From Candidatus Omnitrophota bacterium (lineage in GTDB: Bacteria > Omnitrophota > Gorgyraeia > Gygaellales > Profunditerraquicolaceae): a stretch of 64,000 nt of DNA. The stretch spans positions 539 through 64,538 of the forward strand of contig JALOCE010000001.1 of assembly GCA_023227925.1 (NCBI GenBank). The letters run 5' to 3'. The notes beneath the pieces are model-generated. The model did not search any database and had not been told where the DNA came from. It saw nothing but the letters and a program-made list of their open reading frames with translations. Every line of letters starts with the position of its first letter. Position 1 is the stretch's first letter. Positions 1 through 64,000 of this stretch are shown in pieces. The position numbers were made by a program, and so were the translations under genes.

Positions 1-722
1 AAAATTATGTAAAATATTTGCATGCCGCAAAATCACTAGGTTTTTGGGTGTCTACCACCACCAACTGCTCGTTATTAAATAAAGAAATAGCAGAGGCTAT
101 TATAAGGGAAAAATTAGACCGCATTAACTTAAGTATCTATAGTTCAGATCCTTTAGAGCATCGAGCTTATACGGGAACCGATACTTTTGGGCAAGTGGTG
201 GAGAATGTAAAGTATCTTATAAAATTGTGGCAATCAAGTAACAGGGATACTTTAATTAAGTTCAAATTTTTGAAGATTCCCGGTATAAACGATTATGAAA
301 AATTTAAAGAATTTTGGCAGCCCTTAATTAAGAATACCGGTTTTGAGATCAGTGTCAAGGATCCCGTCAATTGGGGAAGCAGAGTAAATTTTCAAAATAA
401 TAAGCTATTTTTTGGATATCGCCGCCGCAGGCTTTGCAAACAGATAAGGTACCTTTTTTATATACTGCATAACGGTGATGTTTTACCGTGTTGCTGCATA
501 ACTGAAGGTGCAGGTTATGGTGAGGTTGTGTTTGGCAACATGGAGAATGATACTATTATTAAAATCTGGCAGAGCGATAAATATCTAGCCTTTAAAAATA
601 ACCATTATAGAGGTAAATTATCAGCTTACCGGCCCTGCAGGAATTGTTCAGAAGTTTTTTCAGAATTAAATTTTTTACATTGGGTTAAAAAATGTTTGCA
701 TATAAAATTAGCTGTGCTATAA
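1..722 (+). CDS. Radical SAM/SPASM-domain protein, 5' truncated at window edge
   Basis: The reading frame is open back to position 3, so the N-terminus lies outside the window. The C-terminus carries Cys-rich SPASM/twitch-like motifs (VLPCCCITEGAGYG ... YRPCRNCSEV). The upstream portion resembles a radical SAM barrel. Confidence 0.5.
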   Translation, partial: NYVKYLHAAKSLGFWVSTTTNCSLLNKEIAEAIIREKLDRINLSIYSSDPLEHRAYTGTDTFGQVVENVKYLIKLWQSSNRDTLIKFKFLKIPGINDYEKFKEFWQPLIKNTGFEISVKDPVNWGSRVNFQNNKLFFGYRRRRLCKQIRYLFYILHNGDVLPCCCITEGAGYGEVVFGNMENDTIIKIWQSDKYLAFKNNHYRGKLSAYRPCRNCSEVFSELNFLHWVKKCLHIKLAVL

Positions 723-770
723 TTATTTAATTAAGTAATTTAAAAGTAGCGCAATCCAACAATTTAATAG

Positions 771-1796
771 ATGCCAGAATTAAGAAAAGATCCGGTTTTA
801 GGAAGATGGGTTATTATTGCTACGGAACGGGCAAAGCGCCCTGACCAGTTCGCTGGTAAGCCGCAAGAAGGGCCGTTAGAAGAGCCTTGTCCTTTTTGCG
901 AGAATAATGAACCACGCACCCCTCCGGAAATATATGCCATAAGGCCAAAACACACGCCTTCAAATGGGCCAGGTTGGGAATTAAGGGTTGTCCCCAGTAT
1001 CGCGCCATTTTTGAGGATAGAAGGAGAATTGGAGCGCCGGGGAGAAGGCTTGTTTGATCTTATGAACGGCATTGGCGCGCATGAAATAGTCATTGAGACA
1101 AATCAGCATATCGCCAATATGGCAGATTTAAGCGAAGAGCAGATAGCAAAAGTAATAACTTGCTATATTGACAGGACAATAGATTTAGAGAAAGATAAGC
1201 GTTTTAAATATGTTTTAGTCTTTAAAAATTACGGCTGGAGTGCCGGAGGCGGCCGCGTAAAACATTCCCGGTCCCAATTGATCGCGACCCCGGTTAACCC
1301 CAAACGCGTTAAAGAAGAGTTAGTGGGGGCCAGGCAATATTATGATTATCACGAAAGATGTATCTTCTGCGATTTGATAAAGCAGGAGATAGCATCAAAA
1401 GACAGGGTTATCCTCGATATCGATGGTTTCATCGCGGTAACCCCATTTGCCGCACGTTTTCCTTTTGAAGTCTGGATCCTTCCTAAGAAGCATTCCTGTG
1501 ATTTTACCAGTATGGATATGGCGGCGCGCTACTCCTTAAGTTGCATATTGAAAAAAACCTTAGCTAAATTAAAGAAAGGCCTTAATGATCCGCCTTATAA
1601 TTATGTCTTGCATAGTGCGCCTTTCCGTCGCCAAAAAGTAGGCTATTGGAAGAGCATAGATTATGATTATCACTGGCATATCGAGATTATCCCGCGTTTG
1701 ACCAGGGTAGCAGGTTTTGAATGGGGAACGGGTTTTTATATCTGCCCGCTCCCGCCTGAAGATGCAGCCAAGTTTTTAAGAGAGGTCGAGGTTTAA
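771..1796 (+). CDS. Galactose-1-phosphate uridylyltransferase-like HIT-family nucleotidyltransferase, paralogue A, likely catalytically impaired
   Basis: Motifs: CPFCENNE zinc-knuckle and HWHIEIIPRLTRVAGFEWGTGFYI (GalT C-terminal half). The canonical HxHxQ active-site motif reads KHSRSQ here, so the nucleophilic second His is replaced by Arg. Confidence 0.75.
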   Translation: MPELRKDPVLGRWVIIATERAKRPDQFAGKPQEGPLEEPCPFCENNEPRTPPEIYAIRPKHTPSNGPGWELRVVPSIAPFLRIEGELERRGEGLFDLMNGIGAHEIVIETNQHIANMADLSEEQIAKVITCYIDRTIDLEKDKRFKYVLVFKNYGWSAGGGRVKHSRSQLIATPVNPKRVKEELVGARQYYDYHERCIFCDLIKQEIASKDRVILDIDGFIAVTPFAARFPFEVWILPKKHSCDFTSMDMAARYSLSCILKKTLAKLKKGLNDPPYNYVLHSAPFRRQKVGYWKSIDYDYHWHIEIIPRLTRVAGFEWGTGFYICPLPPEDAAKFLREVEV

Positions 1797-2792
1797 ATGT
1801 CTGAATTAAGAAGAGACCCTATCGGTGGAAGATGGGTTATAGTGGATACCGACCATCCAAGCAAGCCCGAAGAATACGAATACGAACCGAATTCTTTTCG
1901 CGGCGGCGTATGCCCTTTCTGTTATGGTAATGAGTCACTTACTCCTCCGGAAATAGAAGCGATCAGGGATCCCAACACTGCACCGAATACTTCCGGTTGG
2001 CAGGTGCGCGTAGTTGCTAATAAATTTCCCGCACTTGGGATCGAAGGGGACCTGGAGAGGCGGGGCCTTGGTATGTATGATATGTCTAACGGAGTGGGAG
2101 CGCACGAAGTTTTGATCGAGACGCCTTACCATGAAAAAGACATTCCGGATCTATTAAATTCTGAAATCGAGAATTTCCTTTCTATGTATTGCCGACGGGC
2201 GCTGGATCTGATAAAAGACAGGCGCTTTAAATATATCATGATCTTTAAGAATTACGGTGCAGCGGCAGGGGCTTCGTTAGAGCATCCCCATACGCAAATG
2301 GTTGCCCTTCCGATGGTGCCCAAGAATGTCATGGAGGAGATAAGGGGGGCACATAACTACTTTGAATATCGCGAACGCTGTATTTTTTGCGATATTATCA
2401 GGCAGGAGACACAAAAGAAAGAAAGGCTTATTTTAGAGAATAAACATTTTTTATCTTTTTGCCCTTTTGTTTCGCGTTTTCCTTTTGAGATTTGGATAAT
2501 CCCCAAGAAACACAATGGGCTCTTTTATCATATGCCTCAGGAGGAAATACCCGACCTGGCTTCAATATTAAAAGATACTATAGCAAAATTAAAGAAGATT
2601 TTCCCCAATGTTTCATATAATTTTATAGTGCATTCTTCCCCTGTAAACGGTGATGGCGGCATAGAGGGTTATCATTGGCACATCGAATTTATGCCTAAAC
2701 TGACTCGTGTTGCCGGTTTTGAATGGGGCACGGGTTTTTACCTTGTCGCCACCCCCCCGGAATTAGCAGCCGAATATCTAAGGAGCAAATAG
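1797..2792 (+). CDS. Galactose-1-phosphate uridylyltransferase-like HIT-family nucleotidyltransferase, paralogue B, intact active site
   Basis: Motifs: CPFCYGNE, EHPHTQMVALP (intact HxHxQ), HWHIEFMPKLTRVAGFEWGTGFY. The start codon directly abuts the stop of paralogue A. Similarity to paralogue A is evident by eye. Confidence 0.8.
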   Translation: MSELRRDPIGGRWVIVDTDHPSKPEEYEYEPNSFRGGVCPFCYGNESLTPPEIEAIRDPNTAPNTSGWQVRVVANKFPALGIEGDLERRGLGMYDMSNGVGAHEVLIETPYHEKDIPDLLNSEIENFLSMYCRRALDLIKDRRFKYIMIFKNYGAAAGASLEHPHTQMVALPMVPKNVMEEIRGAHNYFEYRERCIFCDIIRQETQKKERLILENKHFLSFCPFVSRFPFEIWIIPKKHNGLFYHMPQEEIPDLASILKDTIAKLKKIFPNVSYNFIVHSSPVNGDGGIEGYHWHIEFMPKLTRVAGFEWGTGFYLVATPPELAAEYLRSK

Positions 2793-2812
2793 GGTTTTTG
2801 TTAAACATATAA

Positions 2813-3899
<1,087 letters not shown>

Positions 3900-3924
3900 A
3901 GTTTAGTTTTTATGTGCATCATAA

Positions 3925-3951
3925 GGGCGGATTAGAATCCGCCCTTTTTTT
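3925..3951 (+). terminator. Rho-independent terminator downstream of gap
   Basis: GGGCGGA-ttagaa-TCCGCCC stem-loop followed by TTTTTTT. Confidence 0.8.
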
Positions 3952-3969
3952 CTAAAAAAATATTAAAAA

Positions 3970-5463
3970 ATGGATATTCTTCTTATTTCCCCGGACTATA
4001 ATAATAAATTAAGCAACTTTCCCTGGGGTGTATTATCCCTAGCCAGTTATTTGTCTAAAGTTAAGAATTACAAAGTCGTGCTTTTAGACGCCAGCGTTTA
4101 TTCCGAGCCTGATTTCTACCGCAGATTAGAAGAATCCTGTAAGGGGATTAGCCTTGTTGGGGTAAGCCTTATGTCTACGGATACATATTTTGGCAAGAAA
4201 GTTATTGACCGCATCAAAGAGATCGATCCTGAGATAAAAATAATCGTCGGAGGGCCGCATGCCAGGCTCCAGCCGGTATCTACCTGCGCGTATAAGAATA
4301 TTGATTTTGTCGCTTACGCTGATGGAGAGCATACCCTTGAATCCCTCTTTGAAAAAATAAAATCGAAAGATACTGATTACAGTCAAGTGCCCGGGCTTGT
4401 TTATAAAGAGGGAGGTCTGATTAAACGCACGCCTATCTCCAGTTCTCCTGATTTTTACGACATTAACTATGAACTTCTTCCCGAAAGGACAATAAAAGGG
4501 TTTGCAAGGTATATCCAGGTTTTAACCGGGAGAGGATGTAATTTTAAATGCACATTTTGTTTTAATTCCGTCTGTGGGCAGAAATGGCGGGGAAGGCCCA
4601 TGAAGGATGTTGTACGGGAATTAGAGGGTATTGTTGCTGAATATCATCCGTCGATAGTATATTTCAGGGACGACAATTTTTTTCAATCAAAAGAAAGGAT
4701 TTTCGAGTTTATAGAATTATATAAGCATAAAAAATTCACTTTTCAGTGGCGGGCGAGTTGCCGGGTGAATTACTTCAATGAAGGTTATATCACTCCTCAT
4801 GTAATAAAAGAGCTGGAAGCGATTAATTGCCAGGTGCTTAAGTTTGGCCTGGAGAGTGGTTCGCAAAGGATGCTTGATTACCTGAAAAAAGGAATAAATC
4901 TGGAAAAGGTAAAAGAATTGATACTGGTTTTAAGTAAGAGTAAAATAATCAAACCCGAATATTCGCTTATGATAGGGATGCCGAAGGAAACTACCCGGGA
5001 TTATATGGATACCCTTCGGCTCGTAGGTTTTATAAGAAAACATGACCCTCGCGCTGCGATCATCGGCCCTCAGTATTTCCGGGTTTACCCGGGAGGAGAG
5101 CTTTACGAAGAAATAAAAAAGATCTATGGTTACTTTGAGCCGGATTCTTTCGAGGGATGGGCAGAGAAAAGCTCTGACGCTAAGAACAAGTTATTAGGCC
5201 TGGGGCAAGATTTACGTTATCCGTGGGTGCCGGGTAAGTACTTATTTTTGGCCCAAAATGTTTGGCAGCTTGTGCTTTTTAGCCGTCAGGACGTCAAAAG
5301 ATACCTTAGCCTAAAGCTAATGGTGCAAATGCCTTTTATCCTGCTTGCCAAATTAAGGGTAAATTTATGCTGGTATAGCTTCCTCATTGATTTGAGGTTT
5401 GCCGTCTTGCTTAAAGATATAAAGAAACGCCTTCTCACAGTAGGCCATAATGAGATTAATTGA
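3970..5463 (+). CDS. B12-binding (class B) radical SAM protein
   Basis: The N-terminal domain has a cobalamin-binding-like layout (LISPDY...VVLLDAS...IIVGGPHARL). Radical SAM CxxxCxxC motif: LTGRGCNFKCTFCFN. The C-terminus has a hydrophobic tail. Confidence 0.7.
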   Translation: MDILLISPDYNNKLSNFPWGVLSLASYLSKVKNYKVVLLDASVYSEPDFYRRLEESCKGISLVGVSLMSTDTYFGKKVIDRIKEIDPEIKIIVGGPHARLQPVSTCAYKNIDFVAYADGEHTLESLFEKIKSKDTDYSQVPGLVYKEGGLIKRTPISSSPDFYDINYELLPERTIKGFARYIQVLTGRGCNFKCTFCFNSVCGQKWRGRPMKDVVRELEGIVAEYHPSIVYFRDDNFFQSKERIFEFIELYKHKKFTFQWRASCRVNYFNEGYITPHVIKELEAINCQVLKFGLESGSQRMLDYLKKGINLEKVKELILVLSKSKIIKPEYSLMIGMPKETTRDYMDTLRLVGFIRKHDPRAAIIGPQYFRVYPGGELYEEIKKIYGYFEPDSFEGWAEKSSDAKNKLLGLGQDLRYPWVPGKYLFLAQNVWQLVLFSRQDVKRYLSLKLMVQMPFILLAKLRVNLCWYSFLIDLRFAVLLKDIKKRLLTVGHNEIN

Positions 5464-6508
5464 TAAGGAAATATTAGCTAGCCTTTGCTTAAGAAAGAAG
5501 GATCTCCCTTTTCCGGAAGAGCTTATCTTTGAGCCAACCTCCCGCTGTAACTTTAGATGTAAAATGTGTTTTTATGACAGTGAATACTTTAAAATTCAAG
5601 ATAAGGAGATGAGCCTTTCTGAGATTGAAATTTGTATTTCTAATCTTCCCAAAACAATAAAGCGGGTGCTTTTGATAGGCGGAGAGCCCCTACTTAGGAA
5701 AGATATTGTTGATATTGTACGTTTATTTTCACAGAAAAAGATAAAAGTCGCCATTGTTACAAATGGATATTTGTTGACACCTGTTTTGACTGACGAGCTT
5801 AATAAAATAGGAAATATCGATAAAATAGCAATTTCACTCGATGGCCCTCCCGAAATTAATAATAAAATCAGAGGAGTCAAAGATGCTTTTGAGCGTTCTT
5901 ACGCCAACCTAAAGTACGCAGCTGATTATTTCAATACAGAAGTAGTATCTGTGCTTCAAGATGACAATGAAGCAGCATTGCACAGGTTGCTTCCTTATTT
6001 AAAAGAAATTCCTAATGTAGTTTTTATTGTTGAAATTATGCGTAAATATACCCGTCAACTAATCGACGATACGGCAAAGATCCTCCATATGCGCCCAGAA
6101 AATATACATTTACAAGCGTCAGATATTGCTCTTGATAACCGTTCGGTATCGAATATTCTATCTACCTTATCTAACATTAAGCGCGATGCGATTCATATGC
6201 AATTGAAATTACGTACAATTCCAGAAAATGCTTTTGAACGAATACCAAATTTACTGGGAAAGAATGAGAACCTTAATTATCCGCAAATTTGTGGCAGGCT
6301 TCCAAAGGTTAGGTTGGATAGCGTAGGAAATATAATTCAATGTTATGCTATACGTAAACCATTGGGTTCGCTTTTGGAGAAAAAATTAGAAGAAATATGG
6401 AATAGCGAAGATCTTAAAAATTTCCGTAAAGAAATGGTAGAAAAAAACCTTTTTCCGGTTTGTTCGCTTTGTTTTGCAGTAAAAAACCTGGATATTAAAA
6501 AAAAATAG
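5450..6508 (+). CDS. Radical SAM protein with C-terminal SPASM/twitch-like Cys motifs
   Basis: Radical SAM motif: EPTSRCNFRCKMCFY. C-terminal Cys-rich motifs: ICGRLPKVRLDSVGNIIQCYA and FPVCSLCF. Its start overlaps the end of the upstream gene. Confidence 0.7.
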   Translation: MRLIDKEILASLCLRKKDLPFPEELIFEPTSRCNFRCKMCFYDSEYFKIQDKEMSLSEIEICISNLPKTIKRVLLIGGEPLLRKDIVDIVRLFSQKKIKVAIVTNGYLLTPVLTDELNKIGNIDKIAISLDGPPEINNKIRGVKDAFERSYANLKYAADYFNTEVVSVLQDDNEAALHRLLPYLKEIPNVVFIVEIMRKYTRQLIDDTAKILHMRPENIHLQASDIALDNRSVSNILSTLSNIKRDAIHMQLKLRTIPENAFERIPNLLGKNENLNYPQICGRLPKVRLDSVGNIIQCYAIRKPLGSLLEKKLEEIWNSEDLKNFRKEMVEKNLFPVCSLCFAVKNLDIKKK

Positions 6509-6573
6509 ATAAGCAAATATGGAATAGGGCTTGTTTTTTAAGCTAAAGGGCGGTATTAAACCACTCTTTTTCC

Positions 6574-6602
6574 TTGACTTTTTAAAGGGCATTCCCTATA
6601 AT
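6574..6602 (+). promoter_or_regulatory. Consensus sigma70-type promoter (TTGACT, 17-nt spacer, TATAAT) 8 nt upstream of the ATG at 6611
   Basis: The -35 box TTGACT is at 6574-6579 and the -10 box TATAAT at 6597-6602, with an exact 17-nt spacer. The predicted transcription start lies about 1-2 nt before the start codon, implying a leaderless or near-leaderless mRNA. Confidence 0.5.
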
Positions 6603-6610
6603 ATTGTTCA

Positions 6611-8515
6611 ATGAATGAACATATTTCCAGGGAAGATATCTTTAATATTCTCCGTACGTTAGCCACAAATAATAATCCTACCCAGAGAGAGCTATCTACT
6701 CATTTAGGCTTCTCCTTAGGCAAGACTAATTACCTGATCAAAGAGCTGGCCAAAAAAGGCCTGGTAAAGACACAGGCTTTTAGCCATAAAGATAATAAGC
6801 TCAAGAGGATTTCGTATGTTTTGACCCCTCGGGGATTTAAAGAAAAGGCCGGGCTTACTTTACATTTTTTAGAGAAGAAAGAGATTGAATATAATGAACT
6901 TAGGAATGAATGGGAGCATATCAGGAGTTCTCGGCCAAAGGCGGACTTTAATAAAAAAAATCATACTGATATAAACTTCAGGAACTTTTCAGAGGTTATA
7001 GAGTTTAATGCCAGCCACTATCCGCAGAAGTTATTCTGTGCCGATCATTCGACCGATAGGAGCATAACCTATGCGGAATTCAATAGTTATGTGAATCGGT
7101 GTTGTAATTTTCTGAAAGATATGTCTGTAGGCGAGGGTGATATTGTTTCGGTCTGTATAAAAAATGGCATAGCTTTTATGATTATCTATTTCGCCAGTAT
7201 GCGGCTTGGCGCCTCGGTTAATCCGCTTCCTGCCTCTTTATCGTATCAGGAGATTAAAAAGAACATGGAGTTTTTGCCTGTTAAACTGCTATTCGCAGAG
7301 GATAGATTCAAAGGCAATGATTTCACTGGCAAGGGCAGCGTCTTTTTTATGGATTATAAGCATGATTGTTTTTTTGACGCTATATCAAAATACCCTCCGA
7401 GTTATAAATCTATTATAAATGAAGATAGTATCGCCTGTTATTATTACACTTCCGGTACAACCAGCAATCCTAAGTGTATTATGTACACACATAAAAATAT
7501 GGTTTCTCTTGTCAGGTCTATGACTAAGTCTTTTCATTATACTTTGGGCGATATCCACTTAGGGTTTTTGCCGTTAGGCCATACAGCGATTACAAATTAT
7601 CAACTGCTCCCCGCAGTGTATAATGCCAGCACGCTCTTGCTCTATGAAAATTTTATGAAGCTGCGGGCTGATTTTTGGAAGATCGTCCGGGATAATAGCG
7701 TTACTTATGTAGAAGTAGTACCAAGTGTATTATTCATGATGCTAAATACGCCTTATCAAGATGCTGATGTTGCCGGAAATACCACCTTGAAATATATAGG
7801 TTGTGGTTCTGCTCCATTGGCAGTAGATATACAAAAACAAGCCCGGGAAAAATTTGGTATTCCCGTTGCCAACTTGTATGGCCTTTCCGAGACAGGGCCG
7901 ACGCATTTCGATGACCCGTTCAGGGATGGCTGGCGGCCTGGTAGTGTCGGTAAACCCATAGACGCATGCGAATGCAGGATTTTCAGGGAGGATAAAACCG
8001 AGGCCGATATCGGCGAAGTCGGGGAGATCGCGGTTAAAGGCGACAATGTCTTTAGAGGTTATTACAAAAACGACGCAGCCTATCAGCAAGTAATGCATAA
8101 TGGGTACTTTTTGACCGGGGATTTAGGCTATAAAGATGAAGACGGCTACTTTTATTTTGCCGACCGTAAAAAAGACTTGATTATCAAGGGGGGGGTTAAT
8201 ATTGTTCCGGCTGAAGTTGAGGAGGTCCTCTACCAGCTCCAGGAAGTTCAGATCGCCGCAGTAGTAGGCATTGAGGATGTCATTTACGGGGAAGATGTAG
8301 TTGCCTTTGTAAAATTAAAAGATAGTTTCATTATCGGAGAAGACAAAATCAAGGTTTTTTGCGCAGAAAACCTGCAGGGTATTAAGTGCCCGAAAGAAAT
8401 CTATATCATAGGCGATATGCCGCTAGGGCCATCCGGTAAGATCCTTAAGAAAGAGCTCAAGAAAAGATATGCCGAAAATTACTATGGAAGAAAGCAAGCT
8501 GGACAATTACCTTAG
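6611..8515 (+). CDS. Fusion protein: N-terminal MarR_EPS-like winged-helix domain plus AMP-dependent acyl ligase
   Basis: The first roughly 110 aa (QRELSTHLGFSLGKTNYLIKELAKKGLVKTQAFSHKDNKLKRISYVLTPRGFKEKAGLTLHFL) match the EPS-associated MarR family pattern. The rest has the adenylate-forming motif YYTSGTTSNPKC and a C-terminal TGDLGYKDEDGYFYFADRKKDLIIKGGVNI. Confidence 0.75.
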   Translation: MNEHISREDIFNILRTLATNNNPTQRELSTHLGFSLGKTNYLIKELAKKGLVKTQAFSHKDNKLKRISYVLTPRGFKEKAGLTLHFLEKKEIEYNELRNEWEHIRSSRPKADFNKKNHTDINFRNFSEVIEFNASHYPQKLFCADHSTDRSITYAEFNSYVNRCCNFLKDMSVGEGDIVSVCIKNGIAFMIIYFASMRLGASVNPLPASLSYQEIKKNMEFLPVKLLFAEDRFKGNDFTGKGSVFFMDYKHDCFFDAISKYPPSYKSIINEDSIACYYYTSGTTSNPKCIMYTHKNMVSLVRSMTKSFHYTLGDIHLGFLPLGHTAITNYQLLPAVYNASTLLLYENFMKLRADFWKIVRDNSVTYVEVVPSVLFMMLNTPYQDADVAGNTTLKYIGCGSAPLAVDIQKQAREKFGIPVANLYGLSETGPTHFDDPFRDGWRPGSVGKPIDACECRIFREDKTEADIGEVGEIAVKGDNVFRGYYKNDAAYQQVMHNGYFLTGDLGYKDEDGYFYFADRKKDLIIKGGVNIVPAEVEEVLYQLQEVQIAAVVGIEDVIYGEDVVAFVKLKDSFIIGEDKIKVFCAENLQGIKCPKEIYIIGDMPLGPSGKILKKELKKRYAENYYGRKQAGQLP

Positions 8516-9278
8516 TCTTGCCAAGAAGGCAGTAACTAAAGTCGGCGAGATTATTGAGGCAGAAAAAAGAAAAGGTTACCGGGTGATCCGGAAAGAAAAA
8601 AATGAACTCGTGACCGAGCTTGATGTATTGGCGCAAGCCCGGTTAATCGATCTTTTGAAAGAAGAGGCCGAATGCCGGACATTTATTGCCGAAGAAAAAC
8701 GGATATTAGATTTACCGGAGAACGATTTTTGGGTTATTGACCCCATAGATGGGACACATAATTTTATTGCGGGATTACCGTTTTATAGCGTTAGCCTTGC
8801 ATATTTTCATAAGGGGATACTGATGCTCTCCGCCGTATATTTTCCGGAATCCAGGGATTTATATTATGCGCAGAAAGGCAAGGGCGCTTTTTGTAATAAC
8901 GCGCTGATCCGGATTTCTTCAAATAAAGATTTAGCAAAAGGCATTGTTGCCTATGATAATCAGTTTTATCTTACCAAAAACAGCCTTGCTAATTTTATCG
9001 AAATTCAAAAGAGCGTGTTTACTACCAGAATCCTGGGCGTGGCTTCGCGCGATGCATGTTTCGTGGCTGAGGGAGTTTTGGATGCAAGGATCTGGAATTC
9101 TACAAAACTCTGCGATATTGCTGCGGGTAGTTTGATCGTGGAGGAAGCCGGTGGAAGGGTGAGTGATTTTTCTGGAAAGCCGTTAGATTTTCATTCAGTA
9201 AAAGACGTAATCGCCTCTAGCGGAAAATTTCACGGCGATTTAATAAAAATTTTAAATCATGAAGATAATAATGACTGA
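8469..9278 (+). CDS. Inositol monophosphatase / CysQ-family phosphatase
   Basis: Motif WVIDPIDGTHNF plus the rest of the IMPase fold signature. The true start may be the ATG at 8484. The ORF overlaps the 3' end of the ligase gene. Confidence 0.75.
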   Translation: MPKITMEESKLDNYLSLAKKAVTKVGEIIEAEKRKGYRVIRKEKNELVTELDVLAQARLIDLLKEEAECRTFIAEEKRILDLPENDFWVIDPIDGTHNFIAGLPFYSVSLAYFHKGILMLSAVYFPESRDLYYAQKGKGAFCNNALIRISSNKDLAKGIVAYDNQFYLTKNSLANFIEIQKSVFTTRILGVASRDACFVAEGVLDARIWNSTKLCDIAAGSLIVEEAGGRVSDFSGKPLDFHSVKDVIASSGKFHGDLIKILNHEDNND

Positions 9279-10308
9279 CAAGAGACCGATCATAGGCATA
9301 ACTATCGGTGAGCCTGCCGGTATAGGCAGTGAGATTGCGGTAAAGTTGCTTAGTGACCCGGAAGTCTATAAGATAGGGAGGCCGATAATCATCGGCTCGG
9401 AGTTTTTAATCAAAGAAGGAATGCGCATTGCCCAAGTAAATAAAAAAGCCTATGCGATAAAAGATGAAGAGATTGATAAGGTCGAATACTCCGAAGAAGA
9501 AATAAAATATATCGATTGTAAGAATATCCGGGAAGGTGATTTTGATTACGGAAAGATCTCTGCTAAAGCTGGAAGGGCTGCCGGTGAGTATATTAAAAAA
9601 GCAGTGCAATTGGCTTTAGAGAATAAGATCAATGCGATTGTCACTTGTCCTATTCATAAGGAATCCTTTACCCTGGGAGGCTGGGGAAAACGCTATGCCG
9701 GGCATACAGAGATGATCTCGGATTTAACCGGGACTAAGAAATACGCAATGGTGTTAGCCTGTGATAAGCTGCGCGTCATTCATGTTACCACACATGTTTC
9801 TTTAAAGAAATCTATCGAAGATTGTAAGAAAGGAAGGATTTTAGATGTGATCCAGCTTGGCCATAATGCCTGCAGAAAGCTTGGTATCCAGAAGCCCAGG
9901 ATCGGTGTTGCGGGTTTAAATCCTCATGCCGGTGACGGGGGGATCTTTGGCGATGAAGAGATAAAAGAGATTATGCCGGCGATTAAAGAAGCCCAAGATC
10001 TGGGTTTTGATGTTTCCGGCCCGATTTCTGCTGATACTATTTTCTGTAAGGCCAAGGGCGGCATGTTTGATATAGTAATTGCTATGAATCATGACCAGGG
10101 CCACATCCCGTTGAAATACGCAGGTTTTCTTTATAATGACCAGGCTAAATCCTGGGGGATCCGGGGAGTAAATATTACGGTAGGGCTACCGATAATCCGG
10201 GTCTCTGTTGATCATGGCACGGCCTTTGGTAAAGCAGGGAAAGGGACCGCAGATTATACCAGTTTAAAAGATGCTTATAGGTATGCCGTGGAGATGGCCA
10301 GCAATTAG
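9259..10308 (+). CDS. PdxA-family NAD-dependent 4-hydroxy-acid phosphate dehydrogenase (4-hydroxythreonine-4-phosphate dehydrogenase-like)
   Basis: Motifs: GITIGEPAGIGSEI, GHTEMISDLTG, GLNPHAGDGG, MNHDQGHIPLK. An alternative start at 9271 overlaps the upstream stop codon. Confidence 0.8.
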   Translation: MKIIMTDKRPIIGITIGEPAGIGSEIAVKLLSDPEVYKIGRPIIIGSEFLIKEGMRIAQVNKKAYAIKDEEIDKVEYSEEEIKYIDCKNIREGDFDYGKISAKAGRAAGEYIKKAVQLALENKINAIVTCPIHKESFTLGGWGKRYAGHTEMISDLTGTKKYAMVLACDKLRVIHVTTHVSLKKSIEDCKKGRILDVIQLGHNACRKLGIQKPRIGVAGLNPHAGDGGIFGDEEIKEIMPAIKEAQDLGFDVSGPISADTIFCKAKGGMFDIVIAMNHDQGHIPLKYAGFLYNDQAKSWGIRGVNITVGLPIIRVSVDHGTAFGKAGKGTADYTSLKDAYRYAVEMASN

Positions 10309-10316
10309 AATTTATA

Positions 10317-10562
10317 ATGGAAGAATTAAACAACATTATCAGCCAGGTGTTCGGGATCAAGCAAGACCAGATAAAGGATGAATATGGCCCCAATAATATT
10401 CCTCGTTGGGATTCATTATCGCAGCTTGCTTTGATTTCGGCAATCGAAACTCATTATAAAGTCACGCTGGAGATTGAAGAAATATTTCAGATAATGACCA
10501 TAGGAGATGTCCGTTCTGTCCTGGCAAAGAAATTAAATCAAAATAAGGAAAGTTTAAAATGA
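10317..10562 (+). CDS. Acyl carrier protein
   Basis: The product is 81 aa with a DSLSQLALISAIE phosphopantetheine-attachment motif. Its length and acidity are typical of an ACP. Confidence 0.75.
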   Translation: MEELNNIISQVFGIKQDQIKDEYGPNNIPRWDSLSQLALISAIETHYKVTLEIEEIFQIMTIGDVRSVLAKKLNQNKESLK

Positions 10563-11236
10563 GCGCGGTTAAAAAAATAGTTATTTTTGGGGCAGGTAGA
10601 GGTTCGCGTGATGTTTTGCAGCTTATCAGGCAAATAAACGCTAAGTCTTCTGTATGGGAAATCCTGGGTTTTGTGGATGCCGACCCGGAATTAAAAGGAA
10701 AGCTGATTGATGATTGCCTGGTGTTAGGAGATAAATATGTTGTGCCTGCGCAGGAAACCATATACGGGATAACTGGCGTGCAAATCCCCCAACTCAGGCG
10801 CAAGATCATAGAGAATGAAATTGAAGGCAGGGGTTTATGCCTGGCAAATTTGGTCCATCCGGCAATAGAATTGCCTGCTGATTTACAAATGGAAGCAGGG
10901 TGCATAATCTACCCCGGAGTAATCATTGCTTCAAATGTGAAACTGGGGAAGGCTGTGATCGTCAATTACAATACTCTGCTGGGTATTGATCTGAAAGTCG
11001 GAGACTATGCATTTATCGGCCCGGGAGTAAACATCACAGCCAGTTGTTCTATAGGCAGGGAATGCATCATTGGCACAGGCGCGATTTTTATGCCCGGAGT
11101 TTCCGTAGGCAATGAATCTATTGTCGGATTAGGAACAAAATTATTTATTAGTGTGGGCGACAAGAAAAGTGTTGTTGATTTGCCGCGTAAAATAATGAAG
11201 GATATTAATGAAGCTCCGAAGAAGGTTTCCTGGTGA
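10559..11236 (+). CDS. NeuD/PglD-family sugar N-acyl/acetyltransferase (hexapeptide repeat)
   Basis: N-terminal Rossmann-like KIVIFGAGRGSRDV followed by a left-handed beta-helix with hexapeptide repeats. Its ATG overlaps the ACP stop codon (ATGA). Confidence 0.7.
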   Translation: MSAVKKIVIFGAGRGSRDVLQLIRQINAKSSVWEILGFVDADPELKGKLIDDCLVLGDKYVVPAQETIYGITGVQIPQLRRKIIENEIEGRGLCLANLVHPAIELPADLQMEAGCIIYPGVIIASNVKLGKAVIVNYNTLLGIDLKVGDYAFIGPGVNITASCSIGRECIIGTGAIFMPGVSVGNESIVGLGTKLFISVGDKKSVVDLPRKIMKDINEAPKKVSW

Positions 11237-12246
11237 AAGATAGCCCCATGAAGAAAGTATTTATTATTGCCGAAGCAGGCGTTAATCATAACGGCTCTTT
11301 AGCATTAGCTAAGAGATTAATTGATGCGGCGAAGAAAGCAGGAGCCGATGCCGTTAAATTTCAGTCTTTTATTGCAGAAGAAGGTATTAGTATAAATGCG
11401 CCAAAGGCAGATTATCAGCTTAAAACTACTACCAGGAATGAAAGCCAGATCGAGATGCTTAAAAAGCTGGAACTTTCTTATAGCGACCATCTCAAGCTTT
11501 TAGCTTATTGTAAGAAAAAGAAGATAGGATTTCTCTCAACTGCCTGCGACTTAAAGAGTGTTGATATGTTGAAGCGGTTAAAGGTTAAAGCAATAAAGAT
11601 TGCCTCTTGTGATTTGGTGAATATTCCCCTTTTGCGTTGTGTCGCTAAATTAGGTAAAAAAGTATTTCTTTCAACCGGTATGTCTACGCTTGGCGAAGTA
11701 AGTAATGCAGTGGAGGAGTTAAGAAAGAACGGAAGCCCTGATATTACGCTTTTACATTGCGTTACGGAATATCCCTGTCCGCCTGAAGAAATCAATTTAC
11801 GAAAAATGCTTACACTGAAGAAAAACTTTAATCTACCCGTTGGTTTCTCGGATCACAGCCAGGGGGTATCAACTTCTTTGGCGGCAGTGGCATTGGGGGC
11901 AGAAGTCATAGAGAGGCATTTTACCCTGGATAGAAATCTTAAAGGGCCCGATCATAAGGCATCGCTGGAGCCCGATAGCCTGTTTTCTTTGGTAAAATCA
12001 ATACGGGAAATCGAATCGGCCTTAGGCAGTCCTGAATTTGTGCCCGCGAAATCAGAATTAAAAAATATTAATATCATGCGAAGAAAAATAGTAGCTGCAA
12101 GGGCAATAAAGAAGGGAGAGGTGCTTAGCGCTGGTAACTTAGCATTTAAAAGAGCGCAAGGAGGACTTATTCCCGATAATTATGATTTGGTTGTAGGCAG
12201 GACCGCTACAAAAAATTATAATCCGGATGACGTCATAATATTATGA
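11233..12246 (+). CDS. N-acetylneuraminate / legionaminate / pseudaminate synthase family (NeuB family)
   Basis: Motif FIIAEAGVNHNGSLALAKRLIDAAKKAGADAVKFQ and a C-terminal SAF domain. Confidence 0.85.
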   Translation: MKDSPMKKVFIIAEAGVNHNGSLALAKRLIDAAKKAGADAVKFQSFIAEEGISINAPKADYQLKTTTRNESQIEMLKKLELSYSDHLKLLAYCKKKKIGFLSTACDLKSVDMLKRLKVKAIKIASCDLVNIPLLRCVAKLGKKVFLSTGMSTLGEVSNAVEELRKNGSPDITLLHCVTEYPCPPEEINLRKMLTLKKNFNLPVGFSDHSQGVSTSLAAVALGAEVIERHFTLDRNLKGPDHKASLEPDSLFSLVKSIREIESALGSPEFVPAKSELKNINIMRRKIVAARAIKKGEVLSAGNLAFKRAQGGLIPDNYDLVVGRTATKNYNPDDVIIL

Positions 12247-13124
12247 TCTATGTTTCATCGGAGTGTATCCAGGCAAGGTATATAGTTGAGAATGTCAAAG
12301 AGCTGGCATCTTCGGGATTCAGGCGGATCGAGCTTTCCGGAGGGACAAGTTATTATAATAGTTACCTTGGAGATTTACTCAAGCTAAAAAAAGAACACAA
12401 ACTGGAATATTTAGTGCACAATTATTTCCCTCCCCCTGAAGAAGGCTTTGTTTTGAATCTGGCCTCTTTAAGCGAGAAGGTGAGGAATAGGTCAGTCGAT
12501 TTTTGTAAGAAGGCAATTGAGGTTGCAGCTGTCTTAGGTGCTGGTTATTATTCGGTCCATGCAGGTTTTTACTTTGACCCGGAGATTACAGAGCTGGGAA
12601 AGGTCATTAAACCGCGCAAATTATATCCGGCCGGAGATTCGATACAGGTATTTATAGATAATTTTAAGGCGCTAAAGCAATATGCGTTAGCGCATCGGAT
12701 TAAATTGTACCTGGAAAATAACGTAGTTAATCTTAAGAGTTTTCAATCGTTGAATAAAATGATACCTGCGATGCTGCTTACTTTTGAAGATGCCCGGGAA
12801 TTAGGCAGGAAAATAGATTTTAATCTTCTCTTAGACGTCGGTCATTTAAAAGTCACGGCTCAGACGCTGGGCCTGGATTTTCAAAAACAATTTTCCGGGC
12901 TTTTTAAGATCTCTGATTATCTGCACCTTAGCGATAATAACGGATTGATGGATGAACATGGCTTGATCTTCGATGACTCGATGATCTATAAGATGTTTTT
13001 GGGGCATGATTTAACGCAGAAAACTTTTGTCCTGGAGACACACGGGGAAATAAATGATGTTAAAAAATCCTATGTGCTTATTTCAAACCTGCTGACGCAG
13101 AAAACCAAACAACCCCCGGGGTGA
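12243..13124 (+). CDS. Xylose-isomerase-like TIM-barrel sugar-phosphate isomerase/epimerase (tentative)
   Basis: The length and spaced E/H/D residues (VHAGF ... LYLENN ... LDVGHLK) resemble the AP-endonuclease-2 / sugar phosphate isomerase barrel. There is no stronger motif. Confidence 0.35.
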   Translation: MIYVSSECIQARYIVENVKELASSGFRRIELSGGTSYYNSYLGDLLKLKKEHKLEYLVHNYFPPPEEGFVLNLASLSEKVRNRSVDFCKKAIEVAAVLGAGYYSVHAGFYFDPEITELGKVIKPRKLYPAGDSIQVFIDNFKALKQYALAHRIKLYLENNVVNLKSFQSLNKMIPAMLLTFEDARELGRKIDFNLLLDVGHLKVTAQTLGLDFQKQFSGLFKISDYLHLSDNNGLMDEHGLIFDDSMIYKMFLGHDLTQKTFVLETHGEINDVKKSYVLISNLLTQKTKQPPG

Positions 13125-14572
13125 GCATGGAAATACATAAGTTTACGGTGAATACAGAGGATACGATATTGCGGACAATGCACGCCATTAATGAGGGCGG
13201 TATTGGCGTCGCGGTTATAGAGGATAAGGATAAAAAATATTTTGGCCTGGTCACGGATGGAGATGTAAGGAGGGCCTTACTTGACGGCGTAGATTTACAT
13301 GAGCCGGTAAAGTCAATTGCCAGAAAAGACGCAGTTACTGCATCGGAGAAGACGTCTTATGAGAGCATCTTTTCTCTGATGAATGAAAAAATCCGCCATA
13401 TCCCCATCATTGATGCAAAGGGAAGAGCAAAAGATCTGGTTTATTTTTCTTATAGAAAAGAGATTCCTGTTGCCAAGCCTTTTTTAAGAGGTAACGAATT
13501 AAAATATGTAACGGAATGTATCCTGGGTAATTGGATATCTTCCCAGGGCAACTATGTAAATGAGCTTGAGAGGCGTTTCTCCGAATTCTGCGGGGTAGAC
13601 TATAGCCTGGCTGTTTCTAATGGCACTGTAGCTTTACATCTTGCCTTAGTTTGTTTAGGTATAAAAAGAGGCGATGAGGTGATCGTTCCTTCGCTTACTT
13701 TTATTGCCACCGCTAATGCAGTGACTTATACAGGGGCAAAACCGGTTTTTGTAGACTCGGAGTGCGATACTTATAATATCGATCCTCGAAAAATTGAAAA
13801 AGCTGTGACTCGCCGCACAAAAGCGATTATCCCGGTCCATCTCTACGGGCAACCGGCAAAGATGGATGAGATCATGGCTATTGCCCGAAAGCATAAAATT
13901 CATGTAGTAGAAGATGCCGCGGAAGCCCATGGCGCTGAGTATAAGCAAAAGAAGGTCGGCTCTATAGGCGATATAGGTTGTTTTAGCTTTTTTGGCAATA
14001 AGATCATAACTACCGGTGAAGGCGGGATGGTAGTTACGAATAATCATAAAATTTATCAGAAGGCCAGGATATTAAGAGACCATGGTATGTCCCTGGAAAA
14101 AAAATATTGGCACGAGCAGGTCGGCTTTAATTATCGGATGACCAATGTCCAGGCAGCTATAGGGTGCGCCCAGATGGAGAAAGTCGAAGTTATTTTAAAA
14201 GAAAAGCAAAAAATTGCCCGGATGTATAAAAAATATCTATCCCCGGATTCCCGTCTTATCCTGCCGCAGGAATTTGACTGGTCAAAAAATGTTTACTGGA
14301 TGTATCCGGTAACTTTTAAGACTACAGGTAAAAATAAGGAGAATGTAAGAAACAAGATCATTGAATTTTTAGCGCAGGATAGCATAGGAGCCAGGCCGTT
14401 CTTTTATCCTATCCATACTATGCCGCCGTATTATTCTAAGTCAAGGCTTCCTGTAGCCGAATCTGTTTCTGAAAACGGGATCGTGCTTCCCGCTTATATG
14501 GGTATGCAGGAAAAAGAGATCCAGAGAATATGTAATTTAATAAAAACTACTTTAGATAAAATATTAAGCTGA
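13121..14572 (+). CDS. CBS-pair domain fused to DegT/DnrJ/EryC1-family PLP-dependent sugar aminotransferase
   Basis: The N-terminal roughly 120 aa carry two CBS-like repeats (GLVTDGDVRRALLDG ... IRHIPIIDAKGRAKDLVY). The remainder has the aminotransferase signature GNWISSQGNYVNELERRFSEFCGVDYSLAVSNGTVALHLAL. Confidence 0.8.
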   Translation: MSMEIHKFTVNTEDTILRTMHAINEGGIGVAVIEDKDKKYFGLVTDGDVRRALLDGVDLHEPVKSIARKDAVTASEKTSYESIFSLMNEKIRHIPIIDAKGRAKDLVYFSYRKEIPVAKPFLRGNELKYVTECILGNWISSQGNYVNELERRFSEFCGVDYSLAVSNGTVALHLALVCLGIKRGDEVIVPSLTFIATANAVTYTGAKPVFVDSECDTYNIDPRKIEKAVTRRTKAIIPVHLYGQPAKMDEIMAIARKHKIHVVEDAAEAHGAEYKQKKVGSIGDIGCFSFFGNKIITTGEGGMVVTNNHKIYQKARILRDHGMSLEKKYWHEQVGFNYRMTNVQAAIGCAQMEKVEVILKEKQKIARMYKKYLSPDSRLILPQEFDWSKNVYWMYPVTFKTTGKNKENVRNKIIEFLAQDSIGARPFFYPIHTMPPYYSKSRLPVAESVSENGIVLPAYMGMQEKEIQRICNLIKTTLDKILS

Positions 14573-14573
14573 G

Positions 14574-16010
14574 ATGAAAAAAAAGGGAAGAGTACTTCTG
14601 ATCGTACACGATGTTTATCAGGATGATAATGTATTTCCTATGGGCGTAGGCTATCTGGCATCTTTTTTGGAAAGAGAAGGAGCAGGCGTAACCGTATATT
14701 CACAGGATGTTTTTCATTATACAAATCAGGATTTAGCTAAATTCCTGCTCGAGAATGAGTTTGATTTAATAGGTGTTGGCTTTCTGGCGGCGAGATTCAA
14801 AGAGACTATTCTCGATCTATGTAAAATCGTAAATGAATGCAAAAAAGATGCTTTTCTGGTGTTAGGTGCCCATGGCCCTTCGCCTATTCCGGAATATATC
14901 CTGGATAAAACCAATGCCGATATCATAGTTATTGGCGAAGCAGAAGAGACAATGGCAGATTTACTTGAATGTAAATTATCCGGTGGCAAAGACCTGCATA
15001 AGATCAGAGGAATAGCGTATAGAAAAAACTCCGTTTGTTGTATCAATCCCAGGCGCACCCCTGTTAAAGATTTGGACTTAATCCCTTTTCCTGCCTGGCA
15101 CTTATTCCCGATTGAGAAATATGCTACTTGTCTTAAGCTCTTTGGCCATAAAGAAACCAATAGATATATGCCTATTATTACAAGCAGGGGCTGCGTCAAT
15201 GAATGCAACTTTTGTTATAGAATCGAAAAGGGGTTCAGGCTAAGAAGCATAGAGAGCATTATCCAGGAAATAAAGATTTTAAATAGCGAATACGGCATAA
15301 ATTATTTTCTTATTTTTGATGAATTATTCCTTATCTCCAAGAAACGCTTGAAAGATTTCAAGGGTGCCTTAGAGAAGAATAACCTTAAAATAGAGTTTTC
15401 TTGCAATGCGAGGGCGGATATCCTGGATGAAGAATCTCTCCGGATGATGAAAGAATGCGGATGCAGATTGATCAGTTTTGGTCTGGAATCGACGGATCAA
15501 AGCGTGCTGAATTTAATGAATAAAAATACTACAGCCGAACAGAATCTTAGAGCGGTAGAATTAACAAAAAAAGCAGGTATTGGCATAGGGTTATGTTTTA
15601 TATGGGGCAACAAAGGGGATAATGAGGCTACTCTTAAGTCAAACCTGGCATTTATAAAGAAGTATAATACCTATGATCAGATCAGGACTATAAGGCCGGT
15701 TACGCCTTTTCCAGGCAGTAAGTTGTATTATGAGGCGATAGAGAATGGGTTATTAGGGGGCCCGGAAGATTTTTTTGCGAAATTTAAGAATTCCGATCTC
15801 CTGACAGTGAATTTTACGAATATACCGGATAAGAATTTTTATGAGCTGCTGTTCGAGGCAAATAGAGAACTTATCCTGGATCATTATAACCATACCGGTG
15901 GAAATACGGAAGCCGCCAATACCCTGATCGATCAATTCCAAAGGTTATATTTTTTAGGCGAGCATAAATTCAGAGGGGCGCGGCATTACAAACGGATAGA
16001 AGTAAAATGA
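14574..16010 (+). CDS. B12-binding (class B) radical SAM protein
   Basis: N-terminal B12-like domain (VLLIVHDVYQDDNVFPMGVGYLASFL) and radical SAM motif ITSRGCVNECNFCYR. Confidence 0.7.
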   Translation: MKKKGRVLLIVHDVYQDDNVFPMGVGYLASFLEREGAGVTVYSQDVFHYTNQDLAKFLLENEFDLIGVGFLAARFKETILDLCKIVNECKKDAFLVLGAHGPSPIPEYILDKTNADIIVIGEAEETMADLLECKLSGGKDLHKIRGIAYRKNSVCCINPRRTPVKDLDLIPFPAWHLFPIEKYATCLKLFGHKETNRYMPIITSRGCVNECNFCYRIEKGFRLRSIESIIQEIKILNSEYGINYFLIFDELFLISKKRLKDFKGALEKNNLKIEFSCNARADILDEESLRMMKECGCRLISFGLESTDQSVLNLMNKNTTAEQNLRAVELTKKAGIGIGLCFIWGNKGDNEATLKSNLAFIKKYNTYDQIRTIRPVTPFPGSKLYYEAIENGLLGGPEDFFAKFKNSDLLTVNFTNIPDKNFYELLFEANRELILDHYNHTGGNTEAANTLIDQFQRLYFLGEHKFRGARHYKRIEVK

Positions 16011-16891
16011 AGATGGATAATAAGATCCAAACCCTGCTTTTTTCATTAGGTATTTGTAGCCGAGACTCGATTGAGCAATTTTATCCTCATGCAAGAGATA
16101 GAGAGGATGTTTCTGTGATGAGATGCAGAAAATCCGGAATAATATTCCTGTCGCGCACGGATCATATAAAAAGTTATTACTATCAGGATCAGAAGGGTTT
16201 TGATTATTGGTCAGCTAAAGATAGAGATAGCGCGATATCAAGTACGATTTCTGATAACCGTAGAAGATTTCGCCAATTTTATGATTTAGTCCGCAATAGA
16301 AAATGGCTGGATTTTGGCACAGGGGCAGGCGGTATTTTAGAATTATTAAGTCCTGTTGCCTTAGAGGCCGTGGCAGTCGAGCCTCAGAAAGAAGCCCGGA
16401 ATATGTTATTAGGTTGCGGCTATAAAGTTTACGCTGATATAGGGGAAGTCCCGGAAGCAGAGTTTGATACAGTGACTTTATTCCATGTTTTTGAGCATCT
16501 TGATGAGCCAATCGAGACGCTTAAGAAAATTGCGCATAAAATAAAGGGAGGAGGAAGGCTGATTATAGAAGTTCCTCATGCTAATGATGCCCTCATCTCA
16601 TTTTTTAAGTTGCGGGATTTCAAGTCTTTTACTTTTTGGAGTGAGCATCTTATTTTGCATACACGGGATAGCTTAAAAATTTTCCTTGAAAATGCTGGTT
16701 TTAAAAATATCCATATCTATGGTTGCCAAAGGTATCCGTTTACTAACCATCTCTACTGGTTGATTACCGGTAAACCAAAGGGCCATCTGGTATGGAAATC
16801 ATTGAGGATCCGGGTATTGGAAAATATATATGCCAAATTGCTTTCGCGTTTTAATAAGACCGATACTTTAATCGCTATTGCGGAAAAATAA
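16007..16891 (+). CDS. Class I SAM-dependent methyltransferase
   Basis: Motif I LDFGTGAGGILE, a FHVFEHLDEP post-motif II region, and GGRLIIEVP. Confidence 0.7.
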   Translation: MKMDNKIQTLLFSLGICSRDSIEQFYPHARDREDVSVMRCRKSGIIFLSRTDHIKSYYYQDQKGFDYWSAKDRDSAISSTISDNRRRFRQFYDLVRNRKWLDFGTGAGGILELLSPVALEAVAVEPQKEARNMLLGCGYKVYADIGEVPEAEFDTVTLFHVFEHLDEPIETLKKIAHKIKGGGRLIIEVPHANDALISFFKLRDFKSFTFWSEHLILHTRDSLKIFLENAGFKNIHIYGCQRYPFTNHLYWLITGKPKGHLVWKSLRIRVLENIYAKLLSRFNKTDTLIAIAEK

Positions 16892-18568
16892 ATGCATCTT
16901 GCCAAAAGAAATAAAATAAACGTGTTGTTTATCAATCTCCCCTATCTTCCTTACGATACTATACTTGAAAAAATACGCAATGAAGATAAGATAGCCCATC
17001 GTTTAGAGATGCCGTTAGGTATCTTGTACTTATCCGCGTATCTGAAAAAACATAATCATCTTTGCGATATCAGGCTCCTGGATTATTCACTGCATATCGA
17101 TGATATCCGCACTTATTCGAATATAGATAATTTTATAAAGTCCCTTGCTAAAAAGGTTGATTTTGTCCCTGATATATTGGCTTTTTCGGCGATGTTTTCG
17201 ACATCGCATCGTTTTTTTGTTGAAACGCTTGATATCCTTAAGTCTCTTTGGCCCAAGGTTACTACCATTGCCGGAGGCAATCACGCTACTAATGCGGTTG
17301 GTAAATTACTAGAATTAGAAAATCTTGATTATGTTGCGATAGGGGAAGCGGAAGCGTCTTTTTCCGAATTCGTCAGTCAAATCGCAGCCTCAAAACAAAT
17401 CAATATCAAAGGCATTTATGCTAAAAAAGATATTCATTCTGCCGCATCTTTTTCAAGCCCCGGTTATATTGAGGACTTGGATAGTTTGCCTTTTCCGGAT
17501 TGGGATCTTTTAAATATGGCGGCTTATATCAATTCTAAGGGGCGAAAGCGGAACATAGGCGAGTCTAAAGAAAGTAGATGCGCCACCATCATGACTAGCA
17601 GGGGCTGCCCTTTTTGCTGTACTTTTTGTGCTGCCCATACGGTTCATGGCCGAAGGGTGCGCTATCGTTCAGTTGAAAATATATTAGAAGAAGTAAAGCT
17701 CCTGTATCGTGCGTATGAAATAACGCTATTTATCCCAGAGGATGATATGTTTACGCAAGATAAACAAAGAACGCTAAATTTACTTTCTGCTTTTAAAGAA
17801 CTTAATATTCCAGGCCTGGAGTTGCAGTTTCCTAATGCGCTGTCTATTAATACTTTAAGCGAAGAAGTATTGGATGCTCTTATTAATTCCGGCATGAAAG
17901 TAGCTTGTCTGGCTATCGAATCAGGGTCTGAATATGTCCAGAAGAATGTTATCAAGAAGAATTGTAATTTAAAAAAAGCTAAAGAATATGTGGAGTATTT
18001 AGGAGATAAAGGGACTATCGTCAGGTGTTATTATATCTTAGGATTCCCCGGAGAGACAAAAGAGCAAATGATGGAGACTGTCGAATATGCCAAATATTTA
18101 AATGCGGACTGGTCAGTATTCAGCATAGCAACGCCTCTATTAGGCTCAGAAATGTACAATCAGTTTTTGCAGATGGGTTGTATAACAGGTGAATTGTATT
18201 GGGGGGTTAACGCCTCCTATGCAAAAAGAAATTTTGATACCAAGGAAATAACCGCCGAAGAATTAAATGCCTTTGCTTATCAGGCGAACATCGATGTAAA
18301 CTTTATTCATAATCCTAATATTGTAAACGGAAATTTTACCCGGGCAATAGAAATTTTTAATGATATCGTCATACATTTTCCTTTTCATATTATTGCCTGG
18401 CATTGTTTAATGCGTTGTTATCAGGGCTTAGGAGATATAGAAAAGGCTAAGGAAATCACCAGGAAGATCGCCGTTTTAATCAATTCCGATAAAAGATCCG
18501 CGGAGATGTTTGCTAAATACGGTCGGCTATTACCTGAATCCTCCGGAGAGGAATTATTAAGAATATGA
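16892..18568 (+). CDS. B12-binding (class B) radical SAM protein with C-terminal helical (TPR-like) extension
   Basis: N-terminal B12-like domain (INVLFINLPY...) and radical SAM motif MTSRGCPFCCTFCAAH. Confidence 0.7.
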   Translation: MHLAKRNKINVLFINLPYLPYDTILEKIRNEDKIAHRLEMPLGILYLSAYLKKHNHLCDIRLLDYSLHIDDIRTYSNIDNFIKSLAKKVDFVPDILAFSAMFSTSHRFFVETLDILKSLWPKVTTIAGGNHATNAVGKLLELENLDYVAIGEAEASFSEFVSQIAASKQINIKGIYAKKDIHSAASFSSPGYIEDLDSLPFPDWDLLNMAAYINSKGRKRNIGESKESRCATIMTSRGCPFCCTFCAAHTVHGRRVRYRSVENILEEVKLLYRAYEITLFIPEDDMFTQDKQRTLNLLSAFKELNIPGLELQFPNALSINTLSEEVLDALINSGMKVACLAIESGSEYVQKNVIKKNCNLKKAKEYVEYLGDKGTIVRCYYILGFPGETKEQMMETVEYAKYLNADWSVFSIATPLLGSEMYNQFLQMGCITGELYWGVNASYAKRNFDTKEITAEELNAFAYQANIDVNFIHNPNIVNGNFTRAIEIFNDIVIHFPFHIIAWHCLMRCYQGLGDIEKAKEITRKIAVLINSDKRSAEMFAKYGRLLPESSGEELLRI

Positions 18569-19518
18569 ACAATAATAAAAAGTGTTTAGTAGTCGGGTTT
18601 GGTTCTGCAGGCGCAAGACATACCAGGAATGCTGAATCTCTTGGTTACGAGGTCGCGCTAGTCACTTCGCAAAAAGTTAAAAAACATAAATGCTATTTTG
18701 ATATTGCCAAGGCAATAGCTATGGAAAAACCGAAATTTGCAGTGATTGCTTCTCCTACCTATAAACATGTAAAGGAATTAAGGCAATGTATTTTGCATAA
18801 TGTACCGGCCCTGGTAGAGAAACCCCTGGCGATTAACCATTCGGAATTTAGAAATAAGATAGGTACAGATAGTATTAAAACAGGTAATTATCGTGTTGGC
18901 TATTGCCTGCGTTATCATCCTATGATTTTAGATTTAAAGCGCCGGATAAGTTCTCTTGGGCCTCTTTATAATGCAAATATTGTTTTTGGGCAATATCTGC
19001 CGATATGGCGTCCATGGAGAGATTATCGTAAGAGTTATAGCGCTTCCTTTAAGAAAGGCGGCGGCGTCCTCTTGGATTCTTCGCATGAGATAGATTTAAT
19101 CACGTATCTGTTCGGGCCGGTAAAAAAGCTGGTTGCTGTTTCTAAAAAAGTAAGTTCCTTAAAGATAGATAGTGATGATATATGCCTCCTGATTTGCCAG
19201 ATGCGTTCAGGCGGATTTGTGCAGGTTACCCTGGATTATTTGAATCGTATCCCGGAACGCAGGATAGTTATAAACGCTAAAAAAGGAAGCGTGCATTTGG
19301 ATTTAATACGGGGTAAGTGGTGTTCCCAGGTTGGTTCCGCGGTAAAAAATATACCGTATAGCGTGGAAAGAAATAAGCTGTTTCTTCAGGAATTAGATGA
19401 TTTTATTAATCGGCCTAAGCGGTGTTTGCTGCCGGATTTAAAAGAATCAGAAGTAACTTTGAGGATAATCGAGGCAGTGCGTAAGTCAGCGCAAAAAGGG
19501 AAATGGATAGAGCTATGA
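18565..19518 (+). CDS. Gfo/Idh/MocA-family NAD(P)-dependent oxidoreductase
   Basis: N-terminal Rossmann motif KCLVVGFGSAGARH, the EKPLA motif, and overall length consistent with the family. Confidence 0.6.
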   Translation: MNNNKKCLVVGFGSAGARHTRNAESLGYEVALVTSQKVKKHKCYFDIAKAIAMEKPKFAVIASPTYKHVKELRQCILHNVPALVEKPLAINHSEFRNKIGTDSIKTGNYRVGYCLRYHPMILDLKRRISSLGPLYNANIVFGQYLPIWRPWRDYRKSYSASFKKGGGVLLDSSHEIDLITYLFGPVKKLVAVSKKVSSLKIDSDDICLLICQMRSGGFVQVTLDYLNRIPERRIVINAKKGSVHLDLIRGKWCSQVGSAVKNIPYSVERNKLFLQELDDFINRPKRCLLPDLKESEVTLRIIEAVRKSAQKGKWIEL

Positions 19519-20207
19519 AAATATTATGTATTATCTGCGCAAGGGCCGGCTCAAAGGGCCTGCCGGGTAAGAATATACGTTCTTTGCTGGGTAAACCTTT
19601 AATCGCGCATACTATCAAGCAGGCGATTTCCTCAGGTTTATTTGAGCATGTTGTAGTCAGCACTGATTCTTCCAGGATTGCCGGTATCGCTAAAAAATAT
19701 AAAGCGGAAGTACCTTTTTTGAGGCCAAAGAAGCTTGCCGGAGATACGTGCCCGAAATTACCATCTATAAGGCATGCGTTGCTTGAATGCGAAAAGTTAT
19801 TTAATACAAAATTTGATATTATTGTTGATCTTGATCCTACTTCGCCGTTAAGAACAATAGAAGATATCAGGAATTGCGTAGAGATTTTAATAAAGAAGCA
19901 TGCTAGTAATGTGATTACTGCTATGCCTGCCAGGAGGTCCCCTTATTTTAATTTGATAGAGATCTATCCAGGCGGCCGTATCGGATTATCCAAAAAAACT
20001 AAGCCGCCGATTACCTGCCGGCAAAACTCTCCGAAGTGTTTTGATATGAATGCTTCTATCTATGCCTGGAAGAGACAGGCATTATTGAAAAATGATAGCT
20101 TATTTTTGAAGAAAACTGCGCTTTATGTGATGCCGGAAGAACGCTCTATTGATATTGACAATGAAATTGATTTTAAGTTTGTGGAGTTTTTAGCCAACAG
20201 GCACTAA
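19503..20207 (+). CDS. CMP-nonulosonic acid synthetase (acylneuraminate cytidylyltransferase family, NeuA-like)
   Basis: N-terminal motif ILCIICARAGSKGLPGKNIRSLLGKPLIAHTI. A possible alternative start lies at 19515. Confidence 0.8.
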   Translation: MDRAMKILCIICARAGSKGLPGKNIRSLLGKPLIAHTIKQAISSGLFEHVVVSTDSSRIAGIAKKYKAEVPFLRPKKLAGDTCPKLPSIRHALLECEKLFNTKFDIIVDLDPTSPLRTIEDIRNCVEILIKKHASNVITAMPARRSPYFNLIEIYPGGRIGLSKKTKPPITCRQNSPKCFDMNASIYAWKRQALLKNDSLFLKKTALYVMPEERSIDIDNEIDFKFVEFLANRH

Positions 20208-20219
20208 ATTTATCAAACT

Positions 20220-21569
20220 ATGAAAAAAGTCGCAATTTTTATATTAAGGAATAATCAACTTAGGAATTTTCTGCCGGTTATCAAAGAAATGCTTTTAAGC
20301 GGCAGGATAGTCCCTGTGTTAATTACCACGAAGACTATGAATATCGGAATAAGAGCGGCACAGAATTATGATCCTGCCTTGAATCCTTTTCATGATCAAA
20401 TGGAGGTCCATTATATTGAGCATATAGATGAGATATCCGCTTTATTAGAGAGATTAGATATAAAAGTGCTTTTTAGCAATATCATTTTACCTTTTTTGTC
20501 GAATCTGGATTACGAAAATAACAGCGGGTCTGGTTTATTGAGAAGATTAAAAGAAAAAGGCATCAAATATATTCTATTACAATATTGCACTGAAGAAGTA
20601 GCGAACCTGCCAAAATTATTTTCTCGCGAATCCTTGGATTTAGTGAGCGGTTTTTTGTGCCAGAGCCAGTATTGGCTAGAGAGTATGGTTGAGGCATTTG
20701 CGCGGCAACTTAAACTTTCAGAGGAGGATATCCTGGGAATACGGAATAAGTCTTTTGTAGTAGGATGGGCCGAACTAGACGGTGTTAAAGGATTAGATAA
20801 AGAAGCAATCCTGGGAAAATACGGTTTAAAGAAAGGAAAAAAAATAGTTTTTTTTGATCCGGTAGGGAATGTCAATCATGTCCCCAATTTTTTATATAAA
20901 TACCATTTTTGCATGAGCCAGACAGGTAAAAAAAAGCTATTAAGGATGTTGCGTAATTTAAGCGGGGATATATGGATTTCTCCCGGGATGCTTTGGAAAC
21001 TTCCTTCTTACCTGAAGGCCCTCATTGCCTATCGAAAAGTGCCGAATTATGAGGCATTATTTTTTAACCTTCAAAAATTCTGTAAGGAAAACGATTACCT
21101 ATTGATTTGTAAATCACGGGAAAAAAATAATGATGGAGATTTTATAAAATCCGGATGTGATTTATATACTTACGATAGAAGCTATCTTCCTTTTACCCTT
21201 CTTGAGTTATTATCCATTTCTAATGTTTATGTGGGATTTAATAGTTTTTCGACTGTAGAGGCGGCATATTTTAGGCTGCCGGTCTTATCTATCAACATCT
21301 TTCTCGCTAAATATGAATTCAGGGAATATGGCGGAAAAGCATATCAATACATCGAAGAATGTTTTGATACTCCGGGCGAATGGTTGAATTTTCCCGGTGT
21401 CAACCAGGTCTATCGTTTATACAGGGATAGGATAGATTTTGCTAAAGCGATTAGCGGATTGAAAACTAATCCCCAAAGCCAGGATGAATATATCGCCAAA
21501 TTTATTGGTTCCGAGGATGGAAAAAGCAGCAAACGGATCCTTGATGTAATAGAAGAAAAATTTCTTTAA
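20220..21569 (+). CDS. Hypothetical protein, paralogue 1 of an uncharacterised family (possible GT-B-like / capsule-type sugar transferase)
   Basis: This 449-aa product is clearly homologous to the 448-aa product of 22413-23759, sharing MKK.A.F.LR..QLR..LP.I.EML.SGR..PVLITTKTMN.G..AAQNYDP..NPFHD.ME.HY throughout. There is no canonical motif. A C-terminal YVGFNS...E.....LPVLSI segment is reminiscent of a GT-B C-domain. Confidence 0.4.
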   Translation: MKKVAIFILRNNQLRNFLPVIKEMLLSGRIVPVLITTKTMNIGIRAAQNYDPALNPFHDQMEVHYIEHIDEISALLERLDIKVLFSNIILPFLSNLDYENNSGSGLLRRLKEKGIKYILLQYCTEEVANLPKLFSRESLDLVSGFLCQSQYWLESMVEAFARQLKLSEEDILGIRNKSFVVGWAELDGVKGLDKEAILGKYGLKKGKKIVFFDPVGNVNHVPNFLYKYHFCMSQTGKKKLLRMLRNLSGDIWISPGMLWKLPSYLKALIAYRKVPNYEALFFNLQKFCKENDYLLICKSREKNNDGDFIKSGCDLYTYDRSYLPFTLLELLSISNVYVGFNSFSTVEAAYFRLPVLSINIFLAKYEFREYGGKAYQYIEECFDTPGEWLNFPGVNQVYRLYRDRIDFAKAISGLKTNPQSQDEYIAKFIGSEDGKSSKRILDVIEEKFL

Positions 21570-21581
21570 AAGGAAGGCCTT

Positions 21582-22406
21582 ATGAAAAAAAATAAAGGAA
21601 ATAAATTTTCTTTATCCGGAAAGACCGCTATTGTCACCGGCGCTTTAGGTTTATTAGGCAGGAATTTTTGTTTTGGGTTAGCAGAGGAGGGAGCGGATAT
21701 AGCAGCAGTGGATTTAAATCCGGAAGAATGCGCAAGATTTGCGCTGAAGTTGAAGAAAAAATATCAGGTTAAGGCTGCGGGATTCCATTGTGATGTTGCG
21801 GATGCGCTTTCAGTCTCCGAGATGGCGGAGAGCGTAAAAAACAAATTTGGCAGGATCGATATTTTGATAAATAGTGCTTGTTATCGTTCGCAAAACCCTA
21901 AGTTGCTGCACGCGCGTTTTGAAGACTATTCGCCAGAAGAATGGCAAAGGATGATGGAGGTAAATGTGACCGGGGTGTTTTTGTGTTCGCAGGCGGCCGG
22001 TAAGGTCATGCTTAAACAAAACTCCGGAGGCTCGATAATCCAAATTTCTTCAATATATGGCCTGTTAGGCACAGACCACAGGATCTATAAAAAATCAGAT
22101 GCTCCAGGCAAAAGGACTAATAATCCTGCTGTGTATTCGGCTTCCAAAGGGGCAGTGATCAGTTTAACTAAATACCTGGCTAGTTATTGGGCAGATAAAG
22201 GGATCAGGGTAAATGTTATTTCTCCCGGAGGGGTAGAGAATAAGCAGGATAAATATTTTATACAGGCCTACTCCAGCCGGGTCCCGATGCAAAGAATGGC
22301 AAAAGCAAAAGAATTAGTTGGTGCTTTAATTTATTTAGCTTCTGATGCGTCAAGCTATGTAACCGGGCAGAACATTATAGTTGATGGAGGCCTTAGCATC
22401 TGGTAA
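21582..22406 (+). CDS. Short-chain dehydrogenase/reductase (SDR)
   Basis: TAIVTGALGLLGRNF glycine-rich motif and YSASKGAV catalytic YxxxK motif. Confidence 0.8.
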   Translation: MKKNKGNKFSLSGKTAIVTGALGLLGRNFCFGLAEEGADIAAVDLNPEECARFALKLKKKYQVKAAGFHCDVADALSVSEMAESVKNKFGRIDILINSACYRSQNPKLLHARFEDYSPEEWQRMMEVNVTGVFLCSQAAGKVMLKQNSGGSIIQISSIYGLLGTDHRIYKKSDAPGKRTNNPAVYSASKGAVISLTKYLASYWADKGIRVNVISPGGVENKQDKYFIQAYSSRVPMQRMAKAKELVGALIYLASDASSYVTGQNIIVDGGLSIW

Positions 22407-22412
22407 AGGAAT

Positions 22413-23759
22413 ATGAAAAAAATAGCTTTTTTTGTCTTAAGGATTAGCCAGCTAAGGGTTTTATTACCGATTATAGAAGAGATGCTATCAAGCGGGAGGA
22501 TGATCCCCGTATTGATCACCACTAAAACCATGAATTTCGGAATGAAGGCAGCGCAGAACTATGATCCTTCTTTTAATCCATTTCATGACCGGATGGAGAT
22601 CCATTATGTCGATAATTTCGGTGAGATACCCGTAATTATGGATAAAAATAATATAAAGATTCTGCTTAGCAATATCCTCTTGGCATTTTCAAGTAGTGAG
22701 AATAACGATGGTTCTGCGTTGCTAAAGAGCCTTAAGGAGAGGGGGGTCAAGTTTTTTTATCTAGAATCTACCCATGATGCGATATGCGTATTGCCTGAAA
22801 TCCTGAGTTTCGATTGTTTTAGGCTGGTTGACGGATTTTTTTGTTTGAGCGAATACTGGAAAGAGGGCATAGTCAGCGCCCTTAAAAGAAAGTTTAAGCT
22901 TACAGACAGCGAAATTATGGAACTTAGTAAGAAGTTCTACGTCGTGGGATGGCCCGAGCTCGATAGTGTAGAGAAACTTGACAAAAAAGCAATCCTGGAA
23001 AAATACAGGCTTACGAACATCAAAAAAATGATAGTTTTTTTCGACCCGGTGGGGAACGTTAACTACGTCCCGAATTTTTTTTACAAGTATTATTTCCGGA
23101 TCTTTGGATCAAAAAAGGAAAAAATATTACGGTTCCTGAAAAATTTGTTAATCGATATGTACTCTTCTCCTAAGATTTTTTGGAAACTGCCTTTTTACCT
23201 GAAAGCCTATTTAACTTATCGAAAAATACCGAATTACCAGGAGTTATTTTTTAGCTTAAAAAAGTTTTGTCAAGATAATGACTACCTCTTGATTTGTAAA
23301 TCCAGAGAAAAGAATAATGATCCCGATTTTATAAAAACCGGTTGCGATCTTTATACTTATGACCGGGGGTATTTGCCTTTTACCCTTCTTGAATTGATGT
23401 GTATTTCCGATGTCTATGTAGGTTTTAATAGCTCATCCATTATGGAAGCCGTGTATTGTAAATTACCGGTTTTATCGATCCATGTTTTCCCCATGAGATA
23501 CCAATTCTCTGATTATAGGGGCAATATCTACGAATATTTAGAAGAATGCTTCAATTCACCGGGCGAGTTCCTGAATTTTCCCGGGGTTAATCGCGTTTTT
23601 TTTCTTTATAAGCAAAAAATAGATTTCAAAGAGGCTTTTAAGGGCCTGAAGCTTGATCCTCAACGCCGTGATGATTATGTGGCGAAGTTTATCGGCTTTA
23701 TGGACGGCAAGAGCAGTAACCGTATTTTAAATATATTAGAAGAAAATTTCCTTTCGTGA
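22413..23759 (+). CDS. Hypothetical protein, paralogue 2 of the same uncharacterised family as 20220-21569
   Basis: Homologous to the product of 20220-21569 along its whole length. Confidence 0.4.
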   Translation: MKKIAFFVLRISQLRVLLPIIEEMLSSGRMIPVLITTKTMNFGMKAAQNYDPSFNPFHDRMEIHYVDNFGEIPVIMDKNNIKILLSNILLAFSSSENNDGSALLKSLKERGVKFFYLESTHDAICVLPEILSFDCFRLVDGFFCLSEYWKEGIVSALKRKFKLTDSEIMELSKKFYVVGWPELDSVEKLDKKAILEKYRLTNIKKMIVFFDPVGNVNYVPNFFYKYYFRIFGSKKEKILRFLKNLLIDMYSSPKIFWKLPFYLKAYLTYRKIPNYQELFFSLKKFCQDNDYLLICKSREKNNDPDFIKTGCDLYTYDRGYLPFTLLELMCISDVYVGFNSSSIMEAVYCKLPVLSIHVFPMRYQFSDYRGNIYEYLEECFNSPGEFLNFPGVNRVFFLYKQKIDFKEAFKGLKLDPQRRDDYVAKFIGFMDGKSSNRILNILEENFLS

Positions 23760-23765
23760 AAATTA

Positions 23766-25100
23766 ATGAAGAATAAACTCGCTTTAGTTTTTTGCGTGCA
23801 TCATAAGCCATGGTTGGTGATGTCTACTCTAATCACGACTATGGCACAGGATTTTAAAGATTTTGATATTTTTTTTATCCATCAGAAAGGCGATGGTACG
23901 ACAGCGCAAAGCCGGCTTTATAAAGAATATTTTGATGAGTATTATTCTTTAGCGAAAAAATACAATATAAATAGCCAGCTTGATCCTTACGATCCGAGGA
24001 CTGTCGAGGTATGCAGGATGGGAAGGGCAAATACTTATGAGGTTTTTTTTGAAAATGACCATGCCTTGGACTCCGGAGCCTGGTATAAATTCATCAGGTC
24101 CGGTTTATGGAAAGACTACGAATACTTGATTTTTGCCGGCGAAGGGATTTTGTTTACCGGAGAAACTGTTTTTTCTGACACGTTAAGGTTTGCCAAACAA
24201 TACGGCGCCCATTTTATTACCGCTTCGCATGCAAAAAGGCGTATCCCGAAAGACAGGTTTTTTGGCAATTTTGCCAGTTTTAAAAATAAAACCGAAATGA
24301 ATTCTTTTCACGACAAGATGATAAAGGAATCCCTGGCGGTGTTTTGCAGAGATCGCGTTTTCAAAGAAAAATTAGATTTATGCAGGTCTGATTTTCAAAC
24401 AGAACAGCAGAATCATGTCCCGGATATTTGGGGGCATGATGGTTTATGGATGCGCGCGGTTAATTTATTTTATCCTAACGTCAAAAATTTTAAAGGGCCT
24501 ATCCAGAAACAATTTATTGCAAGCCTTAACGGGACTTTTTTCTTATGGATTAAAACTCAGGCGCTTTTAAGTATTTTTTTTAGAGAGCATTTCGGTATGT
24601 TTTATAGTAAAGGCTGTCTGAAAAGGGATGACGATTATATTTATACCAGCGGGGGAAGAAGGAGATTACAGGATACAGTTTCTTATTCAAGCGAAGGGGC
24701 GCTAAAATTCCATCGCTCTGGCGATCCTGAATGGTATGGCGCCAGCTGCAGCCATTTTGTAAGCAGGGAATTTTTAGAAAGATTTTCCTGGAAATTAGAA
24801 GAATATAAGATCTATGATGTAATCGAATTGCCATTTTCCGCCACGTCATTAGAGGTAATTTGGGGATTGATTCCTTTATGGTTAGGTTTTGACAAGTGGT
24901 TTTTTAACGGTATGCACCGCGTGCATAAAAATTTTGTTAACTATAGGAGAGAAGATAACGCTAGGGATATGGCGCGCTATATTAACCGTTATTATCAAGG
25001 CAGGCTCTATGTTGATTATCAAGACGATTACCTTAAGATAAAAAAATATAGCAGAGATTTTAAGAATTTAAAAGAATATTTTAACGAACTTTATTTTTAA
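23766..25100 (+). CDS. Hypothetical protein (no recognisable domain)
   Basis: A long ORF with good coding periodicity, embedded in the operon. There are no motifs I can assign. Confidence 0.5.
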   Translation: MKNKLALVFCVHHKPWLVMSTLITTMAQDFKDFDIFFIHQKGDGTTAQSRLYKEYFDEYYSLAKKYNINSQLDPYDPRTVEVCRMGRANTYEVFFENDHALDSGAWYKFIRSGLWKDYEYLIFAGEGILFTGETVFSDTLRFAKQYGAHFITASHAKRRIPKDRFFGNFASFKNKTEMNSFHDKMIKESLAVFCRDRVFKEKLDLCRSDFQTEQQNHVPDIWGHDGLWMRAVNLFYPNVKNFKGPIQKQFIASLNGTFFLWIKTQALLSIFFREHFGMFYSKGCLKRDDDYIYTSGGRRRLQDTVSYSSEGALKFHRSGDPEWYGASCSHFVSREFLERFSWKLEEYKIYDVIELPFSATSLEVIWGLIPLWLGFDKWFFNGMHRVHKNFVNYRREDNARDMARYINRYYQGRLYVDYQDDYLKIKKYSRDFKNLKEYFNELYF

Positions 25101-25101
25101 A

Positions 25102-26058
25102 ATGATCCGGTTAAAAAAACAATACGAAGGAAAATCCGCCGTAGTTATTATGGGAGGACCTTCTATAATAGAGAATAACCTTGATTTGGGCTTAATAGAC
25201 AAAAATAAGTATACTATTTTTTTAGAATCCAAGTCTTTGACTCCGTATTTTTTAAGTTATAAGCTTATTCCCGACTTTTTTTTGATGTTTTTTCCGGAGA
25301 AATGCCACGCTAATGCCTTGCAGCAGGTAATATACCAGTCTTTGCTAGCCGGCATAGATTTATCAAGGCTTTTAAAGCCGGATTATCTCCGGCAATACTA
25401 CGATTTGAAAGATAATTTCGATAATTATTTTGAGGTATGGAATCCCGAAAGGAGCCCGCATAAAAAATATAAATTTAAAAACCATGTAGTATTGGAGAAT
25501 TCGCCTTTCTCTCTGCTCCCGGAATTACCTAATACAGCTATAATTACGCGGATAAAATCCGAAGAAAGGTTTGCTTATTTAAATAAGCTTAAGAACGAAA
25601 GATTTGTTTATGGCGACAGGCTTATAAAAGAAAATTTCCAGTTGGAAAAGTATTTTAATCCCGAAGAGGTTAACGGTTGCCTTATGTTGAACGGCTATGG
25701 CTCCGTTAATTCTGCGGCTATTGCTTTATTTCCCATTTTAAATTATATGGGTTTTAAAAAGATATACTTTATCGGTATGGATATGTCTATGCTGGGAAGC
25801 CTTGAATACAGCTCATTGTATACTTTCCGCTCCTTAAGGCATTATGCCAAGTTTTTCAAAAAAGCAAGAGCTGTTTTTAATTTCAATTTTATAGAAAATA
25901 AGAAGAAATTTATGCGTCCTCCTTATGAATTTGAAAACTTTAAGCAGATATTCAGATACGACAAAATAGAATTTATTAATATATTCGAGCCGTTTGAATT
26001 TGCGCTCCCATTGGAAGGCATGCGCCATATTACTTTTTACGAATTTCTCAATGAATAA
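25102..26058 (+). CDS. Possible DUF115 / MptE-like (Maf-like) protein, a candidate nonulosonic-acid transferase
   Basis: A GKSAVVIMGGPSI segment and a later GYGSVNSAAIALFPILNYMGFKKIYFIGMDMS segment resemble the conserved cores of the MptE-like/Maf family. The assignment is tentative. Confidence 0.4.
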   Translation: MIRLKKQYEGKSAVVIMGGPSIIENNLDLGLIDKNKYTIFLESKSLTPYFLSYKLIPDFFLMFFPEKCHANALQQVIYQSLLAGIDLSRLLKPDYLRQYYDLKDNFDNYFEVWNPERSPHKKYKFKNHVVLENSPFSLLPELPNTAIITRIKSEERFAYLNKLKNERFVYGDRLIKENFQLEKYFNPEEVNGCLMLNGYGSVNSAAIALFPILNYMGFKKIYFIGMDMSMLGSLEYSSLYTFRSLRHYAKFFKKARAVFNFNFIENKKKFMRPPYEFENFKQIFRYDKIEFINIFEPFEFALPLEGMRHITFYEFLNE

Positions 26059-27103
26059 GATAGCCGAAAAAATAAGCATCGATAAATTAAGAAATTGCAT
26101 AAAGAGGGAATTGGATGATTCGAATGAATATCTTTCTCGCTGGCTTGAAGTATTTGTGAATAAGGCTAAACTTTTGCCTGATAGCCGGCGCCCTTGGGCT
26201 CCCCGAGGAAGAGAGTACCTGGATTTTTATGAGACATTTTATTATGTATTGCATTGGTATTGCCAATTCAAGTCCGGTCGTTTTAAAGATATGGGCTGGA
26301 AAATAGACGAAACAGTCGCAGAGAATATAAGAGAGAAATTCCTACGATTGAATAGAGAGGCCCTCTCAAACAAGAATAAGAACCAGTTCCACGAATACTT
26401 CAAAAATTACGATTTTTATCCGCTTTCCCTCTATACGGCTATAGATTATAAGTTTCAAAATATCACCGGTACAAAGGTAGATAATATTTTGGACTTTGGC
26501 TCTGGTATAGGCAGGCAGGCTTTTCAGTGGTGCTCTCAGGGAAGCGTGAATTTATTTTCCGTAGATGCGATAGAGAGCCTTTACATGCTGCAAAACGATG
26601 TTTACAGCTTGCTTTTTCCGGATAAATTAATTGAATATTTTTATGGCCCGGAGAGATTCTGCGATCCCGGTTTTTATTCGATGAGAGATAAGCTTTATCA
26701 TCTTCCGACATGGAAATTGGATCTTTTACCGGATAGATATTTCGATTTGATTATTTGTGTACAAGTCCTGCAAGAACTTAACAAAGAGACTTTGAGGTTT
26801 TTATTGAGGCAGTTCAGAAGGATAGTGAAAAAAAACGGGATTTTATATATAAGAGATAATGAATTCTGGAAACCGGCCCATAAACTAAGGGTTGGCAGGG
26901 AACTTTTAGAGCAAGGCTGGGAGCTAATTTTTAAGTATACAGGCCACGAAGGGGCAGATATTGCAGGGATTCCGCGGTTGTGGGTTTTTACGGATGCAGA
27001 TAACCGTAAATCTTTCCGGCATCTAACTCGTATCAAAAGGGTATTTTTCCCTTCACATCCATTTGATTACAGCGCCTGGCGGGATTATGGATTGCCGATA
27101 TAA
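26051..27103 (+). CDS. Class I SAM-dependent methyltransferase-like protein
   Basis: Motif I-like ILDFGSGIGRQAF, FDLIICVQVLQEL, and NGILYIRDN. The likely ATG at 26051 overlaps the upstream gene by 8 nt. The ORF-track start at 25994 is less likely. Confidence 0.5.
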   Translation: MNKIAEKISIDKLRNCIKRELDDSNEYLSRWLEVFVNKAKLLPDSRRPWAPRGREYLDFYETFYYVLHWYCQFKSGRFKDMGWKIDETVAENIREKFLRLNREALSNKNKNQFHEYFKNYDFYPLSLYTAIDYKFQNITGTKVDNILDFGSGIGRQAFQWCSQGSVNLFSVDAIESLYMLQNDVYSLLFPDKLIEYFYGPERFCDPGFYSMRDKLYHLPTWKLDLLPDRYFDLIICVQVLQELNKETLRFLLRQFRRIVKKNGILYIRDNEFWKPAHKLRVGRELLEQGWELIFKYTGHEGADIAGIPRLWVFTDADNRKSFRHLTRIKRVFFPSHPFDYSAWRDYGLPI

Positions 27104-27121
27104 TACTAAGGAGGGTATCCA

Positions 27122-27790
27122 GTGAATAATACAGATATTGGAGTATGGTCGTGCGCCCGTACATCAAGCAAGCGCTGCCCGGAAAAAATGGTCCGTTCAT
27201 TCCACGATACTACTTTGACGGATATTTTTTTAGCGAAGCTCTCAAAATTAAAAAATAATGTTTTTTTTGCAGGTTTTGAAAGTATATTTAAAGAGAAATG
27301 CCAGAAGTACGATGTTACTTTTGTGCAGAGGTCGTACGAGTCTGCGAATGTCGATGAGCCGGCAGCTAAAATATACGAATTTCTTTTATCCCAGCCTTAT
27401 GATTATTTTTTACAGGTTAATGCCTGCGCTCCTTTCTTGAAAGTGGATACTATCGTTAATTTCCTTAAAGAATGTACCCATGATAGAAGGCCAAGTTTTG
27501 CTGTGGTCAAAAAAAAGAATTATTTAGTCCATCCTAACGGAGAGCCTATAAATTGGAGCCGCGGCATCACTACGATAAACACCAAAAAAGTAGATTATGT
27601 GTATGAATTTGCGCATCTGTTTTATTTTTTTAAAAAAACATATTTTGCAGAACATGGCTGGTATTGGGATTGGAATGACCTGCGTTATATAGAGATACCC
27701 GAAGGCTTAGAAGTTTTTGATATTGATACTGAAGAACAGTTTTTAATGGCAGAGTCTATCTGGAAGGATCGGAATTATCCTAAAATGTAA
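27122..27790 (+). CDS. Hypothetical protein with weak similarity to the N-terminus of acylneuraminate cytidylyltransferases
   Basis: GTG start. A CARTSSKRCPEK segment resembles the ARxxSKxxPxK motif of CMP-NeuAc synthetases. Nothing else supports the call, so this is a low-confidence, divergent paralogue. Confidence 0.3.
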   Translation: MNNTDIGVWSCARTSSKRCPEKMVRSFHDTTLTDIFLAKLSKLKNNVFFAGFESIFKEKCQKYDVTFVQRSYESANVDEPAAKIYEFLLSQPYDYFLQVNACAPFLKVDTIVNFLKECTHDRRPSFAVVKKKNYLVHPNGEPINWSRGITTINTKKVDYVYEFAHLFYFFKKTYFAEHGWYWDWNDLRYIEIPEGLEVFDIDTEEQFLMAESIWKDRNYPKM

Positions 27791-27808
27791 TTTTCAGGAG
27801 GCGGCATA

Positions 27809-30193
27809 ATGAAGATGAAAAAAAATATAATTATAGGCGCAGGGCCGGCAGGCTTAGCTACCGGTTTGGGGCTGGTTGAGCGCTCTGTCGAGACAGAAAT
27901 ATATGATGCCGGGATCGTGCCCGGCGGCTTAGCAGCCAGTGAATCGATAGACGGTATGGTTTTTGATTACGGCCCCCATATTTTTCATACGCACGACGAG
28001 GAAATGAAAAAACTATGGCTGGATTATTTTGCGGATTTGCTGGTCGAAAAGGAATTTTATTCGAAAAATTACAAGGATGGTATTTTTTATGATTATCCAT
28101 TATCTTATGAGTCGATCAGTAAGTTTCCCTCCAAAATAAAAGATCAGGTGCAGAAAGAACTTAAGGAGCGGAAGCCGGAGAATCTAAAGCGAGCCCAGAA
28201 TTTCAAGGAATGCTTGATTGCTATCCTCGGGCCTACCTTACAGGAGCTGTTTTTTGAGAAATATACTAAAAAACTCTGGGGCATATCTCCCGAAGATATG
28301 TCTACAAATTGGGCTCCTAAAAGGATAGAGATACGTAAAAAATATACTTCGTTCTGGCACAACCAGTTTTCAGCGGCTGCAAAATACGGCTCGGGAAGCG
28401 TGATGCAGCGTATAGCCGATAAAATCATAGCAAAAGGAGGAAAGGTTTTTTTAAGGCATAAAGTAACAAAATTGTTCTTGGAAGATTCGCGGATAAAAAA
28501 AATATTTTTTGAAAACGGCAAAGCTATTGATACCGAAGACGCGATTGTCATCTCGACAATACCGCTTGATCGCCTTTGTGATACCCTGGGAATAAAATGC
28601 ACCCTTGATTTTAATTCGATTATAATAGTATATTTAGTTTTTAATAAAGAATATATTTTGCCCGAAGGGGTCCAGTCTGTTTATTTCGCTCATGACGATT
28701 GCTATTTTCATCGCGTATCGGAACAGAAGAAGTTCAGCGATATAGGTTACCCCAAGGGCAAGACAATGCTTACTTTTGAGATTTCGTATAATAACAAGCC
28801 ATTTTTAGCCGAAATGGATGAGGAGAGATTGGTCAGGGAAACTTTGTCTCAGTTCTCCGCTTTCGGCTTGGCAAAGGAGAAAGATTTCGTAAAGGGGTTT
28901 ACTAGAAGATTCACTTCGGTAAACCCGATCTTAAAATATGCATACGAAGGCGAGTTGATGCGGGTTAATTCTATCTTAAGCTTGATTAAAAATTTACATA
29001 CAGTAGGCGGCAGCGCAGAATTCATTTACGGCGATATGCAGGTAATGTTTTCTAAGGCCAGGGATATTGTTGATTTATTGACATCGGAGCATTATGTGAT
29101 CAATAAAAATATTAAATCAGGCGAGCAATTCAGATTTAATGAAGAGGTCCAAATATGCGATTATAAGGTAGGAAAGGAGAATCCTACGTTGATCATCGCC
29201 GAGATGGGGATCAACCATAATGGCGATGTGAATTTGGCTAAACAGCTTATCTCTGAGGCGAAAAGATGCGGCTGTGAAGTCGTTAAATTACAGACTTTTT
29301 CAGCTGAGGCCAGAGTTTCGAAGACCGCCAAAAATGCAAAATATGCAGATAAAACGCTGGATATGGAAGAGACTCCGTATGAGACCTTTAAGAGGCTAGA
29401 GCTTTCCCGGGAAGATCACAAAATTTTATTTGATTATGCCAAAGATATCAAGATGCCGCTTATATCCACTCCATTCAGCGAAAGCGATGTCGATCTATTA
29501 TGCGAGCTTGGCGTAAAGGCTTTTAAAATAGCTTCCTTTGATTTAGTCAATTTGCCATTTTTACGGTATGTGGCTTCTAAGAGGCTGCCTATTATTCTTT
29601 CCTGCGGCATGAGCGGAATGGCTGAAATTGAAGAGGCGCTGGAGACTATCGCATTAGAAGAGAATCCAAATGTAGTCTTGCTGCATTGTGTTTCTTCTTA
29701 TCCTGCCGATCCCAAAGATGCTAATCTTCGTGCGATGCATACCATGAGGCAGGCCTTTAAAGTCCCGGTGGGCTATTCCGACCATTCGATCAGCCAGCTG
29801 GTTGCTATTATGAGCATGACATTGGGCGCGCATATACTTGAGCGCCATTTTACTTTAAATAAGAAGTTCGAAGGTACAGACCATATTCTTTCTTCCACTC
29901 CGGAAGAGATGGCCCAGTTAGTAGATGACCGTAATAGCATTTATAGCGCGTTAGGTAGCGGTATCAAGAAGCAAAAGCCTGTTGAGTATGGTACGATAAA
30001 TAAACAGAGAAAAAGCATTTTTACTACTAAACCTATAAAATCTGGCGAGAAGATCACTCTCGATAATATTACTATTAAAGGCCCCGGCCATGGTATTCTG
30101 CCGCGATATATCCATCTTATTCTAGGTAAACGGGTGGCTAAGCGCGTTAATGCCGATAGCCCGTTGACCTGGGATGATTTACTCATAAGTTAA
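27809..30193 (+). CDS. Fusion: UDP-galactopyranose mutase-like FAD domain (N-terminal, about 430 aa) plus NeuB-family nonulosonic acid synthase domain (C-terminal)
   Basis: N-terminal IIIGAGPAGLATGL dinucleotide motif and FDYGPHIFHTHDEE (UGM hallmark YGPHIFHT), with a later GGSAEFIYGDMQV segment. The C-terminal half has IIAEMGINHNGDVNLAKQLISEAKRCGCEVVKLQTF plus a SAF-like end. An AGGAGG RBS precedes the start. Confidence 0.75.
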   Translation: MKMKKNIIIGAGPAGLATGLGLVERSVETEIYDAGIVPGGLAASESIDGMVFDYGPHIFHTHDEEMKKLWLDYFADLLVEKEFYSKNYKDGIFYDYPLSYESISKFPSKIKDQVQKELKERKPENLKRAQNFKECLIAILGPTLQELFFEKYTKKLWGISPEDMSTNWAPKRIEIRKKYTSFWHNQFSAAAKYGSGSVMQRIADKIIAKGGKVFLRHKVTKLFLEDSRIKKIFFENGKAIDTEDAIVISTIPLDRLCDTLGIKCTLDFNSIIIVYLVFNKEYILPEGVQSVYFAHDDCYFHRVSEQKKFSDIGYPKGKTMLTFEISYNNKPFLAEMDEERLVRETLSQFSAFGLAKEKDFVKGFTRRFTSVNPILKYAYEGELMRVNSILSLIKNLHTVGGSAEFIYGDMQVMFSKARDIVDLLTSEHYVINKNIKSGEQFRFNEEVQICDYKVGKENPTLIIAEMGINHNGDVNLAKQLISEAKRCGCEVVKLQTFSAEARVSKTAKNAKYADKTLDMEETPYETFKRLELSREDHKILFDYAKDIKMPLISTPFSESDVDLLCELGVKAFKIASFDLVNLPFLRYVASKRLPIILSCGMSGMAEIEEALETIALEENPNVVLLHCVSSYPADPKDANLRAMHTMRQAFKVPVGYSDHSISQLVAIMSMTLGAHILERHFTLNKKFEGTDHILSSTPEEMAQLVDDRNSIYSALGSGIKKQKPVEYGTINKQRKSIFTTKPIKSGEKITLDNITIKGPGHGILPRYIHLILGKRVAKRVNADSPLTWDDLLIS

Positions 30194-30203
30194 GGGGGAT
30201 GCG

Positions 30204-32093
30204 ATGGTAGCTAAGGAAACGAAACCCACATTTTTATCATTGGTACGCAGGTATGCGTTCCCCCTGCGTAAACAGATAGCCCTTTTGGTTCTCCTTACTC
30301 TTTTAGCTAACCTTTTTACCGTTATTCAACCGTTAATTCTCTCGGGCGTAATGGAAGTAGTCTTGGATGCCCAGGATGGCGGGATAGGCACGATAAAAAA
30401 CATTGATACTAAGAGCGAAGTAAATGCCAATTTTTTCGACTTAAATTATATAGGCAAGAAAGTAAAAAAAAGTATATTAGATTTCGCACATATAGATGCT
30501 AAGAATCTATGGGCAAACCTGGGGATTCTTTTTACCTTATTTATTGCATCTGTATTTTTTGCTTCCGTTTTAAATTATCTTTCCTTATTGGTAACGCGAT
30601 GGATCCGCGGCAAAGCCACTGCAATGATAAGATTGGATATTTTGCGCCATCTATTGTCTTTGAATCTAGGTTTTTTCCATAAGCAAAAATCAGGAGAGCT
30701 TATTTCGCGTATAACCCAGGATGCAGAAAATACCGGCCAAGGATTGGGGCCATTAATTCAATGCTGGATTAATTATACTCTTTTAATCATTATTTATGGC
30801 ACTTATCTGTTTAGCACCAGTCACTGGATGGCTATCGCGGCCATAGGGATGGTTTCGGTCCATTTCGGTTTTTCCCACTTTATTAAAAAGCCCGTACAAA
30901 GGAATACCAGGGGCCTTTTTGACCGGACTGCGGGTTTAACTACTACGTTACAAGAGACTTTTACCAGTATCCGCGTAATCAAGTCTTTCGGAGCCGAGAG
31001 CTATGAATTAAATAAGCTTGGCAGAGATATCGAAGCCGTAAGGATCGCAAGTTTCAGGGAGGGGGTTGTGCGGCACGTAGAGCCGCATGCACGGGAGTTT
31101 TTAGACTCCTTCGCCTTTACGGGAATATTTTTAATCGCCGTGTTCCAATTGATGCGCCACAGTTTATCCGTTCAGGGATTCTTGTTATTTATTTATGTCG
31201 GGCGCCTCCTTATCGTGCCTATAAATAACTTCGCGGTTAATTTTATTTGGGCAAAAGCAATGCTTGCTTCTTATGAGCGCTTGGCGGAGTTATTTTCGGA
31301 GAAACCCTTTGTTTTGGATGGCAATATTATCAAGACGGATTTCCGGGAGAATATAGTATTAAATAATGTTTCTTTTTCTTATGGCGCGGCTAATGTAATT
31401 GAAGATGTTTCTTTAACCATCAATAAAGGCGAAGTAGTGGCTCTGGTCGGCCCTTCCGGAGCAGGTAAGTCTACCTTGACGGATTTGATTTTAAGAGTTT
31501 ACGATCCCCAGAAAGGAAAAATTTTGATTGACGGTGCCAACTTAAGGACCTTGAAGGTTTCTGATTATAGTAAAATTTTTGGCGTGGTGCCCCAAGAGAG
31601 CTTATTATTTAACGATACAATAGAAAATAACATTCGTTATGGGAGGGGGCGGATTACCGATGATCAGATACGGGAGGCAGCGAAAATATCCAATGCGCAC
31701 GATTTTATTATGGAATTACCCGATGGTTATCAAACTTACGTCGGGGATAGGGGTGTGCGTCTTTCAGGGGGGCAGCGCCAACGTATAGCTATAGCCAGGG
31801 CTATTGTTTCTGATCCGGAAATCATTATTTTTGATGAAGCTACCAGTTCTTTGGATAGCGAGTCAGAGAGGCAGGTGCAGATAGCCATCGATAGGGTGCT
31901 TGAGAATTCAACCGCGATAATTATCGCGCATAGGCTATCTACGGTACTTCACGCGCATAAAACTATTGTTTTGCAGAAAGGGAAGATCGAAGCGATAGGC
32001 AGGCATGATAAACTTTTATCGGAATCACCGACTTACAAGTTACTCTATGAATCGCAATTCCGTAATATTAAAATAGGTGTAAAAACTCCGTGA
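30204..32093 (+). CDS. ABC transporter, fused permease/ATPase, exporter type (MsbA-like)
   Basis: Six predicted N-terminal TM helices, Walker A GPSGAGKSTL, ABC signature LSGGQRQRIAIARA, and Walker B IIIFDEATS. Confidence 0.85.
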   Translation: MVAKETKPTFLSLVRRYAFPLRKQIALLVLLTLLANLFTVIQPLILSGVMEVVLDAQDGGIGTIKNIDTKSEVNANFFDLNYIGKKVKKSILDFAHIDAKNLWANLGILFTLFIASVFFASVLNYLSLLVTRWIRGKATAMIRLDILRHLLSLNLGFFHKQKSGELISRITQDAENTGQGLGPLIQCWINYTLLIIIYGTYLFSTSHWMAIAAIGMVSVHFGFSHFIKKPVQRNTRGLFDRTAGLTTTLQETFTSIRVIKSFGAESYELNKLGRDIEAVRIASFREGVVRHVEPHAREFLDSFAFTGIFLIAVFQLMRHSLSVQGFLLFIYVGRLLIVPINNFAVNFIWAKAMLASYERLAELFSEKPFVLDGNIIKTDFRENIVLNNVSFSYGAANVIEDVSLTINKGEVVALVGPSGAGKSTLTDLILRVYDPQKGKILIDGANLRTLKVSDYSKIFGVVPQESLLFNDTIENNIRYGRGRITDDQIREAAKISNAHDFIMELPDGYQTYVGDRGVRLSGGQRQRIAIARAIVSDPEIIIFDEATSSLDSESERQVQIAIDRVLENSTAIIIAHRLSTVLHAHKTIVLQKGKIEAIGRHDKLLSESPTYKLLYESQFRNIKIGVKTP

Positions 32094-32107
32094 GGTAAGT
32101 TTTTATT

Positions 32108-32920
32108 ATGCAAGATAAATATTTGCTTTCGGTCCTGATTACAAACTATAACACATTGGATTTCATAAAATTATCCCTATTCGCCCTAAAAAAACTTACT
32201 AAAAATAAATACAAGGTTTTAATAAATGATAACGGTTCAAGGAAAAAAGAGGTGGATGAGCTTAAGCGGATCGGGGATACGAATAAAAATATCTTCGTTA
32301 ATTTCAGGCGCGCTCAACATGCGCATGCTTCTTATGCCCATGCAGAAGCATTAGATATATTAATCGATATGGCAGATACGGAATATACAGTTGTTTTAGA
32401 TAGCGATTGCATTTTTCTATTAAAAAACTGGGATGAGGCATTGATTAACGGCCTGAACGAAAAAATAAAGATTATAGGGACGCCTCTTCCGCAGGGCAGG
32501 AGTGGATTAAAGCCATACGATTTTCCATTCCAATTTGCCGTCTTGTTTGAGACTAAGATTTATAAAGAGCTTGAGATAAGTTGTATGCCGAAAGATATTT
32601 TAAAAGGCCAGGACACTTGCTGGGAATGGATGCCGAAATTTGTAAATAACGGTTACCTGGGAAGGATATTCACCGTTGAGAACACTAGGGACTTTAAGGA
32701 TGGGCCATTTAATAAAATAATTTGTGAAGAATATTATATTGATAATGGAAAATTAATTGTTTCTCATTTTGGTAGGGGTAGCAGCGGTGGAATAGTAAAG
32801 TATTATCATAAGTGGTATTTTAATATGCCTATTATCTCAAGAGCCATAAGGAAATACGCTGCATCTAAACAAAAAAAACGCTGGATGGATATATGTTATA
32901 ACTTGATTGTTGATCAGTAA
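32108..32920 (+). CDS. Family 2 glycosyltransferase
   Basis: N-terminal LSVLITNYNTLDFI and a DxD-containing region (LDSDCIF). Confidence 0.7.
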   Translation: MQDKYLLSVLITNYNTLDFIKLSLFALKKLTKNKYKVLINDNGSRKKEVDELKRIGDTNKNIFVNFRRAQHAHASYAHAEALDILIDMADTEYTVVLDSDCIFLLKNWDEALINGLNEKIKIIGTPLPQGRSGLKPYDFPFQFAVLFETKIYKELEISCMPKDILKGQDTCWEWMPKFVNNGYLGRIFTVENTRDFKDGPFNKIICEEYYIDNGKLIVSHFGRGSSGGIVKYYHKWYFNMPIISRAIRKYAASKQKKRWMDICYNLIVDQ

Positions 32921-33079
32921 TTTTCCGCCTAAAATGGAGATACAACGAGGAACTGTTGGTAGTATAAAAAACGACTCTTTGATAAAGGGGGTAACCGATA
33001 AAAAGTCTGAAGCGTTAAGTGGAGCATTTAAACGAAGTAGTTAGGTTAATGTTGTATAACGAAAGCCCTCTTTTTAAAT

Positions 33080-34444
33080 ATGAATAATTTTATGCGTACA
33101 TCCAGGAATATCAAAAATAAGTTATTAGGTTGTCAATCGGCTATTCGAAAAAAAGAAAATTATAAATACGAAATCAGTAAAAAACGGATTATCCTCATAG
33201 GGAATAATGAAAATCGTGGGTATGTTTTTGTCGATAGGTGGAGTTATTATGGTCACAGTACTTTTAGCGGTTTTCATTCTAATGATTTATTAGTTATTGG
33301 TTCATTCTGTTCAATTGCAGATAATGTCAAATTTATAGTTTGTAATGGGGACCATTATCCAAAGCGTACAGCTAATTTTCCCATTGGTACCTTCTTTCAC
33401 GAAGAACATCCAGATATTCATCGTAACTATACTAGAATAGGAAACGATGTTTGGATTGGTAATGGTGTCATAATTTTGCCTGGTGTTCGTATCGGTAACG
33501 GTGCAATTGTCGGGGCTGGGAGCGTGGTAACAAAAGATGTTGAGGATTTTGCTATTGTAACGGGAAATCCTTCAAGTAGAATTAAATGGCGTTTTGATAA
33601 TGAGGCAATTCGAAAAGCTATGCAAAATATCTGCTGGTGGGAATGGACAGATAAGACAATAGAAGAACGTCAGGAGTTTTTTTTACTGCCAGCAGGAGAA
33701 GCCGTTCAACTTGCCGTAAAAAATGGATGGATTAAAGCAAGAGATATTCCATCAAGCTATTTAAATGAAATAAAAGATTTTTTCCCGACGATTCTTTCCG
33801 TAAATGAACTTGATAATTTGGTAAGAGATTTTTTATATAGGGAGGACTCTGCGTTAATGATAAACAGACATAAAACATTAAGTTTTGAAAATATAGCTGT
33901 ATGGATCGCTTTACTTAAACAGAATACTCCTAAGGTTATCGTTGAATACGGAACACAATTGGGATGTTCCTCCGTAATTATCGCAAGGCTTTGCCGATAT
34001 TTAGGAATTAATGCAAGAATTATTACGATAGATAACAAAAGAGAATTAATTTATCGCGATCCAGCAGTAGAATACATCAGAGATGATTTTACAAATAAAA
34101 TATCGCAAATATGGAAATTTTGGAATCCCGATGTTATATTTCAAAATGCTAATACATATAACTTAATTCACAAATTACTTATTGAAGGAGAGTGCCATCG
34201 GGGTACGATTCACTTGCTTCATAACGTTGGATTCCGGTCATTTAAAAATCCCATGGAAATATCATTTGAAACGGTGCCTTCGGGTAGCTTGGGCTATTGG
34301 GAGCGTCATGCTCTTACGCACTACTCTAAGGATTTATTGGAAGTTAATATAAGAATTTTTTCCAATGATAAAATAAAAATTCATATTTTTGACGCTTGTG
34401 CTGATTCCAATGAATATGGGATAGGGGTTTTGAAATTCGCTTAA
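33080..34444 (+). CDS. Fusion: hexapeptide-repeat (xenobiotic/CAT-like) acetyltransferase plus CmcI-like class I methyltransferase domain
   Basis: N-terminal hexapeptide repeats: VWIGNGVIILPGVRIGNGAIVGAGSVVTKDVEDFAIVTGNPSSRI. C-terminal TPKVIVEYGTQLGCSSVIIARL resembles the macrocin-O-MTase/CmcI fold. The gene has markedly lower GC than its neighbours. Confidence 0.55.
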   Translation: MNNFMRTSRNIKNKLLGCQSAIRKKENYKYEISKKRIILIGNNENRGYVFVDRWSYYGHSTFSGFHSNDLLVIGSFCSIADNVKFIVCNGDHYPKRTANFPIGTFFHEEHPDIHRNYTRIGNDVWIGNGVIILPGVRIGNGAIVGAGSVVTKDVEDFAIVTGNPSSRIKWRFDNEAIRKAMQNICWWEWTDKTIEERQEFFLLPAGEAVQLAVKNGWIKARDIPSSYLNEIKDFFPTILSVNELDNLVRDFLYREDSALMINRHKTLSFENIAVWIALLKQNTPKVIVEYGTQLGCSSVIIARLCRYLGINARIITIDNKRELIYRDPAVEYIRDDFTNKISQIWKFWNPDVIFQNANTYNLIHKLLIEGECHRGTIHLLHNVGFRSFKNPMEISFETVPSGSLGYWERHALTHYSKDLLEVNIRIFSNDKIKIHIFDACADSNEYGIGVLKFA

Positions 34445-34470
34445 AATTGTAGCTTCGATTTATCGGAAGA

Positions 34471-35589
34471 ATGAAAAAAGCAACTCTTTGCAACAAAAGA
34501 AAACTGGGGGAAAATTTGTTACGGCTTAATCGATTCCCAATGATTACTAAATATTCGTTTATAAAAAATTTACTTTTTAAAAATGACGTTTATTACATAA
34601 CAGAAAATAATGATTGGATAATAACTCAGATAGGTAAACAGATTAGAAAGTCACTCAATAGGATAGGGATAAAATCCTCGGTTACGGTAACACAAAAAGG
34701 AATCTATAATTCTGTAATCCATTACGGATCGATAAATACTTTTTATCCCGAATGTAACAGGTTGATTATGCCGCATAAAAGTAATAAGACGATAGTCACG
34801 TATTTTCATGTTGTTCCCGGTGACAAGAGGCTCGCGGATATTAAGAAAATAGACGGATTTGTCGATATATGGCATACGGCATGCAATAAGACAAAGAATG
34901 ATTTAATAAAGATCGGTATCCCGCAAGAAAAGATCAGGGTTGTCCCGGTGGGTATTGATTTAGGGTTTTTTAAACCTGTCTCTCAAGAAGAAAAAAATAC
35001 ACTTAGGCTTAAACTTGGCATTCCGCAGGGAAGCATCGTTATCGGATCTTTCCAAAAGGATGGGATCGGCTGGGACGAAGGCCTTGAGCCAAAACTTATT
35101 AAAGGGCCAGACCTGTTTTGCGAAGCCGTAAAAACACTAGCGAAAAAATACCCGGTTTATGTTTTACTTACAGGGCCGGCCCGCGGGTATGTAAAAAATA
35201 AACTTGAAGATTCAAAAATTCCCTACAGGCATTCATTCGTAAGGCGCAGTGAATTGCCAAAACTTTACGGCATATTGGATCTTTATCTGATTACGTCGAA
35301 GATCGAAGGCGTTCCTATGTCCGTGTTGGAATGTATGGCTACCCAAACTCCATTCGTAACCACCAGGGTCGGCCTTGCGCCTGATATAATCAGGGATCTT
35401 GATAATGGCTTACTTTGTGATATCGATGATATCGATGAGGTTGTCAGGAAATCCCAATTGCTTATTGAAGATAATAACCTGAGAGAAAAGATCGCATTTA
35501 ACATGGGGAGAGATATCTTAAAATTTTCCTGGGAGAATATTATCAGGGAATATAAGGAAAAATTATATTCTGAGCTGATTGCTTGTTAA
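34471..35589 (+). CDS. GT4-family (GT-B) glycosyltransferase
   Basis: C-terminal EX7E-type motif EGVPMSVLECMATQTPFVTTRVGLAPDII. Confidence 0.8.
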   Translation: MKKATLCNKRKLGENLLRLNRFPMITKYSFIKNLLFKNDVYYITENNDWIITQIGKQIRKSLNRIGIKSSVTVTQKGIYNSVIHYGSINTFYPECNRLIMPHKSNKTIVTYFHVVPGDKRLADIKKIDGFVDIWHTACNKTKNDLIKIGIPQEKIRVVPVGIDLGFFKPVSQEEKNTLRLKLGIPQGSIVIGSFQKDGIGWDEGLEPKLIKGPDLFCEAVKTLAKKYPVYVLLTGPARGYVKNKLEDSKIPYRHSFVRRSELPKLYGILDLYLITSKIEGVPMSVLECMATQTPFVTTRVGLAPDIIRDLDNGLLCDIDDIDEVVRKSQLLIEDNNLREKIAFNMGRDILKFSWENIIREYKEKLYSELIAC

Positions 35590-36239
35590 AAATTATGCCT
35601 AAATTTATTAACGAATTTTATAGCCGTTCTTTGCACCGGCAATTATTAGAAAAGAATATCAAGCTTTATTCGTCATATGTAAAGGGTAGAGTCCTTGATG
35701 TAGGTTCAAGGAATAGGCGGTACGATCCAATATTTAAAGATGCAGGTAGCATTATCGCTATAGATATAAAGCCGCAAAAAAATAAGAATATAATTCCGGC
35801 AGACGCTATTAATTTACCCTTTGGGGAAAATTGTTTTGACGTAGTTGTTTCATTCGAGGTCTTGGAATATATGGGAGATGTCGAAAGAGCGCTTGAGGAA
35901 ATGGCAAGGGTGATGAAGAAGGACGGTCTGTTGATCTTTTCGGTCCCCTTTTTAGACCCTGTGCATGGCGATGTCGATAATGTCAGATATACGGTTAAAT
36001 CCTGGGAGCAACTGCTTACAAGGCATTTCGAGGTTAAGAAGGTCATTATCCTTGGAGGGCGTTATTCATTAATGTGGGATCTATTTTTTGAGAAAGCAAG
36101 AAATTGTTATCGGACAACAGGTAAGTTTTTGTTATTTCCTGCTTTAGCTTTTTCAAAAAAAATCGTAAGTTTTCTTGATAAGAAAGAAAAAGGCTGGAGA
36201 TTCCCTATGGGGTACTTTTTCATATGCAAAAAAATATAG
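35583..36239 (+). CDS. Class I SAM-dependent methyltransferase (Methyltransf_11-like)
   Basis: VLDVGSRNRRY motif I, FDVVVSFEVLEYMGD, and DGLLIFSVP. Confidence 0.7.
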   Translation: MLKIMPKFINEFYSRSLHRQLLEKNIKLYSSYVKGRVLDVGSRNRRYDPIFKDAGSIIAIDIKPQKNKNIIPADAINLPFGENCFDVVVSFEVLEYMGDVERALEEMARVMKKDGLLIFSVPFLDPVHGDVDNVRYTVKSWEQLLTRHFEVKKVIILGGRYSLMWDLFFEKARNCYRTTGKFLLFPALAFSKKIVSFLDKKEKGWRFPMGYFFICKKI

Positions 36240-37027
36240 CGGCTTTCAGGATTGACGACATATTTGCTGCCAGTAAAGTAAACGAGGCTTACGGTAAAGA
36301 TTACATATCCTTAGGTTCAAAGAGCATACCGGTCTCTATTATCTCTAATTTCCTCTTTATGAAATATATACCGGGCTTCAGGAAGCTATCGCCTTACCGC
36401 GAGATCAGCGTATCAGAATGGGAAGGCATATTTGCGATATTGAAAAATAAAAATGCAAGGCTTACAGTGGGAGTCACGGCAACATGGGTGGAGAAGGACG
36501 GTGCGTTAATCCCGTTTTTTGAGAAGTTCCCTCGCGAGGCTGAAATTTTAAGAAAGGCTCTCCGGGACGGGATAATAGAAATAGCGAATCATGGCCTTAC
36601 CCACTGCGTTATAGGAAAACACCTCCCGCGTTTATTTTCTTCAAACCGTTCCTATCATAGAGAGTTTTGGGATTGGATCCCCATGGAAGTCCATAGAGAG
36701 CATATGAAAATTTCCCAGGAATTGCTTGGTAAATATTTCGGCTGCCAGATCCTTACTTTTATACCCCCGGGAAACGTTTGGAACAGTAATACCGAGAAAT
36801 TTGCTTTTGAATATGGGATCAGGTATTTATCCGGCAGGGAATCGCTTTGTCCCAGCGGCAAGATAAGCAATGGCCTATTGTATATAGGAGAAGCTAATGT
36901 CATTGCTTTCCATGACCGGGAAATTATATTAAATGGGTTACACTGGCTTGAGAATTTAATAAAAATAAACGCCGATAAGAAAATAGTAACAATAAAAGAA
37001 TTAGGTGAAACCTTTGTTGATGCTTGA
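36224..37027 (+). CDS. Polysaccharide deacetylase-like (NodB/CE4-like) protein, tentative
   Basis: RIDDIF (TFDDG-like), NHGLTHCV (HxxxH-like), and IPPGNVWN segments. The match is weak. Confidence 0.3.
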   Translation: MQKNIAAFRIDDIFAASKVNEAYGKDYISLGSKSIPVSIISNFLFMKYIPGFRKLSPYREISVSEWEGIFAILKNKNARLTVGVTATWVEKDGALIPFFEKFPREAEILRKALRDGIIEIANHGLTHCVIGKHLPRLFSSNRSYHREFWDWIPMEVHREHMKISQELLGKYFGCQILTFIPPGNVWNSNTEKFAFEYGIRYLSGRESLCPSGKISNGLLYIGEANVIAFHDREIILNGLHWLENLIKINADKKIVTIKELGETFVDA

Positions 37028-37997
37028 TGGTATAAAGATTGCTTTAGGGTACGAAATAAGAGAAGGCCCGTGGGGAGGGGGGAATCAGTTTTTGGCCTCC
37101 TTTAAGGATTATTTTGAGAAGAAGGGGTCCAGGATAGTGCATCATTTAGAGGAAGGATCAGATCTGATTATTTTGATTAATCCTCTCAGAGGCAGCGGGA
37201 CTTTTAATCATAAGGACATCATAAGATTTAAACGCCGTAACCCAAAAACCAAGGTAATTACGAGGGTTAATGACTGTAATAAATCAAAGTTAAATGATGT
37301 TGGCGACAGGGATACCTTGAGGCTGGAGGCCTGCAAGGTTTCTGATGCGGTTGTTTTTATCAGTGAATGGCTGCGGGATTACTATATCGAGAAAGGTTTT
37401 AACCGCGGTATCCGCCATACAGTAATAAGAAACGGCGTAGATAAAGAAGTATTTAATGCCGAAGGTTATACTCCCTGGGAACCGGGGATCCCCATGAAAA
37501 TAGTAACACATCATTGGTCTTATAATTGGAATAAAGGCGCAGATATATACATATGGTTTGACAAATTATTGGAAGACCCCTGGATGAAAGAACAGTTTGA
37601 ATTTACTTATATCGGGCGTTTACCCAGGATAACGCCAAAGTCTAGCGAGGTTAAATTCAAGAATATCCGCTATATTCCTCCTTTATCAGGCATGGCCTTA
37701 GCCGATGAGCTTAAGGAGCATCATGTTTATTTGACTGCTTCAAGATGGGAGCCGGGAGGTATGCATCAACTGGAAGGTGCCTGTTGCGGGTTACCGCTTA
37801 TTTTTAACCGCGAAGGCGGAGGAATAGTCGAAAGTTGCCGGGGTTTCGGCGTTGAGTTTACAGAAGAAAACTTTCCTATCAGTCTTTTTAAAATGCTCGA
37901 GCAGTATAGGGATTTTGTTTTAAAAATGAATAATTTTTCTTCAACGGCAGATGTGATGAATAAAAAATACGAAGAACTGATCTTGGGTCTGTTCTAA
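37005..37997 (+). CDS. Divergent GT-B-like glycosyltransferase, tandem paralogue 1
   Basis: Shares a KIALGY.IR.GPWGGGNQF N-terminus and the C-terminal motif YLTA.RWE.GGMHQLEGACCGLP (EX7E-like) with the product of 38019-38990. Confidence 0.5.
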   Translation: MKPLLMLDGIKIALGYEIREGPWGGGNQFLASFKDYFEKKGSRIVHHLEEGSDLIILINPLRGSGTFNHKDIIRFKRRNPKTKVITRVNDCNKSKLNDVGDRDTLRLEACKVSDAVVFISEWLRDYYIEKGFNRGIRHTVIRNGVDKEVFNAEGYTPWEPGIPMKIVTHHWSYNWNKGADIYIWFDKLLEDPWMKEQFEFTYIGRLPRITPKSSEVKFKNIRYIPPLSGMALADELKEHHVYLTASRWEPGGMHQLEGACCGLPLIFNREGGGIVESCRGFGVEFTEENFPISLFKMLEQYRDFVLKMNNFSSTADVMNKKYEELILGLF

Positions 37998-38018
37998 AAA
38001 TAATAGGCTATAGTTACC

Positions 38019-38990
38019 ATGATGCTTGAAGGTGTTAAAATAGCTTTAGGATATAAAATCAGAAATGGCCCCTGGGGCGGGGGAAATCAATTTCTTATTT
38101 CTTTCAAAGACTACTTTGAATCAGGGGGCGCCAGAGTCACAGACCATCTGGAAGAAGCATTAGATATGGTGGTAATGGTTAATCCGCGTAAAGGAAGCGG
38201 TACATTTGACTATAATGATGTATTAAAATATAAACGCCGTAATCCTAAAACTAAGATTATCTTTAGAGTCAATGATACGGATAAAAGCGGGAAAATCTAT
38301 AAGGCGGATAAGCTGCGCTTAAAGTCTTGCCGGCTGGCTGATGCAGTTGTCTTTATAAGTGATTGGATTCGCGATTATTATATTGAACGGGGCTTTGATT
38401 GCCGGATTCCTCATATAGTAATAAGAAATGGAGCGGATGAAAATATCTTTAATCCCCAAGGTTATTCTGTCTGGGATAGTTCGCGGCCTTTAAAAATCGT
38501 TACGCACCACTGGTCTGATAATTGCATGAAGGGCGCGGATATATATCAATATTTTGACCAATTGTTGGATGACCCTTGGATGAAGCAGCGTTTTGAGTTT
38601 ACTTATATCGGGCAACTCCCTAGCTACCCTACAAAAGTGCAGTTTCGTAATACCCGCTATATTCCTCCTTTATCAGGCATGGCCTTAGCCGGTGAGCTAA
38701 AGAAGCATCATGTATACCTGACTGCCGCAAGATGGGAAGGATGCGGCATGCATCAATTGGAAGGCGCATGTTGCGGATTGCCGGTTTTATTCATAGATGA
38801 AGGCGGAGGCGCAGTTGAATGTTGCGAGGGATTCGGCATACAATTTACAAAAGATACTTTTGCGATAAGCCTTTTTAAGATGTTGAAGCAATATATAGGG
38901 TTCCAACCAAAAATGAGAACATTTCCCCTTAATGCGACTTTGATGGTCAGGAAATATGCAGATTTTATACTAAGCGTGTTAAAAAAATAA
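38019..38990 (+). CDS. Divergent GT-B-like glycosyltransferase, tandem paralogue 2
   Basis: Homologous throughout to the product of 37005-37997. Confidence 0.5.
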   Translation: MMLEGVKIALGYKIRNGPWGGGNQFLISFKDYFESGGARVTDHLEEALDMVVMVNPRKGSGTFDYNDVLKYKRRNPKTKIIFRVNDTDKSGKIYKADKLRLKSCRLADAVVFISDWIRDYYIERGFDCRIPHIVIRNGADENIFNPQGYSVWDSSRPLKIVTHHWSDNCMKGADIYQYFDQLLDDPWMKQRFEFTYIGQLPSYPTKVQFRNTRYIPPLSGMALAGELKKHHVYLTAARWEGCGMHQLEGACCGLPVLFIDEGGGAVECCEGFGIQFTKDTFAISLFKMLKQYIGFQPKMRTFPLNATLMVRKYADFILSVLKK

Positions 38991-38999
38991 GGAAGCCGG

Positions 39000-39959
39000 A
39001 TGGGAGAAGAGCGCAGGGTGCATGATTATCAAATTATAGATTCAGGCGATAAACGCATTTTAATCTTTGGCGGCAATAGATACGAAACAGTCTATAGCAG
39101 GAAACTTATTGAGCTTATCATCGAGAGAAAAGGTTTGGCCAGGACGCCCGAGTATTTCGTGCATAAAGAAAAACGGGAGTATTTACTTTTACCCCTTTTT
39201 AACTATTTGAATTCCCACGGTTATAAGGGCTTAAGAGTCCTTGAGGTAGGCTGCTCCGGAGGGCAATTTACCGAATTATTGAATAAACAAGATTGTTTTG
39301 GCCAGATATATAGTTATGATATTGATAAATTGCTTGTAGAGGTAACTAAAACGAAGGTAGATGAATTGGGCTTAAATAAGGTAAAACAAGTTGATTGTTT
39401 TTCTTCCCGGGAGACCACAAGCCTTCCCTATGAAAATAATTTTTTTGATGTAATCATTGTTTCGTCCGTTTTAGAACATTTGCCTTTTGAAAATAGATAT
39501 ATATATGTCGATGAGTACTACCGGAAGCTGAAGACAGGCGGATTGATAGCCTTTTTAGATACGCCCAACAGGAATTACCCGCTGGAGTCGCATTCTGTGG
39601 GCTTGCCGTTTATAAGCAAGTTTTCTGCGCAGACGGCATTTATATATGCGAAATTATTCGGTAAATTAAAAGGAGTCGATTTTCCCGAATTTGTGCGTGC
39701 AGGTACGGGATGGAGGAATGCGAGTTACTACGATTGTTTGCCAAAAACTTTATTTTTCGTCGTGAAAGATGTCTCCGAAGAAATGGATTATGGGTACGCA
39801 TTCTTTAAAAAAATGCGCCGGACTATGAGATCTAAAATTTTTATTTTACCTTTTTTATCTCTGATCAGGTTTATCGCGCTAAGGTTAGATTTTCCTGTTT
39901 CTTTCTTTCTGCCGTACCTGAATGTTGTTTTCAAGAAAACCCATGATTATGAAAAATAG
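39000..39959 (+). CDS. Class I SAM-dependent methyltransferase
   Basis: LRVLEVGCSGGQFTE motif I and FDVIIVSSVLEHL. Confidence 0.7.
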   Translation: MGEERRVHDYQIIDSGDKRILIFGGNRYETVYSRKLIELIIERKGLARTPEYFVHKEKREYLLLPLFNYLNSHGYKGLRVLEVGCSGGQFTELLNKQDCFGQIYSYDIDKLLVEVTKTKVDELGLNKVKQVDCFSSRETTSLPYENNFFDVIIVSSVLEHLPFENRYIYVDEYYRKLKTGGLIAFLDTPNRNYPLESHSVGLPFISKFSAQTAFIYAKLFGKLKGVDFPEFVRAGTGWRNASYYDCLPKTLFFVVKDVSEEMDYGYAFFKKMRRTMRSKIFILPFLSLIRFIALRLDFPVSFFLPYLNVVFKKTHDYEK

Positions 39960-39979
39960 TTTTAATCCAGGAGGAGTTA

Positions 39980-40669
39980 ATGCGGATAAAAAATAGCCAA
40001 TCAAAAGAAGAGTATTGTAAGATTCAGATTACCGCGTCAAAAACTAAATTCCGTTATTGTAAAGTCAGTACGCGCTGCGTCCAGCGTTTTAGCGAAGTGG
40101 TCCGTAAGAGTAGCGGCGGAAAAATCAAGGGGCCGGTTTTATGCCTTGGGACGCGTAATGGCCGGGAATTAGACCTCTTCAGGATATATTTCTTTGGTAA
40201 TTTTTTGCATAAGCTCATAGTAAGGCTATTCGAGAGAAGGCGGTATGCTTTTTCTTCCTGGTTTTCTTTCACAGAATTATTCGGCGCAAGCGATATTAAA
40301 AAAATCGGCGAAAGAAGCGTTGTGGGAGTGGAGTTAAACCCTGATGGAAAAAGAAAAGATGTTTTTATCGGCAGTTTTGATGAATTACCCGCAGAATGGA
40401 CATCTAAGTTCAGGGTAGTCTTTGCCAATACCCTGGACCATGCTTTTGATCCTTATAAGGCTGCCGGGGAATGGAATAGGGTGCTTGCTCCGGGAGGCCA
40501 TATTATTATTAGTTTTCCTGGCGAAAAGACTACGGAATCTTTCGTTGATTCGGTAAGTAATATTACATTGGAAGATACAATAAAGTTATTCCCCGGGGAA
40601 CTGGTTTATTTTAACAAATTCGGCACTATTTTCAGCGACGTTATTATTAAAAAAACGGATAATATTTAG
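39980..40669 (+). CDS. Hypothetical protein, possibly a methyltransferase-like fold
   Basis: VLCLGTRNGRELD and VLAPGGHIIISFPGE resemble methyltransferase motifs I and post-III. The match is weak. Confidence 0.3.
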   Translation: MRIKNSQSKEEYCKIQITASKTKFRYCKVSTRCVQRFSEVVRKSSGGKIKGPVLCLGTRNGRELDLFRIYFFGNFLHKLIVRLFERRRYAFSSWFSFTELFGASDIKKIGERSVVGVELNPDGKRKDVFIGSFDELPAEWTSKFRVVFANTLDHAFDPYKAAGEWNRVLAPGGHIIISFPGEKTTESFVDSVSNITLEDTIKLFPGELVYFNKFGTIFSDVIIKKTDNI

Positions 40670-40696
40670 GGCGATTTTTATCAGTAAGATACCGTT

Positions 40697-41875
40697 ATGA
40701 AAGATCCTAGATATAATAAACAGGATAAACTTGCCAACGTCCGTATTTGCCTGTTTTTTACTTACGAAATGAGTTTGCAGAAATGGGATGAATTGGGGAT
40801 CTTTGACAGAGAGATAATTTTATATAACATTTTAGTCAAACGCGGTATTGAGGTAGCTTTCTTTACATACGGAGACAGAAAAGACCTGGATTATGGCAGG
40901 CAGCTCCCAGGCATAAAAATTATACCCGCATACGCAAATATCAAAAAGAGCAAAAATAGAAAATTAGCTTTTTTACGGTCATTTTTGCTGCCATTCAAAT
41001 TCAGAAAAATATTATCCAGTTACGATATTTTTAAGACTAATCAGATGTGGGGTGCCTGGGTACCGTTAGTAGCGAAATTAGTTACAGGCAGGCGCCTTTT
41101 AGTCCGCTGCGGGTACGAACATTATTATACCTTGCTTTCCGAAAAGAGCCCCAAGCTTGAGAAGGTAATTTTTTATATATTTTCGAAGATAGCCTATTTT
41201 TTGTCTGATCATATCATCGTAACCACCAAGAAAATCAAAGATTTTATCCATTCGACTTTTTCTATCGATAGAAATAAGATTTCTATCGTGCCGAATATAA
41301 TCGATACAGAGGCATTTAATTTAAAAAATACCCCTTGCTTATTTAAAGATAGGATAGTTTTTATCGGAAGGTTAAATCACCAGAAAAATATTTTTTCTTT
41401 GATTGGGGCCTGTAAAAAGGCCGGTGTCGGGCTTGATTTGATAGGGCATGGAGAACTAAGGGAAGAGCTTGAGCAATTTACAAAAATAATTAACGCAAAT
41501 GTCAATTTTTTGGGTGTTTACCGCAATAACCTTTTACCCGGTGCATTAGCGAAATATCCTATTTTTATTCTCCCTTCATTTTACGAAGGTAATCCCAAGG
41601 CGTTGATCGAGGCGATGAGCTGCGGAAAAGCCGTTATAGGGACAAATGTCGGCGGTATAGTAGAGATAATAAAAGACGGAGATAACGGAATTCTATGCGG
41701 CACATCGTCTAACGACATATGCGCCGGTATATTGAGAATAAAAAATAATATTGAATTACAAAAAAAGGTCGGTTTAAAGGCGCGGCAATATGTTTTGGAG
41801 CGTTACAGCATTCCCGTGGTTACAGAAAAAGAGTTAAAGGTTTATCACGATACATTGTCAGAAAGACAAATATGA
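40697..41875 (+). CDS. GT4-family (GT-B) glycosyltransferase
   Basis: Motif EGNPKALIEAMSCGKAVIGTNVGG. Confidence 0.8.
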   Translation: MKDPRYNKQDKLANVRICLFFTYEMSLQKWDELGIFDREIILYNILVKRGIEVAFFTYGDRKDLDYGRQLPGIKIIPAYANIKKSKNRKLAFLRSFLLPFKFRKILSSYDIFKTNQMWGAWVPLVAKLVTGRRLLVRCGYEHYYTLLSEKSPKLEKVIFYIFSKIAYFLSDHIIVTTKKIKDFIHSTFSIDRNKISIVPNIIDTEAFNLKNTPCLFKDRIVFIGRLNHQKNIFSLIGACKKAGVGLDLIGHGELREELEQFTKIINANVNFLGVYRNNLLPGALAKYPIFILPSFYEGNPKALIEAMSCGKAVIGTNVGGIVEIIKDGDNGILCGTSSNDICAGILRIKNNIELQKKVGLKARQYVLERYSIPVVTEKELKVYHDTLSERQI

Positions 41876-42861
41876 AATTATCCGTTATCATGTCCGCCTA
41901 TGATAGCCAGAAGACCGTAGCGCAGGCTATTGAATCCATACTTGCGCAGACCTTTGGAGATTTTGAGTTCATTATTATTGATGACGGTTCTAAAGATAAT
42001 ACCGCAGATATAATCAAAGATTATCAAACAAGAGACAAAAGGATAGCTTTCTTAAGGCAGGAGAACCTTGGCCTTACAAAAAGCCTTAATATAGGTATCC
42101 GTAGCGCAAAAGGAGAATATGTAGCCAGGCAGGATGCAGACGATATTTCTTTGCCGGAAAGGTTCAAATACCAGGTAGAGCTTTTAGATAAAAATAGAGA
42201 GATAGGATTTACCGGCTGTAGTTGTGAGATAATCGATGATGAAGGAAAGTTTTTTGACTTTGTTTGTATTTATAATAGGCCTGAAAAGATCATGCGTAAT
42301 CTTAGGCATAATAATATTTTTTGCCATGGCTCAATGATGTTCCGCCGCTCGCTTTTAGAACGGGTATCCGGATACCGTGAATTTTTTAAATATTCGCAGG
42401 ATTATGACTTGTATTTACGGCTTATAGAATTGTCCTTGCCCGGGTCAGTAAATAAGATCCTTTACCGCGAGAGAGCGACCTTGCCGGAGAGTATTTCTAT
42501 CAAGAATATTGATTTACAAGCTGCTTATGCTGATTTAGCAAAAAAATGCTACAAGTCCAGACTGTTAAAAAAAGACGATACCTATATTTTAAACGAAGAT
42601 GTTTTAAATGCTACGTCCAAAATATATCGCGATGATTCTGTGTTGCCCTTTATGGAATCGCTTGCCAGTATAAAACTTAATGACACTAAGAAAGCCAGGG
42701 CTGCAATACGGCCCTATCTGCCTCCTTTCAGGATGAATAAATATAAGCTTTATTTATTATGGTTTTTTAGTTATATGCCTCTGTTTATGAGGGAAGCGAT
42801 ATTTAAGGCAAAAAATAGGGCCAGGAAAGCAAAAATGGCATTAAAGCTAAATTATGATTAA
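41872..42861 (+). CDS. Family 2 glycosyltransferase
   Basis: Motif LSVIMSAYDSQKTVAQAIESILAQTFGDFEFIIIDDGSKDNT. The start overlaps the upstream stop codon (ATGA). Confidence 0.8.
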   Translation: MKLSVIMSAYDSQKTVAQAIESILAQTFGDFEFIIIDDGSKDNTADIIKDYQTRDKRIAFLRQENLGLTKSLNIGIRSAKGEYVARQDADDISLPERFKYQVELLDKNREIGFTGCSCEIIDDEGKFFDFVCIYNRPEKIMRNLRHNNIFCHGSMMFRRSLLERVSGYREFFKYSQDYDLYLRLIELSLPGSVNKILYRERATLPESISIKNIDLQAAYADLAKKCYKSRLLKKDDTYILNEDVLNATSKIYRDDSVLPFMESLASIKLNDTKKARAAIRPYLPPFRMNKYKLYLLWFFSYMPLFMREAIFKAKNRARKAKMALKLNYD

Positions 42862-43756
42862 AGGACTTAGGCTTAAGTTTAGTATTATCATTTCTACATT
42901 CAACCGCTCTTATGCTCTTAAGAAGGCCATAGAAAGCGTATTAAGCCAATCCTATCAAAATTTTGAAATTATTATCAGTGATGATGCCTCTGCCGACAAT
43001 ACGAAAGAATTGGTAGCTAGTTTTAACGATAATAAGATCACCTATATTTGCAACATAAAAAACTCTGGCCTTTCCATGACAAGGAATGCGGCCTTAAAAA
43101 TCGTAAAGGGAGAATACATCATTCTTATGGATGATGATAGCATGCTGGAAAATAATTTTTTAGAGGTCTTAGGCAGGTTGATCGAGCAAAAAAAGGCAAA
43201 TATTTTTTGCCCGAAGATATTGGATCCGGATACCCGGAAGCCATTTTTAGATATCTTTTCAAATCAAAAAGAAAAATATTTAGGATATTTCGACTTCAAT
43301 TATTTCATAGGCCTCGCGCATATAGTCTCAAAGAGGATGGTTGATGAATGCGGGTTTTATGACGATAAATTCGGTGTAGGCGCAAGGTTTTTTGCCGCAG
43401 AAGAAAGTGATTATTTTTTCAGGCTAAAAAAGATTGGAGAGCGGATATTGTATAGCCCGGATCTGACGGTTTATCATAGGAGGCAAGACGAAGTCCCGGA
43501 GCTAAAGGCGTATAGATATTCCTACGGCATAGCGGCAATGCTGACCAAGCAGATAATATGTGATAAGAGGCATTTTTTATTTTATTTATGGTTATTATCG
43601 AAAAGGCTGACGATAAGCTTCCTGCGTACGGTGCAATATGCGGTTATTCCTAAAACGATCGAGTCCAAGAATAGGATGTATAGATATAAACAATTTTTTT
43701 ATGGCTCATTAACAGGCGCAGTTGATTATTTGAAAGAGGGATGTATTTTAAAATGA
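42854..43756 (+). CDS. Family 2 glycosyltransferase
   Basis: Motif FSIIISTFNRSYALKKAIESVLSQSYQNFEIIISDDASADNT. Confidence 0.8.
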   Translation: MIKGLRLKFSIIISTFNRSYALKKAIESVLSQSYQNFEIIISDDASADNTKELVASFNDNKITYICNIKNSGLSMTRNAALKIVKGEYIILMDDDSMLENNFLEVLGRLIEQKKANIFCPKILDPDTRKPFLDIFSNQKEKYLGYFDFNYFIGLAHIVSKRMVDECGFYDDKFGVGARFFAAEESDYFFRLKKIGERILYSPDLTVYHRRQDEVPELKAYRYSYGIAAMLTKQIICDKRHFLFYLWLLSKRLTISFLRTVQYAVIPKTIESKNRMYRYKQFFYGSLTGAVDYLKEGCILK

Positions 43757-44544
43757 GGGAAATATTTTCCGGAGACTACGGTATCATAAACAATAGCCGT
43801 TGGGAGGAAGTAGCTAAGAATGTTCCTTCCGGGAGCTGGGCGGCTTTTCATCCGCTTGTAGAAAAAATAAAAAAAACTATCGGTAGCCAGGGAAAGGTAT
43901 TGGATCTGGGGAGCGGATTGGGGCTCTTTGTGAAGTGTTGCATGGAAAATGGTTTCATGGCGGTTGCGCTTGAAGGATCCAGCAGCGCAGTTGAGTGGTC
44001 AAGGCGTAACCTCGGCATAGATTCCAGGGTGCATAATCTGAAAGACCCTTTGCCTTTCGCAGATTCTTCATTCGATTGCATCATCTATAACGATGTTTAT
44101 GAGCATGTGCCCCAATACATAAACGAGAATGTTTTTCGCGAAGCATTCAGGATCCTTAAACCAAAGGGTGTTTTCTGGGTAATCACGATATGCAGGTATG
44201 ATTTTGTGGAGGCCAGGGAGCTTGAGCATATTAACCTTACGACTCCGAGCGAACTATATCGTTTCGGGGAAAAAATCGGTTTTTCGGGCACCGTTAAATT
44301 AAATAATTTCAATATTACTTTATTTACTCCTTATTTTTATGACAGAGAACTTAAATTCAGCCCACTGAAGAAAAAAATCAGGGATTGGTCAAAGAGAAAC
44401 CAGCGGAAGATAGATTTTGTTTTAGCGCCGTTTTGGATTCCGGTTTCGCTATTAAACTCAAAGTTTTTGCATCTACCGGCGCTTGATTTATTAAGCCATA
44501 AATCAGAAGTCGTTTTCCGGAAAATTAAAACAACTCTGCGTTAA
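43741..44544 (+). CDS. Class I SAM-dependent methyltransferase
   Basis: VLDLGSGLGLF motif I, FDCIIYNDVYEHV, and KPKGVFWVI. Confidence 0.7.
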   Translation: MYFKMREIFSGDYGIINNSRWEEVAKNVPSGSWAAFHPLVEKIKKTIGSQGKVLDLGSGLGLFVKCCMENGFMAVALEGSSSAVEWSRRNLGIDSRVHNLKDPLPFADSSFDCIIYNDVYEHVPQYINENVFREAFRILKPKGVFWVITICRYDFVEARELEHINLTTPSELYRFGEKIGFSGTVKLNNFNITLFTPYFYDRELKFSPLKKKIRDWSKRNQRKIDFVLAPFWIPVSLLNSKFLHLPALDLLSHKSEVVFRKIKTTLR

Positions 44545-44548
44545 GCCG

Positions 44549-45565
44549 ATGGAGATCAAGCTTTCTTTCTGTATACCTACTTATAACTTCGGGGATTTTC
44601 TCGGAGAGACTTTGGAGAGCATAATTTCTCAGGCGGGTGATTCTGTCGAAATAGTCATTGTCGATAGCGCATCTACCGATAACACCCGGGAAGTGGTAGG
44701 GAATTTCCAAAAAAGATTCAGCCGTATCCGCTATTGCCTCCGCGAAAAGAGAATGGATGTGGATACGGATATAGCTAAGGCTGTGGAACTTGCGCAGGGC
44801 AGGTACTGCTGGCTTATGTCGAGTGACGATAAGATCAAGCCTCATGCCGTAGGCAGGATGATCAAAGAGCTAGATTTGGATAATGATATTTATCTTTGTA
44901 ACCGTACGGAATGCAATTTTATGATGGAGCCGATCAGGGACCGCCTATGGCTTTCGAAGGAAACCGGAGATTCGGTTTTTGAATTGTCTCAGAGAGGCCA
45001 GCTTATGGATTATCTCGTAAGGACGCATTCCATAGGGGCCTTGTTCAGTTATTGCAGTTCACTGATTTTTAAGCGGGCAAAATGGGATTCTTTAGGTTAT
45101 AATAATGAATTCAGCGGGACGGGGTATGCCCACGTGTTCAGGCTTTTTTCTTTTAGAAAATCAGGGTGCAGCCTCAAGTATGTCAAGGAGCCGCTTGTTT
45201 TGTGCCGGGGAGACAATGATAGCTTTCTCTCGGGAGGAAAGATAAAAAGATTTCTTCTTGATATAGATGGTTACAGGTTACTGGCGAGCCGTCTTTTCGC
45301 AGAAGAGCCAGAAATAAAAAAAGCCTTTTTGAAGGTAATGACAAAAGAGATGAGGCCGCACTATATTATGGAGATACGTAGCCTGGTTAATGATGAGGCC
45401 GAATGGGCTCAAATAAAGTCTAAGCTTAAGGAATTTGGTTTTAGGAATCTGGTAATACGGATCGCTGAGGCACTGGGTTCGGCGAAACTGATCGCGCCTG
45501 TAGGTATCCGTTTGAAAGAAGAAATCAAAAAAAGGAGATATAGGGATGCACCTAATCCACCGTAA
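44549..45565 (+). CDS. Family 2 glycosyltransferase
   Basis: Motif LSFCIPTYNFGDFLGETLESIISQAGDSVEIVIVDSASTDNT. Confidence 0.75.
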   Translation: MEIKLSFCIPTYNFGDFLGETLESIISQAGDSVEIVIVDSASTDNTREVVGNFQKRFSRIRYCLREKRMDVDTDIAKAVELAQGRYCWLMSSDDKIKPHAVGRMIKELDLDNDIYLCNRTECNFMMEPIRDRLWLSKETGDSVFELSQRGQLMDYLVRTHSIGALFSYCSSLIFKRAKWDSLGYNNEFSGTGYAHVFRLFSFRKSGCSLKYVKEPLVLCRGDNDSFLSGGKIKRFLLDIDGYRLLASRLFAEEPEIKKAFLKVMTKEMRPHYIMEIRSLVNDEAEWAQIKSKLKEFGFRNLVIRIAEALGSAKLIAPVGIRLKEEIKKRRYRDAPNPP

Positions 45566-46805
45566 GACTTGCCGCGTTTGCGGTTCTTCAGCATTGACTA
45601 AAGTGATTGATTTGGGCAAGCAGTATCTACAGGGGTCATTTATCAAATCTGGTAGGTCTATGCCGCCATTACGTAAGATGCCGACATCGCTTGTGCGTTG
45701 TGACCCGATGAAAGCAGAAAACGCCTGCGGGCTGCTGCAGATGGCCTTTACGCTCCCGCCGGAAATACTTTATTCTACTTACTGGTACCGTTCCGGCACT
45801 AATCAGACTATGCGTAGCCATCTACGGGAGATCGCTGAAGAAGCCGCAAGTTTAATAGAAAAGAAAGACGCCCGTGTCCTTGATATCGGCTGTAATGACG
45901 GGACCCTCTTGAGTCATTATCCTGTTGGATTCCTTAAGTTCGGGATTGACCCTTCGGATATCGCAAAAGATGTTAAAGGGGATATAAAGATCGTCCAGGA
46001 CCTTTTTCCTTCCGAGGAACTGGATAAGGAGTCCGGCGGAAAGCCGTATGATATTATTACGGCGATTGCCATGTTTTACGATTTGGAGGATCCCGTTGGG
46101 TTTGTAAAAAGCATTAAGAAACACCTTGCTTCTGAAGGCATATGGATTTTTGAGATGTCGTATATGCCGAATATGCTAAAGATGAATTCTTACGATACGA
46201 TTTGTCATGAACACTTAGAATATTACAGCCTTGCGGTCATCGAATACATCCTTAAAAAAGCGGATATGAAGATAGTGAAGGTTGCGCTTAATGATACCAA
46301 TGGCGGCAGCATCCGCTGTTACGCTACCCATATAGATAATTTTAGCTTTAAGAAACACGAATATGAAGGCGAATTGAAATTATTACGCCGCCAAGAGCTT
46401 GATATGGAACTCGAAACCGATAAGCCTTACCAGGATTTCCAAAAACGCATAGAAAAACACAAAGAGAAATTATCCGGTCTGCTTAAAAAATTAAAGCGTC
46501 AAGGTAAGGCTATACATGTTTACGGCGCATCCACTAAAGGTAATACCATCCTGCAGTTTTGTGGCATTGATAAGACGACCATTGATTTTGCCGCAGATAG
46601 GAATCCGGATAAATACGGTGCGCGCACTATTGGTACGGATATACCGATAATAAGCGAGGAAGAATCAAGAAAGATGAATCCGGATTACTACCTGGTTTTA
46701 CCCTGGCATTTCAGGGAAGAGTTCCTGGAAAGAGAAAAAGGGACTTTAGATAAAGGCATTGGCATGATTTTTCCTTTGCCTTCGATTGAGATCGTAAAGC
46801 GATAA
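45546..46805 (+). CDS. Sugar C-methyltransferase family (TylCIII/TcaB9-like: zinc ribbon plus MTase plus C-methyltransferase C-domain)
   Basis: N-terminal CRVCGSS zinc-ribbon, VLDIGCNDGTLL motif I, and a C-terminal domain of the right size with ICHEHLEYYS. Confidence 0.65.
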   Translation: MHLIHRKTCRVCGSSALTKVIDLGKQYLQGSFIKSGRSMPPLRKMPTSLVRCDPMKAENACGLLQMAFTLPPEILYSTYWYRSGTNQTMRSHLREIAEEAASLIEKKDARVLDIGCNDGTLLSHYPVGFLKFGIDPSDIAKDVKGDIKIVQDLFPSEELDKESGGKPYDIITAIAMFYDLEDPVGFVKSIKKHLASEGIWIFEMSYMPNMLKMNSYDTICHEHLEYYSLAVIEYILKKADMKIVKVALNDTNGGSIRCYATHIDNFSFKKHEYEGELKLLRRQELDMELETDKPYQDFQKRIEKHKEKLSGLLKKLKRQGKAIHVYGASTKGNTILQFCGIDKTTIDFAADRNPDKYGARTIGTDIPIISEEESRKMNPDYYLVLPWHFREEFLEREKGTLDKGIGMIFPLPSIEIVKR

Positions 46806-46828
46806 AATTAAATTCCGAGGATAAAAAT

Positions 46829-47680
46829 ATGAAAGAAAAAATTATAAAAGCTATATCTTGGCTGGTAAATAATCCTCTGCTTTTTTTTATGCATTCTATT
46901 GTGCAGGCCAGGAAATTAATACCGTTACCAAGCTCTCCCGTAAAAAAAGCGATTAACGGGGTAGTATTCGAGTTTGATTTTAGTTATGATCCCGCAATAA
47001 AAAGTATGTATATAGGCGGGTATGAATTAGATACGGTGCAGGCCTTAAAAAAATATATAAAAAAGGGAGATACGGTTATCGATGCAGGCGCAAATATCGG
47101 TTATTTGTCGGCTAATATTGCCGGATTCGTTGGAAAAACAGGCCAAGTCCATAGCTTTGAGCCAGTCCCCCAATATTTCGCAAGATCGAAGAAACTGAGC
47201 ATGATGAACCCGGAATATAAGATCCTGGTAAATCAATCGGCTTTGGGTGATAGAGAGGGGATCGTAAATATTAAAGTTACAAGCCAGCGGAATATCGGGT
47301 TTAATACCATAGTCCCCGGTTCTATGTCGAATGAAAAAAAGATCAAAGAAATACTTCAGGTGCCGATCGGCAGGCTGGATGATTATATCAAAGAAAAATC
47401 GCTGGATAATATATCGCTGATAAAGATCGATGTGGAAGGATATGAGTTCCCGGTTTTAAAAGGGCTCAGCGGCTATCTTGATAACGCAAAGAGATATCCG
47501 GTTATAATCTGTGAAATCGTTCCGTCTGTTTATGCATTGATGGGGCATAAGCTCGGAGAGCTATCCGAGTATATGCAAAAGTATACTTATGATGCGTATA
47601 GTTTAATTAACCATAATAAAAAAATAGATATTTCAAAATTAAGACGTATCTCTGAGGTAGTATTTATACCGGCAAGATAA
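46829..47680 (+). CDS. FkbM-family methyltransferase
   Basis: VIDAGANIGYLS and FEPVP motifs, and overall length. Confidence 0.65.
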   Translation: MKEKIIKAISWLVNNPLLFFMHSIVQARKLIPLPSSPVKKAINGVVFEFDFSYDPAIKSMYIGGYELDTVQALKKYIKKGDTVIDAGANIGYLSANIAGFVGKTGQVHSFEPVPQYFARSKKLSMMNPEYKILVNQSALGDREGIVNIKVTSQRNIGFNTIVPGSMSNEKKIKEILQVPIGRLDDYIKEKSLDNISLIKIDVEGYEFPVLKGLSGYLDNAKRYPVIICEIVPSVYALMGHKLGELSEYMQKYTYDAYSLINHNKKIDISKLRRISEVVFIPAR

Positions 47681-47702
47681 AAAATATAATTATGGAGAAA
47701 AA

Positions 47703-48590
47703 ATGAGCAATTTATATGATGATATAGCCATAGATATTGAAAAGGCGCACGAATTATTGAATGCGAATTCCATCGAGTGCAGCAACAGGGAGTCGTATTT
47801 AGGCCTTGCGCATAAATTTTTATATAAACTAAAGCTTTATAATAAGTTTGTTGATGCCGGATTGATCAGGTATTGGTTTAACGAGTTTTCTGAATACTGG
47901 AGCTCTGTATTAAAGGGAAGGCCGTTACAACTACACGACTTTTTTTATTTGTATTCTTCCTACAGGACTAAATTCCAATACATTTCCGTCAAAGAAAATG
48001 CAAGCAAACAGGAATTCTTATATGCCTGGCAGAGATACGAAAATATCTACCTGACACTTTCCTGTGTTTATAAAAATGCCCTGCAACCATTCTTGTGCTA
48101 TCATTTTTTACCGTTCTTAAAAATGAAAAGGAGGGGTAACATACTTGAATATGGCTGTGGCATAGCCCCTATAATAACAAGTATGATCAAATGCAAAATG
48201 AATAAGTATCAATTTACTATTGCCGATATCAGAAATTATACGTACCATTATGCTAAATACCGCCTTAAACAGCATGGAGTAAAAACCATCGATATTATGC
48301 CATCCCAGGCGCCATATCTCGAAGATAAATATGATGTTATTTTCTTGATAAATGTTTTAGAGCATTTGCCTGCGCCTGCCGAAACGGTAGAGGCATTAAC
48401 GGGGTCTTTAAACAAGGGCGGTTTTTTGATATTTGATTATATCCTAAGTAAAGGCGAGGGGCTTGATACGTTGGAGTCGGTTAAACAAAGAAAGCAGGTA
48501 TTATCTTTTATAAACGATAATTATAGAATGATCAAAGGAGAACCAAAATATAACGAATCAATGGGAATAATAATAGTTCAAAAAGCATGA
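47703..48590 (+). CDS. Class I SAM-dependent methyltransferase
   Basis: ILEYGCGIAPI motif I and DVIFLINVLEHL. Confidence 0.6.
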   Translation: MSNLYDDIAIDIEKAHELLNANSIECSNRESYLGLAHKFLYKLKLYNKFVDAGLIRYWFNEFSEYWSSVLKGRPLQLHDFFYLYSSYRTKFQYISVKENASKQEFLYAWQRYENIYLTLSCVYKNALQPFLCYHFLPFLKMKRRGNILEYGCGIAPIITSMIKCKMNKYQFTIADIRNYTYHYAKYRLKQHGVKTIDIMPSQAPYLEDKYDVIFLINVLEHLPAPAETVEALTGSLNKGGFLIFDYILSKGEGLDTLESVKQRKQVLSFINDNYRMIKGEPKYNESMGIIIVQKA

Positions 48591-49777
48591 ATATCCTATA
48601 CACAATAACAAGTTTTCCTCCCTCGATGGGCGGCGCCCAGTTATATTTGTATCAGACCGCCAAGGGAGCTATGCAGAAGCACGATGTCAATGTAGTTACA
48701 TTTTTTAGCTCCGATAGAAACGACTGGTTGTTAGGGACTACTTTGAAAGCCCCAAACAAAGAAAACTCTTATATATACGATAATATAAGAGTGAAGCAGA
48801 TTTTTTTTAATAAGCTGGAAAAGTTTAGAATGCTGCTTCATGTATGCACATATTATTTCAATAAGATGTATAATATAGGCGCTATATCGAAATTAATAGA
48901 AAAGAAGCTCTACGTCAAGGGGAGTAAAATAGACCTGATCCATAATGTCCGCGTTGGAAGAGAGCCGTTAAGCTATGCAAGTTATAATCTGGCTAAAGCT
49001 TTGAATATCCCTTTTATTTTTACGCCTTTACATCATCCCAGGTGGACGCATAGTTTTTACCGCGAATATCACGAACTTTACCGTAAGGCCGATGCGCTTT
49101 TTGCTTTGACTACTTATGAAAAAGAGATATATAAACGCCTGGGGGTAAAAGATGAAAATATCTTTGTTACCGGCACCGGCCCGGTCCTTGCGCATAATGC
49201 CAATCCGGAAGACTTTAGAAGTAAGTATGGCGTTTCCGGGAATATGGTATTATTCATCGGCCAAGGGTATCCCTACAAAGGGCTTAGCGAATTGGTGAAG
49301 GCGGCAAAAGTGGTTTTACGCCAAAATAAAAATGTGCATTTTATTTTTATCGGCCCTCACACAAAGTATTCGCATAAACTTTTTTTAAAAATCCGCGACC
49401 CAAGAATAAGACACCTGGGGGCGGTCGATCTGCAGGCTAAAACAGATGCATTGGCTGCCTGCGATATTTTCTGTTTACCTTCAAGCCAGGAAAGCTTTGG
49501 TGCGGTTTTTTTGGAGGCATGGTTGTTCCAAAAGCCTGTTATCGCCATCGATATACCCCAATTACGGGAATTGATCGAAGACAAGAAGGACGGGTACCTT
49601 CTTTCAAAAGACCCGGATAATATAGCAAGGGCAATAATAAATTTACTCCAGAATCCGGATTTAAGGAAAGAGATGGGGAATAACGGAAGAAAGAAGGCGG
49701 AAGATAATTTTACATGGGATGCTTTAAATAAAAAAACATTAGCAGCCTACGATAAAGTCTTAGCAAGGTATCTGTAA
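48587..49777 (+). CDS. GT4-family (GT-B) glycosyltransferase
   Basis: Motif FCLPSSQESFGAVFLEAWLFQKPVIAIDI. The start overlaps the upstream stop (ATGA). Confidence 0.8.
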   Translation: MNILYTITSFPPSMGGAQLYLYQTAKGAMQKHDVNVVTFFSSDRNDWLLGTTLKAPNKENSYIYDNIRVKQIFFNKLEKFRMLLHVCTYYFNKMYNIGAISKLIEKKLYVKGSKIDLIHNVRVGREPLSYASYNLAKALNIPFIFTPLHHPRWTHSFYREYHELYRKADALFALTTYEKEIYKRLGVKDENIFVTGTGPVLAHNANPEDFRSKYGVSGNMVLFIGQGYPYKGLSELVKAAKVVLRQNKNVHFIFIGPHTKYSHKLFLKIRDPRIRHLGAVDLQAKTDALAACDIFCLPSSQESFGAVFLEAWLFQKPVIAIDIPQLRELIEDKKDGYLLSKDPDNIARAIINLLQNPDLRKEMGNNGRKKAEDNFTWDALNKKTLAAYDKVLARYL

Positions 49778-49783
49778 AGGTTT

Positions 49784-51223
49784 ATGAATATTTATTATTT
49801 TTTTAAAAAAAATGCCGTAGTAATTTACTTAGCTTTCTTTTTCTGTGTCTTTTCATTTGGCAGGGCATTCTCTGTCATGCATCTAGGCCCTGTCTATATT
49901 ACCGAGATCTTCTTGCTATTGATGATATTCTTGTTGACGGATAAATTCATGGCTATTTTTAAACTTCCGAATATATTCATGCTGTTCAGCATATGTTTTT
50001 TAATATTGCTGTTTCTTCATACGGTTATAGCCTTTATAAGATGTGATATACTTGCCCTAAGAGACATGGCAATTTTTAGTTACATTATTTTTTTACCAAT
50101 AACATTTATATTATTTTCACAAAAAAACCGGTTAAAAATATTTTTATGGACCCTTCTTGCCGCGAATATTTTAGGATTAGTCCTTGGGAGGATATTGCTT
50201 TATCGCAGCTATAATATACCAGCGTGGACGGAGTTTATTACACAGGCAAAAGCGTTTAATTATCTTCTCTATTACGGCATTTCCTTGTCTTTTTATACTT
50301 CCTTTTTTGACTTAATAATCAAACAAAAAAAACAAATTTTCTATCTCATTATTTTTTTATGCATATTTAATATATATATGCTTATTTTTTGGGGATTGAG
50401 GACTGCCTGGATCGCTTTGTTTGTTTTATCCTTATTCGCGTTATGCGTTTCAAAATGGAGAAAAATAATAAAATATTTACCGCTCCTTGTTTGTTTTTTT
50501 CTTGCCTTTTCTATAATTTCATTAACACTTAACGACTCCAAGGATATAAAAGCCGGAATAATCGATTCGAAAATGTCCAGTATGTTTTTCCTTTTTAAAA
50601 CATTGCTGAATAAGAGTGTTAATCCTGGGGCTACAGCTTCTGATCCAGGCAAGGATAAAGATCTAAACCCTGCTAAACAGCTTCCTCCTAAAAATACGCC
50701 TACTTCCGGCTTGAACGAGTCGTTTCTTGCAGTTGCCGGCTCTACCCGCAACCAGGATTTTAAAAATAGTTTTGCCAGCCTAAAATGGCGCTTTGATATC
50801 TGGGATGCGACAATGAAGACTAGTTCTAAAAGTATTATTTTTGGAAAAGGGTTTGGGTATTGGCCTATAACGGCTATGCCGACGACAGAAATTACGGCTA
50901 ATATGAAAATCAAGCCTGTGCATAATCACATCCTGACTATATTTTATAAAATGGGCTTTTTAGGGCTGTTTTTATTCTTATTGATTAATGTATACGTATT
51001 TTTGTTTGCTTTTAGGCATTTAAAGCAAACCAATTCGTTATTTATAAAGTCGTTCCTTACAGGCGCTTTGGGAAGTTTTATTTTCTGGCATACTATGGCA
51101 TTCTTCTTTGATGTCATTGATTCTCCTCCGACAAGTATTTTCCTCTGGATTATTATCGGGTTGATTTTTGCTTGCGTAGAAGCCGACAAGCAAATAACCG
51201 CATCAACATATGAAAAGGTATAG
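49784..51223 (+). CDS. Wzy_C-family polytopic membrane protein (O-antigen polymerase/ligase-like)
   Basis: At least 10 predicted TM helices. WGLRTAWIALF fits the Wzy_C core. There is a large loop rich in Pro/Thr/Asp/Lys (NPGATASDPGKDKDLNPAKQLPPKNTPTSG). Confidence 0.55.
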   Translation: MNIYYFFKKNAVVIYLAFFFCVFSFGRAFSVMHLGPVYITEIFLLLMIFLLTDKFMAIFKLPNIFMLFSICFLILLFLHTVIAFIRCDILALRDMAIFSYIIFLPITFILFSQKNRLKIFLWTLLAANILGLVLGRILLYRSYNIPAWTEFITQAKAFNYLLYYGISLSFYTSFFDLIIKQKKQIFYLIIFLCIFNIYMLIFWGLRTAWIALFVLSLFALCVSKWRKIIKYLPLLVCFFLAFSIISLTLNDSKDIKAGIIDSKMSSMFFLFKTLLNKSVNPGATASDPGKDKDLNPAKQLPPKNTPTSGLNESFLAVAGSTRNQDFKNSFASLKWRFDIWDATMKTSSKSIIFGKGFGYWPITAMPTTEITANMKIKPVHNHILTIFYKMGFLGLFLFLLINVYVFLFAFRHLKQTNSLFIKSFLTGALGSFIFWHTMAFFFDVIDSPPTSIFLWIIIGLIFACVEADKQITASTYEKV

Positions 51224-51250
51224 TTTGAAGAACTATCTTGGCAGGATCAA

Positions 51251-52948
51251 TTGGTTAGATGTGTATCTGGCTATAGTGACGATAATATATATTCTATGGA
51301 GAATATCCCAAAAGCTAAATTCATGAAGTTTTCGCACCTCCCAACTTTCTTATTGATAATCGGCTATCCTGTTTACTGGCTTGAATTATTTATTTTTAAT
51401 AAAAGAGACGGGACGGCTTCATTTTTGGCTCCTGCATTATTCTTGTCCTGCGCCATTTTAACGCTTATATATAGACGCCAGGCTGTTATTACAAATTATA
51501 GGTGGCTGAAATCGTTTTGGAGAAACAGTAATTTTATAATAAAATTAGTTTTAATTGTTTCGGCCGCTTGTATTTCGATAATTATTTTGACTGTCTTGTA
51601 TGCTTATTTATTACCACCGCACCTATCTCAGGAATTTGATGCATTGAATTACCATTTAAGCATACCCCGGCAGCATTTGATCCTTGGTAGTTTTGAGCAT
51701 ATCAGCTGGTCTTCTGCCGATCTTTTTCCTTTACCGGTCGATTTTGCGCTTGCGCCTTATTGGTTTGCTACTGCGCTACCGAATAAAATACCGCAGTTTT
51801 TTTTCCTTATCGGCCTTGTATTAGTGGCGGCGAACCTCCTGATGCGCCTGAGTAATGGCAATCGTTTTGGCGCCTGTTTGGCTGTCATCGCGATATTCGG
51901 TGCGCATTTTATCGGTATCCAAATGGGTACAGCCATGCTCGATACCGCCCTCGCATACCTTTTCCTGGCAGCCCTGGATAGCTTTCTTGAGGGTAACATG
52001 ATTCTGGCAGGGATAGAGGCAGCCTTTTATTTCTGGTCGAAATCTTTTATCCCGCTTCAGACCGGGTTAATCATAATGCTATTGTTATTTGCCTGGTTGA
52101 TTTTTAAAATTAGAGGTTTTAGAACTATCAATTGGAGTTTTGGCAGGCCGATAGAGCTAAAAGAAAAACAGGGTTATCTGCGTAATCTAAAATCTTTTAT
52201 TGTAGTTTTTCTTGTTTCTAGCGTTATTATCGCCGGGCCGTTTCTGGTTAAATCCTGGTATTATTCGGGGACACCTTTGTATCCGTTTGCCGCAGGCGCG
52301 CTAAAAATAAATAAGAATGTTGATGTGAATGACAAGCATTGGGAGTCTATTACCGATTCGGCAAAGACACATATTAACGCAAAAGATAGCTATGGGCACG
52401 GTAGGTCGTTTTTTGATTTTGTCCGTCATTTTTGGTTAATTGCCGTTCCCGAACAGGGAGTTAATAATAGCTACGATTACCCGTTAGGCCTTGTGTATTT
52501 AATTTTTCTTGGCCCTTTTCTATGGTTCCTGGTACAATCTCTCATAAGAAGAGAATTTGTAATTTTGCCGTTTTTAATCATTATTTACTGGGTTATTTGG
52601 TGGTTTGGTTCACAGCAGGCCAGATTCCTTTATGTGCCGGTCTTGTTAATGGTGATAACCGTTCTTTCATATTTAAAGAATCCATCAATTGTTTTTTTGA
52701 CATGTTTATCCTTTGCGCTTGTCTTTAATTGCCTTTCAGTATTTAGCGCGCATAAAACAGATCTTGGTTTGCAGAAAGAAGAAGTTTTACGCGCTAAAGA
52801 CAGGGAGCTTAGCCGGATGAGTAGTGATTACCTTAAGCAAGGCAGGCATGATACGGTTAGCTTTGCTTTTTATGACATCGCATACGCCCGTTTTCCGGTA
52901 AAGGTATCGGGAGTAAGGTCCGCATGGGTGCTAACTGATAATAAATGA
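51251..52948 (+). CDS. Polytopic membrane protein, candidate GT-C-type glycosyltransferase or polymer-modifying protein
   Basis: About 12 or more hydrophobic helices. No soluble-domain motif is recognisable. A more likely start is the ATG at 51296. Confidence 0.3.
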   Translation: MVRCVSGYSDDNIYSMENIPKAKFMKFSHLPTFLLIIGYPVYWLELFIFNKRDGTASFLAPALFLSCAILTLIYRRQAVITNYRWLKSFWRNSNFIIKLVLIVSAACISIIILTVLYAYLLPPHLSQEFDALNYHLSIPRQHLILGSFEHISWSSADLFPLPVDFALAPYWFATALPNKIPQFFFLIGLVLVAANLLMRLSNGNRFGACLAVIAIFGAHFIGIQMGTAMLDTALAYLFLAALDSFLEGNMILAGIEAAFYFWSKSFIPLQTGLIIMLLLFAWLIFKIRGFRTINWSFGRPIELKEKQGYLRNLKSFIVVFLVSSVIIAGPFLVKSWYYSGTPLYPFAAGALKINKNVDVNDKHWESITDSAKTHINAKDSYGHGRSFFDFVRHFWLIAVPEQGVNNSYDYPLGLVYLIFLGPFLWFLVQSLIRREFVILPFLIIIYWVIWWFGSQQARFLYVPVLLMVITVLSYLKNPSIVFLTCLSFALVFNCLSVFSAHKTDLGLQKEEVLRAKDRELSRMSSDYLKQGRHDTVSFAFYDIAYARFPVKVSGVRSAWVLTDNK

Positions 52949-52976
52949 AAACTTCGTTTGAATAGAGGGAAAGGAT

Positions 52977-54404
52977 ATGCAATTGCATGATTACGATAAG
53001 ATAAGAGATTATTTTGATTCCGTTGCTGATGAACGGCCTAAATGGCGTAAGAGGGCGGGTTATTTTCATAAGGAATTGAGGAGGTATGTGAAGTTTCTTA
53101 TCCCTGAAAATAGCTCTGTCCTTGAAATTGGCTGTGAAACTGGGGATTTACTTGCGCAGCTTTCTCCAAAAAGGGGAGTAGGCATTGATTCCAGCAGGAC
53201 TTTTATTGAAACGGCAGCAAAGAATTTTCCTCACCTTGAATTTAAATTAGGAGACCTGGACAATATAGAAAAACTGGAGATAAACGAAAAGTTTGATTAT
53301 ATTATCGTAGGCAGTGTTATAGGTTATGTGGATGACATCCAGAATGTCTTATCGGGCTTAAAGAAATTTTGTAAACCCGAAACAAGAATCCTGGTAAGTT
53401 ATTACAATTATCTTTGGGAGCCCATATTGAAGTTTGCGGAAATGATAAGATTAAGGATGAGGCGCCCGATACAGCACTGGCTTTCTACCAGCGACCTTGA
53501 GAATTTTTTATATATTGCCGGTTTCGAGCTGGTAAAGAAGAAAAACTATTTCCTCATACCTTTCTATGTCCCTTTATTATCCACATTTTTTAATAAGTTT
53601 TTCGCGAATTTAGGTTTTTTCAGGAAGTTATCTTTGGTGCAAATATTGATAACCCGTCTTCCGCATTGTGACAGGCAGGCAAAAGATTTTAGTTGTTCGG
53701 TAATAGTTCCCTGCCGGAACGAACGAGGCAATATCGAACAGGTTATTCTCAGGATGCCTCTTATAGGCAAGCATACCGAGATTATTTTTGTGGAGGGACA
53801 TTCTAAAGATGGGACCTATGAGGAATGTTTACGTGTGAAAAGTAAATATTCAAGCAGGGATATCAAGGTTATGCAGCAGGATGGAGAAGGCAAGGCGGAT
53901 GCGGTTAGGAAGGGGCTTTCTTATACGCAAGGAGATATTTTCATGATCCTGGACGCAGACTTGGGTGTTTCGCCTGAAGAACTGCCTAAGTTTTTCGATG
54001 CGCTAATATCCAATAAGGGCGAATTTATTAATGGCAGCCGCTTGGTCTATAGCAGAAATAAGCAAGTGATGCGTTTCCTGAATATTTTGGGAAATAAATT
54101 TTTTAGTTTCATGTTTACATTTCTTCTGGAGCAATATCTTAAAGATACGCTCTGCGGAACAAAGGCCCTATGGAAGCAAGATTACTATAGGATTCTGTCC
54201 AATCGTGAATACTTTACGGATATCGATCCTTTCGGTGATTTTGACCTTCTTTTCGGAGCCGCAAAATTAAACCTGAAGATAGTCGAAGTACCCGTACATT
54301 ACTATGAACGTAGCTACGGCTCTACGCAGATCAGAAGATTCAGGCACGGCTGGCTTTTATTGAAAATGGCTTTCTTGGCGATGGGAAAACTGAGGTTTAT
54401 TTAG
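52977..54404 (+). CDS. Fusion: class I SAM methyltransferase (N-terminal) plus GT2 dolichyl/polyprenyl-phosphate sugar synthase-like glycosyltransferase (C-terminal)
   Basis: N-terminal VLEIGCETGDLL and FDYIIVGSVIGYV. C-terminal CSVIVPCRNERGNIEQVI, ILDADLG and C-terminal TM helices typical of DPM1/ArnC-like GT2 enzymes. Confidence 0.7.
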   Translation: MQLHDYDKIRDYFDSVADERPKWRKRAGYFHKELRRYVKFLIPENSSVLEIGCETGDLLAQLSPKRGVGIDSSRTFIETAAKNFPHLEFKLGDLDNIEKLEINEKFDYIIVGSVIGYVDDIQNVLSGLKKFCKPETRILVSYYNYLWEPILKFAEMIRLRMRRPIQHWLSTSDLENFLYIAGFELVKKKNYFLIPFYVPLLSTFFNKFFANLGFFRKLSLVQILITRLPHCDRQAKDFSCSVIVPCRNERGNIEQVILRMPLIGKHTEIIFVEGHSKDGTYEECLRVKSKYSSRDIKVMQQDGEGKADAVRKGLSYTQGDIFMILDADLGVSPEELPKFFDALISNKGEFINGSRLVYSRNKQVMRFLNILGNKFFSFMFTFLLEQYLKDTLCGTKALWKQDYYRILSNREYFTDIDPFGDFDLLFGAAKLNLKIVEVPVHYYERSYGSTQIRRFRHGWLLLKMAFLAMGKLRFI

Positions 54405-56585
54405 GTGGACTGTAAATTCCTTTTTATCGAACCCGGAAGTTATTCGCTTGGATTAAATAAGGCTACACTATTCCCTCCTTTGGGATTGGTATATCTGGCA
54501 ACTAATTTGAATGATAGAGGTTTTAGCGCACAGATTTACGACGCATCTATAAAAAGATCTACGCCGCAAGAAACTTTGGCAATCGTTAAACAAAAAAAAC
54601 CCGAAGTGATCGGGTTAAGGATGTATTATTGTAATATCGACTGGGTAAAAGAATTAATAAAGCTCGTGCGCAATCTTGATTCCGGGATTATCGTTGGCAT
54701 AGGAGGGCCTTGCGCTTCTACTGAACCAAAGGCGACGATTAACAAAACAGGGGCTGATTTTTGCATGGCAGGAGAGGGGGAATTTGCTATCCTGGAATTA
54801 GCCAAGAATATTTATGCGCTTAGGCCTTATTATGAAGATGTCCCGGGGATCATGGCCAGGACAAATAATAACGGATATTATAGCGGTTCTCCAAATAACC
54901 GCATAAAAGATATCGACCGGATCCCTTTTCCCGATTATGATTTAGTAGGAGGTTTAGATCCTTATTCGCCAAGGACCAGGTATTCTCCCGCGGCCCCTAT
55001 TATTACAACTAGGGGGTGCGCATTTAAATGTTCATTTTGCGCAAGGCATGTTTTTGGTAATTTAGTGACCTATAGATCGGCTGAGAATGTTATCCAAGAA
55101 ATAGTTTTGTTAAAACAAAAATATGGGATTAGGCAAATAGATATTCTAGACGATAATTTTACAGTAGATAGAAATCACGCTCAACGGATCCTGGATTTGA
55201 TTATTAAAGAAAAGATCGGGCTTTCCTTTGACTTGAGATCGGGGGTAAGGCTGGAGTCTTTAGATAATGAACTTTTAATTAAAATGAGAAAGGCGGGTTT
55301 TTATAAAATAGCCTTTGGAATAGAGTCGGCAGATAAGAGAGTCCTGGAATTATGCAATAAACGGCTCGACCTTGATAAATTAAGAAAAACGGCATTATTT
55401 GCGAAAGATATCGGTTTTAAGACCTCCGGGTTTTTTATCATCGGCCTTCCGGGTGAAACTTTCCAAAGCGTAAGAAAAACGGTAGGATTGGCCCATGAAT
55501 TGAAATTGGATGTTGCTAATTTTTGTATGGCAACTCCTTATCCGGGCACGGAGCTCTTTGACTATGTAAAAAAACACGGGCGTTTTCTTTTTGACCCCGA
55601 GAAAAATTATGATTTTGGATTTTACGCAGGTAAACCATTCTATGCACTGCCTGATTTAGACGAGAAGGAAGTTTCCCGTAGATTTAGCTTTGCCTATCGC
55701 AACTTCTATAATATTTTTCAAATTTTGACAGATCTGTTCTCGATAAGAACTGTCGCAGAGCTAAAATGGTTCGCGGGAGCCGCTCTTTCGGTACTCAAGG
55801 GACAGCTATATAATTTATTTAAACTTACCCAGGTAAAGCATATCGATAATATAAATACGCTCGAGACTTTCGAATTGCATCGTAGGATAATCCGCCAGAA
55901 GCCGTTTCTTAAGAAAGTTTACCGGGATTGGTACAAAATGCTTAAGGATTCCATTAATGGTTTATCCCGGGGCACTATTATTGAATTAGGCAGCGGGGGA
56001 GGCTTCTTGAAAGAGGTAATCCCGCAGGCTTATACTTCGGATATTGTTTTAATGCCGGGCTTAGATTTGAATCTATCGGCATTAGACCTGCCATTTAAAA
56101 ATAATTCCATAAGCGCTTTTCTTATGCTTGATACCATGCACCACATTAATAAACCGGTAGTTTTTTTTAAGGAATTATCCAGATGCCTGAGGGGAGGCGG
56201 AAGGATCATTATGATAGAACCGGCCAATACATTATGGTCCAGGTTCATCTTTGTCAATTTTCATCAAGAAGATTTTGATGTGTCTGCCGGATGGGAATTT
56301 GAAACGAGCGGGCCGTTGTCTTCCGCGAATGGAGCTTTACCTTGGATAGTATTTTCGCGTGACAGAGATATATTCCTAAAAGAATTCCCGCAATTAAAAA
56401 TAAAGAGATTGCGTTACCACACCCCCTTACGTTATATCTTAAGCGGCGGCCTTTCTATGCGCCAGATTGCCCCTTCTTTTACATATGGGTTTTTTGGAGT
56501 TTTGGAGTTTTTAATTTCGCCGTTAAACAAATATCTTGGTATGTTTTTATTGGTGGAGATAGAGAAATGCGCAAATACGGATTAG
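54405..56585 (+). CDS. Fusion: B12-binding (class B) radical SAM domain plus C-terminal class I SAM methyltransferase domain
   Basis: GTG start. B12-like N-terminus (FLFIEPGSYSLGLNKATLFPPLGLVYLATNL), radical SAM TTRGCAFKCSFCARH, and C-terminal GTIIELGSGGGFLKEV ... GGRIIMIEP methyltransferase motifs. Confidence 0.7.
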   Translation: MDCKFLFIEPGSYSLGLNKATLFPPLGLVYLATNLNDRGFSAQIYDASIKRSTPQETLAIVKQKKPEVIGLRMYYCNIDWVKELIKLVRNLDSGIIVGIGGPCASTEPKATINKTGADFCMAGEGEFAILELAKNIYALRPYYEDVPGIMARTNNNGYYSGSPNNRIKDIDRIPFPDYDLVGGLDPYSPRTRYSPAAPIITTRGCAFKCSFCARHVFGNLVTYRSAENVIQEIVLLKQKYGIRQIDILDDNFTVDRNHAQRILDLIIKEKIGLSFDLRSGVRLESLDNELLIKMRKAGFYKIAFGIESADKRVLELCNKRLDLDKLRKTALFAKDIGFKTSGFFIIGLPGETFQSVRKTVGLAHELKLDVANFCMATPYPGTELFDYVKKHGRFLFDPEKNYDFGFYAGKPFYALPDLDEKEVSRRFSFAYRNFYNIFQILTDLFSIRTVAELKWFAGAALSVLKGQLYNLFKLTQVKHIDNINTLETFELHRRIIRQKPFLKKVYRDWYKMLKDSINGLSRGTIIELGSGGGFLKEVIPQAYTSDIVLMPGLDLNLSALDLPFKNNSISAFLMLDTMHHINKPVVFFKELSRCLRGGGRIIMIEPANTLWSRFIFVNFHQEDFDVSAGWEFETSGPLSSANGALPWIVFSRDRDIFLKEFPQLKIKRLRYHTPLRYILSGGLSMRQIAPSFTYGFFGVLEFLISPLNKYLGMFLLVEIEKCANTD

Positions 56586-56604
56586 TCCAGAAAGGGGCAG
56601 GCGT

Positions 56605-58506
56605 ATGAATTACGTCCAGTTTGGGCTATTCATCTTTATTTTCTTTTCTATTCTTTTTTGTGGCATAGCGATTTACAGATTATTGGCAGGCAATAATTCC
56701 AGTTTAAATAGGGGCATTTATCTGGGCGAGACCTTACTTTTGGGCTCGATATTGCTTGTAGGGGAATTTTTGGCATTATCTTTATTTTCGCTATATAAAT
56801 TACCGTTCTTAGCGGCGATAGTAGCTTTAAATTATTTACTTTTCTTCAATAAGGATGTAAAGGGCGGTTTTGTGTCGCTATTCAAGCATCCGCATTTTGA
56901 TTTATTTAACACTGTATTTATTCTATTGATATCGGTACTGATTTTCAGGAATATGTATTTCCTTGTTGATGTTGATTCGGCTTCAACTTATCTTTTTACC
57001 CAGAAAGTATGGTTATTAAAAGGAACGAGTATTATCGGCAGCAATGCCATTGATATGAGGATATTCGCGCCTCAATTTGATACTATTTTTTATAGCTTGG
57101 GCCTGGTGTTTACAAATTTTGAAATTTTATTTCCGCAACTTATAAATATTTTTTGGAAGATAATCGTTCTTTTATTGGTTTACGGGTATACGAGTTACCG
57201 TTTTAACGGGCTCTGCGGTTTAGGCGCCACTATGTTAGTTCTATTTGATATGCATTTTTTCTTTTCAGGCGCAAATCAGTGGGTAATGCTTAACTGTGCC
57301 CTGGTGGCATTTATCTTTGCTGCCGCTTATAATTTTTGGGAAGCAAGGAGAAGCAATGATATTTTTCGTTTTGCTTTAGCCCTGATCTTTTTGGCGCAGC
57401 TGCCGGCGAATAAATATCAGATGGCCTATATATTCATATTCTTCTTAGGGGCAGGGGTCCTGATCCAGCCGCAACCCCTGGAGAAGATAAAAGAAGTCCT
57501 TACTTCAAAAAAATTAGCCCTCGGTATAGCGGGTAGTATTTTTTGCGCCTGCCTCTGGTATGTTAAAAATTGGATAGCTGTCGGCTTGCCTACATTCCCG
57601 ATATTCGCAGGCAATCTGAATGTTGGAGGCTGGACGCCGGAGCAATCCGATATTTTTATTAAATTTTTTACCGGTATAAGCCCTATGCTTTTTTTCAAGT
57701 ATATGACTTATCTTTTTATTTGGCCAGGCATAGTTTCGTCAAAAATTGTGATCATTTTTATATCCTTACTCCCTATAGTATTACTATTATTCCTTAATAG
57801 TGCGAAAAAAGATAAAGAGCATTTAATGGAATTATCATTCTGGTTAGGGATTGCGATATTAAGCGTAATGGGTATTTGTCTGGCCTGCCACCAGGATCCA
57901 CGTTACTATCGTTTCCCGATAGGTATTTTTTCTTTTGCTGCTATTTTTTCCATAGCGTTCATAATAGGGCAATTTTTTAAAGCAAACCGTAATCTGCTTA
58001 CGGGGATCATAGCCATTTGCATCGGCTTGTTAGGATACCCTATTATTTATAGCGAGGGAGGGCATTTTAGCCGCCCCACTTTTCAAGAAAACCTTGCAGT
58101 GCTTAGGGATCAGATCCATACAGACTACGCGATAAAGAAGCACTACCCTATAGCTTTTTCCGTTGCCATTGCTATGGAGAAGAATAAAAGGAAAACGGAA
58201 AACGCGGGATGGGGTTTAAGGGATAGTTTGAATTTCCCCACTTTTTATCTTCCCGTCCGGCCAATGGTATCATTGTGGCTTACTACGGTAATCAGATGGG
58301 ATTCATATGCGAACGAAACGTCGATCATCGAAGATTTGAAAAAAGCCGGCCTTGAGTGGATTATGGAATTAAGAGGTAACGATCTATTATTTCTGAGCCG
58401 GGAAGAATACGCCAAGGAAGCAGTTGCTTATAACCGTCGTCCCGAAAAGGTTTCTTACGATTACGGTTTCCCCAGGGAGCTGTCGCATATTAAATATGGA
58501 GATTAA
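56605..58506 (+). CDS. Polytopic membrane protein (about 14 or more TM helices), function unknown
   Basis: Strongly hydrophobic throughout with no soluble motif. Possibly a GT-C-like or polysaccharide polymerase/export component. Confidence 0.3.
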   Translation: MNYVQFGLFIFIFFSILFCGIAIYRLLAGNNSSLNRGIYLGETLLLGSILLVGEFLALSLFSLYKLPFLAAIVALNYLLFFNKDVKGGFVSLFKHPHFDLFNTVFILLISVLIFRNMYFLVDVDSASTYLFTQKVWLLKGTSIIGSNAIDMRIFAPQFDTIFYSLGLVFTNFEILFPQLINIFWKIIVLLLVYGYTSYRFNGLCGLGATMLVLFDMHFFFSGANQWVMLNCALVAFIFAAAYNFWEARRSNDIFRFALALIFLAQLPANKYQMAYIFIFFLGAGVLIQPQPLEKIKEVLTSKKLALGIAGSIFCACLWYVKNWIAVGLPTFPIFAGNLNVGGWTPEQSDIFIKFFTGISPMLFFKYMTYLFIWPGIVSSKIVIIFISLLPIVLLLFLNSAKKDKEHLMELSFWLGIAILSVMGICLACHQDPRYYRFPIGIFSFAAIFSIAFIIGQFFKANRNLLTGIIAICIGLLGYPIIYSEGGHFSRPTFQENLAVLRDQIHTDYAIKKHYPIAFSVAIAMEKNKRKTENAGWGLRDSLNFPTFYLPVRPMVSLWLTTVIRWDSYANETSIIEDLKKAGLEWIMELRGNDLLFLSREEYAKEAVAYNRRPEKVSYDYGFPRELSHIKYGD

Positions 58507-58522
58507 ATCACCATCAATAAAT

Positions 58523-59620
58523 ATGAGGGATAAAGAGCTAAAAAAATTCGATCTGTTCGGAGTTAATATCTCTGCGATAAACATGGAATATATCCTGGAG
58601 TCTGTAGAAAATTCAATTTTAAACAAAGATAGGATCTATATATCTACCTGCCCCGTAGGAACCGTGATAGAATGCCAGAAAGATGAACAGGTTTTAAAAA
58701 GCGTAAATTCTGCAGATTTAGTTACTCCTGACGGCATGCCGGTTGTCTGGCTCGGCAGATTAAAAGGACATAAGGATATAACCAGGGTTTACGGCCCTGA
58801 TCTTATGTGGGAAATCTGTGCAATTTCCGAAAATAAAGGTTATAGGAATTATTTTTATGGTTCGACTCCCGAGGTGCTTAGCGGATTGAGAAAAAGACTT
58901 TTAGTATGCCTCCCCGGTTTAAAAATAGCAGGTTATTTTTCTCCGCCCTTTTATCCCTTGACAGAGGAAGAGGATAAGAAGATCATTAATATGATAAACA
59001 ATTGCAAAGCTGATATATTATGGGTCGGCCTAGGTTCGCCAAAGCAGGACATTTGGATGCACGAACACAGGGATGCGATAGGCGCCCCGGTTATTATCGG
59101 TGTGGGTGCTGCCTTTGATTTTTTATCCGGCCTGAAAAAACAGGCACCGCGCTGGATGCAGCGTTCGGGGTTGGAATGGCTTTTTCGTTTGATCACTGAG
59201 CCTAAGAGATTATGGAAACGTTATCTTCTGGGAAACTCGCTGTTTATGATTTTAATTGTCAGGGGCCTGATAAGGAAGGTAAAGGAGGAGTTCATGAAAG
59301 ATAAAATAATATTACCCGCTTTTGTTATAACGCTTTTCTTTCTGATGATATTTATAATTGTCTATATGAAAAACCAGGCAGCCTATATGGACAATCTGGA
59401 TGAAAGGGTAAGATTCTTGATGGGTAAAATAACCTCAACTTCAGATTTTAAGAAAGAAAAATCAATGGTTAGTGAGGCTGATAAGGCAGAAAACAAGAGC
59501 CTTCCGCAACAACTGGCAATTATCAGGCAAGATCTTAGTGACCTTCAAGCCAAATATGCTGCTATGGCTGATTCGCAAGAAAAGGAAGGTGCTAAAAAGA
59601 AGAAGAAAAAAGGAAATTGA
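58523..59620 (+). CDS. WecB/TagA/CpsF-family (GT26) glycosyltransferase with unusual C-terminal TM plus coiled-coil plus poly-Lys extension
   Basis: VTPDGMPVVWL and ILWVGLGSPKQDIWM core motifs. The ATG at 58523 follows the upstream stop. An in-frame C-terminal tail of about 110 aa carries one TM helix (ILPAFVITLFFLMIFIIVY), a coiled-coil-like segment, and a KKKKKKGN end. Confidence 0.75.
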   Translation: MRDKELKKFDLFGVNISAINMEYILESVENSILNKDRIYISTCPVGTVIECQKDEQVLKSVNSADLVTPDGMPVVWLGRLKGHKDITRVYGPDLMWEICAISENKGYRNYFYGSTPEVLSGLRKRLLVCLPGLKIAGYFSPPFYPLTEEEDKKIINMINNCKADILWVGLGSPKQDIWMHEHRDAIGAPVIIGVGAAFDFLSGLKKQAPRWMQRSGLEWLFRLITEPKRLWKRYLLGNSLFMILIVRGLIRKVKEEFMKDKIILPAFVITLFFLMIFIIVYMKNQAAYMDNLDERVRFLMGKITSTSDFKKEKSMVSEADKAENKSLPQQLAIIRQDLSDLQAKYAAMADSQEKEGAKKKKKKGN

Positions 59621-59646
59621 CAAAAGCCCTCTTTCTGCGATAATAT
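59617..59646 (+). promoter_or_regulatory. Putative sigma70-type promoter (TTGACA, 18-nt spacer, TAATAT) overlapping the stop codon of the GT26 gene
   Basis: The -35 box TTGACA is at 59617-59622 and the -10 box TAATAT at 59641-59646. An AAAGGAA RBS and the ATG at 59676 follow. Confidence 0.4.
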
Positions 59647-59663
59647 TTTATCTAAATTTATAA

Positions 59664-60611
<948 letters not shown>

Positions 60612-60615
60612 ATAT

Positions 60616-62016
60616 ATGTATAGGGATAAAAGAAAGATATATGCATTATACCTCATCATTGATATCATCCTTATCGGGTTTTCATATTATCTCGCCTATT
60701 TTTTAAGAGACAACCTGCACTTTATCCCCATATCTATGGCTACGTTCCGGCAATATTCCTTAGCGTTTATTTTGTGGGGGGTCAGCCTTATCTTTTTCTT
60801 GAATAATTTCCATTTATATTATACGGACCGGTCTTTGACTATTCCCCAGGAGGCTTATCTTGTTTTTAAGGCTGTTTTTTATTCTGCGATCTTATCGGCA
60901 GTTATTATCTTCGGATTTAAGATAGAGTTCTTTTCGCGTATAATTTTCCTTTCAGTCAGCGTCTTATTATTCATAAATTTATCTTCTTGGCGCATACTTA
61001 AAAGGATTTTTATCCGATATACGATTATAAGGGGATATAATAATTTTAATGTTTTGATCATAGGCGCGGGAAGGAGCGGTAAAGAGTTAGCCGATGAAAT
61101 AAAAGACAACCCTTATCTGGGGCTTAAGATAGTAGGTTTTTTAGACGATTATAAAACTGATGCTATTAATGGTTATAGGGTTATAGGAAAAATCCAGGAT
61201 CTGGAGAAGATAGCCCAAAAAAAGTTTGTGGATGAAATATATATCACTATCCCTTCCGAACGTAAAGTCGTTTCTGAGATCCTGTCAAAAGCTAATCTGC
61301 TTGGTAAAACAGTAAGGGTTTTAGCGGATAATTTTGAAATACCGAGATATCAGGTAAAAATTAATTATCTCGGTTTTCTTCCTTTGGTAAGTTATTATGA
61401 GAAAGGCATACATGGGACCGATTCTTTGATCAAAAGGGCGTTGGATATGATTATAGCTACTACGGCTATGACAATACTCCTTCCTTTGCTTTTGATAATT
61501 TCTTTTCTTATCAAGCTTGATAGCCCCGGCCCTATGCTTTATGTTTCCAGGCGTGCCGGCAGGAAAGGAAGGATCTTTAATTTTTATAAATTCCGTTCCA
61601 TGTACAAAGATGCCGATAGGGAGAAGGAGACATTGCGCCATAAATCGGAAGTCAAAGGCCCGATATTTAAGATAAAGAACGATCACCGTATTACCCGCCT
61701 GGGAAAGTTCCTGAGAAGGTATAGCCTGGATGAATTGCCCCAGCTGATCAATGTATTAAAAGGAGATATGACGCTGGTGGGGCCCCGTCCTCTTCCCGTT
61801 GACGAAAGTGAGCAATGCCAGGAGTGGCAATTGCGCCGCCTGGATGTAAAACCCGGGATCGCCTGTATGGCGCAAGTCCGGGGAAGGAGCGATATAAGTT
61901 TCTATAAATGGATGAAATGGGATCTATGGTATATTGATAACTGGTCTTTAGGCCTGGATTTTAATATAATGTTCTGGATGGTGCCTGCGGTATTAAAAAG
62001 AAAAGGTGCTTATTAA
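60616..62016 (+). CDS. Polyprenyl-phosphate sugar-1-phosphate transferase (WbaP/EpsB-type initiating bacterial sugar transferase)
   Basis: N-terminal TM helices, a central Rossmann-like domain, and C-terminal catalytic domain motifs IFNFYKFRSM and TLVGPRPLPVDE. Confidence 0.85.
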   Translation: MYRDKRKIYALYLIIDIILIGFSYYLAYFLRDNLHFIPISMATFRQYSLAFILWGVSLIFFLNNFHLYYTDRSLTIPQEAYLVFKAVFYSAILSAVIIFGFKIEFFSRIIFLSVSVLLFINLSSWRILKRIFIRYTIIRGYNNFNVLIIGAGRSGKELADEIKDNPYLGLKIVGFLDDYKTDAINGYRVIGKIQDLEKIAQKKFVDEIYITIPSERKVVSEILSKANLLGKTVRVLADNFEIPRYQVKINYLGFLPLVSYYEKGIHGTDSLIKRALDMIIATTAMTILLPLLLIISFLIKLDSPGPMLYVSRRAGRKGRIFNFYKFRSMYKDADREKETLRHKSEVKGPIFKIKNDHRITRLGKFLRRYSLDELPQLINVLKGDMTLVGPRPLPVDESEQCQEWQLRRLDVKPGIACMAQVRGRSDISFYKWMKWDLWYIDNWSLGLDFNIMFWMVPAVLKRKGAY

Positions 62017-63218
62017 TGAAGGAAAAGTTGTTTAGGATATTTGATTATGGAAGCGAATACAGCCTTTATGGGATGATACTTTTTATGCCCATTTCCAATG
62101 CCGGTATTGAATCTTTTTTTGGGTTTGCTTTTTTGTTTTTCCTGCTTAAAAAAGCCCTTAAGCCGGATTTTGGATTCCTTAGATCCACGGCATGCCTTTT
62201 TCTTTTATTTTTCATATTTTTCTTAAGCCTGTCTTTGTTTAATAGCGGCCCTTATCTGCAAAAAAGTTTAAGTTCTTTATTTTTTAAATGGGCCGAATAC
62301 ATCCTTATTTTTGTTATTACGCAAGATACTTTACGTAGCGCAAAAAGAATCCGTAATTCTTTGATCATTCTATTGGTTATAGCAGCCGTGGTTGGTATCG
62401 ATGGGTTATTCCAGCGTTTCATTGGCGTGGATTTCCTGCGCCATAAAAAAATAATTTCCTTATGGGGGGAAACAATGTTGCATGGCATCGGCATAACAGG
62501 GCCATTCCAGCATTATAATTCTTTCGGCACCTATTTGATGTTTAATCTATCCTTACTGTTAGTTTTATTGATCTCAATAAAAGATAAAATCTATAAAATA
62601 TCTTTATTTATGCTGTTCGTTCTGCTGCAGGCGTGTTTTATCCTGACTTTTTCCCGGGGAAGTTGGCTGGGGTTTTTATGCGGCGTATTTTTATTACTGT
62701 TGCTATACCGCAAAGTAAACAAATTAGTCCTCATATTTACAATCTATATTATCCTGATTATTTTTTTCCCCGGCTCAAAAGGAAGAAGCATGCTTGTTGA
62801 TGCAGATAGATTTACTGTATGGAAGGGCGCTTTCGGAATGATCAAGGACCATCCTTTTCTGGGGATGGGCTTAGGCACCTTTATGGATTACTTTCAGGAA
62901 TATGTATCTAAAGATATGTACCTTAGATACACGCATAATTGTTATTTACAGATTTGGGCAGAAAGCGGCATATTCGCTCTTGTGAGTTTTATTTTATTTT
63001 GCGGGTCTGTGATGTATAAGGGGATAAAGGCTTTTAAAAATAATAATTCCAATTTTGTATTATTGGGTTTTATCTGCGCATTCTTTGGATTCCTTGTGCA
63101 AATTTTCTTTGACAGCCAGCTATACTCTTTACAATTATCTGCCCTTTTTTGGTTTATCGCAGGGTTTATAATGGCCTTGGCCAGATTACGGGAAAATGCG
63201 CCATTAATAACTAAATAA
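62016..63218 (+). CDS. O-antigen ligase-family (Wzy_C) membrane protein
   Basis: Multiple TM helices and the motif TFSRGSWLGFLCGVF typical of the O-antigen ligase domain, followed by a periplasmic loop. Confidence 0.65.
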   Translation: MKEKLFRIFDYGSEYSLYGMILFMPISNAGIESFFGFAFLFFLLKKALKPDFGFLRSTACLFLLFFIFFLSLSLFNSGPYLQKSLSSLFFKWAEYILIFVITQDTLRSAKRIRNSLIILLVIAAVVGIDGLFQRFIGVDFLRHKKIISLWGETMLHGIGITGPFQHYNSFGTYLMFNLSLLLVLLISIKDKIYKISLFMLFVLLQACFILTFSRGSWLGFLCGVFLLLLLYRKVNKLVLIFTIYIILIIFFPGSKGRSMLVDADRFTVWKGAFGMIKDHPFLGMGLGTFMDYFQEYVSKDMYLRYTHNCYLQIWAESGIFALVSFILFCGSVMYKGIKAFKNNNSNFVLLGFICAFFGFLVQIFFDSQLYSLQLSALFWFIAGFIMALARLRENAPLITK

Positions 63219-63241
63219 GATCACAAAAGTTTTATTCAACT

Positions 63242-63270
63242 ATGGCAGTTAAAGGCTGCCATTTTTTATT
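63242..63270 (+). terminator. Putative rho-independent terminator
   Basis: ATGGCAG-ttaaagg-CTGCCAT stem-loop followed by TTTTTTATT. It lies 24 nt after the stop codon of the ligase gene. Confidence 0.5.
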
Positions 63271-63279
63271 CCTGCAAGA

Positions 63280-64000
63280 ATGAATAATCCTTTTATCCTC
63301 ACCATAATTATTGTAGGTTTAAGCGGAATAATAGCGCAGGTTATTATTTTGCGTGAACTATTGATCAGTTTTTATGGTAATGAGCTCACCTTAGGGATAA
63401 TCTTAGCAAATTGGGTGTTGCTGGAAGCAATAGGCGTATTTACAATAGGCAGGCTTATCGATAAGGCAAGAAACAAGATAAACATATTTATCTTGTTACA
63501 GATAGTATTTTCCGTATCATTGCCCGTAGCTATCTATTTATCGAGGACGTTTAAGGGTATATTAGGGGTTCCTTTTGGAGAAGCGCTAGGGTTAAACACG
63601 ATATTTTTTTCCTCGTTTCTTATAATGTTGCCGCTGGCTTTTAGCCACGGCGGCTTATTTGGCGCGGCCTGTAAAATATATTCTATTTTTCTTGGAGAAT
63701 CCGATTCTATAGGCAGGGTATATGCGTGGGAAACAATAGGCACGATCATCGGCGGCATAATCTTTACTTACCTTTTTATTCCATACTTAAATTCGTTCCA
63801 AACCGCTTTTATTATATCCATAGCCAATATTATTATTTGCCTTCTTATTTTTAAATATAGGCCGGCCCGGGTATTCAAATATTTGGTTTTATTACTGTTT
63901 ATCGCAGGGGTTTATTCAGGCTTGGCCGGCGGAGTAAATTACCTGCAGCATTCCTCGATAACCAGCCAATGGAATATAGGTAAAGTCCTGGATTACCGTA
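63280..64000 (+). CDS. Spermidine-synthase-like polytopic membrane protein (fused MFS/SpeE-type), 3' truncated at window edge
   Basis: This ORF is not in the supplied track because it is open at the window end. The ATG at 63280 begins MNNPFILTIIIVGLSGIIAQVIILRELLISFYGNELTLGIILANWVLLEAIGVF, which matches the characteristic N-terminal TM region of membrane-anchored spermidine-synthase-like proteins. Hydrophobic periodicity continues to the window end. Confidence 0.45.
   Translation, partial: MNNPFILTIIIVGLSGIIAQVIILRELLISFYGNELTLGIILANWVLLEAIGVFTIGRLIDKARNKINIFILLQIVFSVSLPVAIYLSRTFKGILGVPFGEALGLNTIFFSSFLIMLPLAFSHGGLFGAACKIYSIFLGESDSIGRVYAWETIGTIIGGIIFTYLFIPYLNSFQTAFIISIANIIICLLIFKYRPARVFKYLVLLLFIAGVYSGLAGGVNYLQHSSITSQWNIGKVLDYR

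Follow-up and report, generated by a model that had tools for sequence, protein, structure and literature searches.

GalT-family enzymes are symmetric homodimers with two shared active sites. In the class I dimers, such as those of E. coli and human, each site is completed by arginines from the N-terminal arm of the partner chain and by its C-terminal loop. On the basis of the human and E. coli GALT papers, the residues of one site may be sorted into a cis set and a trans set. A single chain would supply the cis set, made up of the nucleophile of HxHxQ, the loop bearing GAS and the nucleotide strand Asn-(Asp/Lys)-Phe, while the trans set, consisting of the arm arginines at the N terminus and the sugar loop at the C terminus, would be contributed by the partner. 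In human GALT, the Glc-1-P site is formed by K334-Q346 of one chain and Q188/N173 of the other, and Arg48 lies on the chain opposite to Gln188 (PMC5081055). Molecular dynamics on the GALT crystal structure found G1P to be bound mainly by Arg48/Arg51, and identified stable inter-subunit contacts between Arg48A and Phe99B, His47A and Pro100B, Ser45A and Ala101B, and Arg51B and Asp98A (PMC8513031). These contacts imply that the N-terminal arm packs on the N97-D98-F99 strand of the partner.

The nearest solved relative of the proteins described below is the Arabidopsis ADP-glucose phosphorylase At5g18200 (1Z84, 1ZWJ, 2H39), a member of the GalT branch of the HIT superfamily. At5g18200 and the class I GalTs have to dimerise; each is a homodimer whose active sites lie between the two chains (bioRxiv 10.64898/2026.09.13.751320). 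In At5g18200 the two sites are identical, with a histidine as nucleophile.

Heteromers of a catalytic subunit and a pseudoenzyme include the trypanosomatid pairs DHSc/DHSp (deoxyhypusine synthase) and AdoMetDC/prozyme and the small and large subunits of plant ADP-glucose pyrophosphorylase. In these duplicated oligomeric enzymes the active sites are shared and the losses complementary, with one live and one dead site per dimer and a dead paralogue that is indispensable or regulatory. Their folds and chemistries are unrelated to GalT, and they are mostly eukaryotic. We know of no pseudoenzyme heterodimer in the HIT/GalT family, and a literature search on HIT pseudoenzyme heterodimers and on GalT in Omnitrophota glycogen metabolism returned nothing relevant.

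A Tandem Pair of GalT-Like Genes in an Omnitrophota Genome

The window analysed here is a stretch of 64,000 nucleotides from a Candidatus Omnitrophota bacterium (contig JALOCE010000001.1 of assembly GCA_023227925.1). It contains two adjacent open reading frames on the forward strand. ORF A (771-1796) encodes a GalT-like, ADP-glucose-phosphorylase-like protein of 341 residues that lacks the nucleophilic histidine and is predicted to be a non-catalytic partner subunit. ORF B (1797-2792) encodes a GalT-like protein of 331 residues in which the HxHxQ motif is intact, and which is predicted to be the catalytic subunit.

The original prediction of a tandem GalT-like pair is borne out by profile and pairwise searches. 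A and B are 49% identical over their full length (BLASTP, E=2e-119), and in both the N-terminal (PF01087) and C-terminal (PF02744) GalT domains score above the Pfam gathering score, at 34.6 and 48.1 bits in A and 43.3 and 55.4 bits in B. Both also pass TIGR00209 (107.3 for A and 132.1 for B, against a cut-off of 102.1) and belong to the same family as the E. coli and human class I GalTs. However, the NF008724 equivalog cut-off of 448 is missed by far (A 123.6 bits, B 137.7 bits), and neither copy would be classed as a UDP-glucose:hexose-1-P uridylyltransferase at the equivalog level. Identity to the E. coli and human GalTs is only ~20-25%. Moreover, the pair has no Leloir context: no Leloir genes occur among the genes annotated in the window as far as position 48587, or among the neighbour families of related loci, and the relatives of the pair are instead linked to glycogen genes.

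At5g18200 is the closest relative of the pair in both sequence and fold, and ADP-glucose activity is putative for the pair. The best PDB match of A is 1Z84, the structure of At5g18200 (249 bits, E=8e-73), and B likewise finds its best solved homologue in this protein (220 bits, E=3.5e-64). The AF2 model of A superposes on At5g18200 with a TM of 0.72-0.80; this monomer model (pLDDT 72, pTM 0.77, residues 68-112 below 50) served for fold confirmation only. At5g18200 shares with A and B its fold, zinc knuckle, second CxxC and HxHxQ register. It differs in being a homodimer, whereas A and B are two diverged chains with half the determinants each. Single-copy genes from the glycogen operons of Nitrospirota, Zixibacteria, Ignavibacteria, KSB1 and others are 52-57% identical to A and 47-55% to B and match them in length and motifs, but carry the cis and trans sets in one chain.

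The metal sites are retained in both copies. A and B have in common the CPFC zinc knuckle (residues 40-43 in A and 39-42 in B), HWHIE and FEWGTGFY. The knuckle of A (C40, C43) lies at 888-899 on the forward strand, and its conservation is at least 0.97 in the A, B and single-copy groups. Together with H113 and H165 it makes up the predicted structural Zn site (CxxC plus two His), which, with its equivalents in B, is 97-100% conserved in all groups. A second CxxC metal site, CIFC at residues 197-200 of A, aligns with CCLC of At5g18200, and C197, C200, H241, H301 and H303 are 100% conserved.

Loss of the Nucleophile and Remodelling of the Cis Pocket in A

The HIT motif of A reads VKHSRSQ (H165-S-R167-S-Q169), where B has HPHTQ, and the arginine is encoded by CGG at 1269-1271. 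In the HMMER alignment, R167 falls exactly on the nucleophile histidine of At5g18200 (MSHSHSQ in 1Z84), the column that is occupied by glycine in the At5g18200 mutant structure 2H39. The absence of the nucleophile from the upstream copy, which had been proposed from the sequence of this locus, is therefore placed on the correct column. A thus belongs to the family by descent, but is apparently not a GalT-type catalyst. A second HxHxQ was looked for and is absent from A, whose sole other HxH is the HWHIE motif common to B and all single-copy relatives.

Conservation of the substitution among orthologues had been suggested as a check. Among 120 A-type homologue clusters, position 167 is arginine in 114 and lysine in 6, and the Arg167 codons of the genome loci include CGC, CGT, CGA, CGG and AGG. 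A sequencing error at R167 is excluded, because a change from CGG to CAY needs two base changes, arginine or lysine is found in 120/120 clusters and five arginine codons are in use. Decay of A into a pseudogene is likewise rejected, given the 120/120 conservation, the five codons and a dN/dS of ~0.05.

The residues around the nucleophile position have changed as well. In the remodelled active-site loop of A (residues 158-169, AGGGRVKHSRSQ, at 1242-1277 on the forward strand), GGGR takes the place of GAS and adds one residue, a glutamate is replaced by Lys164 and the nucleophile histidine by Arg167. Across the 120 clusters, G161 is present in 116, the inserted Arg162 in 109, and lysine or arginine at position 164 in 98, while B has glutamate at the latter position in 120/120. 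The nucleotide-binding strand of A (residues 75-81, 993-1013, forward strand) is degenerate, reading PSIAPFL versus PNKFPAL, and it corresponds to N77-D78-F79 of E. coli GalT. Here A has S76 in 120/120 clusters where B has asparagine in 120/120, and isoleucine or valine at position 77 where B has lysine in 120/120. N153 and Q169 of A are each retained in 120/120. Read against the GalT template, A has lost its cis set: the catalytic histidine, the serine of GAS and the nucleotide strand with its Asn-Lys pair.

Loss of the Arm Arginines in B

B retains the cis set. Its HPHTQ motif (H163-Q167, with nucleophile His165, preceded by GAS-LE) lies at 2283-2297 on the forward strand, and H165, S160 and E162 are each found in 120/120 clusters. 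The nucleotide-binding strand ANKFPAL (residues 74-80, 2016-2036, forward strand) is also intact, with N75 and K76 each in 120/120.

The original prediction had described the HIT motif of copy B as intact. This holds, but the N-terminal arm had gone unnoticed. In the arm of B (residues 17-24, DTDHPSKP, at 1845-1868 on the forward strand), both conserved arginines, R28 and R31 of E. coli GalT, are gone. Position 20 is histidine in 117 of the 120 clusters and cysteine, lysine and asparagine in one each, and never arginine; position 23 is lysine in 87 and arginine in 7. The crown-group B arm is fixed as D-T-D-H-P-x-K-P (His in 117/120). B is therefore degenerate as well, despite its intact HIT motif, having lost the otherwise invariant arginines of the N-terminal ER-x-KRP arm.

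The corresponding arm of A (residues 17-24, ATERAKRP, at 819-842 on the forward strand) keeps both arginines. R20 and R23 align with E. coli R28 and R31 (HMMER), equivalent to human R48 and R51, and are present in 120/120 and 118/120 A-type clusters, respectively. By analogy with the human and E. coli GalT papers, they are predicted to be trans-acting phosphate-binding arginines. A also has a conserved C-terminal loop (residues 312-325, RVAGFEWGTGFYIC, at 1704-1745 on the forward strand), which in GalT dimers gives sugar contacts to the partner site. The mean entropy of this loop is 0.31 bits in A versus 0.47 bits in the single-copy enzymes, and 0.49 bits in B. The FYINP asparagine (325) of the single-copy enzymes, a possible counterpart of E. 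coli Q323, is cysteine in A and valine in B.

Complementary Losses, Selection and Co-Inheritance

The losses in A and B, as read from the alignments, are complementary, which is a new finding: B keeps the cis set and A keeps the trans arginines. The division between the two co-inherited paralogues is found with 120 clusters of each. It recurs in 31 tandem pairs across the phylum, whereas 49 single-copy enzymes keep both sets, with R20 and the nucleophile histidine each at 100%. The division is no different in the divergent pairs L085 and L086. An intermediate state is seen in L019 and L020, in which A still has the histidine, but the loop insertion is present and N76 is lost, and in which the B arm arginines are already gone. 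The same split is apparent in mean site entropy: the cis pocket has 1.09 bits in A, 0.35 in B and 0.61 in the single-copy enzymes, and the N-terminal arm has 0.41, 1.87 and 0.86 bits, respectively, while whole-protein means are 1.01 bits for A and 1.15 for B.

A is under purifying selection like B, with dN/dS of ~0.03-0.07 (unsaturated pairs: 0.034, 0.057 and 0.066 for A; 0.029, 0.045 and 0.050 for B). It evolves more slowly than B, whose conservation is the lower of the two in 88% of genome pairs. The two clades form congruent subtrees with correlated pairwise identities (r=0.89), and in the 32 A-type genome loci A is always accompanied by B where the contig continues. At the A-B junction (1782-1799, forward strand), GAGG is followed after 5 nt by the stop TAA and then directly by the ATG of B. 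The distance from A stop to B start is 10 nt or less in 25/30 related loci, with a median of 0. This arrangement suggests translational coupling, and the stop-start adjacency or overlap in 25/30 loci points to co-expression of the selected but apparently dead paralogue with B.

Strong selection on A, more conserved than B, would also be expected if A were an enzyme in its own right, working by a non-covalent in-line mechanism or on another donor, with Arg167 stabilising the transition state. Such an enzyme could draw on both metal sites, N153, Q169 and the Zn-ligand His165, all of which are kept, and on an arginine that has been selected at the nucleophile position. Yet the nucleotide-strand Asn-Lys and the GAS serine are lost and the surrounding pocket residues vary among orthologues, and with the B arm arginines gone the A pocket would have no canonical substrate cage in either A:A or A:B. 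GalT nucleophile replacements such as H166G, moreover, abolish normal turnover. The suggestion made when the locus was first read, that A works non-covalently or takes another nucleotide donor, is disfavoured, and we regard it as very improbable. The other early suggestion, that A is a pseudoenzyme or partner, gives the best reading of the losses seen at n=120, and their complementarity turns the question of a pseudoenzyme into a specific heterodimer model.

Alternatively, A might have no need of B and serve as a binding or regulatory protein without enzymatic activity, perhaps as a homodimer, with the tandem arrangement reflecting shared regulation only. Three nucleophile-less GalT-like proteins do occur with no catalytic copy called nearby: P0132, with 4 kb and 3.2 kb of DNA on its two sides, P0131, with only ~0.7 kb of DNA downstream, and P0124. 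However, independence would leave unexplained why B has lost otherwise invariant arm arginines that A retains in 120/120, as well as the stop-start coupling in 25/30 loci, the strict co-occurrence and the congruent trees, and it seems very improbable.

In a neighbor-joining tree on Kimura distances, which is weak evidence, A and B are not sister clades; their monophyly is recovered in 0/50 bootstraps, and A falls with the single-copy enzymes of Nitrospirota. To that extent, the tree does not support a simple tandem duplication of recent date.

A Probable Heterodimer with One Composite Active Site

A and B probably form an obligate heterodimeric nucleotidyltransferase or NDP-glucose phosphorylase of the GalT family, At5g18200-like, with one working active site instead of two. 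With the cis set retained in B, and the trans arm and sugar loop in A, an A:B dimer would have one complete composite site, made up of B-His165, A-R20/R23 and the A C-terminal loop, where normal ping-pong chemistry could proceed via a covalent nucleotidyl-His intermediate. A:A dimers would have no nucleophile, and B:B dimers would have no phosphate-binding arginines. The dimer determinants appear to be split accordingly, with arm and C-terminal loop in A and the loop only in B. Where the A arm would meet the B strand, both sides of the contact are conserved; where the B arm would meet the A strand, both sides are degenerate. We infer the heterodimer and its single active site from these patterns in the sequences; more weakly, we infer by analogy with the nearest solved homologue, and from the glycogen-operon context of the relatives, that its substrate may be ADP- or NDP-glucose with phosphate or hexose-1-phosphate.

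Several observations run counter to the heterodimer model. The C-terminal sugar loop of B is conserved (entropy 0.49), although it would feed only the dead pocket, and S76, N153, Q169 and R167 of A show no drift. The histidine and lysine of the B arm might partly replace Arg/Arg, which would allow an active B homodimer. In addition, the nucleophile-less proteins P0132, P0131 and P0124 and the non-sister placement of A and B bear against it.

If the model is true, the pair would represent hard-wired half-of-sites catalysis, in which one paralogue supplies the cis and the other the trans residues. It would also offer a testable case of complementary degeneration, through constructive neutral evolution or subfunctionalisation at a dimer interface.

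The Second Pocket

The second pocket of the A:B dimer would be dead on both sides and rebuilt as a positively charged cavity (R162, K164, R167). The fixation of S76, N153, Q169 and R167 in A, together with the conserved B loop, indicates that this pocket is not simply decaying. A possible extension of the heterodimer model, which we consider doubtful, is that the dead pocket has become an allosteric or product-sensing site for hexose phosphate or another anion, which would make A comparable to the large subunit of plant ADP-glucose pyrophosphorylase, a regulatory chain. The sugar would then rest on the B C-terminal loop and on N153/Q169 of A, and the phosphate on R162, K164 and R167, which would replace the B-arm arginines; this detail is equally tentative. 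The basic character of the loop is consistent with such a site: position 167 is held as arginine or lysine in 120/120 clusters through five codons, position 164 has changed from glutamate to lysine or arginine in 98/120 and the inserted Arg162 is present in 109/120, while N153 and Q169 are kept in 120/120 and the B C-terminal loop stays conserved. The neighbours gap and pgk, moreover, make phosphorylated glycolytic intermediates. On the other hand, no part of A exceeds its B counterpart in variability as much as the cis pocket (1.09 versus 0.35 bits), and Arg167 could simply fill an empty pocket and lend it stability. Other nucleophile-less lineages have S, Y, V, C, I or L at the nucleophile position, which argues that a cation is not generally required there.

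In its fullest form, which we think rather unlikely, A:B would be a hard-wired half-of-sites enzyme whose dead pocket senses a hexose phosphate or glycolytic anion and binds no nucleotide. The pocket might then, just as speculatively, tune NDP-glucose and glycogen turnover to gap-pgk flux. If true, no earlier allosteric pseudo-active-site would have been described in the HIT/GalT superfamily, and the pair would be a clean natural case of a shared-site homodimer becoming a catalytic-plus-regulatory heterodimer.

Genomic Context and Candidate Reaction

A promoter-like site, TTTGCA-17-TATAAT with TG (695-723, forward strand), lies just 5′ of ORF A and matches the consensus at 10/12 positions; it is a consensus match only, as the number of promoter-like sites in the region is not above shuffle expectation. 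Downstream of B is gap, encoding GAPDH (2881-3899, forward strand), whose likely start is the ATG at 2881 after an AAGGAGG ribosome-binding site. In 27/32 A-type loci gap follows B, often with pgk next, and the conserved neighbours of the pair are priA(-def-fmt) on its upstream side and gap(-pgk) on its downstream side. After gap and before the first glycan gene there is a terminator-like hairpin (3923-3946, forward strand) with a 10-bp stem, 6 GC pairs and a T-run. An Rfam scan of the window gave no matches.

The pair had first been placed at the head of a glycan cluster and taken as a sign of an unusual NDP-sugar interconversion step. On that reading it would be dedicated to the glycan and nonulosonic-acid genes downstream. 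This link is given by adjacency in the present window only. Among the window genes tested, up to NeuB at 12246, gap alone is matched in the relative loci examined; the hairpin parts gap from the cluster, the conserved neighbours are priA and gap, and the single-copy relatives have glycogen enzymes as neighbours or fusion partners. A role in the glycan cluster is thus extremely unlikely.

In the 49 single-copy loci, the next gene is glgA in 28 and a GH57 gene in 14, or is glgC-like, and some are fused, whereas the Omnitrophota pair lies beside gap and pgk. By analogy with relatives that lie next to the genes for GT5 glycogen synthase and GH57, or form fusions with them, a candidate reaction for the pair is ADP-glucose + Pi <-> Glc-1-P + ADP via adenylyl-His. 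Omnitrophota MAGs have been reported with glycogen synthesis genes (PMC8542988). Across many bacterial phyla, At5g18200-like genes lie within glycogen operons (glgA, GH57, glgC-like) or are fused to their genes, and the accessible portion of a 2024 review of prokaryotic alpha-glucan enzymes does not mention them.

The close A-type clusters that have a source name are labelled "galactose-1-phosphate uridylyltransferase", "UDPglucose--hexose-1-phosphate uridylyltransferase" or DUF4931. Because the nucleophile-less A carries uridylyltransferase labels, metabolic reconstructions of Omnitrophota would overcount this activity.

Two adjoining GalT-like genes

The two GalT-like ORFs lie on the forward strand and directly abut, with A at 771-1796 (341 aa) and B at 1797-2792 (331 aa). 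At their junction a TAA stop is followed directly by ATG, with GAGG 5 nt upstream. Full-length identity between the two proteins is 49% (E=2e-119). Each carries both GalT Pfam domains, N-terminal and C-terminal, and passes TIGR00209, and each scores far under the cut-off of the E. coli-type equivalog model NF008724. Among solved structures, the nearest to both (A 249 bits, B 220 bits) is that of Arabidopsis At5g18200 (1Z84/2H39), an ADP-glucose phosphorylase. An AF2 model of A, of moderate quality (pLDDT 72), matches it with a TM of 0.72-0.80. The nearest database proteins, from Candidatus Omnitrophota MAGs, share 98% identity with A and 100% with B. Each ORF has the CPFC knuckle, HWHIE and FEWGTGFY that the original prediction ascribed to both. 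The claim that A lacks the nucleophilic His, which B retains in an intact HPHTQ, also holds, since H165-S-R167-S-Q169 of A aligns on H-S-H-S-Q of At5g18200.

Arginine at the nucleophile position of A

R167 of A, encoded by CGG at 1269-1271, sits exactly at the nucleophile position in this alignment. It had been suggested that conservation of this Arg be checked among orthologues; of the 120 nearest A clusters (90% identity), 114 have Arg here and 6 have Lys. Across genome loci the Arg is written with CGC, CGT, CGA, CGG and AGG. The Nei-Gojobori dN/dS of A in unsaturated orthologue pairs comes to 0.034, 0.057 and 0.066, against 0.029, 0.045 and 0.050 for B. A is the better conserved protein in 88% of genome pairs, and it is also nearer than B to single-copy outgroup enzymes and At5g18200. 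The Arg/Lys conservation, the five Arg codons, the low dN/dS and the higher conservation of A than B together show that the substitution is genuine and selected, and that A remains functional and is not in decay.

Some A-type genes still carry His (CAT) with the A-type loop insertion already present: those of loci L019 and L020 (6001-7029) and L025 (5983-7014). In L019 and L020, A is without Asn76 and the B arm is already degenerate, and these pairs look like an intermediate state. Their nesting within lineages that bear Arg (CGC in L021) means that His was replaced by Arg repeatedly or that Arg reverted to His.

Distribution and inheritance of the pair

A locus scan with one genome per species returned 80 loci. 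An A-type gene occurs in 32, which belong to Omnitrophota or to MAGs that group with them under the label Planctomycetes or PVC. A B-type gene is next on the same strand in all 31 A-type loci whose contig continues, and in 25 of 30 loci no more than 10 nt separate the A stop from the B start. In the other 48 loci (Nitrospirota, Zixibacteria, Ignavibacteria, KSB1, Acidobacteriota and others) the gene occurs singly, with HxHxQ intact. In a neighbor-joining tree, the A and B clades were recovered in 45 and 42 of 50 bootstrap replicates, respectively. The clades are congruent inside, with correlated pairwise identities (r=0.89), and A and B have evidently been co-inherited since early in the phylum. 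A sister grouping of A and B was found in 0/50 replicates, with A joining the Nitrospirota single-copy enzymes instead, so that the pair would stem from an old duplication or an acquisition. Far more divergent tandem pairs (L085 and L086, with A ~46-47% identical) have the same architecture behind priA-def-fmt.

Complementary degeneration of A and B

Alignment of 32 A-type, 31 B-type and 49 single-copy proteins, with the pattern then checked on 120 A-type and 120 B-type clusters, reveals which active-site elements each copy has kept. Single-copy enzymes retain the N-terminal arm (S/A)TER-x-(K/R)RP (R20 100%, R23 88%), the PNKFPAL strand, the AGAS-LEH-x-H-x-Q loop and the C-terminal RVAGFEWGTGFYINP loop. 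A retains the arm (R20 120/120, R23 118/120) and the C-loop. In addition to the nucleophile, it has lost the strand Asn-Lys (Ser in 120/120, then Ile/Val), the loop Ser (replaced by Gly, with one extra residue, Arg in 109/120, inserted) and the Glu preceding the motif (Lys/Arg in 98/120). B keeps its own-chain (cis) residues N75, K76, S160, E162 and H165, each in 120/120. Its arm arginines are gone, with no Arg at position 20 in any cluster (His in 117/120) and Arg at position 23 in just 7/120. In the phylum as a whole, the B arm is under essentially no constraint.

Mean column entropies agree with this. For A, B and single-copy proteins, respectively, they are 1.09, 0.35 and 0.61 bits in the cis pocket, 0.41, 1.87 and 0.86 in the N-arm, 0.31, 0.49 and 0.47 in the C-loop, and 1.01, 1.15 and 1.31 over the whole protein.

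A probable composite active site

Both At5g18200 and the class I GalTs have been described as homodimers with inter-subunit active sites, for which dimerization is required (bioRxiv 10.64898/2026.09.13.751320). In human GALT one chain contributes K334-Q346 to the Glc-1-P site and the other contributes Q188/N173; Arg48 lies on the chain opposite Gln188 (PMC5081055). Molecular dynamics of human GALT found that G1P is bound mainly by Arg48/Arg51, with persistent inter-subunit contacts Arg48A-Phe99B, His47A-Pro100B, Ser45A-Ala101B and Arg51B-Asp98A (PMC8513031). By these contacts, one chain's arm rests on the N97-D98-F99 strand of its partner, within the partner's active site. R20 and R23 of A map to R28 and R31 of E. 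coli GalT (HMMER alignment), equivalent to human R48 and R51.

When the human contacts are transposed, both sides of the A-arm/B-strand contact are conserved and both sides of the B-arm/A-strand contact are degenerate, so that only an A:B dimer would give a canonical site. This site would be rebuilt from His165, Ser160 and Asn75 of B together with R20/R23 and the C-loop of A, while an A:A dimer would have no nucleophile and a B:B dimer no arm arginines. Even with the literature assignment set aside, the pattern is difficult to account for otherwise, because the nucleophile-bearing copy has lost an invariant active-site Arg that the nucleophile-less copy keeps perfectly. A and B therefore probably work as an obligate heterodimer of catalytic subunit and pseudoenzyme, with a single composite active site. 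The original prediction is supported in part: A is best read as a pseudoenzyme or partner, whereas the proposed link to a glycan cluster fails. No description of a heteromeric GalT/HIT enzyme was found in the literature searched.

The predicted second pocket and nucleophile loss elsewhere

The other site of the predicted A:B dimer, between the A strand and the B arm, would be dead; it has gained three cations in cis and lost two from the B arm. Arg/Lys167, Ser76, N153 and Q169 of A are fixed, and the B C-loop, which in the model serves this pocket alone, is still conserved; the pocket is thus not simply eroding. These features fit a structural plug, and they also fit a site kept for binding an anion or hexose phosphate in a regulatory capacity, an extension of the model that is rather unlikely. 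A non-covalent mechanism for A had also been proposed. An independent catalytic role of this kind is very unlikely, as the nucleotide strand and the Ser loop have been lost along with the His.

The nucleophile His is missing, with varied residues in its place, from ~15 of 147 top family representatives. Three GalT-like examples are P0132 (L081, 4001-5026), P0131 (L087, 1626-2672) and P0124 (L088, 1704-2708), with motifs HPVSY, HSYSH and HCSSR. No catalytic copy was found in the DNA read around them, P0132 being best covered at ~3-4 kb on each side. Nucleophile loss is thus recurrent in the family, and an adjacent partner is not always present. Of these three genes, one lies between a type III pantothenate kinase and a Usp gene, another adjoins a baeRF-family gene and DUF123 (with only ~0.7 kb read downstream), and another comes after fmt, with an 850-bp stretch without a called gene beyond.

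A further relative, P0144 (L084, 54-2669; JGI sample 3300017323), has two complete GalT-like units in one chain of 871 aa. HxHxQ is intact in both (HAHSQ and HPHSQ). The protein is a natural fusion of a normally dimeric enzyme.

Probable activity

The single A:B site would carry out the family's ping-pong nucleotidyl transfer via a His-NMP intermediate. An ADP-glucose-type substrate is inferred from the nearest characterized homologue and the gene context of relatives. The next gene in 49 single-copy loci is a GT5 glycogen synthase in 28 and GH57 in 14, with GlgC-like nucleotidyltransferases also found, and natural fusions join GalT-like proteins to GlgA (P0151) and to GH57 (P0171, P0197). Glycogen synthesis has been reported as encoded in Omnitrophota MAGs (PMC8542988). 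In the crown group to which this pair belongs, the invariant Asn of FYINP is Cys in A (120/120) and Val in B, and sugar or acceptor specificity may therefore have shifted.

In many phyla (loci L030-L080), At5g18200-like GalT genes lie directly 5′ of genes for GT5 glycogen synthase, GH57 and GlgC-like proteins. The searched portion of a 2024 review of prokaryotic alpha-glucan enzymes (PMC11046441) makes no mention of GalT or ADP-glucose phosphorylase, and At5g18200-like GalT may represent a step in bacterial glycogen metabolism that has received too little description.

Gene neighborhood

The pair had been placed at the head of a glycan cluster, a view that does not hold. Upstream, its conserved neighbor is priA(-def-fmt); downstream, the conserved genes are gap, in 27 loci, and pgk, in 13. 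A promoter-like site lies upstream of A at 695-723, and a terminator-like hairpin with a 10-bp stem (3923-3946) follows gap, ahead of the first cluster gene at 3970. None of the tested radical-SAM and nonulosonic-acid genes of the window (up to NeuB at 12246) had a match in any related locus.

The 88-nt spacer between B and gap (2793-2880) contains two GC-rich hairpins, CCCCCTGCGGGGG (~2813-2829) and GTCCGCCA...TGGCGGAC (~2836-2860), 5′ of the AAGGAGG ribosome-binding site of gap (ATG at 2881). An Rfam scan of the window gave no match; the hairpins could be an attenuator or an mRNA-processing/stability element inside an A-B-gap unit.

The glycan array itself is long and co-directional, all on the + strand; its annotation covers 3970-48590, and the ORFs, given as a plain list for 48587-64000, continue on this strand to ~63218. 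It encodes a NeuB homologue (11233-12246, +) and a second one within a fusion of FAD amine-oxidase/GLF-like domain, NeuB and SAF (27809-30193, +), two CMP-sugar cytidylyltransferases (19503-20207 and 27122-27790, +), a CBS-DegT aminotransferase (13121-14572, +), three B12-binding radical SAM enzymes (3970-5463, 14574-16010 and 16892-18568, +), a wHTH-fused AMP-ligase (6611-8515, +) and an ACP (10317-10562, +). SPASM radical SAMs are found at 18-722 and 5450-6508. Further array genes are PdxA-like, IMPase-like and MptE-like genes, an ABC exporter and many GT2/GT4 and methyltransferase genes. Two further paralogue pairs of the array, 20220-21569 with 22413-23759 and 37005-37997 with 38019-38990, have identities of 59% and 62%. 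These four proteins and ORFs 23766-25100 and 39980-40669 have no Pfam match at E<=1e-5 and no obvious transmembrane segments. As a whole, the array looks like a heavily tailored nonulosonic-acid glycan pathway.

What the first reader, a model, noticed from the sequence alone, without database searches (positions are those of the whole stretch)
3970..63218. Supercluster of about 55 co-directional genes for a hypermodified nonulosonic-acid glycan using cobalamin radical SAM chemistry
Nearly the whole window is one + strand array with overlapping stops and starts. It contains:
- a NulO core: NeuB-family synthase at 11233, NeuD-type acyltransferase at 10559, NeuA-type CMP-transferase at 19503, DegT aminotransferase at 13121
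- an ACP-dependent acylation module (6611-10562)
- four class-B (B12-binding) radical SAM enzymes (3970, 14574, 16892, 54405) and two SPASM radical SAMs (1-722, 5450)
- at least 12 SAM methyltransferase domains, at least 12 glycosyltransferases, two Wzy_C proteins, an ABC exporter and an initiating phosphoglycosyl transferase.
Radical SAM enzymes in carbohydrate pathways are known only as isolated cases, for example GenK/GenD1-type C-methylases and the BtrN-type SPASM dehydrogenase. Six of them together with a dozen methyltransferases in one surface-glycan locus suggests an extensively C-/O-/N-methylated and acylated glycan. I cannot map that chemistry to any described polysaccharide pathway.
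Basis: partly seen in the sequence, partly recalled or inferred. Interest (0 to 1): 0.85.

Follow-up and report, generated by a model that had tools for sequence, protein, structure and literature searches.

The report
Radical-SAM-rich nonulosonic-acid glycan island
A 59-kb strain-specific island in an uncultured Omnitrophota bacterium encodes sialic-acid-like (nonulosonic acid) sugar synthesis plus a heavily methylated surface-glycan assembly line, and one of its radical SAM enzymes belongs to an uncharacterised family found next to such sugar genes in every adequately flanked locus examined, across anaerobic bacteria and archaea.

Summary
Window 3970-63218 carries 51 tightly packed + strand genes, and Pfam confirms nearly every family call. 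That includes four B12-domain radical SAMs and a SPASM radical SAM, all with CxxxCxxC, plus an ACP. There are two NeuB synthases and two CMP-transferases, not one of each.

The host is an Omnitrophota MAG. A close relative (GAPDH 89% identical) has gap followed by one gene, then speE-like-pgk. The stated range is therefore a discrete 59-kb insertion, bracketed by terminator-like hairpins. An independent assembly confirms the left junction.

The B12-radical SAM at 14574 belongs to a 50-69% identical family found in 52 species-level genomes, from Patescibacteria and Planctomycetes to methanogens, DPANN and Asgard archaea. All 28 loci with at least 8 kb on both flanks contain a NeuB homologue (median distance 3 kb over the 37 NeuB-positive loci). 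No curated family and no paper I could search describes this link.

Unproven:
- that the island makes one glycan;
- that cobalamin is used (the best structural neighbour is AprD4, a sugar diol-dehydratase that I recall binds no cobalamin);
- that the chemistry is C-methylation;
- that the other three B12-radical SAMs act on nonulosonic acids.

Verdict: a real new variant of a known kind, of moderately high interest.

The parts
3923..3946 (+). Terminator-like hairpin after gap; left border of the island
   Evidence: 10-bp stem followed by a T-run. The hairpin is conserved after gap in relative L061, and the sequences diverge immediately after it.
3970..5463 (+). B12-domain radical SAM, 497 aa, first island gene
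   Evidence: PF02310 1.5e-14 and PF04055 8.8e-17. CNFKCTFC at residue 190. No NCBIfam cutoff reached. A 49% homologue lies in the NulO locus L054.
5450..6508 (+). Radical SAM with SPASM domain, 352 aa
   Evidence: PF04055 3.1e-23 and PF13186 3.6e-8. CNFRCKMC at residue 33.
6611..8515 (+). MarR/HTH_24 domain fused to a FadD-like acyl-AMP ligase
   Evidence: PF00501 4e-67 and PF13412 3.9e-8. Promoter-like 11/12 match at 6574-6602 just upstream.
8469..9278 (+). Inositol-monophosphatase-family phosphatase
   Evidence: PF00459 1.5e-49.
9259..10308 (+). PdxA-family NAD-dependent dehydrogenase/decarboxylase
   Evidence: PF04166 1.3e-96. TIGR00557 319.7 bits against a cutoff of 290.
10317..10562 (+). 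Acyl carrier protein, 81 aa
   Evidence: Called gene with a faint PP-binding hit. DSLSQL motif.
10559..11236 (+). NeuD/PglD-type hexapeptide N-acyltransferase
   Evidence: PF00132. TIGR03570 135.8 bits, below its cutoff of 160.8.
11233..12246 (+). Nonulosonic acid synthase 1 (NeuB/LegI type)
   Evidence: PF03102 2.2e-96. TIGR03569 451.9 bits, above its cutoff of 399.65.
12243..13124 (+). Xylose-isomerase-like TIM-barrel protein
   Evidence: PF01261 4.6e-19.
13121..14572 (+). CBS pair fused to a LegC-like aminotransferase
   Evidence: PF01041 6e-129 and PF00571. TIGR04181 386 bits, below its cutoff of 420.
14574..16010 (+). B12-domain radical SAM of the conserved NulO-cluster family
16007..16891 (+). 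Class I SAM methyltransferase
   Evidence: PF13489 4e-22. Homologues in 11 of 52 NulO loci; immediately downstream of the radical SAM in six of them (L016, L037, L043, L045, L046, L053).
16892..18568 (+). B12-domain radical SAM, 558 aa, rare lineage
   Evidence: PF02310 2e-15 and PF04055. CPFCCTFC at residue 239. Only one relative above 50% identity in the metagenome scan.
18565..19518 (+). GFO/IDH/MocA oxidoreductase (PtmF-like position)
   Evidence: PF02894 and PF01408. Same GFO-CMP transferase-SDR order as in L004.
19503..20207 (+). CMP-nonulosonate synthetase 1
   Evidence: PF02348 6.9e-25. PseF model 141.5 bits, below its cutoff of 205.7.
20220..21569 (+). GT-B-fold protein: TagF-like transferase or divergent 2-epimerase
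21582..22406 (+). Short-chain dehydrogenase (PtmA-like position)
   Evidence: PF13561 1e-57.
22413..23759 (+). Paralogue of 20220 (59% identity)
23766..25100 (+). Protein of unknown family, 444 aa
   Evidence: No Pfam hit. Unrelated to the 20220 family (hhalign probability 0.5%).
25102..26058 (+). MptE-like (DUF115/Maf-like) protein, candidate NulO transferase
   Evidence: PF01973 35.4 bits against a cutoff of 34.6.
25994..27103 (+). SAM methyltransferase
   Evidence: PF08241 29.7 bits.
27122..27790 (+). CMP-sugar synthetase 2
   Evidence: PF02348 1.8e-7.
27809..30193 (+). FAD amine-oxidase/UGM-like domain fused to nonulosonic acid synthase 2
   Evidence: PF01593, PF13450, and PF03102 4.6e-84. 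NeuB model 361.7 bits, below its cutoff of 399.65. 42% identical to NeuB1.
30204..32093 (+). Fused TMD-NBD ABC exporter
   Evidence: PF00664 and PF00005. The same family occurs in 12 of 52 NulO loci.
32108..32920 (+). GT2 glycosyltransferase
   Evidence: PF00535.
33080..34444 (+). Hexapeptide O-acetyltransferase with a weak CmcI-like methyltransferase domain
   Evidence: PF00132; PF04989 below threshold. Vat/CatB-like.
34471..35589 (+). GT4 glycosyltransferase
   Evidence: PF00534 1.4e-21.
35583..36239 (+). SAM methyltransferase
   Evidence: PF08241 6.8e-15. Homologues in 13 NulO loci.
36224..37027 (+). Polysaccharide deacetylase
   Evidence: PF01522.
37005..38990 (+). Two tandem paralogues (62% identity) with sub-threshold GT1 similarity
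39000..40669 (+). Two SAM methyltransferases (39000-39959 and 39980-40669)
   Evidence: PF08241.
40697..41875 (+). GT4 glycosyltransferase
   Evidence: PF00534 1.7e-24.
41872..43756 (+). Two GT2 glycosyltransferases
   Evidence: PF00535 1.4e-35 and 9.7e-30.
43741..44544 (+). SAM methyltransferase
   Evidence: PF08241.
44549..45565 (+). GT2 glycosyltransferase
   Evidence: PF00535 5.6e-26.
45546..46805 (+). Methyltransferase with the Pfam 'C-methyltransferase C-terminal' architecture (Methyltransf_13/23/14)
   Evidence: PF08484 5.1e-50 and PF08421.
46829..48590 (+). FkbM-family methyltransferase and a class I methyltransferase
   Evidence: PF05050 and PF13489.
48587..49777 (+). GT4 glycosyltransferase
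   Evidence: PF00534 1.8e-31.
49784..51223 (+). Wzy_C polytopic membrane protein (ligase, polymerase or O-oligosaccharyltransferase family)
   Evidence: PF04932. 9 predicted TM segments.
51251..52948 (+). 11-TM membrane protein of no known family
52977..54404 (+). Methyltransferase-GT2 fusion
   Evidence: PF13489 and PF00535.
54405..56585 (+). B12-domain radical SAM fused to a class I methyltransferase domain, 726 aa
   Evidence: PF02310 6.8e-18, PF04055 9.6e-23 and PF08241. CAFKCSFC at residue 205. Best NCBIfam hit HpnJ, 149 bits against a cutoff of 578.
56605..58506 (+). 10-TM membrane protein with a soluble C-terminal part, no known family
58424..59620 (+). WecG/TagA-family glycosyltransferase (the gene caller starts it at about 58523)
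   Evidence: PF03808 2.7e-65..
59676..60611 (+). NAD-dependent sugar epimerase/dehydratase
   Evidence: PF01370 1.7e-51. Promoter-like 11/12 match at 59617-59644.
60616..62016 (+). Polyprenyl-phosphate phosphoglycosyl transferase (initiating enzyme)
   Evidence: PF02397 1.2e-63 and PF13727. 5 TM segments.
62016..63218 (+). Second Wzy_C membrane protein; last island gene
   Evidence: PF04932 2.5e-19. 9 TM segments.
63242..63262 (+). Terminator-like hairpin; right border of the island
   Evidence: 9-bp stem followed by a T-run. The speE-like gene that follows aligns with the relative L061.

Best explanation
Window 3970-63218 is a strain-specific 59-kb surface-glycan island of an Omnitrophota bacterium. 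It is inserted between gap and a speE-like/pgk block.

Proposed workflow (inferred unless marked shown):
1. 3970-10562 makes and activates an unusual small acid: B12-domain radical SAM, SPASM radical SAM, phosphatase, PdxA-type dehydrogenase, acyl-AMP ligase and ACP. The NeuD-type transferase at 10559 puts this acid on a sugar amine.
2. 10559-22406 is a legionaminic-acid-type pathway ending in a CMP-activated nonulosonic acid (NulO). The family membership of synthase, aminotransferase and CMP-transferase is shown.
3. Within that pathway, the radical SAM at 14574 modifies the NulO or its immediate precursor. Its dedicated link to NulO clusters is shown; its chemistry is not. My first choice is methylation of an unactivated carbon, followed by the adjacent class I methyltransferase. 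An AprD4-like dehydration is the main alternative.
4. A second synthase/CMP-transferase pair (27122-30193) supplies a second ulosonic acid.
5. Transfer candidates are the GT-B paralogues 20220/22413 and the Maf-like 25102.
6. A lipid-linked oligo- or polysaccharide is started by the PGT and WecG/TagA. About nine glycosyltransferases extend it and about eight methyltransferases, a deacetylase and an acetyltransferase decorate it. The ABC exporter and/or the unassigned polytopic membrane proteins move it across the membrane. A Wzy_C enzyme ligates it to lipid A-core or to protein.
For: Island status:
- Relative L061 shares the backbone: GalT-like genes 83% and 79% identical, GAPDH 89%. It runs gap-[283 aa]-speE-like-pgk-tpi-secG.
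- Relative L062 has different genes after gap.
- Hairpin terminators bracket the island, and the border sequences align with L061.
- Independent Logan contigs are 100% and 99.98% identical over 8.6 and 9.5 kb, and one spans the gap/island junction.
- GC content and GC skew are uniform across the window.

Taxon: every named PriA hit is Omnitrophota, at 56-61% identity.

Families.

Radical SAM-NulO link:
- 52 species-level loci carry 50-69% orthologues, from many bacterial and archaeal phyla.
- NeuB is present in 28 of 28 loci with at least 8 kb on both sides, and a CMP-transferase in 26 of 28. The median NeuB distance is 3 kb over the 37 NeuB-positive loci.
- The CMP-transferase is the most frequent assigned immediate neighbour.
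- Minimal DPANN clusters (L034, L040) carry only core pathway genes plus this radical SAM.
- Control: 0 of 24 loci found with a generic B12-radical SAM query contain NeuB.

Other:
- GT-B fold of 20220.
- Gene order GFO-CMP transferase-SDR matches the Leg-type cluster in L004.
Against: - No 4,6-dehydratase (LegB type) and no Pfam-recognisable hydrolysing 2-epimerase (LegG/NeuC) lie in the island. The sugar route into NeuB1 is therefore incomplete, unless 20220/22413 or backbone genes supply these steps.
- Nothing shows a single product. The duplicated synthases, CMP-transferases and Wzy_C proteins fit several glycoconjugates.
- No acceptor (flagellin, pilin, S-layer protein, lipid A-core) is identified in the window.
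- No radical SAM reaches any curated functional family cutoff.
- The best structural neighbour of 14574 is a dehydratase, not a methylase.
- The role of 3970-10308 in making an acyl group is inferred from family names only. The PdxA-family protein passes the housekeeping pdxA model.
Confidence: 0.7

Rival explanations
1. The island is a mosaic of two or three independent glycoconjugate pathways that accumulated at one variable hot spot, for example a NulO protein-glycosylation system plus an O-antigen-like methylated polysaccharide. It is not one pathway for one hypermodified glycan.
For: - Two NeuB (42% identical), two CMP-transferases, two Wzy_C, and both an ABC exporter and a PGT/WecG route.
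- Promoter-like sites and larger gaps at 6508-6611, 32920-33080 and 59620-59676.
- The site after gap carries different content in each relative.
- The flanking housekeeping genes share the strand, so co-directionality carries no information.
- Precedent for two unrelated glycans on one protein: the S-layer protein of Kuenenia.
Against: - No terminator-like hairpin was found in the two sub-regions scanned (2700-7000, 59000-64000) other than at the two borders.
- 21 of 54 junctions overlap.
- The same ABC exporter family recurs inside NulO clusters elsewhere, in 12 loci, which ties the two halves together.
Confidence: 0.45
2. The 14574-family enzyme, and possibly the other B12-domain radical SAMs, is not a cobalamin-dependent methylase. 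It would be an AprD4-like dehydratase or another radical isomerase, epimerase or oxidase. It would give a deoxy, keto or epimeric NulO, with the neighbouring SDR or class I methyltransferases completing the modification.
For: - Best NCBIfam hits are the non-methylases BchE and HpnJ.
- SDRs and class I methyltransferases are frequent neighbours.
Against: - The sequence match to AprD4 covers only the radical SAM core (residues 201-403). The N-terminal domain matches Pfam B12-binding (2.2e-10), and OxsB and TokK from about residue 21.
- The N-terminal domain is highly conserved across the family, including invariant G98, G101, G121, E124, E125 and T126.
- Legionaminic-type sugars offer no vicinal diol (established structure of Leg; from my own knowledge).
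Confidence: 0.35
3. Some of the radical SAM genes (3970/5450 at the island edge, 16892, the 54405 fusion) serve an unrelated pathway such as a lipid, cofactor or peptide modification, and merely sit in the island.
For: - None of them has orthologues with an informative context. The 16892 scan gave one 2-kb contig.
- Best family hits are to P-methylases, HpnJ and the RiPP enzyme ApyD, all far below cutoff.
- 3970/5450 sit before a promoter-like site and a 102-nt gap.
Against: - All lie inside the inserted segment and are flanked by sugar genes.
- 9 of 28 NulO loci elsewhere carry two or more B12-radical SAMs, and at least 10 carry SPASM radical SAMs.
- A 49% homologue of 3970 lies in a Planctomycetia NulO locus.
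- Generic B12-radical SAMs sit beside GT4, DegT and PGT genes in other metagenome contigs.
- No precursor peptide or lipid genes were seen.
Confidence: 0.2
4. The array is a chimeric assembly that joins unrelated regions.
For: It is a single MEGAHIT metagenome contig, and the island is absent from the closest relative.
Against: - Logan assembly of run SRR8542065 gives a 34.8-kb contig that starts in gap and continues into the island. The fetched 8,567-bp stretch is 100% identical to the window. Another 9.46-kb contig is 99.98% identical.
- Uniform GC (0.35-0.44) and positive GC skew throughout.
- Clean borders at conserved terminators.
Confidence: 0.02

Closest known systems
Legionaminic acid (CMP-Leg) biosynthesis cluster of Campylobacter type (legB, legC, legH, legG, legI, legF, ptmA, ptmE, ptmF)
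   Same: NeuB/LegI-type synthase (passes TIGR03569), LegC-like aminotransferase, NeuD/PglD-type N-acyltransferase, and the GFO oxidoreductase-CMP transferase-SDR order. A Planctomycetales locus (L004/L010) shows the complete canonical set with two B12-radical SAMs embedded in it.
   Different: - No LegB-type dehydratase, no recognisable LegG and no PtmE in the island.
- The CBS pair is fused to the aminotransferase.
- Two B12-domain radical SAMs, a methyltransferase and a TIM-barrel protein are intercalated.
- An ACP-dependent acyl branch lies upstream.
Radical SAM enzymes of aminoglycoside sugar tailoring: AprD4 (C3' deoxygenation), GenK/GenD1 (cobalamin-dependent C-methylation), BtrN/NeoN (SPASM/twitch dehydrogenase and epimerase)
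   Different: Sequence identity is only about 18-21%. The substrates there are pseudo-oligosaccharide antibiotics, not nucleotide-activated nine-carbon keto-acids. No curated family cutoff is met. The 14574 family is spread across bacteria and archaea inside primary surface-glycan loci.
S-layer O-glycan of the anammox planctomycete Kuenenia stuttgartiensis (methylated HexNAc core, dimethyl-deoxyhexose, novel NulO caps)
   Same: An anaerobic lineage that I take from memory to be PVC-related. A glycan with extensive methylation (PMC5088730), capped by undescribed NulO variants with oxonium ions 14 Da apart (bioRxiv 2020.12.03.409086). Its Leg-type cluster has a deacetylase and a formyltransferase (bioRxiv 10.64898/2026.04.20.719630). 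Those two gene types also recur in the 14574-family loci.
   Different: No radical SAM is mentioned for Kuenenia in those papers. No Brocadiales genome was among the 52 loci. The glycan of the Omnitrophota organism is unknown.
Campylobacter/Helicobacter/Aeromonas flagellin glycosylation islands with Maf transferases
   Same: Hypervariable islands that combine NulO synthesis, methyltransferases and DUF115/Maf-like proteins. C. fetus subsp. testudinum carries phase-variable SPASM-type radical SAM genes among SDR, methyltransferase and formyltransferase genes (PMC6321876); that this stretch is a flagellin glycosylation locus is my inference.
   Different: There are no flagellin genes in the window. 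The Maf-like protein is short (318 aa) and only marginally matches PF01973. The island also carries a full lipid-linked polysaccharide assembly set.

Membership tests
Class B (cobalamin-dependent) radical SAM enzymes | CxxxCxxC motif for the radical SAM [4Fe-4S] cluster | tested here: met
   3970 at C190, 14574 at C207, 16892 at C239, 54405 at C205.
Class B (cobalamin-dependent) radical SAM enzymes | N-terminal Rossmann-type B12-binding domain preceding the radical SAM barrel | tested here: met
   PF02310 is above its 32.1-bit cutoff in all four: 54.3, 40.9, 57.1 and 65.1 bits. The 14574 model aligns over 376-414 residues with MgmA, TsrM and CysS.
Class B (cobalamin-dependent) radical SAM enzymes | Actual cobalamin binding and methyl (or other) transfer through it | not testable with these tools
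   From my recall of the AprD4 structure paper, AprD4 (the best structural match) has the same domain layout but binds no cobalamin. Domain presence is therefore not proof.
Class B (cobalamin-dependent) radical SAM enzymes | Membership of a curated functional subfamily (BchE, HpnJ, PhpK, GenK-like, AprD4 and others) | tested here: not met
   Best scores are 125-173 bits against cutoffs of 481-750.
SPASM radical SAM enzymes | Radical SAM core plus a C-terminal SPASM auxiliary-cluster domain | tested here: met
   5450: PF04055 83 bits and PF13186 34 bits. 1-722: PF13186 50 bits. No functional subfamily cutoff is met.
Legionaminic-acid-type NulO pathway | NeuB/LegI-type condensing synthase | tested here: met
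   TIGR03569 451.9 bits, above 399.65, for 11233. The second synthase scores 361.7, below cutoff.
Legionaminic-acid-type NulO pathway | CMP-NulO synthetase | tested here: inconclusive
   PF02348 is met for 19503 and 27122. The PseF equivalog scores 141.5, below 205.7.
Legionaminic-acid-type NulO pathway | LegC aminotransferase and LegH/NeuD N-acetyltransferase | tested here: inconclusive
   TIGR04181 386, below 420. TIGR03570 135.8, below 160.8. The Pfam families are met.
Legionaminic-acid-type NulO pathway | NDP-HexNAc 4,6-dehydratase (LegB/PseB) | tested here: not met
   No Polysacc_synt_2-type dehydratase lies in 3970-63218. One lies in the conserved backbone upstream.
Legionaminic-acid-type NulO pathway | Hydrolysing 2-epimerase (LegG/NeuC) | tested here: inconclusive
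Maf-type flagellin NulO glycosylation island | Maf (DUF115/MptE-like) transferase | tested here: inconclusive
   25102: PF01973 35.4 bits against a cutoff of 34.6, covering only residues 160-230.
Maf-type flagellin NulO glycosylation island | Location among flagellin or flagellar genes | tested here: not met
   None in the window or in the 10-kb flanks read.
Wzy-dependent O-antigen / lipid-linked glycan assembly | Initiating phosphoglycosyl transferase and a Wzy_C-family ligase or polymerase | tested here: met
   PF02397 214 bits. PF04932 55 and 70 bits.
Wzy-dependent O-antigen / lipid-linked glycan assembly | Wzx flippase and Wzz chain-length regulator | tested here: not met
   No Pfam match. 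A fused ABC exporter and two unassigned 10-11-TM proteins are present instead.
Genomic island | Present/absent polymorphism at a conserved chromosomal site | tested here: met
   L061 and L062 compared with the window.
Genomic island | Mobility marks: integrase, tRNA target, flanking direct repeats, deviant composition | tested here: not met
   No integrase family. No flanking repeats. GC content is like that of the flanks. tRNA genes were not scanned for.

The most novel reading that the evidence does not exclude
The 14574-type enzyme is the founding member of a widespread, undescribed class of radical SAM enzymes that remodel the carbon skeleton of nonulosonic acids. Examples would be C-methylation of the C9 methyl or another unactivated carbon, giving C-branched or ten-carbon ulosonic acids. 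It would operate in anaerobic bacteria (Patescibacteria, Omnitrophota, Planctomycetes, Desulfobacterota) and archaea (methanogens, DPANN, Asgard). Such an enzyme could explain mass-spectrometric reports of +14 Da NulO series and of 'higher-carbon ulosonic acids' whose biosynthesis is unknown.
Probability: 0.35. Interest if true: 0.85.

Novelty: new variant of a known kind. Interest (0 to 1): 0.7.

Why it matters
Nonulosonic acids cap the surfaces of many microbes. They govern phage, host and immune recognition, and their known tailoring is limited to N-acyl, amidino and O-substituents made by conventional enzymes. A radical SAM enzyme that is conserved at 50-69% identity and confined to these clusters, across two domains of life, implies a common modification step that has never been characterised.

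It gives a concrete gene to test against recent unexplained observations: 14-Da NulO series on an anammox S-layer, and C10 ulosonic acid marker ions. It would extend radical SAM sugar chemistry from antibiotic pathways to primary cell-surface glycans.

The island also shows how much coding capacity an Omnitrophota cell devotes to a strain-variable surface coat: 59 kb with six radical SAM-type or related enzymes and about a dozen methyltransferases.

Tried and rejected
- Metagenome scan with 16892. Only one relative above 50% identity, on a 2-kb contig. The rest are generic 23-29% B12-radical SAMs, so there is no context evidence for this lineage. These loci served as a negative control: 0 of 24 have NeuB.
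- Context look-ups for P0242 and for the Wzy_C at 62016 were not on record.
- Rfam at gathering thresholds found no riboswitch or other RNA in the window.
- Repeat search found no direct or inverted repeats at the island borders, only the tandem paralogue pairs.
- hhalign of 23766 against the 20220 family showed they are unrelated. 23766, 51251 and 56605 remain unassigned.
- PDB sequence search for 20220 gave nothing. The fold search could not separate a TagF-like transferase from a 2-epimerase.
- Literature searches pairing 'radical SAM' with nonulosonic, pseudaminic, legionaminic, flagellin glycosylation or NeuB gave nothing on this association. A 2026 review of B12-radical SAM enzymes does not contain the words sugar, glycan, sialic or polysaccharide.
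- Cluster-member look-up to find a cultured host of the 14574 family returned no names. All 52 genome loci are MAGs.
- I considered a phosphonate-modified glycan, because 16892 best matches a P-methylase model. I rejected it: the score is far below cutoff and no PEP-mutase-type gene appeared in the Pfam results.
- I considered a link of the SPASM gene at 1-722 to the island. It is absent from both relatives, but gap and the GalT-like backbone genes separate it from the island. Its similarity to SPASM genes in NulO loci is only 20-26%.

Full report
**What is in the window.**
All ORFs of at least 100 aa that do not lie inside a larger ORF are on the + strand. 21 of 54 junctions overlap, and only six gaps exceed 40 nt. 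GC content is 0.35-0.44 and GC skew is positive throughout.
- B12-binding + Radical_SAM proteins lie at 3970, 14574, 16892 and 54405. The last is fused to a class I methyltransferase domain.
- Radical_SAM + SPASM proteins lie at 1-722 (cut at the 5' end; 309 aa in full) and at 5450.
- Every complete radical SAM carries CxxxCxxC.
- The four B12-domain proteins are only 23-27% identical to each other, so they are four lineages, not recent duplicates.
- There are two NeuB+SAF synthases. The one at 11233 passes the NCBIfam NeuB model (452 against 399.65 bits). The C-terminal part of the 794-aa fusion at 27809 scores below cutoff. There are also two CTP_transf_3 enzymes, at 19503 and 27122.
- An 81-aa ACP with a DSL motif lies at 10317-10562.
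- I count 11 methyltransferase domains above Pfam threshold plus one below it.
- I count nine glycosyltransferases above threshold (including WecG/TagA) and two below it. There are also a marginal Maf-like protein, a phosphoglycosyl transferase (PGT), two Wzy_C proteins, a fused ABC exporter, and two unassigned 10-11-TM proteins.

**Host and borders.**
The window is part of an 88.6-kb metagenome contig. The PriA encoded just upstream has only Omnitrophota among its named relatives, at 56-61% identity.

A close relative, L061, has GalT-like genes 83% and 79% identical and GAPDH 89% identical to the window. Its order is HAD-MGDG synthase-priA-fmt-galT-galT-gap-[one 283-aa gene]-speE-like-pgk-tpi-secG. 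A second relative has unrelated genes after gap.

The window has the same backbone, with 3970-63218 lying between gap and the speE-like gene. A 10-bp-stem terminator-like hairpin follows gap (3923-3946). It is conserved in the relative, and the sequences diverge immediately after it. A second hairpin follows the last island gene (63242-63262), after which the speE-like gene aligns again.

It has no integrase, no flanking repeats and no compositional deviation. The two GalT-like genes and gap are conserved backbone. The SPASM gene at 1-722 is a separate one-gene insertion.

Co-directionality extends into the housekeeping flanks, so it is not evidence for one operon. A chimeric assembly is very unlikely. 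An independent Logan assembly has a 34.8-kb contig that starts in gap and runs into the island; its fetched 8,567-bp stretch is 100% identical to the window. Another 9.46-kb contig is 99.98% identical.

**The generalisable result: a radical SAM family dedicated to nonulosonic acid (NulO) clusters.**
The protein at 14574 has thousands of homologues, and the best 120 are all 58-69% identical. Three contexts picked at random all lay inside NulO clusters: a Planctomycetales MAG, a Methanoregulaceae chromosome and a Methanoregula MAG.

A pattern scan of one genome per GTDB species returned 52 loci. They come from:
- Saccharibacteria and five other Patescibacteria lineages;
- Planctomycetes, Omnitrophota, Dehalococcoidia, Desulfobacterota/Syntrophorhabdus, Nitrospirae and Lentisphaera;
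- among archaea, Methanomicrobiales, Methanosarcinales, Thermoplasmatales, Woese-, Pace- and Iainarchaeota, and Asgard lineages.

All are MAGs. The named lineages are, as far as I know, anaerobes.

Using tblastn with the window's proteins, a NeuB homologue is present in 37 of the 52 loci. It is present in 28 of the 28 loci with at least 8 kb on both sides of the radical SAM. The median distance is 3 kb over the 37 NeuB-positive loci. A CMP-transferase is present in 26 of the 28. The loci without NeuB are short or truncated contigs.

As a control, none of 24 loci retrieved with a different, generic B12-radical SAM query contains NeuB.

Clustering of all ORFs in the 52 loci gives the next most common partners:
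- DegT aminotransferase, 4,6-dehydratase/epimerase and LegG-like 2-epimerase;
- the amidotransferase trio (GATase, HisF-like and a roughly 400-aa protein);
- hexapeptide transferase and SDR;
- two methyltransferase families that are also in the window (16007-like in 11 loci, 35583-like in 13);
- the same ABC exporter family (12 loci);
- a recurrent class III aminotransferase + glyoxalase-fold pair.

The CMP-transferase is the most frequent assigned immediate neighbour. Minimal clusters in DPANN archaea contain only core pathway genes plus this enzyme (L034, L040). I infer from this that the substrate is the NulO itself, its CMP derivative or its immediate hexose precursor, and not an exotic side chain. 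Nine of the 28 full loci carry two or more B12-domain radical SAMs, and at least ten carry SPASM radical SAMs. Radical-SAM-rich NulO clusters are therefore a recurring theme, and the window is an extreme case.

**What the enzyme does is not settled.**
No radical SAM of the window reaches any NCBIfam cutoff. The best hits are BchE, HpnJ, P-methylase and ApyD models at a quarter to a third of the required score.

AprD4 is an amino-sugar 1,2-diol dehydratase. I recall that its B12-like domain binds no cobalamin, so the domain alone does not prove cobalamin chemistry.

Several points favour a real cofactor domain:
- The AprD4 sequence match covers only the radical SAM core.
- The N-terminal domain matches Pfam B12-binding, and OxsB and TokK from about residue 21.
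- That domain is strongly conserved in the family.

I rank methylation of an unactivated carbon first, at about 45%. AprD4-like dehydration or another radical rearrangement comes second, at about 35%.

**Other parts of the island.**
- The island lacks a LegB-type dehydratase.
- 3970-10562 combines two radical SAMs, an HTH-fused acyl-AMP ligase, a phosphatase, a PdxA-family dehydrogenase and an ACP. It sits next to a NeuD-type transferase. An acyl-ACP-dependent N-acylation branch is a reasonable reading but is inferred from family names only.
- 30204-63218 reads as a lipid-linked glycan assembly line with heavy methylation.

**One product or several.**
Whether all this makes one product is open. 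The duplicated synthases, CMP-transferases and Wzy_C proteins, and internal promoter-like sites, fit two or three glycoconjugates equally well. Omnitrophota have LPS-core-type genes just upstream (GT9). Lipid A-core and proteins are therefore both possible acceptors.

**Comparison with what is known.**
The core resembles the legionaminic acid pathway. A Planctomycetales locus shows the complete canonical gene set with two B12-radical SAMs embedded in it.

The nearest described glycan analogue is the Kuenenia stuttgartiensis S-layer O-glycan. It is extensively methylated (PMC5088730) and capped with undescribed NulO variants whose oxonium ions differ by 14 Da (bioRxiv 2020.12.03.409086).

A 2026 preprint reports +14.01 Da CMP-NulOs in Kuenenia. 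It also reports CMP-activated ulosonic acids with a C10 marker fragment in Magnetospirillum gryphiswaldense, of unknown biosynthetic origin (bioRxiv 10.64898/2026.04.20.719630).

A NulO-dedicated class-B radical SAM is an obvious candidate for such chemistry. However, neither organism was among the 52 loci, so this is a hypothesis and not a finding.

I found no paper that connects radical SAM enzymes with NulO biosynthesis. A recent review of B12-radical SAM enzymes does not contain the words sugar, glycan, sialic or polysaccharide. The only hint is an annotation table that lists phase-variable SPASM-type radical SAM genes among SDR, methyltransferase and formyltransferase genes in Campylobacter fetus subsp. 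testudinum (PMC6321876). That this stretch is its flagellar glycosylation region is my inference.

**Verdict.**
The NulO-radical SAM connection is real and conserved for one of the six enzymes. The single-glycan, cobalamin and methylation claims remain inferences. It is a new variant of a known kind of system, a NulO-containing surface-glycan island. It contains an uncharacterised but widespread enzyme family that is directly testable.

Noticed in passing
window 27809-30193: An FAD amine-oxidase/UDP-galactopyranose-mutase-like domain (about 430 aa) is fused to a NeuB+SAF synthase. The synthase part falls below both the NeuB and the PseI curated cutoffs. I know of no described fusion of this kind.
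   Followed up: partly
window 6611-8515: A MarR/HTH_24 DNA-binding domain is fused to the N-terminus of a FadD-like acyl-AMP ligase. This suggests a ligase that also regulates transcription, or a sensor of its acid substrate.
   Followed up: no
window 13121-14572: A CBS domain pair is fused to the LegC-like aminotransferase. In the related loci read here, CBS sits on the nucleotidyltransferase instead (the PtmE-like f291 family; L019 5101-6210).
   Followed up: no
window 1-722 (full gene L003:9023-9952): This radical SAM/SPASM gene sits between fmt and the GalT-like genes and is absent at that position in both Omnitrophota relatives. It is a one-gene insertion separate from the main island.
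   Followed up: partly
window 771-2792 with L061 and L062: Two tandem GalT/HIT-like paralogues (49% identical to each other) are conserved immediately upstream of gap in all three Omnitrophota genomes examined. Their function is unknown.
   Followed up: no
proteins P0276, P0277, P0292, P0323: Remote homologues of the 14574 radical SAM include giant proteins of 1,800-2,600 aa, with up to six tandem B12-radical SAM-like stretches.
   Followed up: no
L014, L016, L021, L026, L029, L037, L056: A recurrent module stands next to the conserved radical SAM: CMP-transferase, class III aminotransferase, glyoxalase/VOC-fold protein, then a methyltransferase and SDR(s). It looks like a second, distinct NulO-tailoring cassette.
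   Followed up: partly
window 63300-64000 and L001:18876-21116: Directly after the island lies a 746-aa polytopic membrane protein with a spermine/spermidine-synthase domain. It is conserved next to pgk in the relative L061.
   Followed up: no
L065 and L068 (metagenome contigs): Unrelated B12-domain radical SAMs sit among GT4, DegT, epimerase and PGT genes that have no NeuB. Radical SAM enzymes may therefore be common in environmental polysaccharide loci beyond NulO clusters.
   Followed up: no

Follow-up and report, generated by a model that had tools for sequence, protein, structure and literature searches.

A MarR_EPS regulator fused to an adenylating ligase heads an Omnitrophota operon with a probable role in linking an unusual acid to a sialic-acid-like sugar

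In Vibrio cholerae O1, the carrier protein RfbK and the ligase RfbL of the tetronate genes N-acylate perosamine with 2,4-dihydroxybutanoate (PMC3441752, PMC12208996). The locus considered here lies in a 64,000-nt stretch of Candidatus Omnitrophota DNA (the window) and resembles this RfbK-RfbO / WbeK-WbeO set (VC0248-VC0252) in that a dedicated carrier protein and an adenylating ligase are encoded with accessory enzymes in a surface-glycan locus. The Vibrio set presumably includes a hexapeptide transferase, and we take its accessory enzymes to be an alcohol dehydrogenase and a LuxC-like reductase; the annotated genes of the window contain no member of either family. In contrast, at the level of description, the window pairs its ligase with a phosphatase of the IMPase family and a PdxA homologue (a GAPDH-like protein in its place elsewhere), accessory enzymes that point to a phosphorylated precursor. 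The acceptors differ as well, perosamine in the one case and probably a legionaminic-acid precursor in the other. The likely product of the gene set of the window (Table 1) is a sialic-acid-like surface sugar bearing an unusual acid; on balance, we read it as part of an operon for a legionaminic-acid-type nine-carbon sugar with an unusual N-acyl group, headed by an autoregulated fusion protein translated from a leaderless mRNA.

Table 1. Positions in the window of the promoter elements, the fusion gene and its parts, and the genes that follow it.
Feature	Position	Strand	Remarks
-35 hexamer TTGACT	6574..6579	+	kept at related MarR_EPS sites
-10 hexamer TATAAT	6597..6602	+	in the 102-nt intergenic gap 6509-6610
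Inverted repeat TGTTCA-ATGAA-TGAACA	6605..6621		spans predicted transcription start and start codon
Fusion ORF	6611-8515	+	634 aa; MarR_EPS winged helix in frame with intact ANL ligase
MarR_EPS winged-helix core, aa 1-101	6611..6913	+	TIGR04176, invariant residues, AF2 model
Linker, aa 102-120	6914..6970	+	derived from the regulator's variable C-terminal tail
Adenylate-forming (ANL) ligase domain, aa 121-634	6971..8515	+	Pfam matches, motifs, ACP-fused orthologues
IMPase-family phosphatase	8469..9278	+	Inositol_P E 1.5e-49, DPIDGT motif
PdxA-family NAD(P)-dependent dehydrogenase	9259..10308	+	PF04166 E 1.3e-96; TIGR00557 319.7, cutoff 290.35
Acyl carrier protein (ACP), 81 aa, Ser33 in DSL motif	10317..10562	+	PP-binding 26.2, cutoff 20.8
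Left-handed beta-helix hexapeptide N-acyltransferase, NeuD/PglD/VioB type	10559..11236	+	NeuD/PglB/VioB TIGR03570 is best family
Downstream nonulosonic-acid genes, same operon	11233..20207	+	same order in syntenic relative L005/L006
NeuB-type synthase	11233-12246	+	within downstream operon part
CBS-LegC-like aminotransferase	13121-14572	+	within downstream operon part
CMP-sugar cytidylyltransferase	19503-20207	+	within downstream operon part

The first gene of the set joins a regulator to an enzyme. The N-terminal 101 residues qualify fully for the MarR_EPS family on score, on invariant residues and on predicted fold: residues 8-106 match TIGR04176 at 102 bits, above the trusted cutoff of 88, all 15 invariant family residues are kept, and the AF2 model (pLDDT 87.4) has the layout H-H-H-wing-long helix, with MarR-family proteins as its top PDB matches. 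The winged-helix, MarR-like fold proposed in the initial annotation is thus upheld. Unlike the 72 stand-alone homologues retrieved, all of them 70-151 aa long, this domain is covalently joined to an enzyme. The enzyme comprises AMP-binding (residues 133-485 of the fusion) and AMP-binding_C (535-610) domains and carries the motifs YTSGTTSNPK, GDLGY...RKKDLIIKGG and PSGK; no exosortase-associated ligase model is among its 25 best NCBIfam matches, and its nearest solved relatives are the oxalyl- and malonyl-CoA synthetases, which supports a small polar acid as substrate. An internal start that would leave out the winged helix had been raised as an objection to the fusion, and it is ruled out: the ATG at 6611 is the first start codon past a stop, the HMM match opens at residue 8, and the stretch near the ligase N-terminus lacks an in-frame start codon, the ancestral ATG there reading ATA in the window.

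The origin of this protein can be read from its relatives. In a 62%-identical syntenic relative (L005/L006), a separate TIGR04176 gene is followed by a 40-nt gap, the ligase gene and then the gene order of the window; the comparison with neighbouring genomes that had been suggested therefore finds regulator and ligase as separate, adjacent genes. Stand-alone ligases begin MNFKNFSEIIEF, the window counterpart being D-I(ATA)-NFRNFSEVIEF, and the linker aligns with the variable tails of stand-alone MarR_EPS homologues. These comparisons indicate that the fusion arose from adjacent regulator and ligase genes; a small deletion would have taken the regulator stop codon and the intergenic spacer, leaving one regulator-ligase protein in this lineage. 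The same fusion occurs in only one other protein, 96% identical, from an Omnitrophica MAG (2/814 ligase homologues) whose assembly is ~4% diverged from the window, and a junction-spanning query found none among 1.84 billion cluster representatives. Relative to L001, dN/dS is 0.05 for the winged-helix core and 0.08 for the ligase, values that indicate purifying selection on both domains; the linker, with 8.3 nonsynonymous differences in 19 codons, evolves fast, has low pLDDT and is predicted to be disordered. The fusion is thus real and maintained, but limited to one species-level lineage.

It is worth considering whether the fusion itself has a regulatory purpose. The E. coli protein BirA, which is both biotin protein ligase and repressor of the bio operon, has an N-terminal winged helix and a domain that makes an acyl-adenylate. 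The window protein is like BirA in this joining of a winged helix to an acyl-adenylate-forming domain and in being encoded with or near the pathway that it possibly controls. By analogy, the acyl-adenylate of the ligase might govern whether the winged helix dimerises or binds DNA, such that transcription would track the demand for acyl-ACP. The two domains do share a chain with a linker of only ~19 residues, the ligase is made only as a fusion, both domains are under purifying selection, and the gene has a palindrome at its own promoter. Nonetheless, we consider such an enzyme-repressor unlikely, given a fusion confined to a single species-level lineage and not recovered by the junction-spanning query of the cluster representatives, a closest syntenic relative that functions with separate genes, and a fast-evolving, disordered linker that speaks against a tuned interdomain interface. 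BirA differs in that its catalytic domain has the biotin-protein-ligase fold and not the ANL fold, and in its coupling to regulation, which is ancient and found widely; the window fusion is recent. We take the two fused domains to keep separate jobs.

The region upstream of the fusion gene contains the best promoter-like site of the first 20 kb: TTGACT, a 17-nt spacer, TATAAT and 8 nt, followed by the ATG at 6611. The initial annotation called this promoter perfect; its position and spacing hold, although the adjective slightly overstates a match of 11/12 to TTGACA/TATAAT. As a bare sequence match it is not beyond chance (the two strands of the window together hold three sites matching 11/12 or better, with 2.5 +/- 1.6 expected), and it is position and conservation that make it significant. 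Specifically, both + strand matches lie in two of the window's five intergenic gaps longer than 50 nt, and a block TTGAC(A/T)-16/17-TATAAT-ATTGTTCA-ATG, with variable spacers, is common to 17 distinct MarR_EPS sites, including stand-alone members in Omnitrophota. The search pattern included the -10-to-ATG block for most of these 17 sites, the -35 lying outside it; the only independent evidence is the -35 element and those sites reached via protein homology. At 16/17 related sites the -35 is TTGAC(A/T/G) or TTGATA, 16-17 nt 5′ of the -10, with differing spacer sequences, and a 49%-identical MarR_EPS homologue (L052) has the same layout with TAGAAT as its -10. No Shine-Dalgarno sequence precedes 6611, and other genes of the window have one. 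With 8 nt between the -10 and the A of the ATG, the spacing is among the longer of those usual between a sigma-70 -10 and its start, and transcription would begin at the ATG or 1-2 nt before it, giving the leaderless mRNA that had been proposed, a reading strongly supported by the conservation of the block across MarR_EPS sites.

The inverted repeat at this start is the only perfect copy of TGTTCA-N5-TGAACA in the window. It is also present at homology-fetched MarR_EPS genes (L037, L039, L040, L052), and in L053 it is kept as TGTTCA-ATCAA-TGAACA although non-coding there. This pattern makes the palindrome a likely candidate for an autoregulatory operator, to which the MarR_EPS domain probably binds at the start of its own gene and through which it would autoregulate the operon. 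A very different origin for the conserved block, as mainly a recombination or mobile-cassette junction kept by repeated duplication of the regulator's 5′ end, is suggested by L037, in which at least five copies of the block, 89-96% identical to one another over 187-300 nt and including truncated or internally deleted regulators, lie within 12 kb between toxin-antitoxin, IS605-type and ATPase genes. We regard this as very unlikely to be the main explanation, because across metagenomes the spacer and flanks are wholly different while -35, spacing and -10 are kept, which is the signature of a promoter, and because the distant L052 shares the layout despite its altered -10; moreover, a junction would be compatible with a promoter role. 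MarR_EPS regulators with their own promoter would precede gene cassettes in Omnitrophota glycan loci. MarR_EPS adjoins the ligase in only 1/28 other loci and goes with such glycan loci in general, not with the enzyme module.

The order given in the initial annotation (fusion, IMPase, PdxA, ACP and NeuD-type hexapeptide protein) was reproduced on re-analysis with every gene call and coordinate, as was the ATGA coupling of ACP and acyltransferase, whose stop and start overlap at 10559-10562. The five-gene set at 6574-11236 stands, but the unit runs on past 11236: NeuB and the transferase share 4 nt, and no intergenic gap exceeds 18 nt as far as 32920, so the promoter heads an operon of ~26 kb of which these genes are only the head. 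No terminator-like site was found on the + strand between 6508 and 6611, and read-through from the upstream operon into the fusion gene is thus possible. As a point against the legionaminic reading, neither a canonical legionaminic 4,6-dehydratase nor a 2-epimerase was identified in the operon.

The enzyme core, by which we mean ACP, ligase, IMPase and either PdxA or a GAPDH-like dehydrogenase, extends well beyond the Omnitrophota. We counted 28 non-redundant loci, from Omnitrophota, Planctomycetia, Fibrobacterota, Anaerolineales, Clostridia, Aminicenantes, Sphingobium, Desulfamplus, Altiarchaeota and methanogen-related archaea; the core is present in 23/28, across many bacterial and archaeal phyla, and we found no publication that describes it. 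ACP and IMPase each lie within 3 kb of the ligase in 23/28 loci, PdxA occurs in 16 and a GAPDH-like protein in 7 others, never together, and NeuB is within 10 kb in 14. Rosetta-stone fusions join the same partners: ACP to ligase (P0042, P0047, P0048, P0063), ACP to ligase and IMPase (P0013), and IMPase to ligase (P0013, P0072, P0084). Because its orthologues occur fused to ACP, the acceptor of the ligase is predicted to be a carrier protein. The window ACP, with the motif RWDSLSQL, can be aligned to the ACP domain at the N-terminus of P0013, and the proposal of an ACP-dependent acylation system gains support from both synteny and fusions. The hexapeptide transferase, in contrast, is not a constant member: it is within 3 kb in 9/28 loci, and some loci carry GNAT, PIG-L deacetylase and ATP-grasp enzymes in its place, so the transfer chemistry may differ between loci.

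The two accessory enzymes might instead act on the sugar, for example with PdxA oxidising a nonulosonate 9-phosphate and the IMPase dephosphorylating it, or the IMPase might clear 3′,5′-ADP from ACP phosphopantetheinylation. The CHOH-CH2-O-phosphate end of a 9-phospho-nonulosonate is similar to PdxA substrates, NeuB lies nearby in half of the loci, and the IMPase family includes 3′,5′-bisphosphate nucleotidases, CysQ models matching the window protein at 88 bits. Both possibilities seem improbable to us, however, since a single polypeptide can combine IMPase with ACP and ligase, the ligase-IMPase pair is found in loci without NeuB within 10 kb as well, including in Sphingobium (L022, L023, L025), and FBPase/IMPase and HisN models outscore CysQ. 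The PdxA homologue is like PdxA and PdxA2 (4-hydroxythreonine-4-phosphate and D-threonate-4-phosphate dehydrogenases) in scoring above the TIGR00557 cutoff, with a strong match (283.7 bits) to the D-threonate-4-phosphate dehydrogenase model. Unlike them, it is encoded in a glycan operon, between phosphatase and ACP genes, and gives way to a GAPDH-like gene in other loci; the annotated genes of the window include none identified as belonging to vitamin-B6 metabolism or threonate catabolism. A paralogous function is therefore likely.

Returning to an action of these enzymes on the acid, we propose that the substrate of the ligase is a small polar acid, probably a phosphorylated hydroxy-acid, which the enzyme adenylates and then charges onto its dedicated ACP, and that the PdxA-like dehydrogenase and IMPase-like phosphatase would tailor and dephosphorylate this acid, most likely while carrier-bound. 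PdxA-family enzymes, however, usually both oxidise and decarboxylate free 4-phospho-3-hydroxy acids, and we know of no precedent for a role on a carrier-bound acyl chain. The hexapeptide transferase would then pass the acyl group from ACP to the amine that the LegC-like aminotransferase installs, with NeuB condensation and CMP activation to follow; the LegC-family aminotransferase, NeuB and cytidylyltransferase downstream in the same operon support this acceptor. Likewise, among solved structures the transferase is closest to the 4-amino-sugar N-acetyltransferases VioB, PerB and PglD, and it shares with LegH, PglD, VioB and PerB the hexapeptide fold family and the place after a LegC-type aminotransferase and before NeuB. 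Those enzymes use acetyl-CoA, whereas the window gene shows translational coupling with an ACP gene and its product falls short of the family cutoff (135.8 bits, cutoff 160.8, for TIGR03570), and we therefore propose an acyl-ACP donor, as in LpxA and LpxD. The gene set that would carry out this chemistry is widespread yet unstudied, and in the fusion a regulator has been joined to its first enzyme.

The regulator domain that opens this operon belongs to the MarR_EPS family (TIGR04176) in all respects but its architecture. Specifically, residues 8–106 of the fusion protein align with positions 4–101 of the 105-position model at 102 bits, above the cutoff of 88, which bears out the identity proposed in the initial annotation, and the family's 15 invariant residues are all retained (15/15); HTH_24 also matches the protein, at 33.2 bits. 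The proposed winged-helix (wHTH) MarR fold is likewise supported, as an AF2 model (pLDDT 87.4) contains three helices, a beta-hairpin wing and a long C-terminal helix, and a Foldseek comparison of this model with the PDB places MarR, MepR, PcaV, HcaR and ZitR on top, each with probability 1.00. A sequence search of the PDB with the same domain gave no match, and these MarR relatives are identified by the fold search only. What sets the domain apart is its setting: MarR_EPS proteins are usually stand-alone and about 105–130 residues long, and all 72 retrieved homologues measure 70–151 residues, whereas here the domain is the N-terminus of a protein of 634 residues.

Among the best 120 of 814 whole-protein homologues, the fusion is shared only by P0001, a protein 96% identical from the Candidatus Omnitrophica MAG GCA_028713615.1; the remaining homologues are chiefly ligases of ~500 residues. 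A fusion created by misassembly or a frameshift is ruled out by its occurrence in two diverged assemblies, the contig carrying P0001 (L001) being syntenic with the window, which also assigns the window to an Omnitrophota genome, and by low dN/dS in both domains. Between the two proteins there are 10 synonymous and 2 nonsynonymous differences in the wHTH core (dN/dS 0.05), and the ligase has a dN/dS of 0.08; ~8 nonsynonymous differences lie in the 19-codon linker. Selection therefore maintains both domains. No protein matching both halves turned up when 1.84 billion cluster representatives were searched with a junction-spanning query (residues 1–260), a search that misses fusions within clusters whose representative is unfused, as is the case for the fusion protein itself. 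When the wHTH domain alone served as the query, every protein retrieved was small; since the known fusion P0001 was itself missing from the results, this search leaves room for further fusions.

Separate regulator and ligase genes, which the initial annotation had thought might occur in neighbouring genomes, are found in the loci of P0004 (L005/L006), the next closest ligase with long context (62% identity). There, a 138-residue TIGR04176 member (100.9 bits) is followed after a 40-nt gap by the ligase, and then by IMPase, PdxA, ACP, hexapeptide transferase, NeuB, the xylose-isomerase-like TIM-barrel gene, the CBS-aminotransferase, a B12 radical SAM gene, a methyltransferase, a GFO/IDH/MocA oxidoreductase and a cytidylyltransferase, an order identical to that of the window except for the window's additional B12 radical SAM gene at 14574–16010. 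This arrangement represents the unfused ancestral state. Stand-alone ligases begin with MNFKNFSEIIEF; the window counterpart reads D-I-NFRNFSEVIEF, with ATA at 6971–6973. In the fusion lineage, the regulator's stop codon and the spacer have been lost and the start codon of the ligase has decayed. An internal start that excludes the winged helix was also sought, and no in-frame ATG, GTG or TTG lies near codon 121; the ligase is therefore made only as a fusion. An AGGAG at about 6921, a candidate signal for a free ligase, is rejected as it has no start after it. The fusion is a recent, single-lineage event.

The promoter elements reported in the initial annotation are present, matching the sigma-70 consensus at 11 of 12 positions over 6574–6602, with 17 nt between them and the ATG 8 nt on. 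By itself the match is not significant, since the window holds three sites scoring 11/12 or better where 2.5 are expected. Both + strand matches of this quality fall in intergenic gaps longer than 50 nt (2 of the window's 5). The second is the sole other such + strand site, within a 55-nt gap ahead of an epimerase gene at 59676 that, unlike the gene at 6611, has a ~31-nt leader and an AAGGA ribosome-binding site. Stand-alone MarR_EPS loci (L037, L039, L040), fetched by protein similarity independently of any promoter pattern, carry at 6 of their 9 gene starts a block of TTGAC(A/G) (TTGATA in L040), 16 or 17 nt, TATAAT or TAAAAT, AT(T/C)(G/A)TTCA and ATGAATGAACA. A pattern scan of metagenome contigs added 7 further block sites; a −35 element of at least 5/6 at 16–17 nt, which was not part of the scan pattern, is present at 16 of 17 distinct sites, and the spacer sequences are unrelated. 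The locus of a homologue only 49% identical (L052) has TTGACA-17-TAGAAT-ATTGTTCA-ATGAATGAACA, whereas in L051, the locus of a more distant homologue, the block is absent and AGGAGG is found as ribosome-binding site instead, so the arrangement is lineage-specific rather than family-wide. The interval of 8 nt from −10 to ATG is constant across the related sites, and because of it transcription would be expected to start at 6609–6611, giving a leader of 0–2 nt and the leaderless mRNA that had been proposed. The gene at 6611 has no Shine-Dalgarno sequence; several other window genes have clear ones.

Spanning the start codon is a palindrome, TGTTCA-N5-TGAACA, present in a single copy; a scan of the window for more copies of block or palindrome found none. 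In a candidate division WOR-3 MAG (L053:4930–5003), the promoter and the palindrome (TGTTCA-ATCAA-TGAACA) are retained, with the ATG inside the palindrome replaced by ATC and the regulator gene beginning further downstream in a different frame. Its conservation where it is non-coding argues for a DNA or RNA element and not coding constraint alone. In a read-through transcript the palindrome could fold into a small hairpin with the AUG in its loop (−4.6 kcal/mol); a transcript beginning at the ATG lacks the 5′ arm. For the winged helix, whose candidate function would be sequence-specific DNA binding and regulation of the glycan locus, the palindrome is the evident choice of candidate operator.

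It is also worth considering where else these blocks accumulate. An Omnitrophota MAG (GCA_043812035.1; L037:1300–12345) contains block-bearing MarR_EPS arrays with at least 5 block copies in 12 kb, and a similar array lies at L005:918–5660. The copies are 89–96% identical to each other over 187–300 nt, some being truncated or internally deleted to leave ORFs of 17, 18 or 27 codons after an intact promoter, and between them are HEPN/nucleotidyltransferase toxin-antitoxin pairs, an IS605-type transposase, and AAA_14/DUF4143 and Schlafen-AlbA ATPases. These arrays look like a cassette-junction or integration hotspot within glycan loci.

Features of the promoter, the enzyme module and the surrounding locus in the window
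Feature	Coordinates	Strand	Description
Radical SAM/SPASM gene	18–722		
Upstream operon	771–3946		two tandem GalT-like HIT-family nucleotidyltransferase genes; type I GAPDH (TIGR01534, 442.6; cutoff 367.2)
Terminator-like hairpin	3923–3946		10 pairs and T-run; strongest in first 20 kb
B12-binding radical SAM gene	3970–5463		
Radical SAM/SPASM gene	5450–6508		
−35 element	6574–6579	+	TTGACT
−10 element	6597–6602	+	TATAAT
Palindrome	6605–6621		candidate operator
Fusion protein	6611–8515	+	634 aa; MarR_EPS wHTH aa 8–106 and ANL ligase
Inositol monophosphatase family	8469–9278	+	PF00459, 169.3 bits, above cutoff
PdxA homologue	9259–10308	+	TIGR00557, 319.7; cutoff 290.35
Acyl carrier protein	10317–10562	+	81 aa; PF00550, 26.2; cutoff 20.8; RWDSLSQL with DSL serine
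Hexapeptide protein	10559–11236	+	nearest NeuD/PglB/VioB; TIGR03570, 135.8, below cutoff 160.8
Xylose-isomerase-like TIM-barrel gene	12243–13124		AP_endonuc_2
LegC-like aminotransferase	13121–14572		N-terminal CBS pair
B12-binding radical SAM gene	14574–16010		
B12-binding radical SAM gene	16892–18568		
Protein without Pfam match	20220–21569		449 aa
Protein without Pfam match	22413–23759		448 aa; 59% identical to that at 20220
Protein without Pfam match	23766–25100		444 aa; unrelated to the previous two
MptE/Maf-like gene	25102–26058		
NeuB-type synthase, second	27809–30193		794 aa; synthase aa 460–790, N-terminal FAD amine-oxidase/UDP-galactopyranose-mutase-like domain
B12-binding radical SAM gene	54405–56585		
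Promoter-like site	59617–59644	+	TTGACA-16-GATAAT

Profile matches uphold the gene identities assigned in the initial annotation, and the coupling of ACP and transferase is as described there, stop and start sharing ATGA. In the ligase, AMP-binding (PF00501; residues 133–485, 227.1 bits) and AMP-binding_C (PF13193; residues 535–610, 52 bits) both exceed their cutoffs and the ANL core motifs YTSGTTSNPK, RKKDLIIKGG and PSGK are intact, while no named equivalog is reached (the best match, PRK06187, scores 354.8 against a cutoff of 476). The initial annotation had proposed scoring it against exosortase-associated ligase models; none appears among the best 25 NCBIfam matches listed, all 25 of which are below cutoff. 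The phosphatase (IMPase) contains the DPIDGT metal-binding motif, as WVIDPIDGTHNF, and reaches no equivalog cutoff; each NCBIfam ACP model falls below its own cutoff for the carrier protein. The hexapeptide protein resembles NeuD/PglB/VioB at the family level only, and its nearest solved relative is VioB (E 2.3e-20).

The enzymes that follow the ligase recur far beyond this operon. A ligase-alignment scan of one genome per species yielded 30 loci, onto which, together with the loci fetched earlier, the window proteins were mapped; the counts refer to 28 non-redundant loci. Within 3 kb of the ligase, an ACP is found in 23 of the 28 and an IMPase homologue, nearly always directly downstream, also in 23; a hexapeptide transferase lies as close in 9, NeuB is within 10 kb in 14, and an adjacent MarR_EPS gene occurs in 1. 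PdxA homologues (16/28) and a divergent GAPDH-like protein (7/28), whose sole detected domain is the NAD-binding Gp_dh_N (E about 1e-6), are never found together (0/28), which defines two subtypes of the module. The GAPDH-like gene stands in place of PdxA beside ACP, ligase and IMPase in L007, L012, L014, L017, L022, L023, L025 and L050. The hosts include Omnitrophota, Planctomycetia, Fibrobacterota, Anaerolineales, Saganbacteria, Clostridia, Aminicenantes, Oligoflexia, Altiarchaeota and methanogen-related archaea, and among cultured organisms Sphingobium mellinum, S. faniae and Desulfamplus magnetovallimortis. Orthologues 48–50% identical to the ligase bear an N-terminal ACP domain, and there are homologues that join ACP to ligase (P0042, P0047, P0048, P0063) or ligase to an Inositol_P (IMPase) domain (P0072, P0084). 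One, P0013, is an ACP–ligase–IMPase fusion, residues 38–84 of which align with the window ACP and residues 595–846 of which are 44% identical to the window IMPase; its locus also carries PdxA, hexapeptide protein and radical SAM genes. Gene neighbourhoods and domain fusions show a ligase family whose predicted working partners are a dedicated carrier protein and an IMPase homologue, and they show the set to be located in glycan loci, often nonulosonate loci. Some loci have a GNAT, a PIG-L deacetylase and an ATP-grasp enzyme alongside the core and no hexapeptide transferase, which suggests another route of acyl attachment. In several loci of the PdxA type, L013:8577–16843 and L019:13702–16933 among them, the core is flanked by genes for a 323-aa GNAT, a glyoxalase-like protein, a PIG-L de-N-acetylase, an NAD-binding epimerase/reductase, a metallophosphoesterase and an ATP-grasp enzyme.

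What acid might this module handle? The nearest solved structures of the ligase are oxalyl- and malonyl-CoA synthetases, so the activated acid would be small and polar. It is probably phosphorylated, because a phosphatase is an obligatory partner, sometimes on the carrier's own polypeptide, and because the alternative partners, PdxA and GAPDH-like enzymes, belong to families whose characterised members (PdxA, PdxA2, Epd and GAPDH) act on short sugar-phosphate-derived acids. For the PdxA homologue, its place in a glycan operon and its exchange for the GAPDH-like gene in 7 loci argue for a substrate other than 4-hydroxythreonine 4-phosphate of pyridoxal phosphate synthesis. By the logic of PdxA, GAPDH and IMPase the candidates are 3-phosphoglycerate or a 4-phospho-tetronate (-erythronate or -threonate), between which the sequence data do not decide, and dephosphorylation would leave a glyceroyl- or tetronoyl-type group. 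The closest solved relatives of the transferase are enzymes that acetylate nucleotide-linked 4-amino-4,6-dideoxy sugars at their 4-amino group. Since the operon also encodes a LegC-family aminotransferase (386 bits, below the cutoff of 420), a NeuB_NnaB-type synthase (451.9, above 399.65) and a cytidylyltransferase, the predicted final position of the acyl group is N7 of a legionaminic-acid-like sugar. The dehydratase and 2-epimerase of the canonical pathway were not found within the operon, and synthesis of the sugar portion may thus depart from that pathway.

The window as a whole (64 kb, 39% G+C) has every substantial ORF on the + strand, and the promoter ahead of 6611 heads 24 genes, up to 32920, with no gap longer than 18 nt. 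On L001, priA and fmt precede the locus, whose start lies a short way left of the first gene in the window. Beyond this operon the window encodes glycosyltransferases and methyltransferases, together with two Wzy_C proteins, a WecG/TagA-type transferase, an initiating transferase and an ABC exporter. The MptE/Maf-like gene raised the possibility of a flagellin-glycosylation island; the last four kinds of protein fit a surface polysaccharide, and the window is probably a large locus for such a polymer. Several of its genes deserve mention. The two paralogous proteins without a Pfam match lie on either side of an SDR gene, and these, the third such protein and the MptE/Maf-like gene may be undescribed nonulosonate transferases. 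One of the four B12-binding radical SAM genes is fused to a SAM methyltransferase domain; radical SAM genes also accompany the module in L002, L016 and L049, pointing to C-methylation, or another kind of radical chemistry, that acts on either the sugar or the acyl chain. The TIM-barrel and aminotransferase genes between NeuB and the radical SAM genes keep their positions in L005/L006. Upstream of the module promoter lies a separate operon, followed by the terminator-like hairpin.

Of the systems described so far, the closest is the tetronate branch of the Vibrio cholerae O1 antigen genes, from which carrier-protein-dependent N-acylation of amino sugars is known in outline and which has the carrier protein and ligase in common with the window module. 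The V. cholerae-type set has in addition an acyl-thioester (LuxC-like) reductase and an alcohol dehydrogenase; the LuxC-like reductase and iron alcohol dehydrogenase families were not found in the window, and since the accessory enzymes differ, the module is not a member. By analogy, it may nonetheless work similarly to the V. cholerae carrier protein and ligase, which N-acylate perosamine (PMC3441752, PMC12208996). Literature searches on ACP/PdxA and nonulosonic-acid N-acylation, and on TIGR04176, found nothing relevant, and papers on Vibrionaceae nonulosonate clusters, Omnitrophota and SugarBase made no mention of the module. The ACP–ligase–IMPase–PdxA/GAPDH-like core stands as a gene set of its own; it is conserved across phyla, with occurrences ranging from Omnitrophota to Sphingobium and the archaea, and no description of it was found. 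The fusion resembles BirA in layout only. We consider it improbable that the full picture holds, in which the acyl-adenylate or ACP occupancy of the ligase would, in a BirA-like one-component feedback, switch the winged helix at the leaderless promoter of its own gene, and the core, across many bacterial and archaeal phyla, would equip nonulosonic acids with an undescribed N-acyl group derived from a phospho-acid.

Omnitrophota is, to our knowledge, a phylum without a cultured representative, and a search for promoter data from it found none. The block thus offers a concrete candidate leaderless promoter and operator, a first regulatory signal for these bacteria, and the fusion is a recent, datable natural experiment in which a DNA-binding domain was joined to the enzyme that opens the pathway behind it. 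From the core one would predict that sialic-acid-like surface sugars carry a novel acyl modification, and the presence of the core in cultured strains makes this modification testable there. Both the undescribed enzyme core and the putative leaderless promoter-operator block are conserved, and both are worth experimental follow-up.
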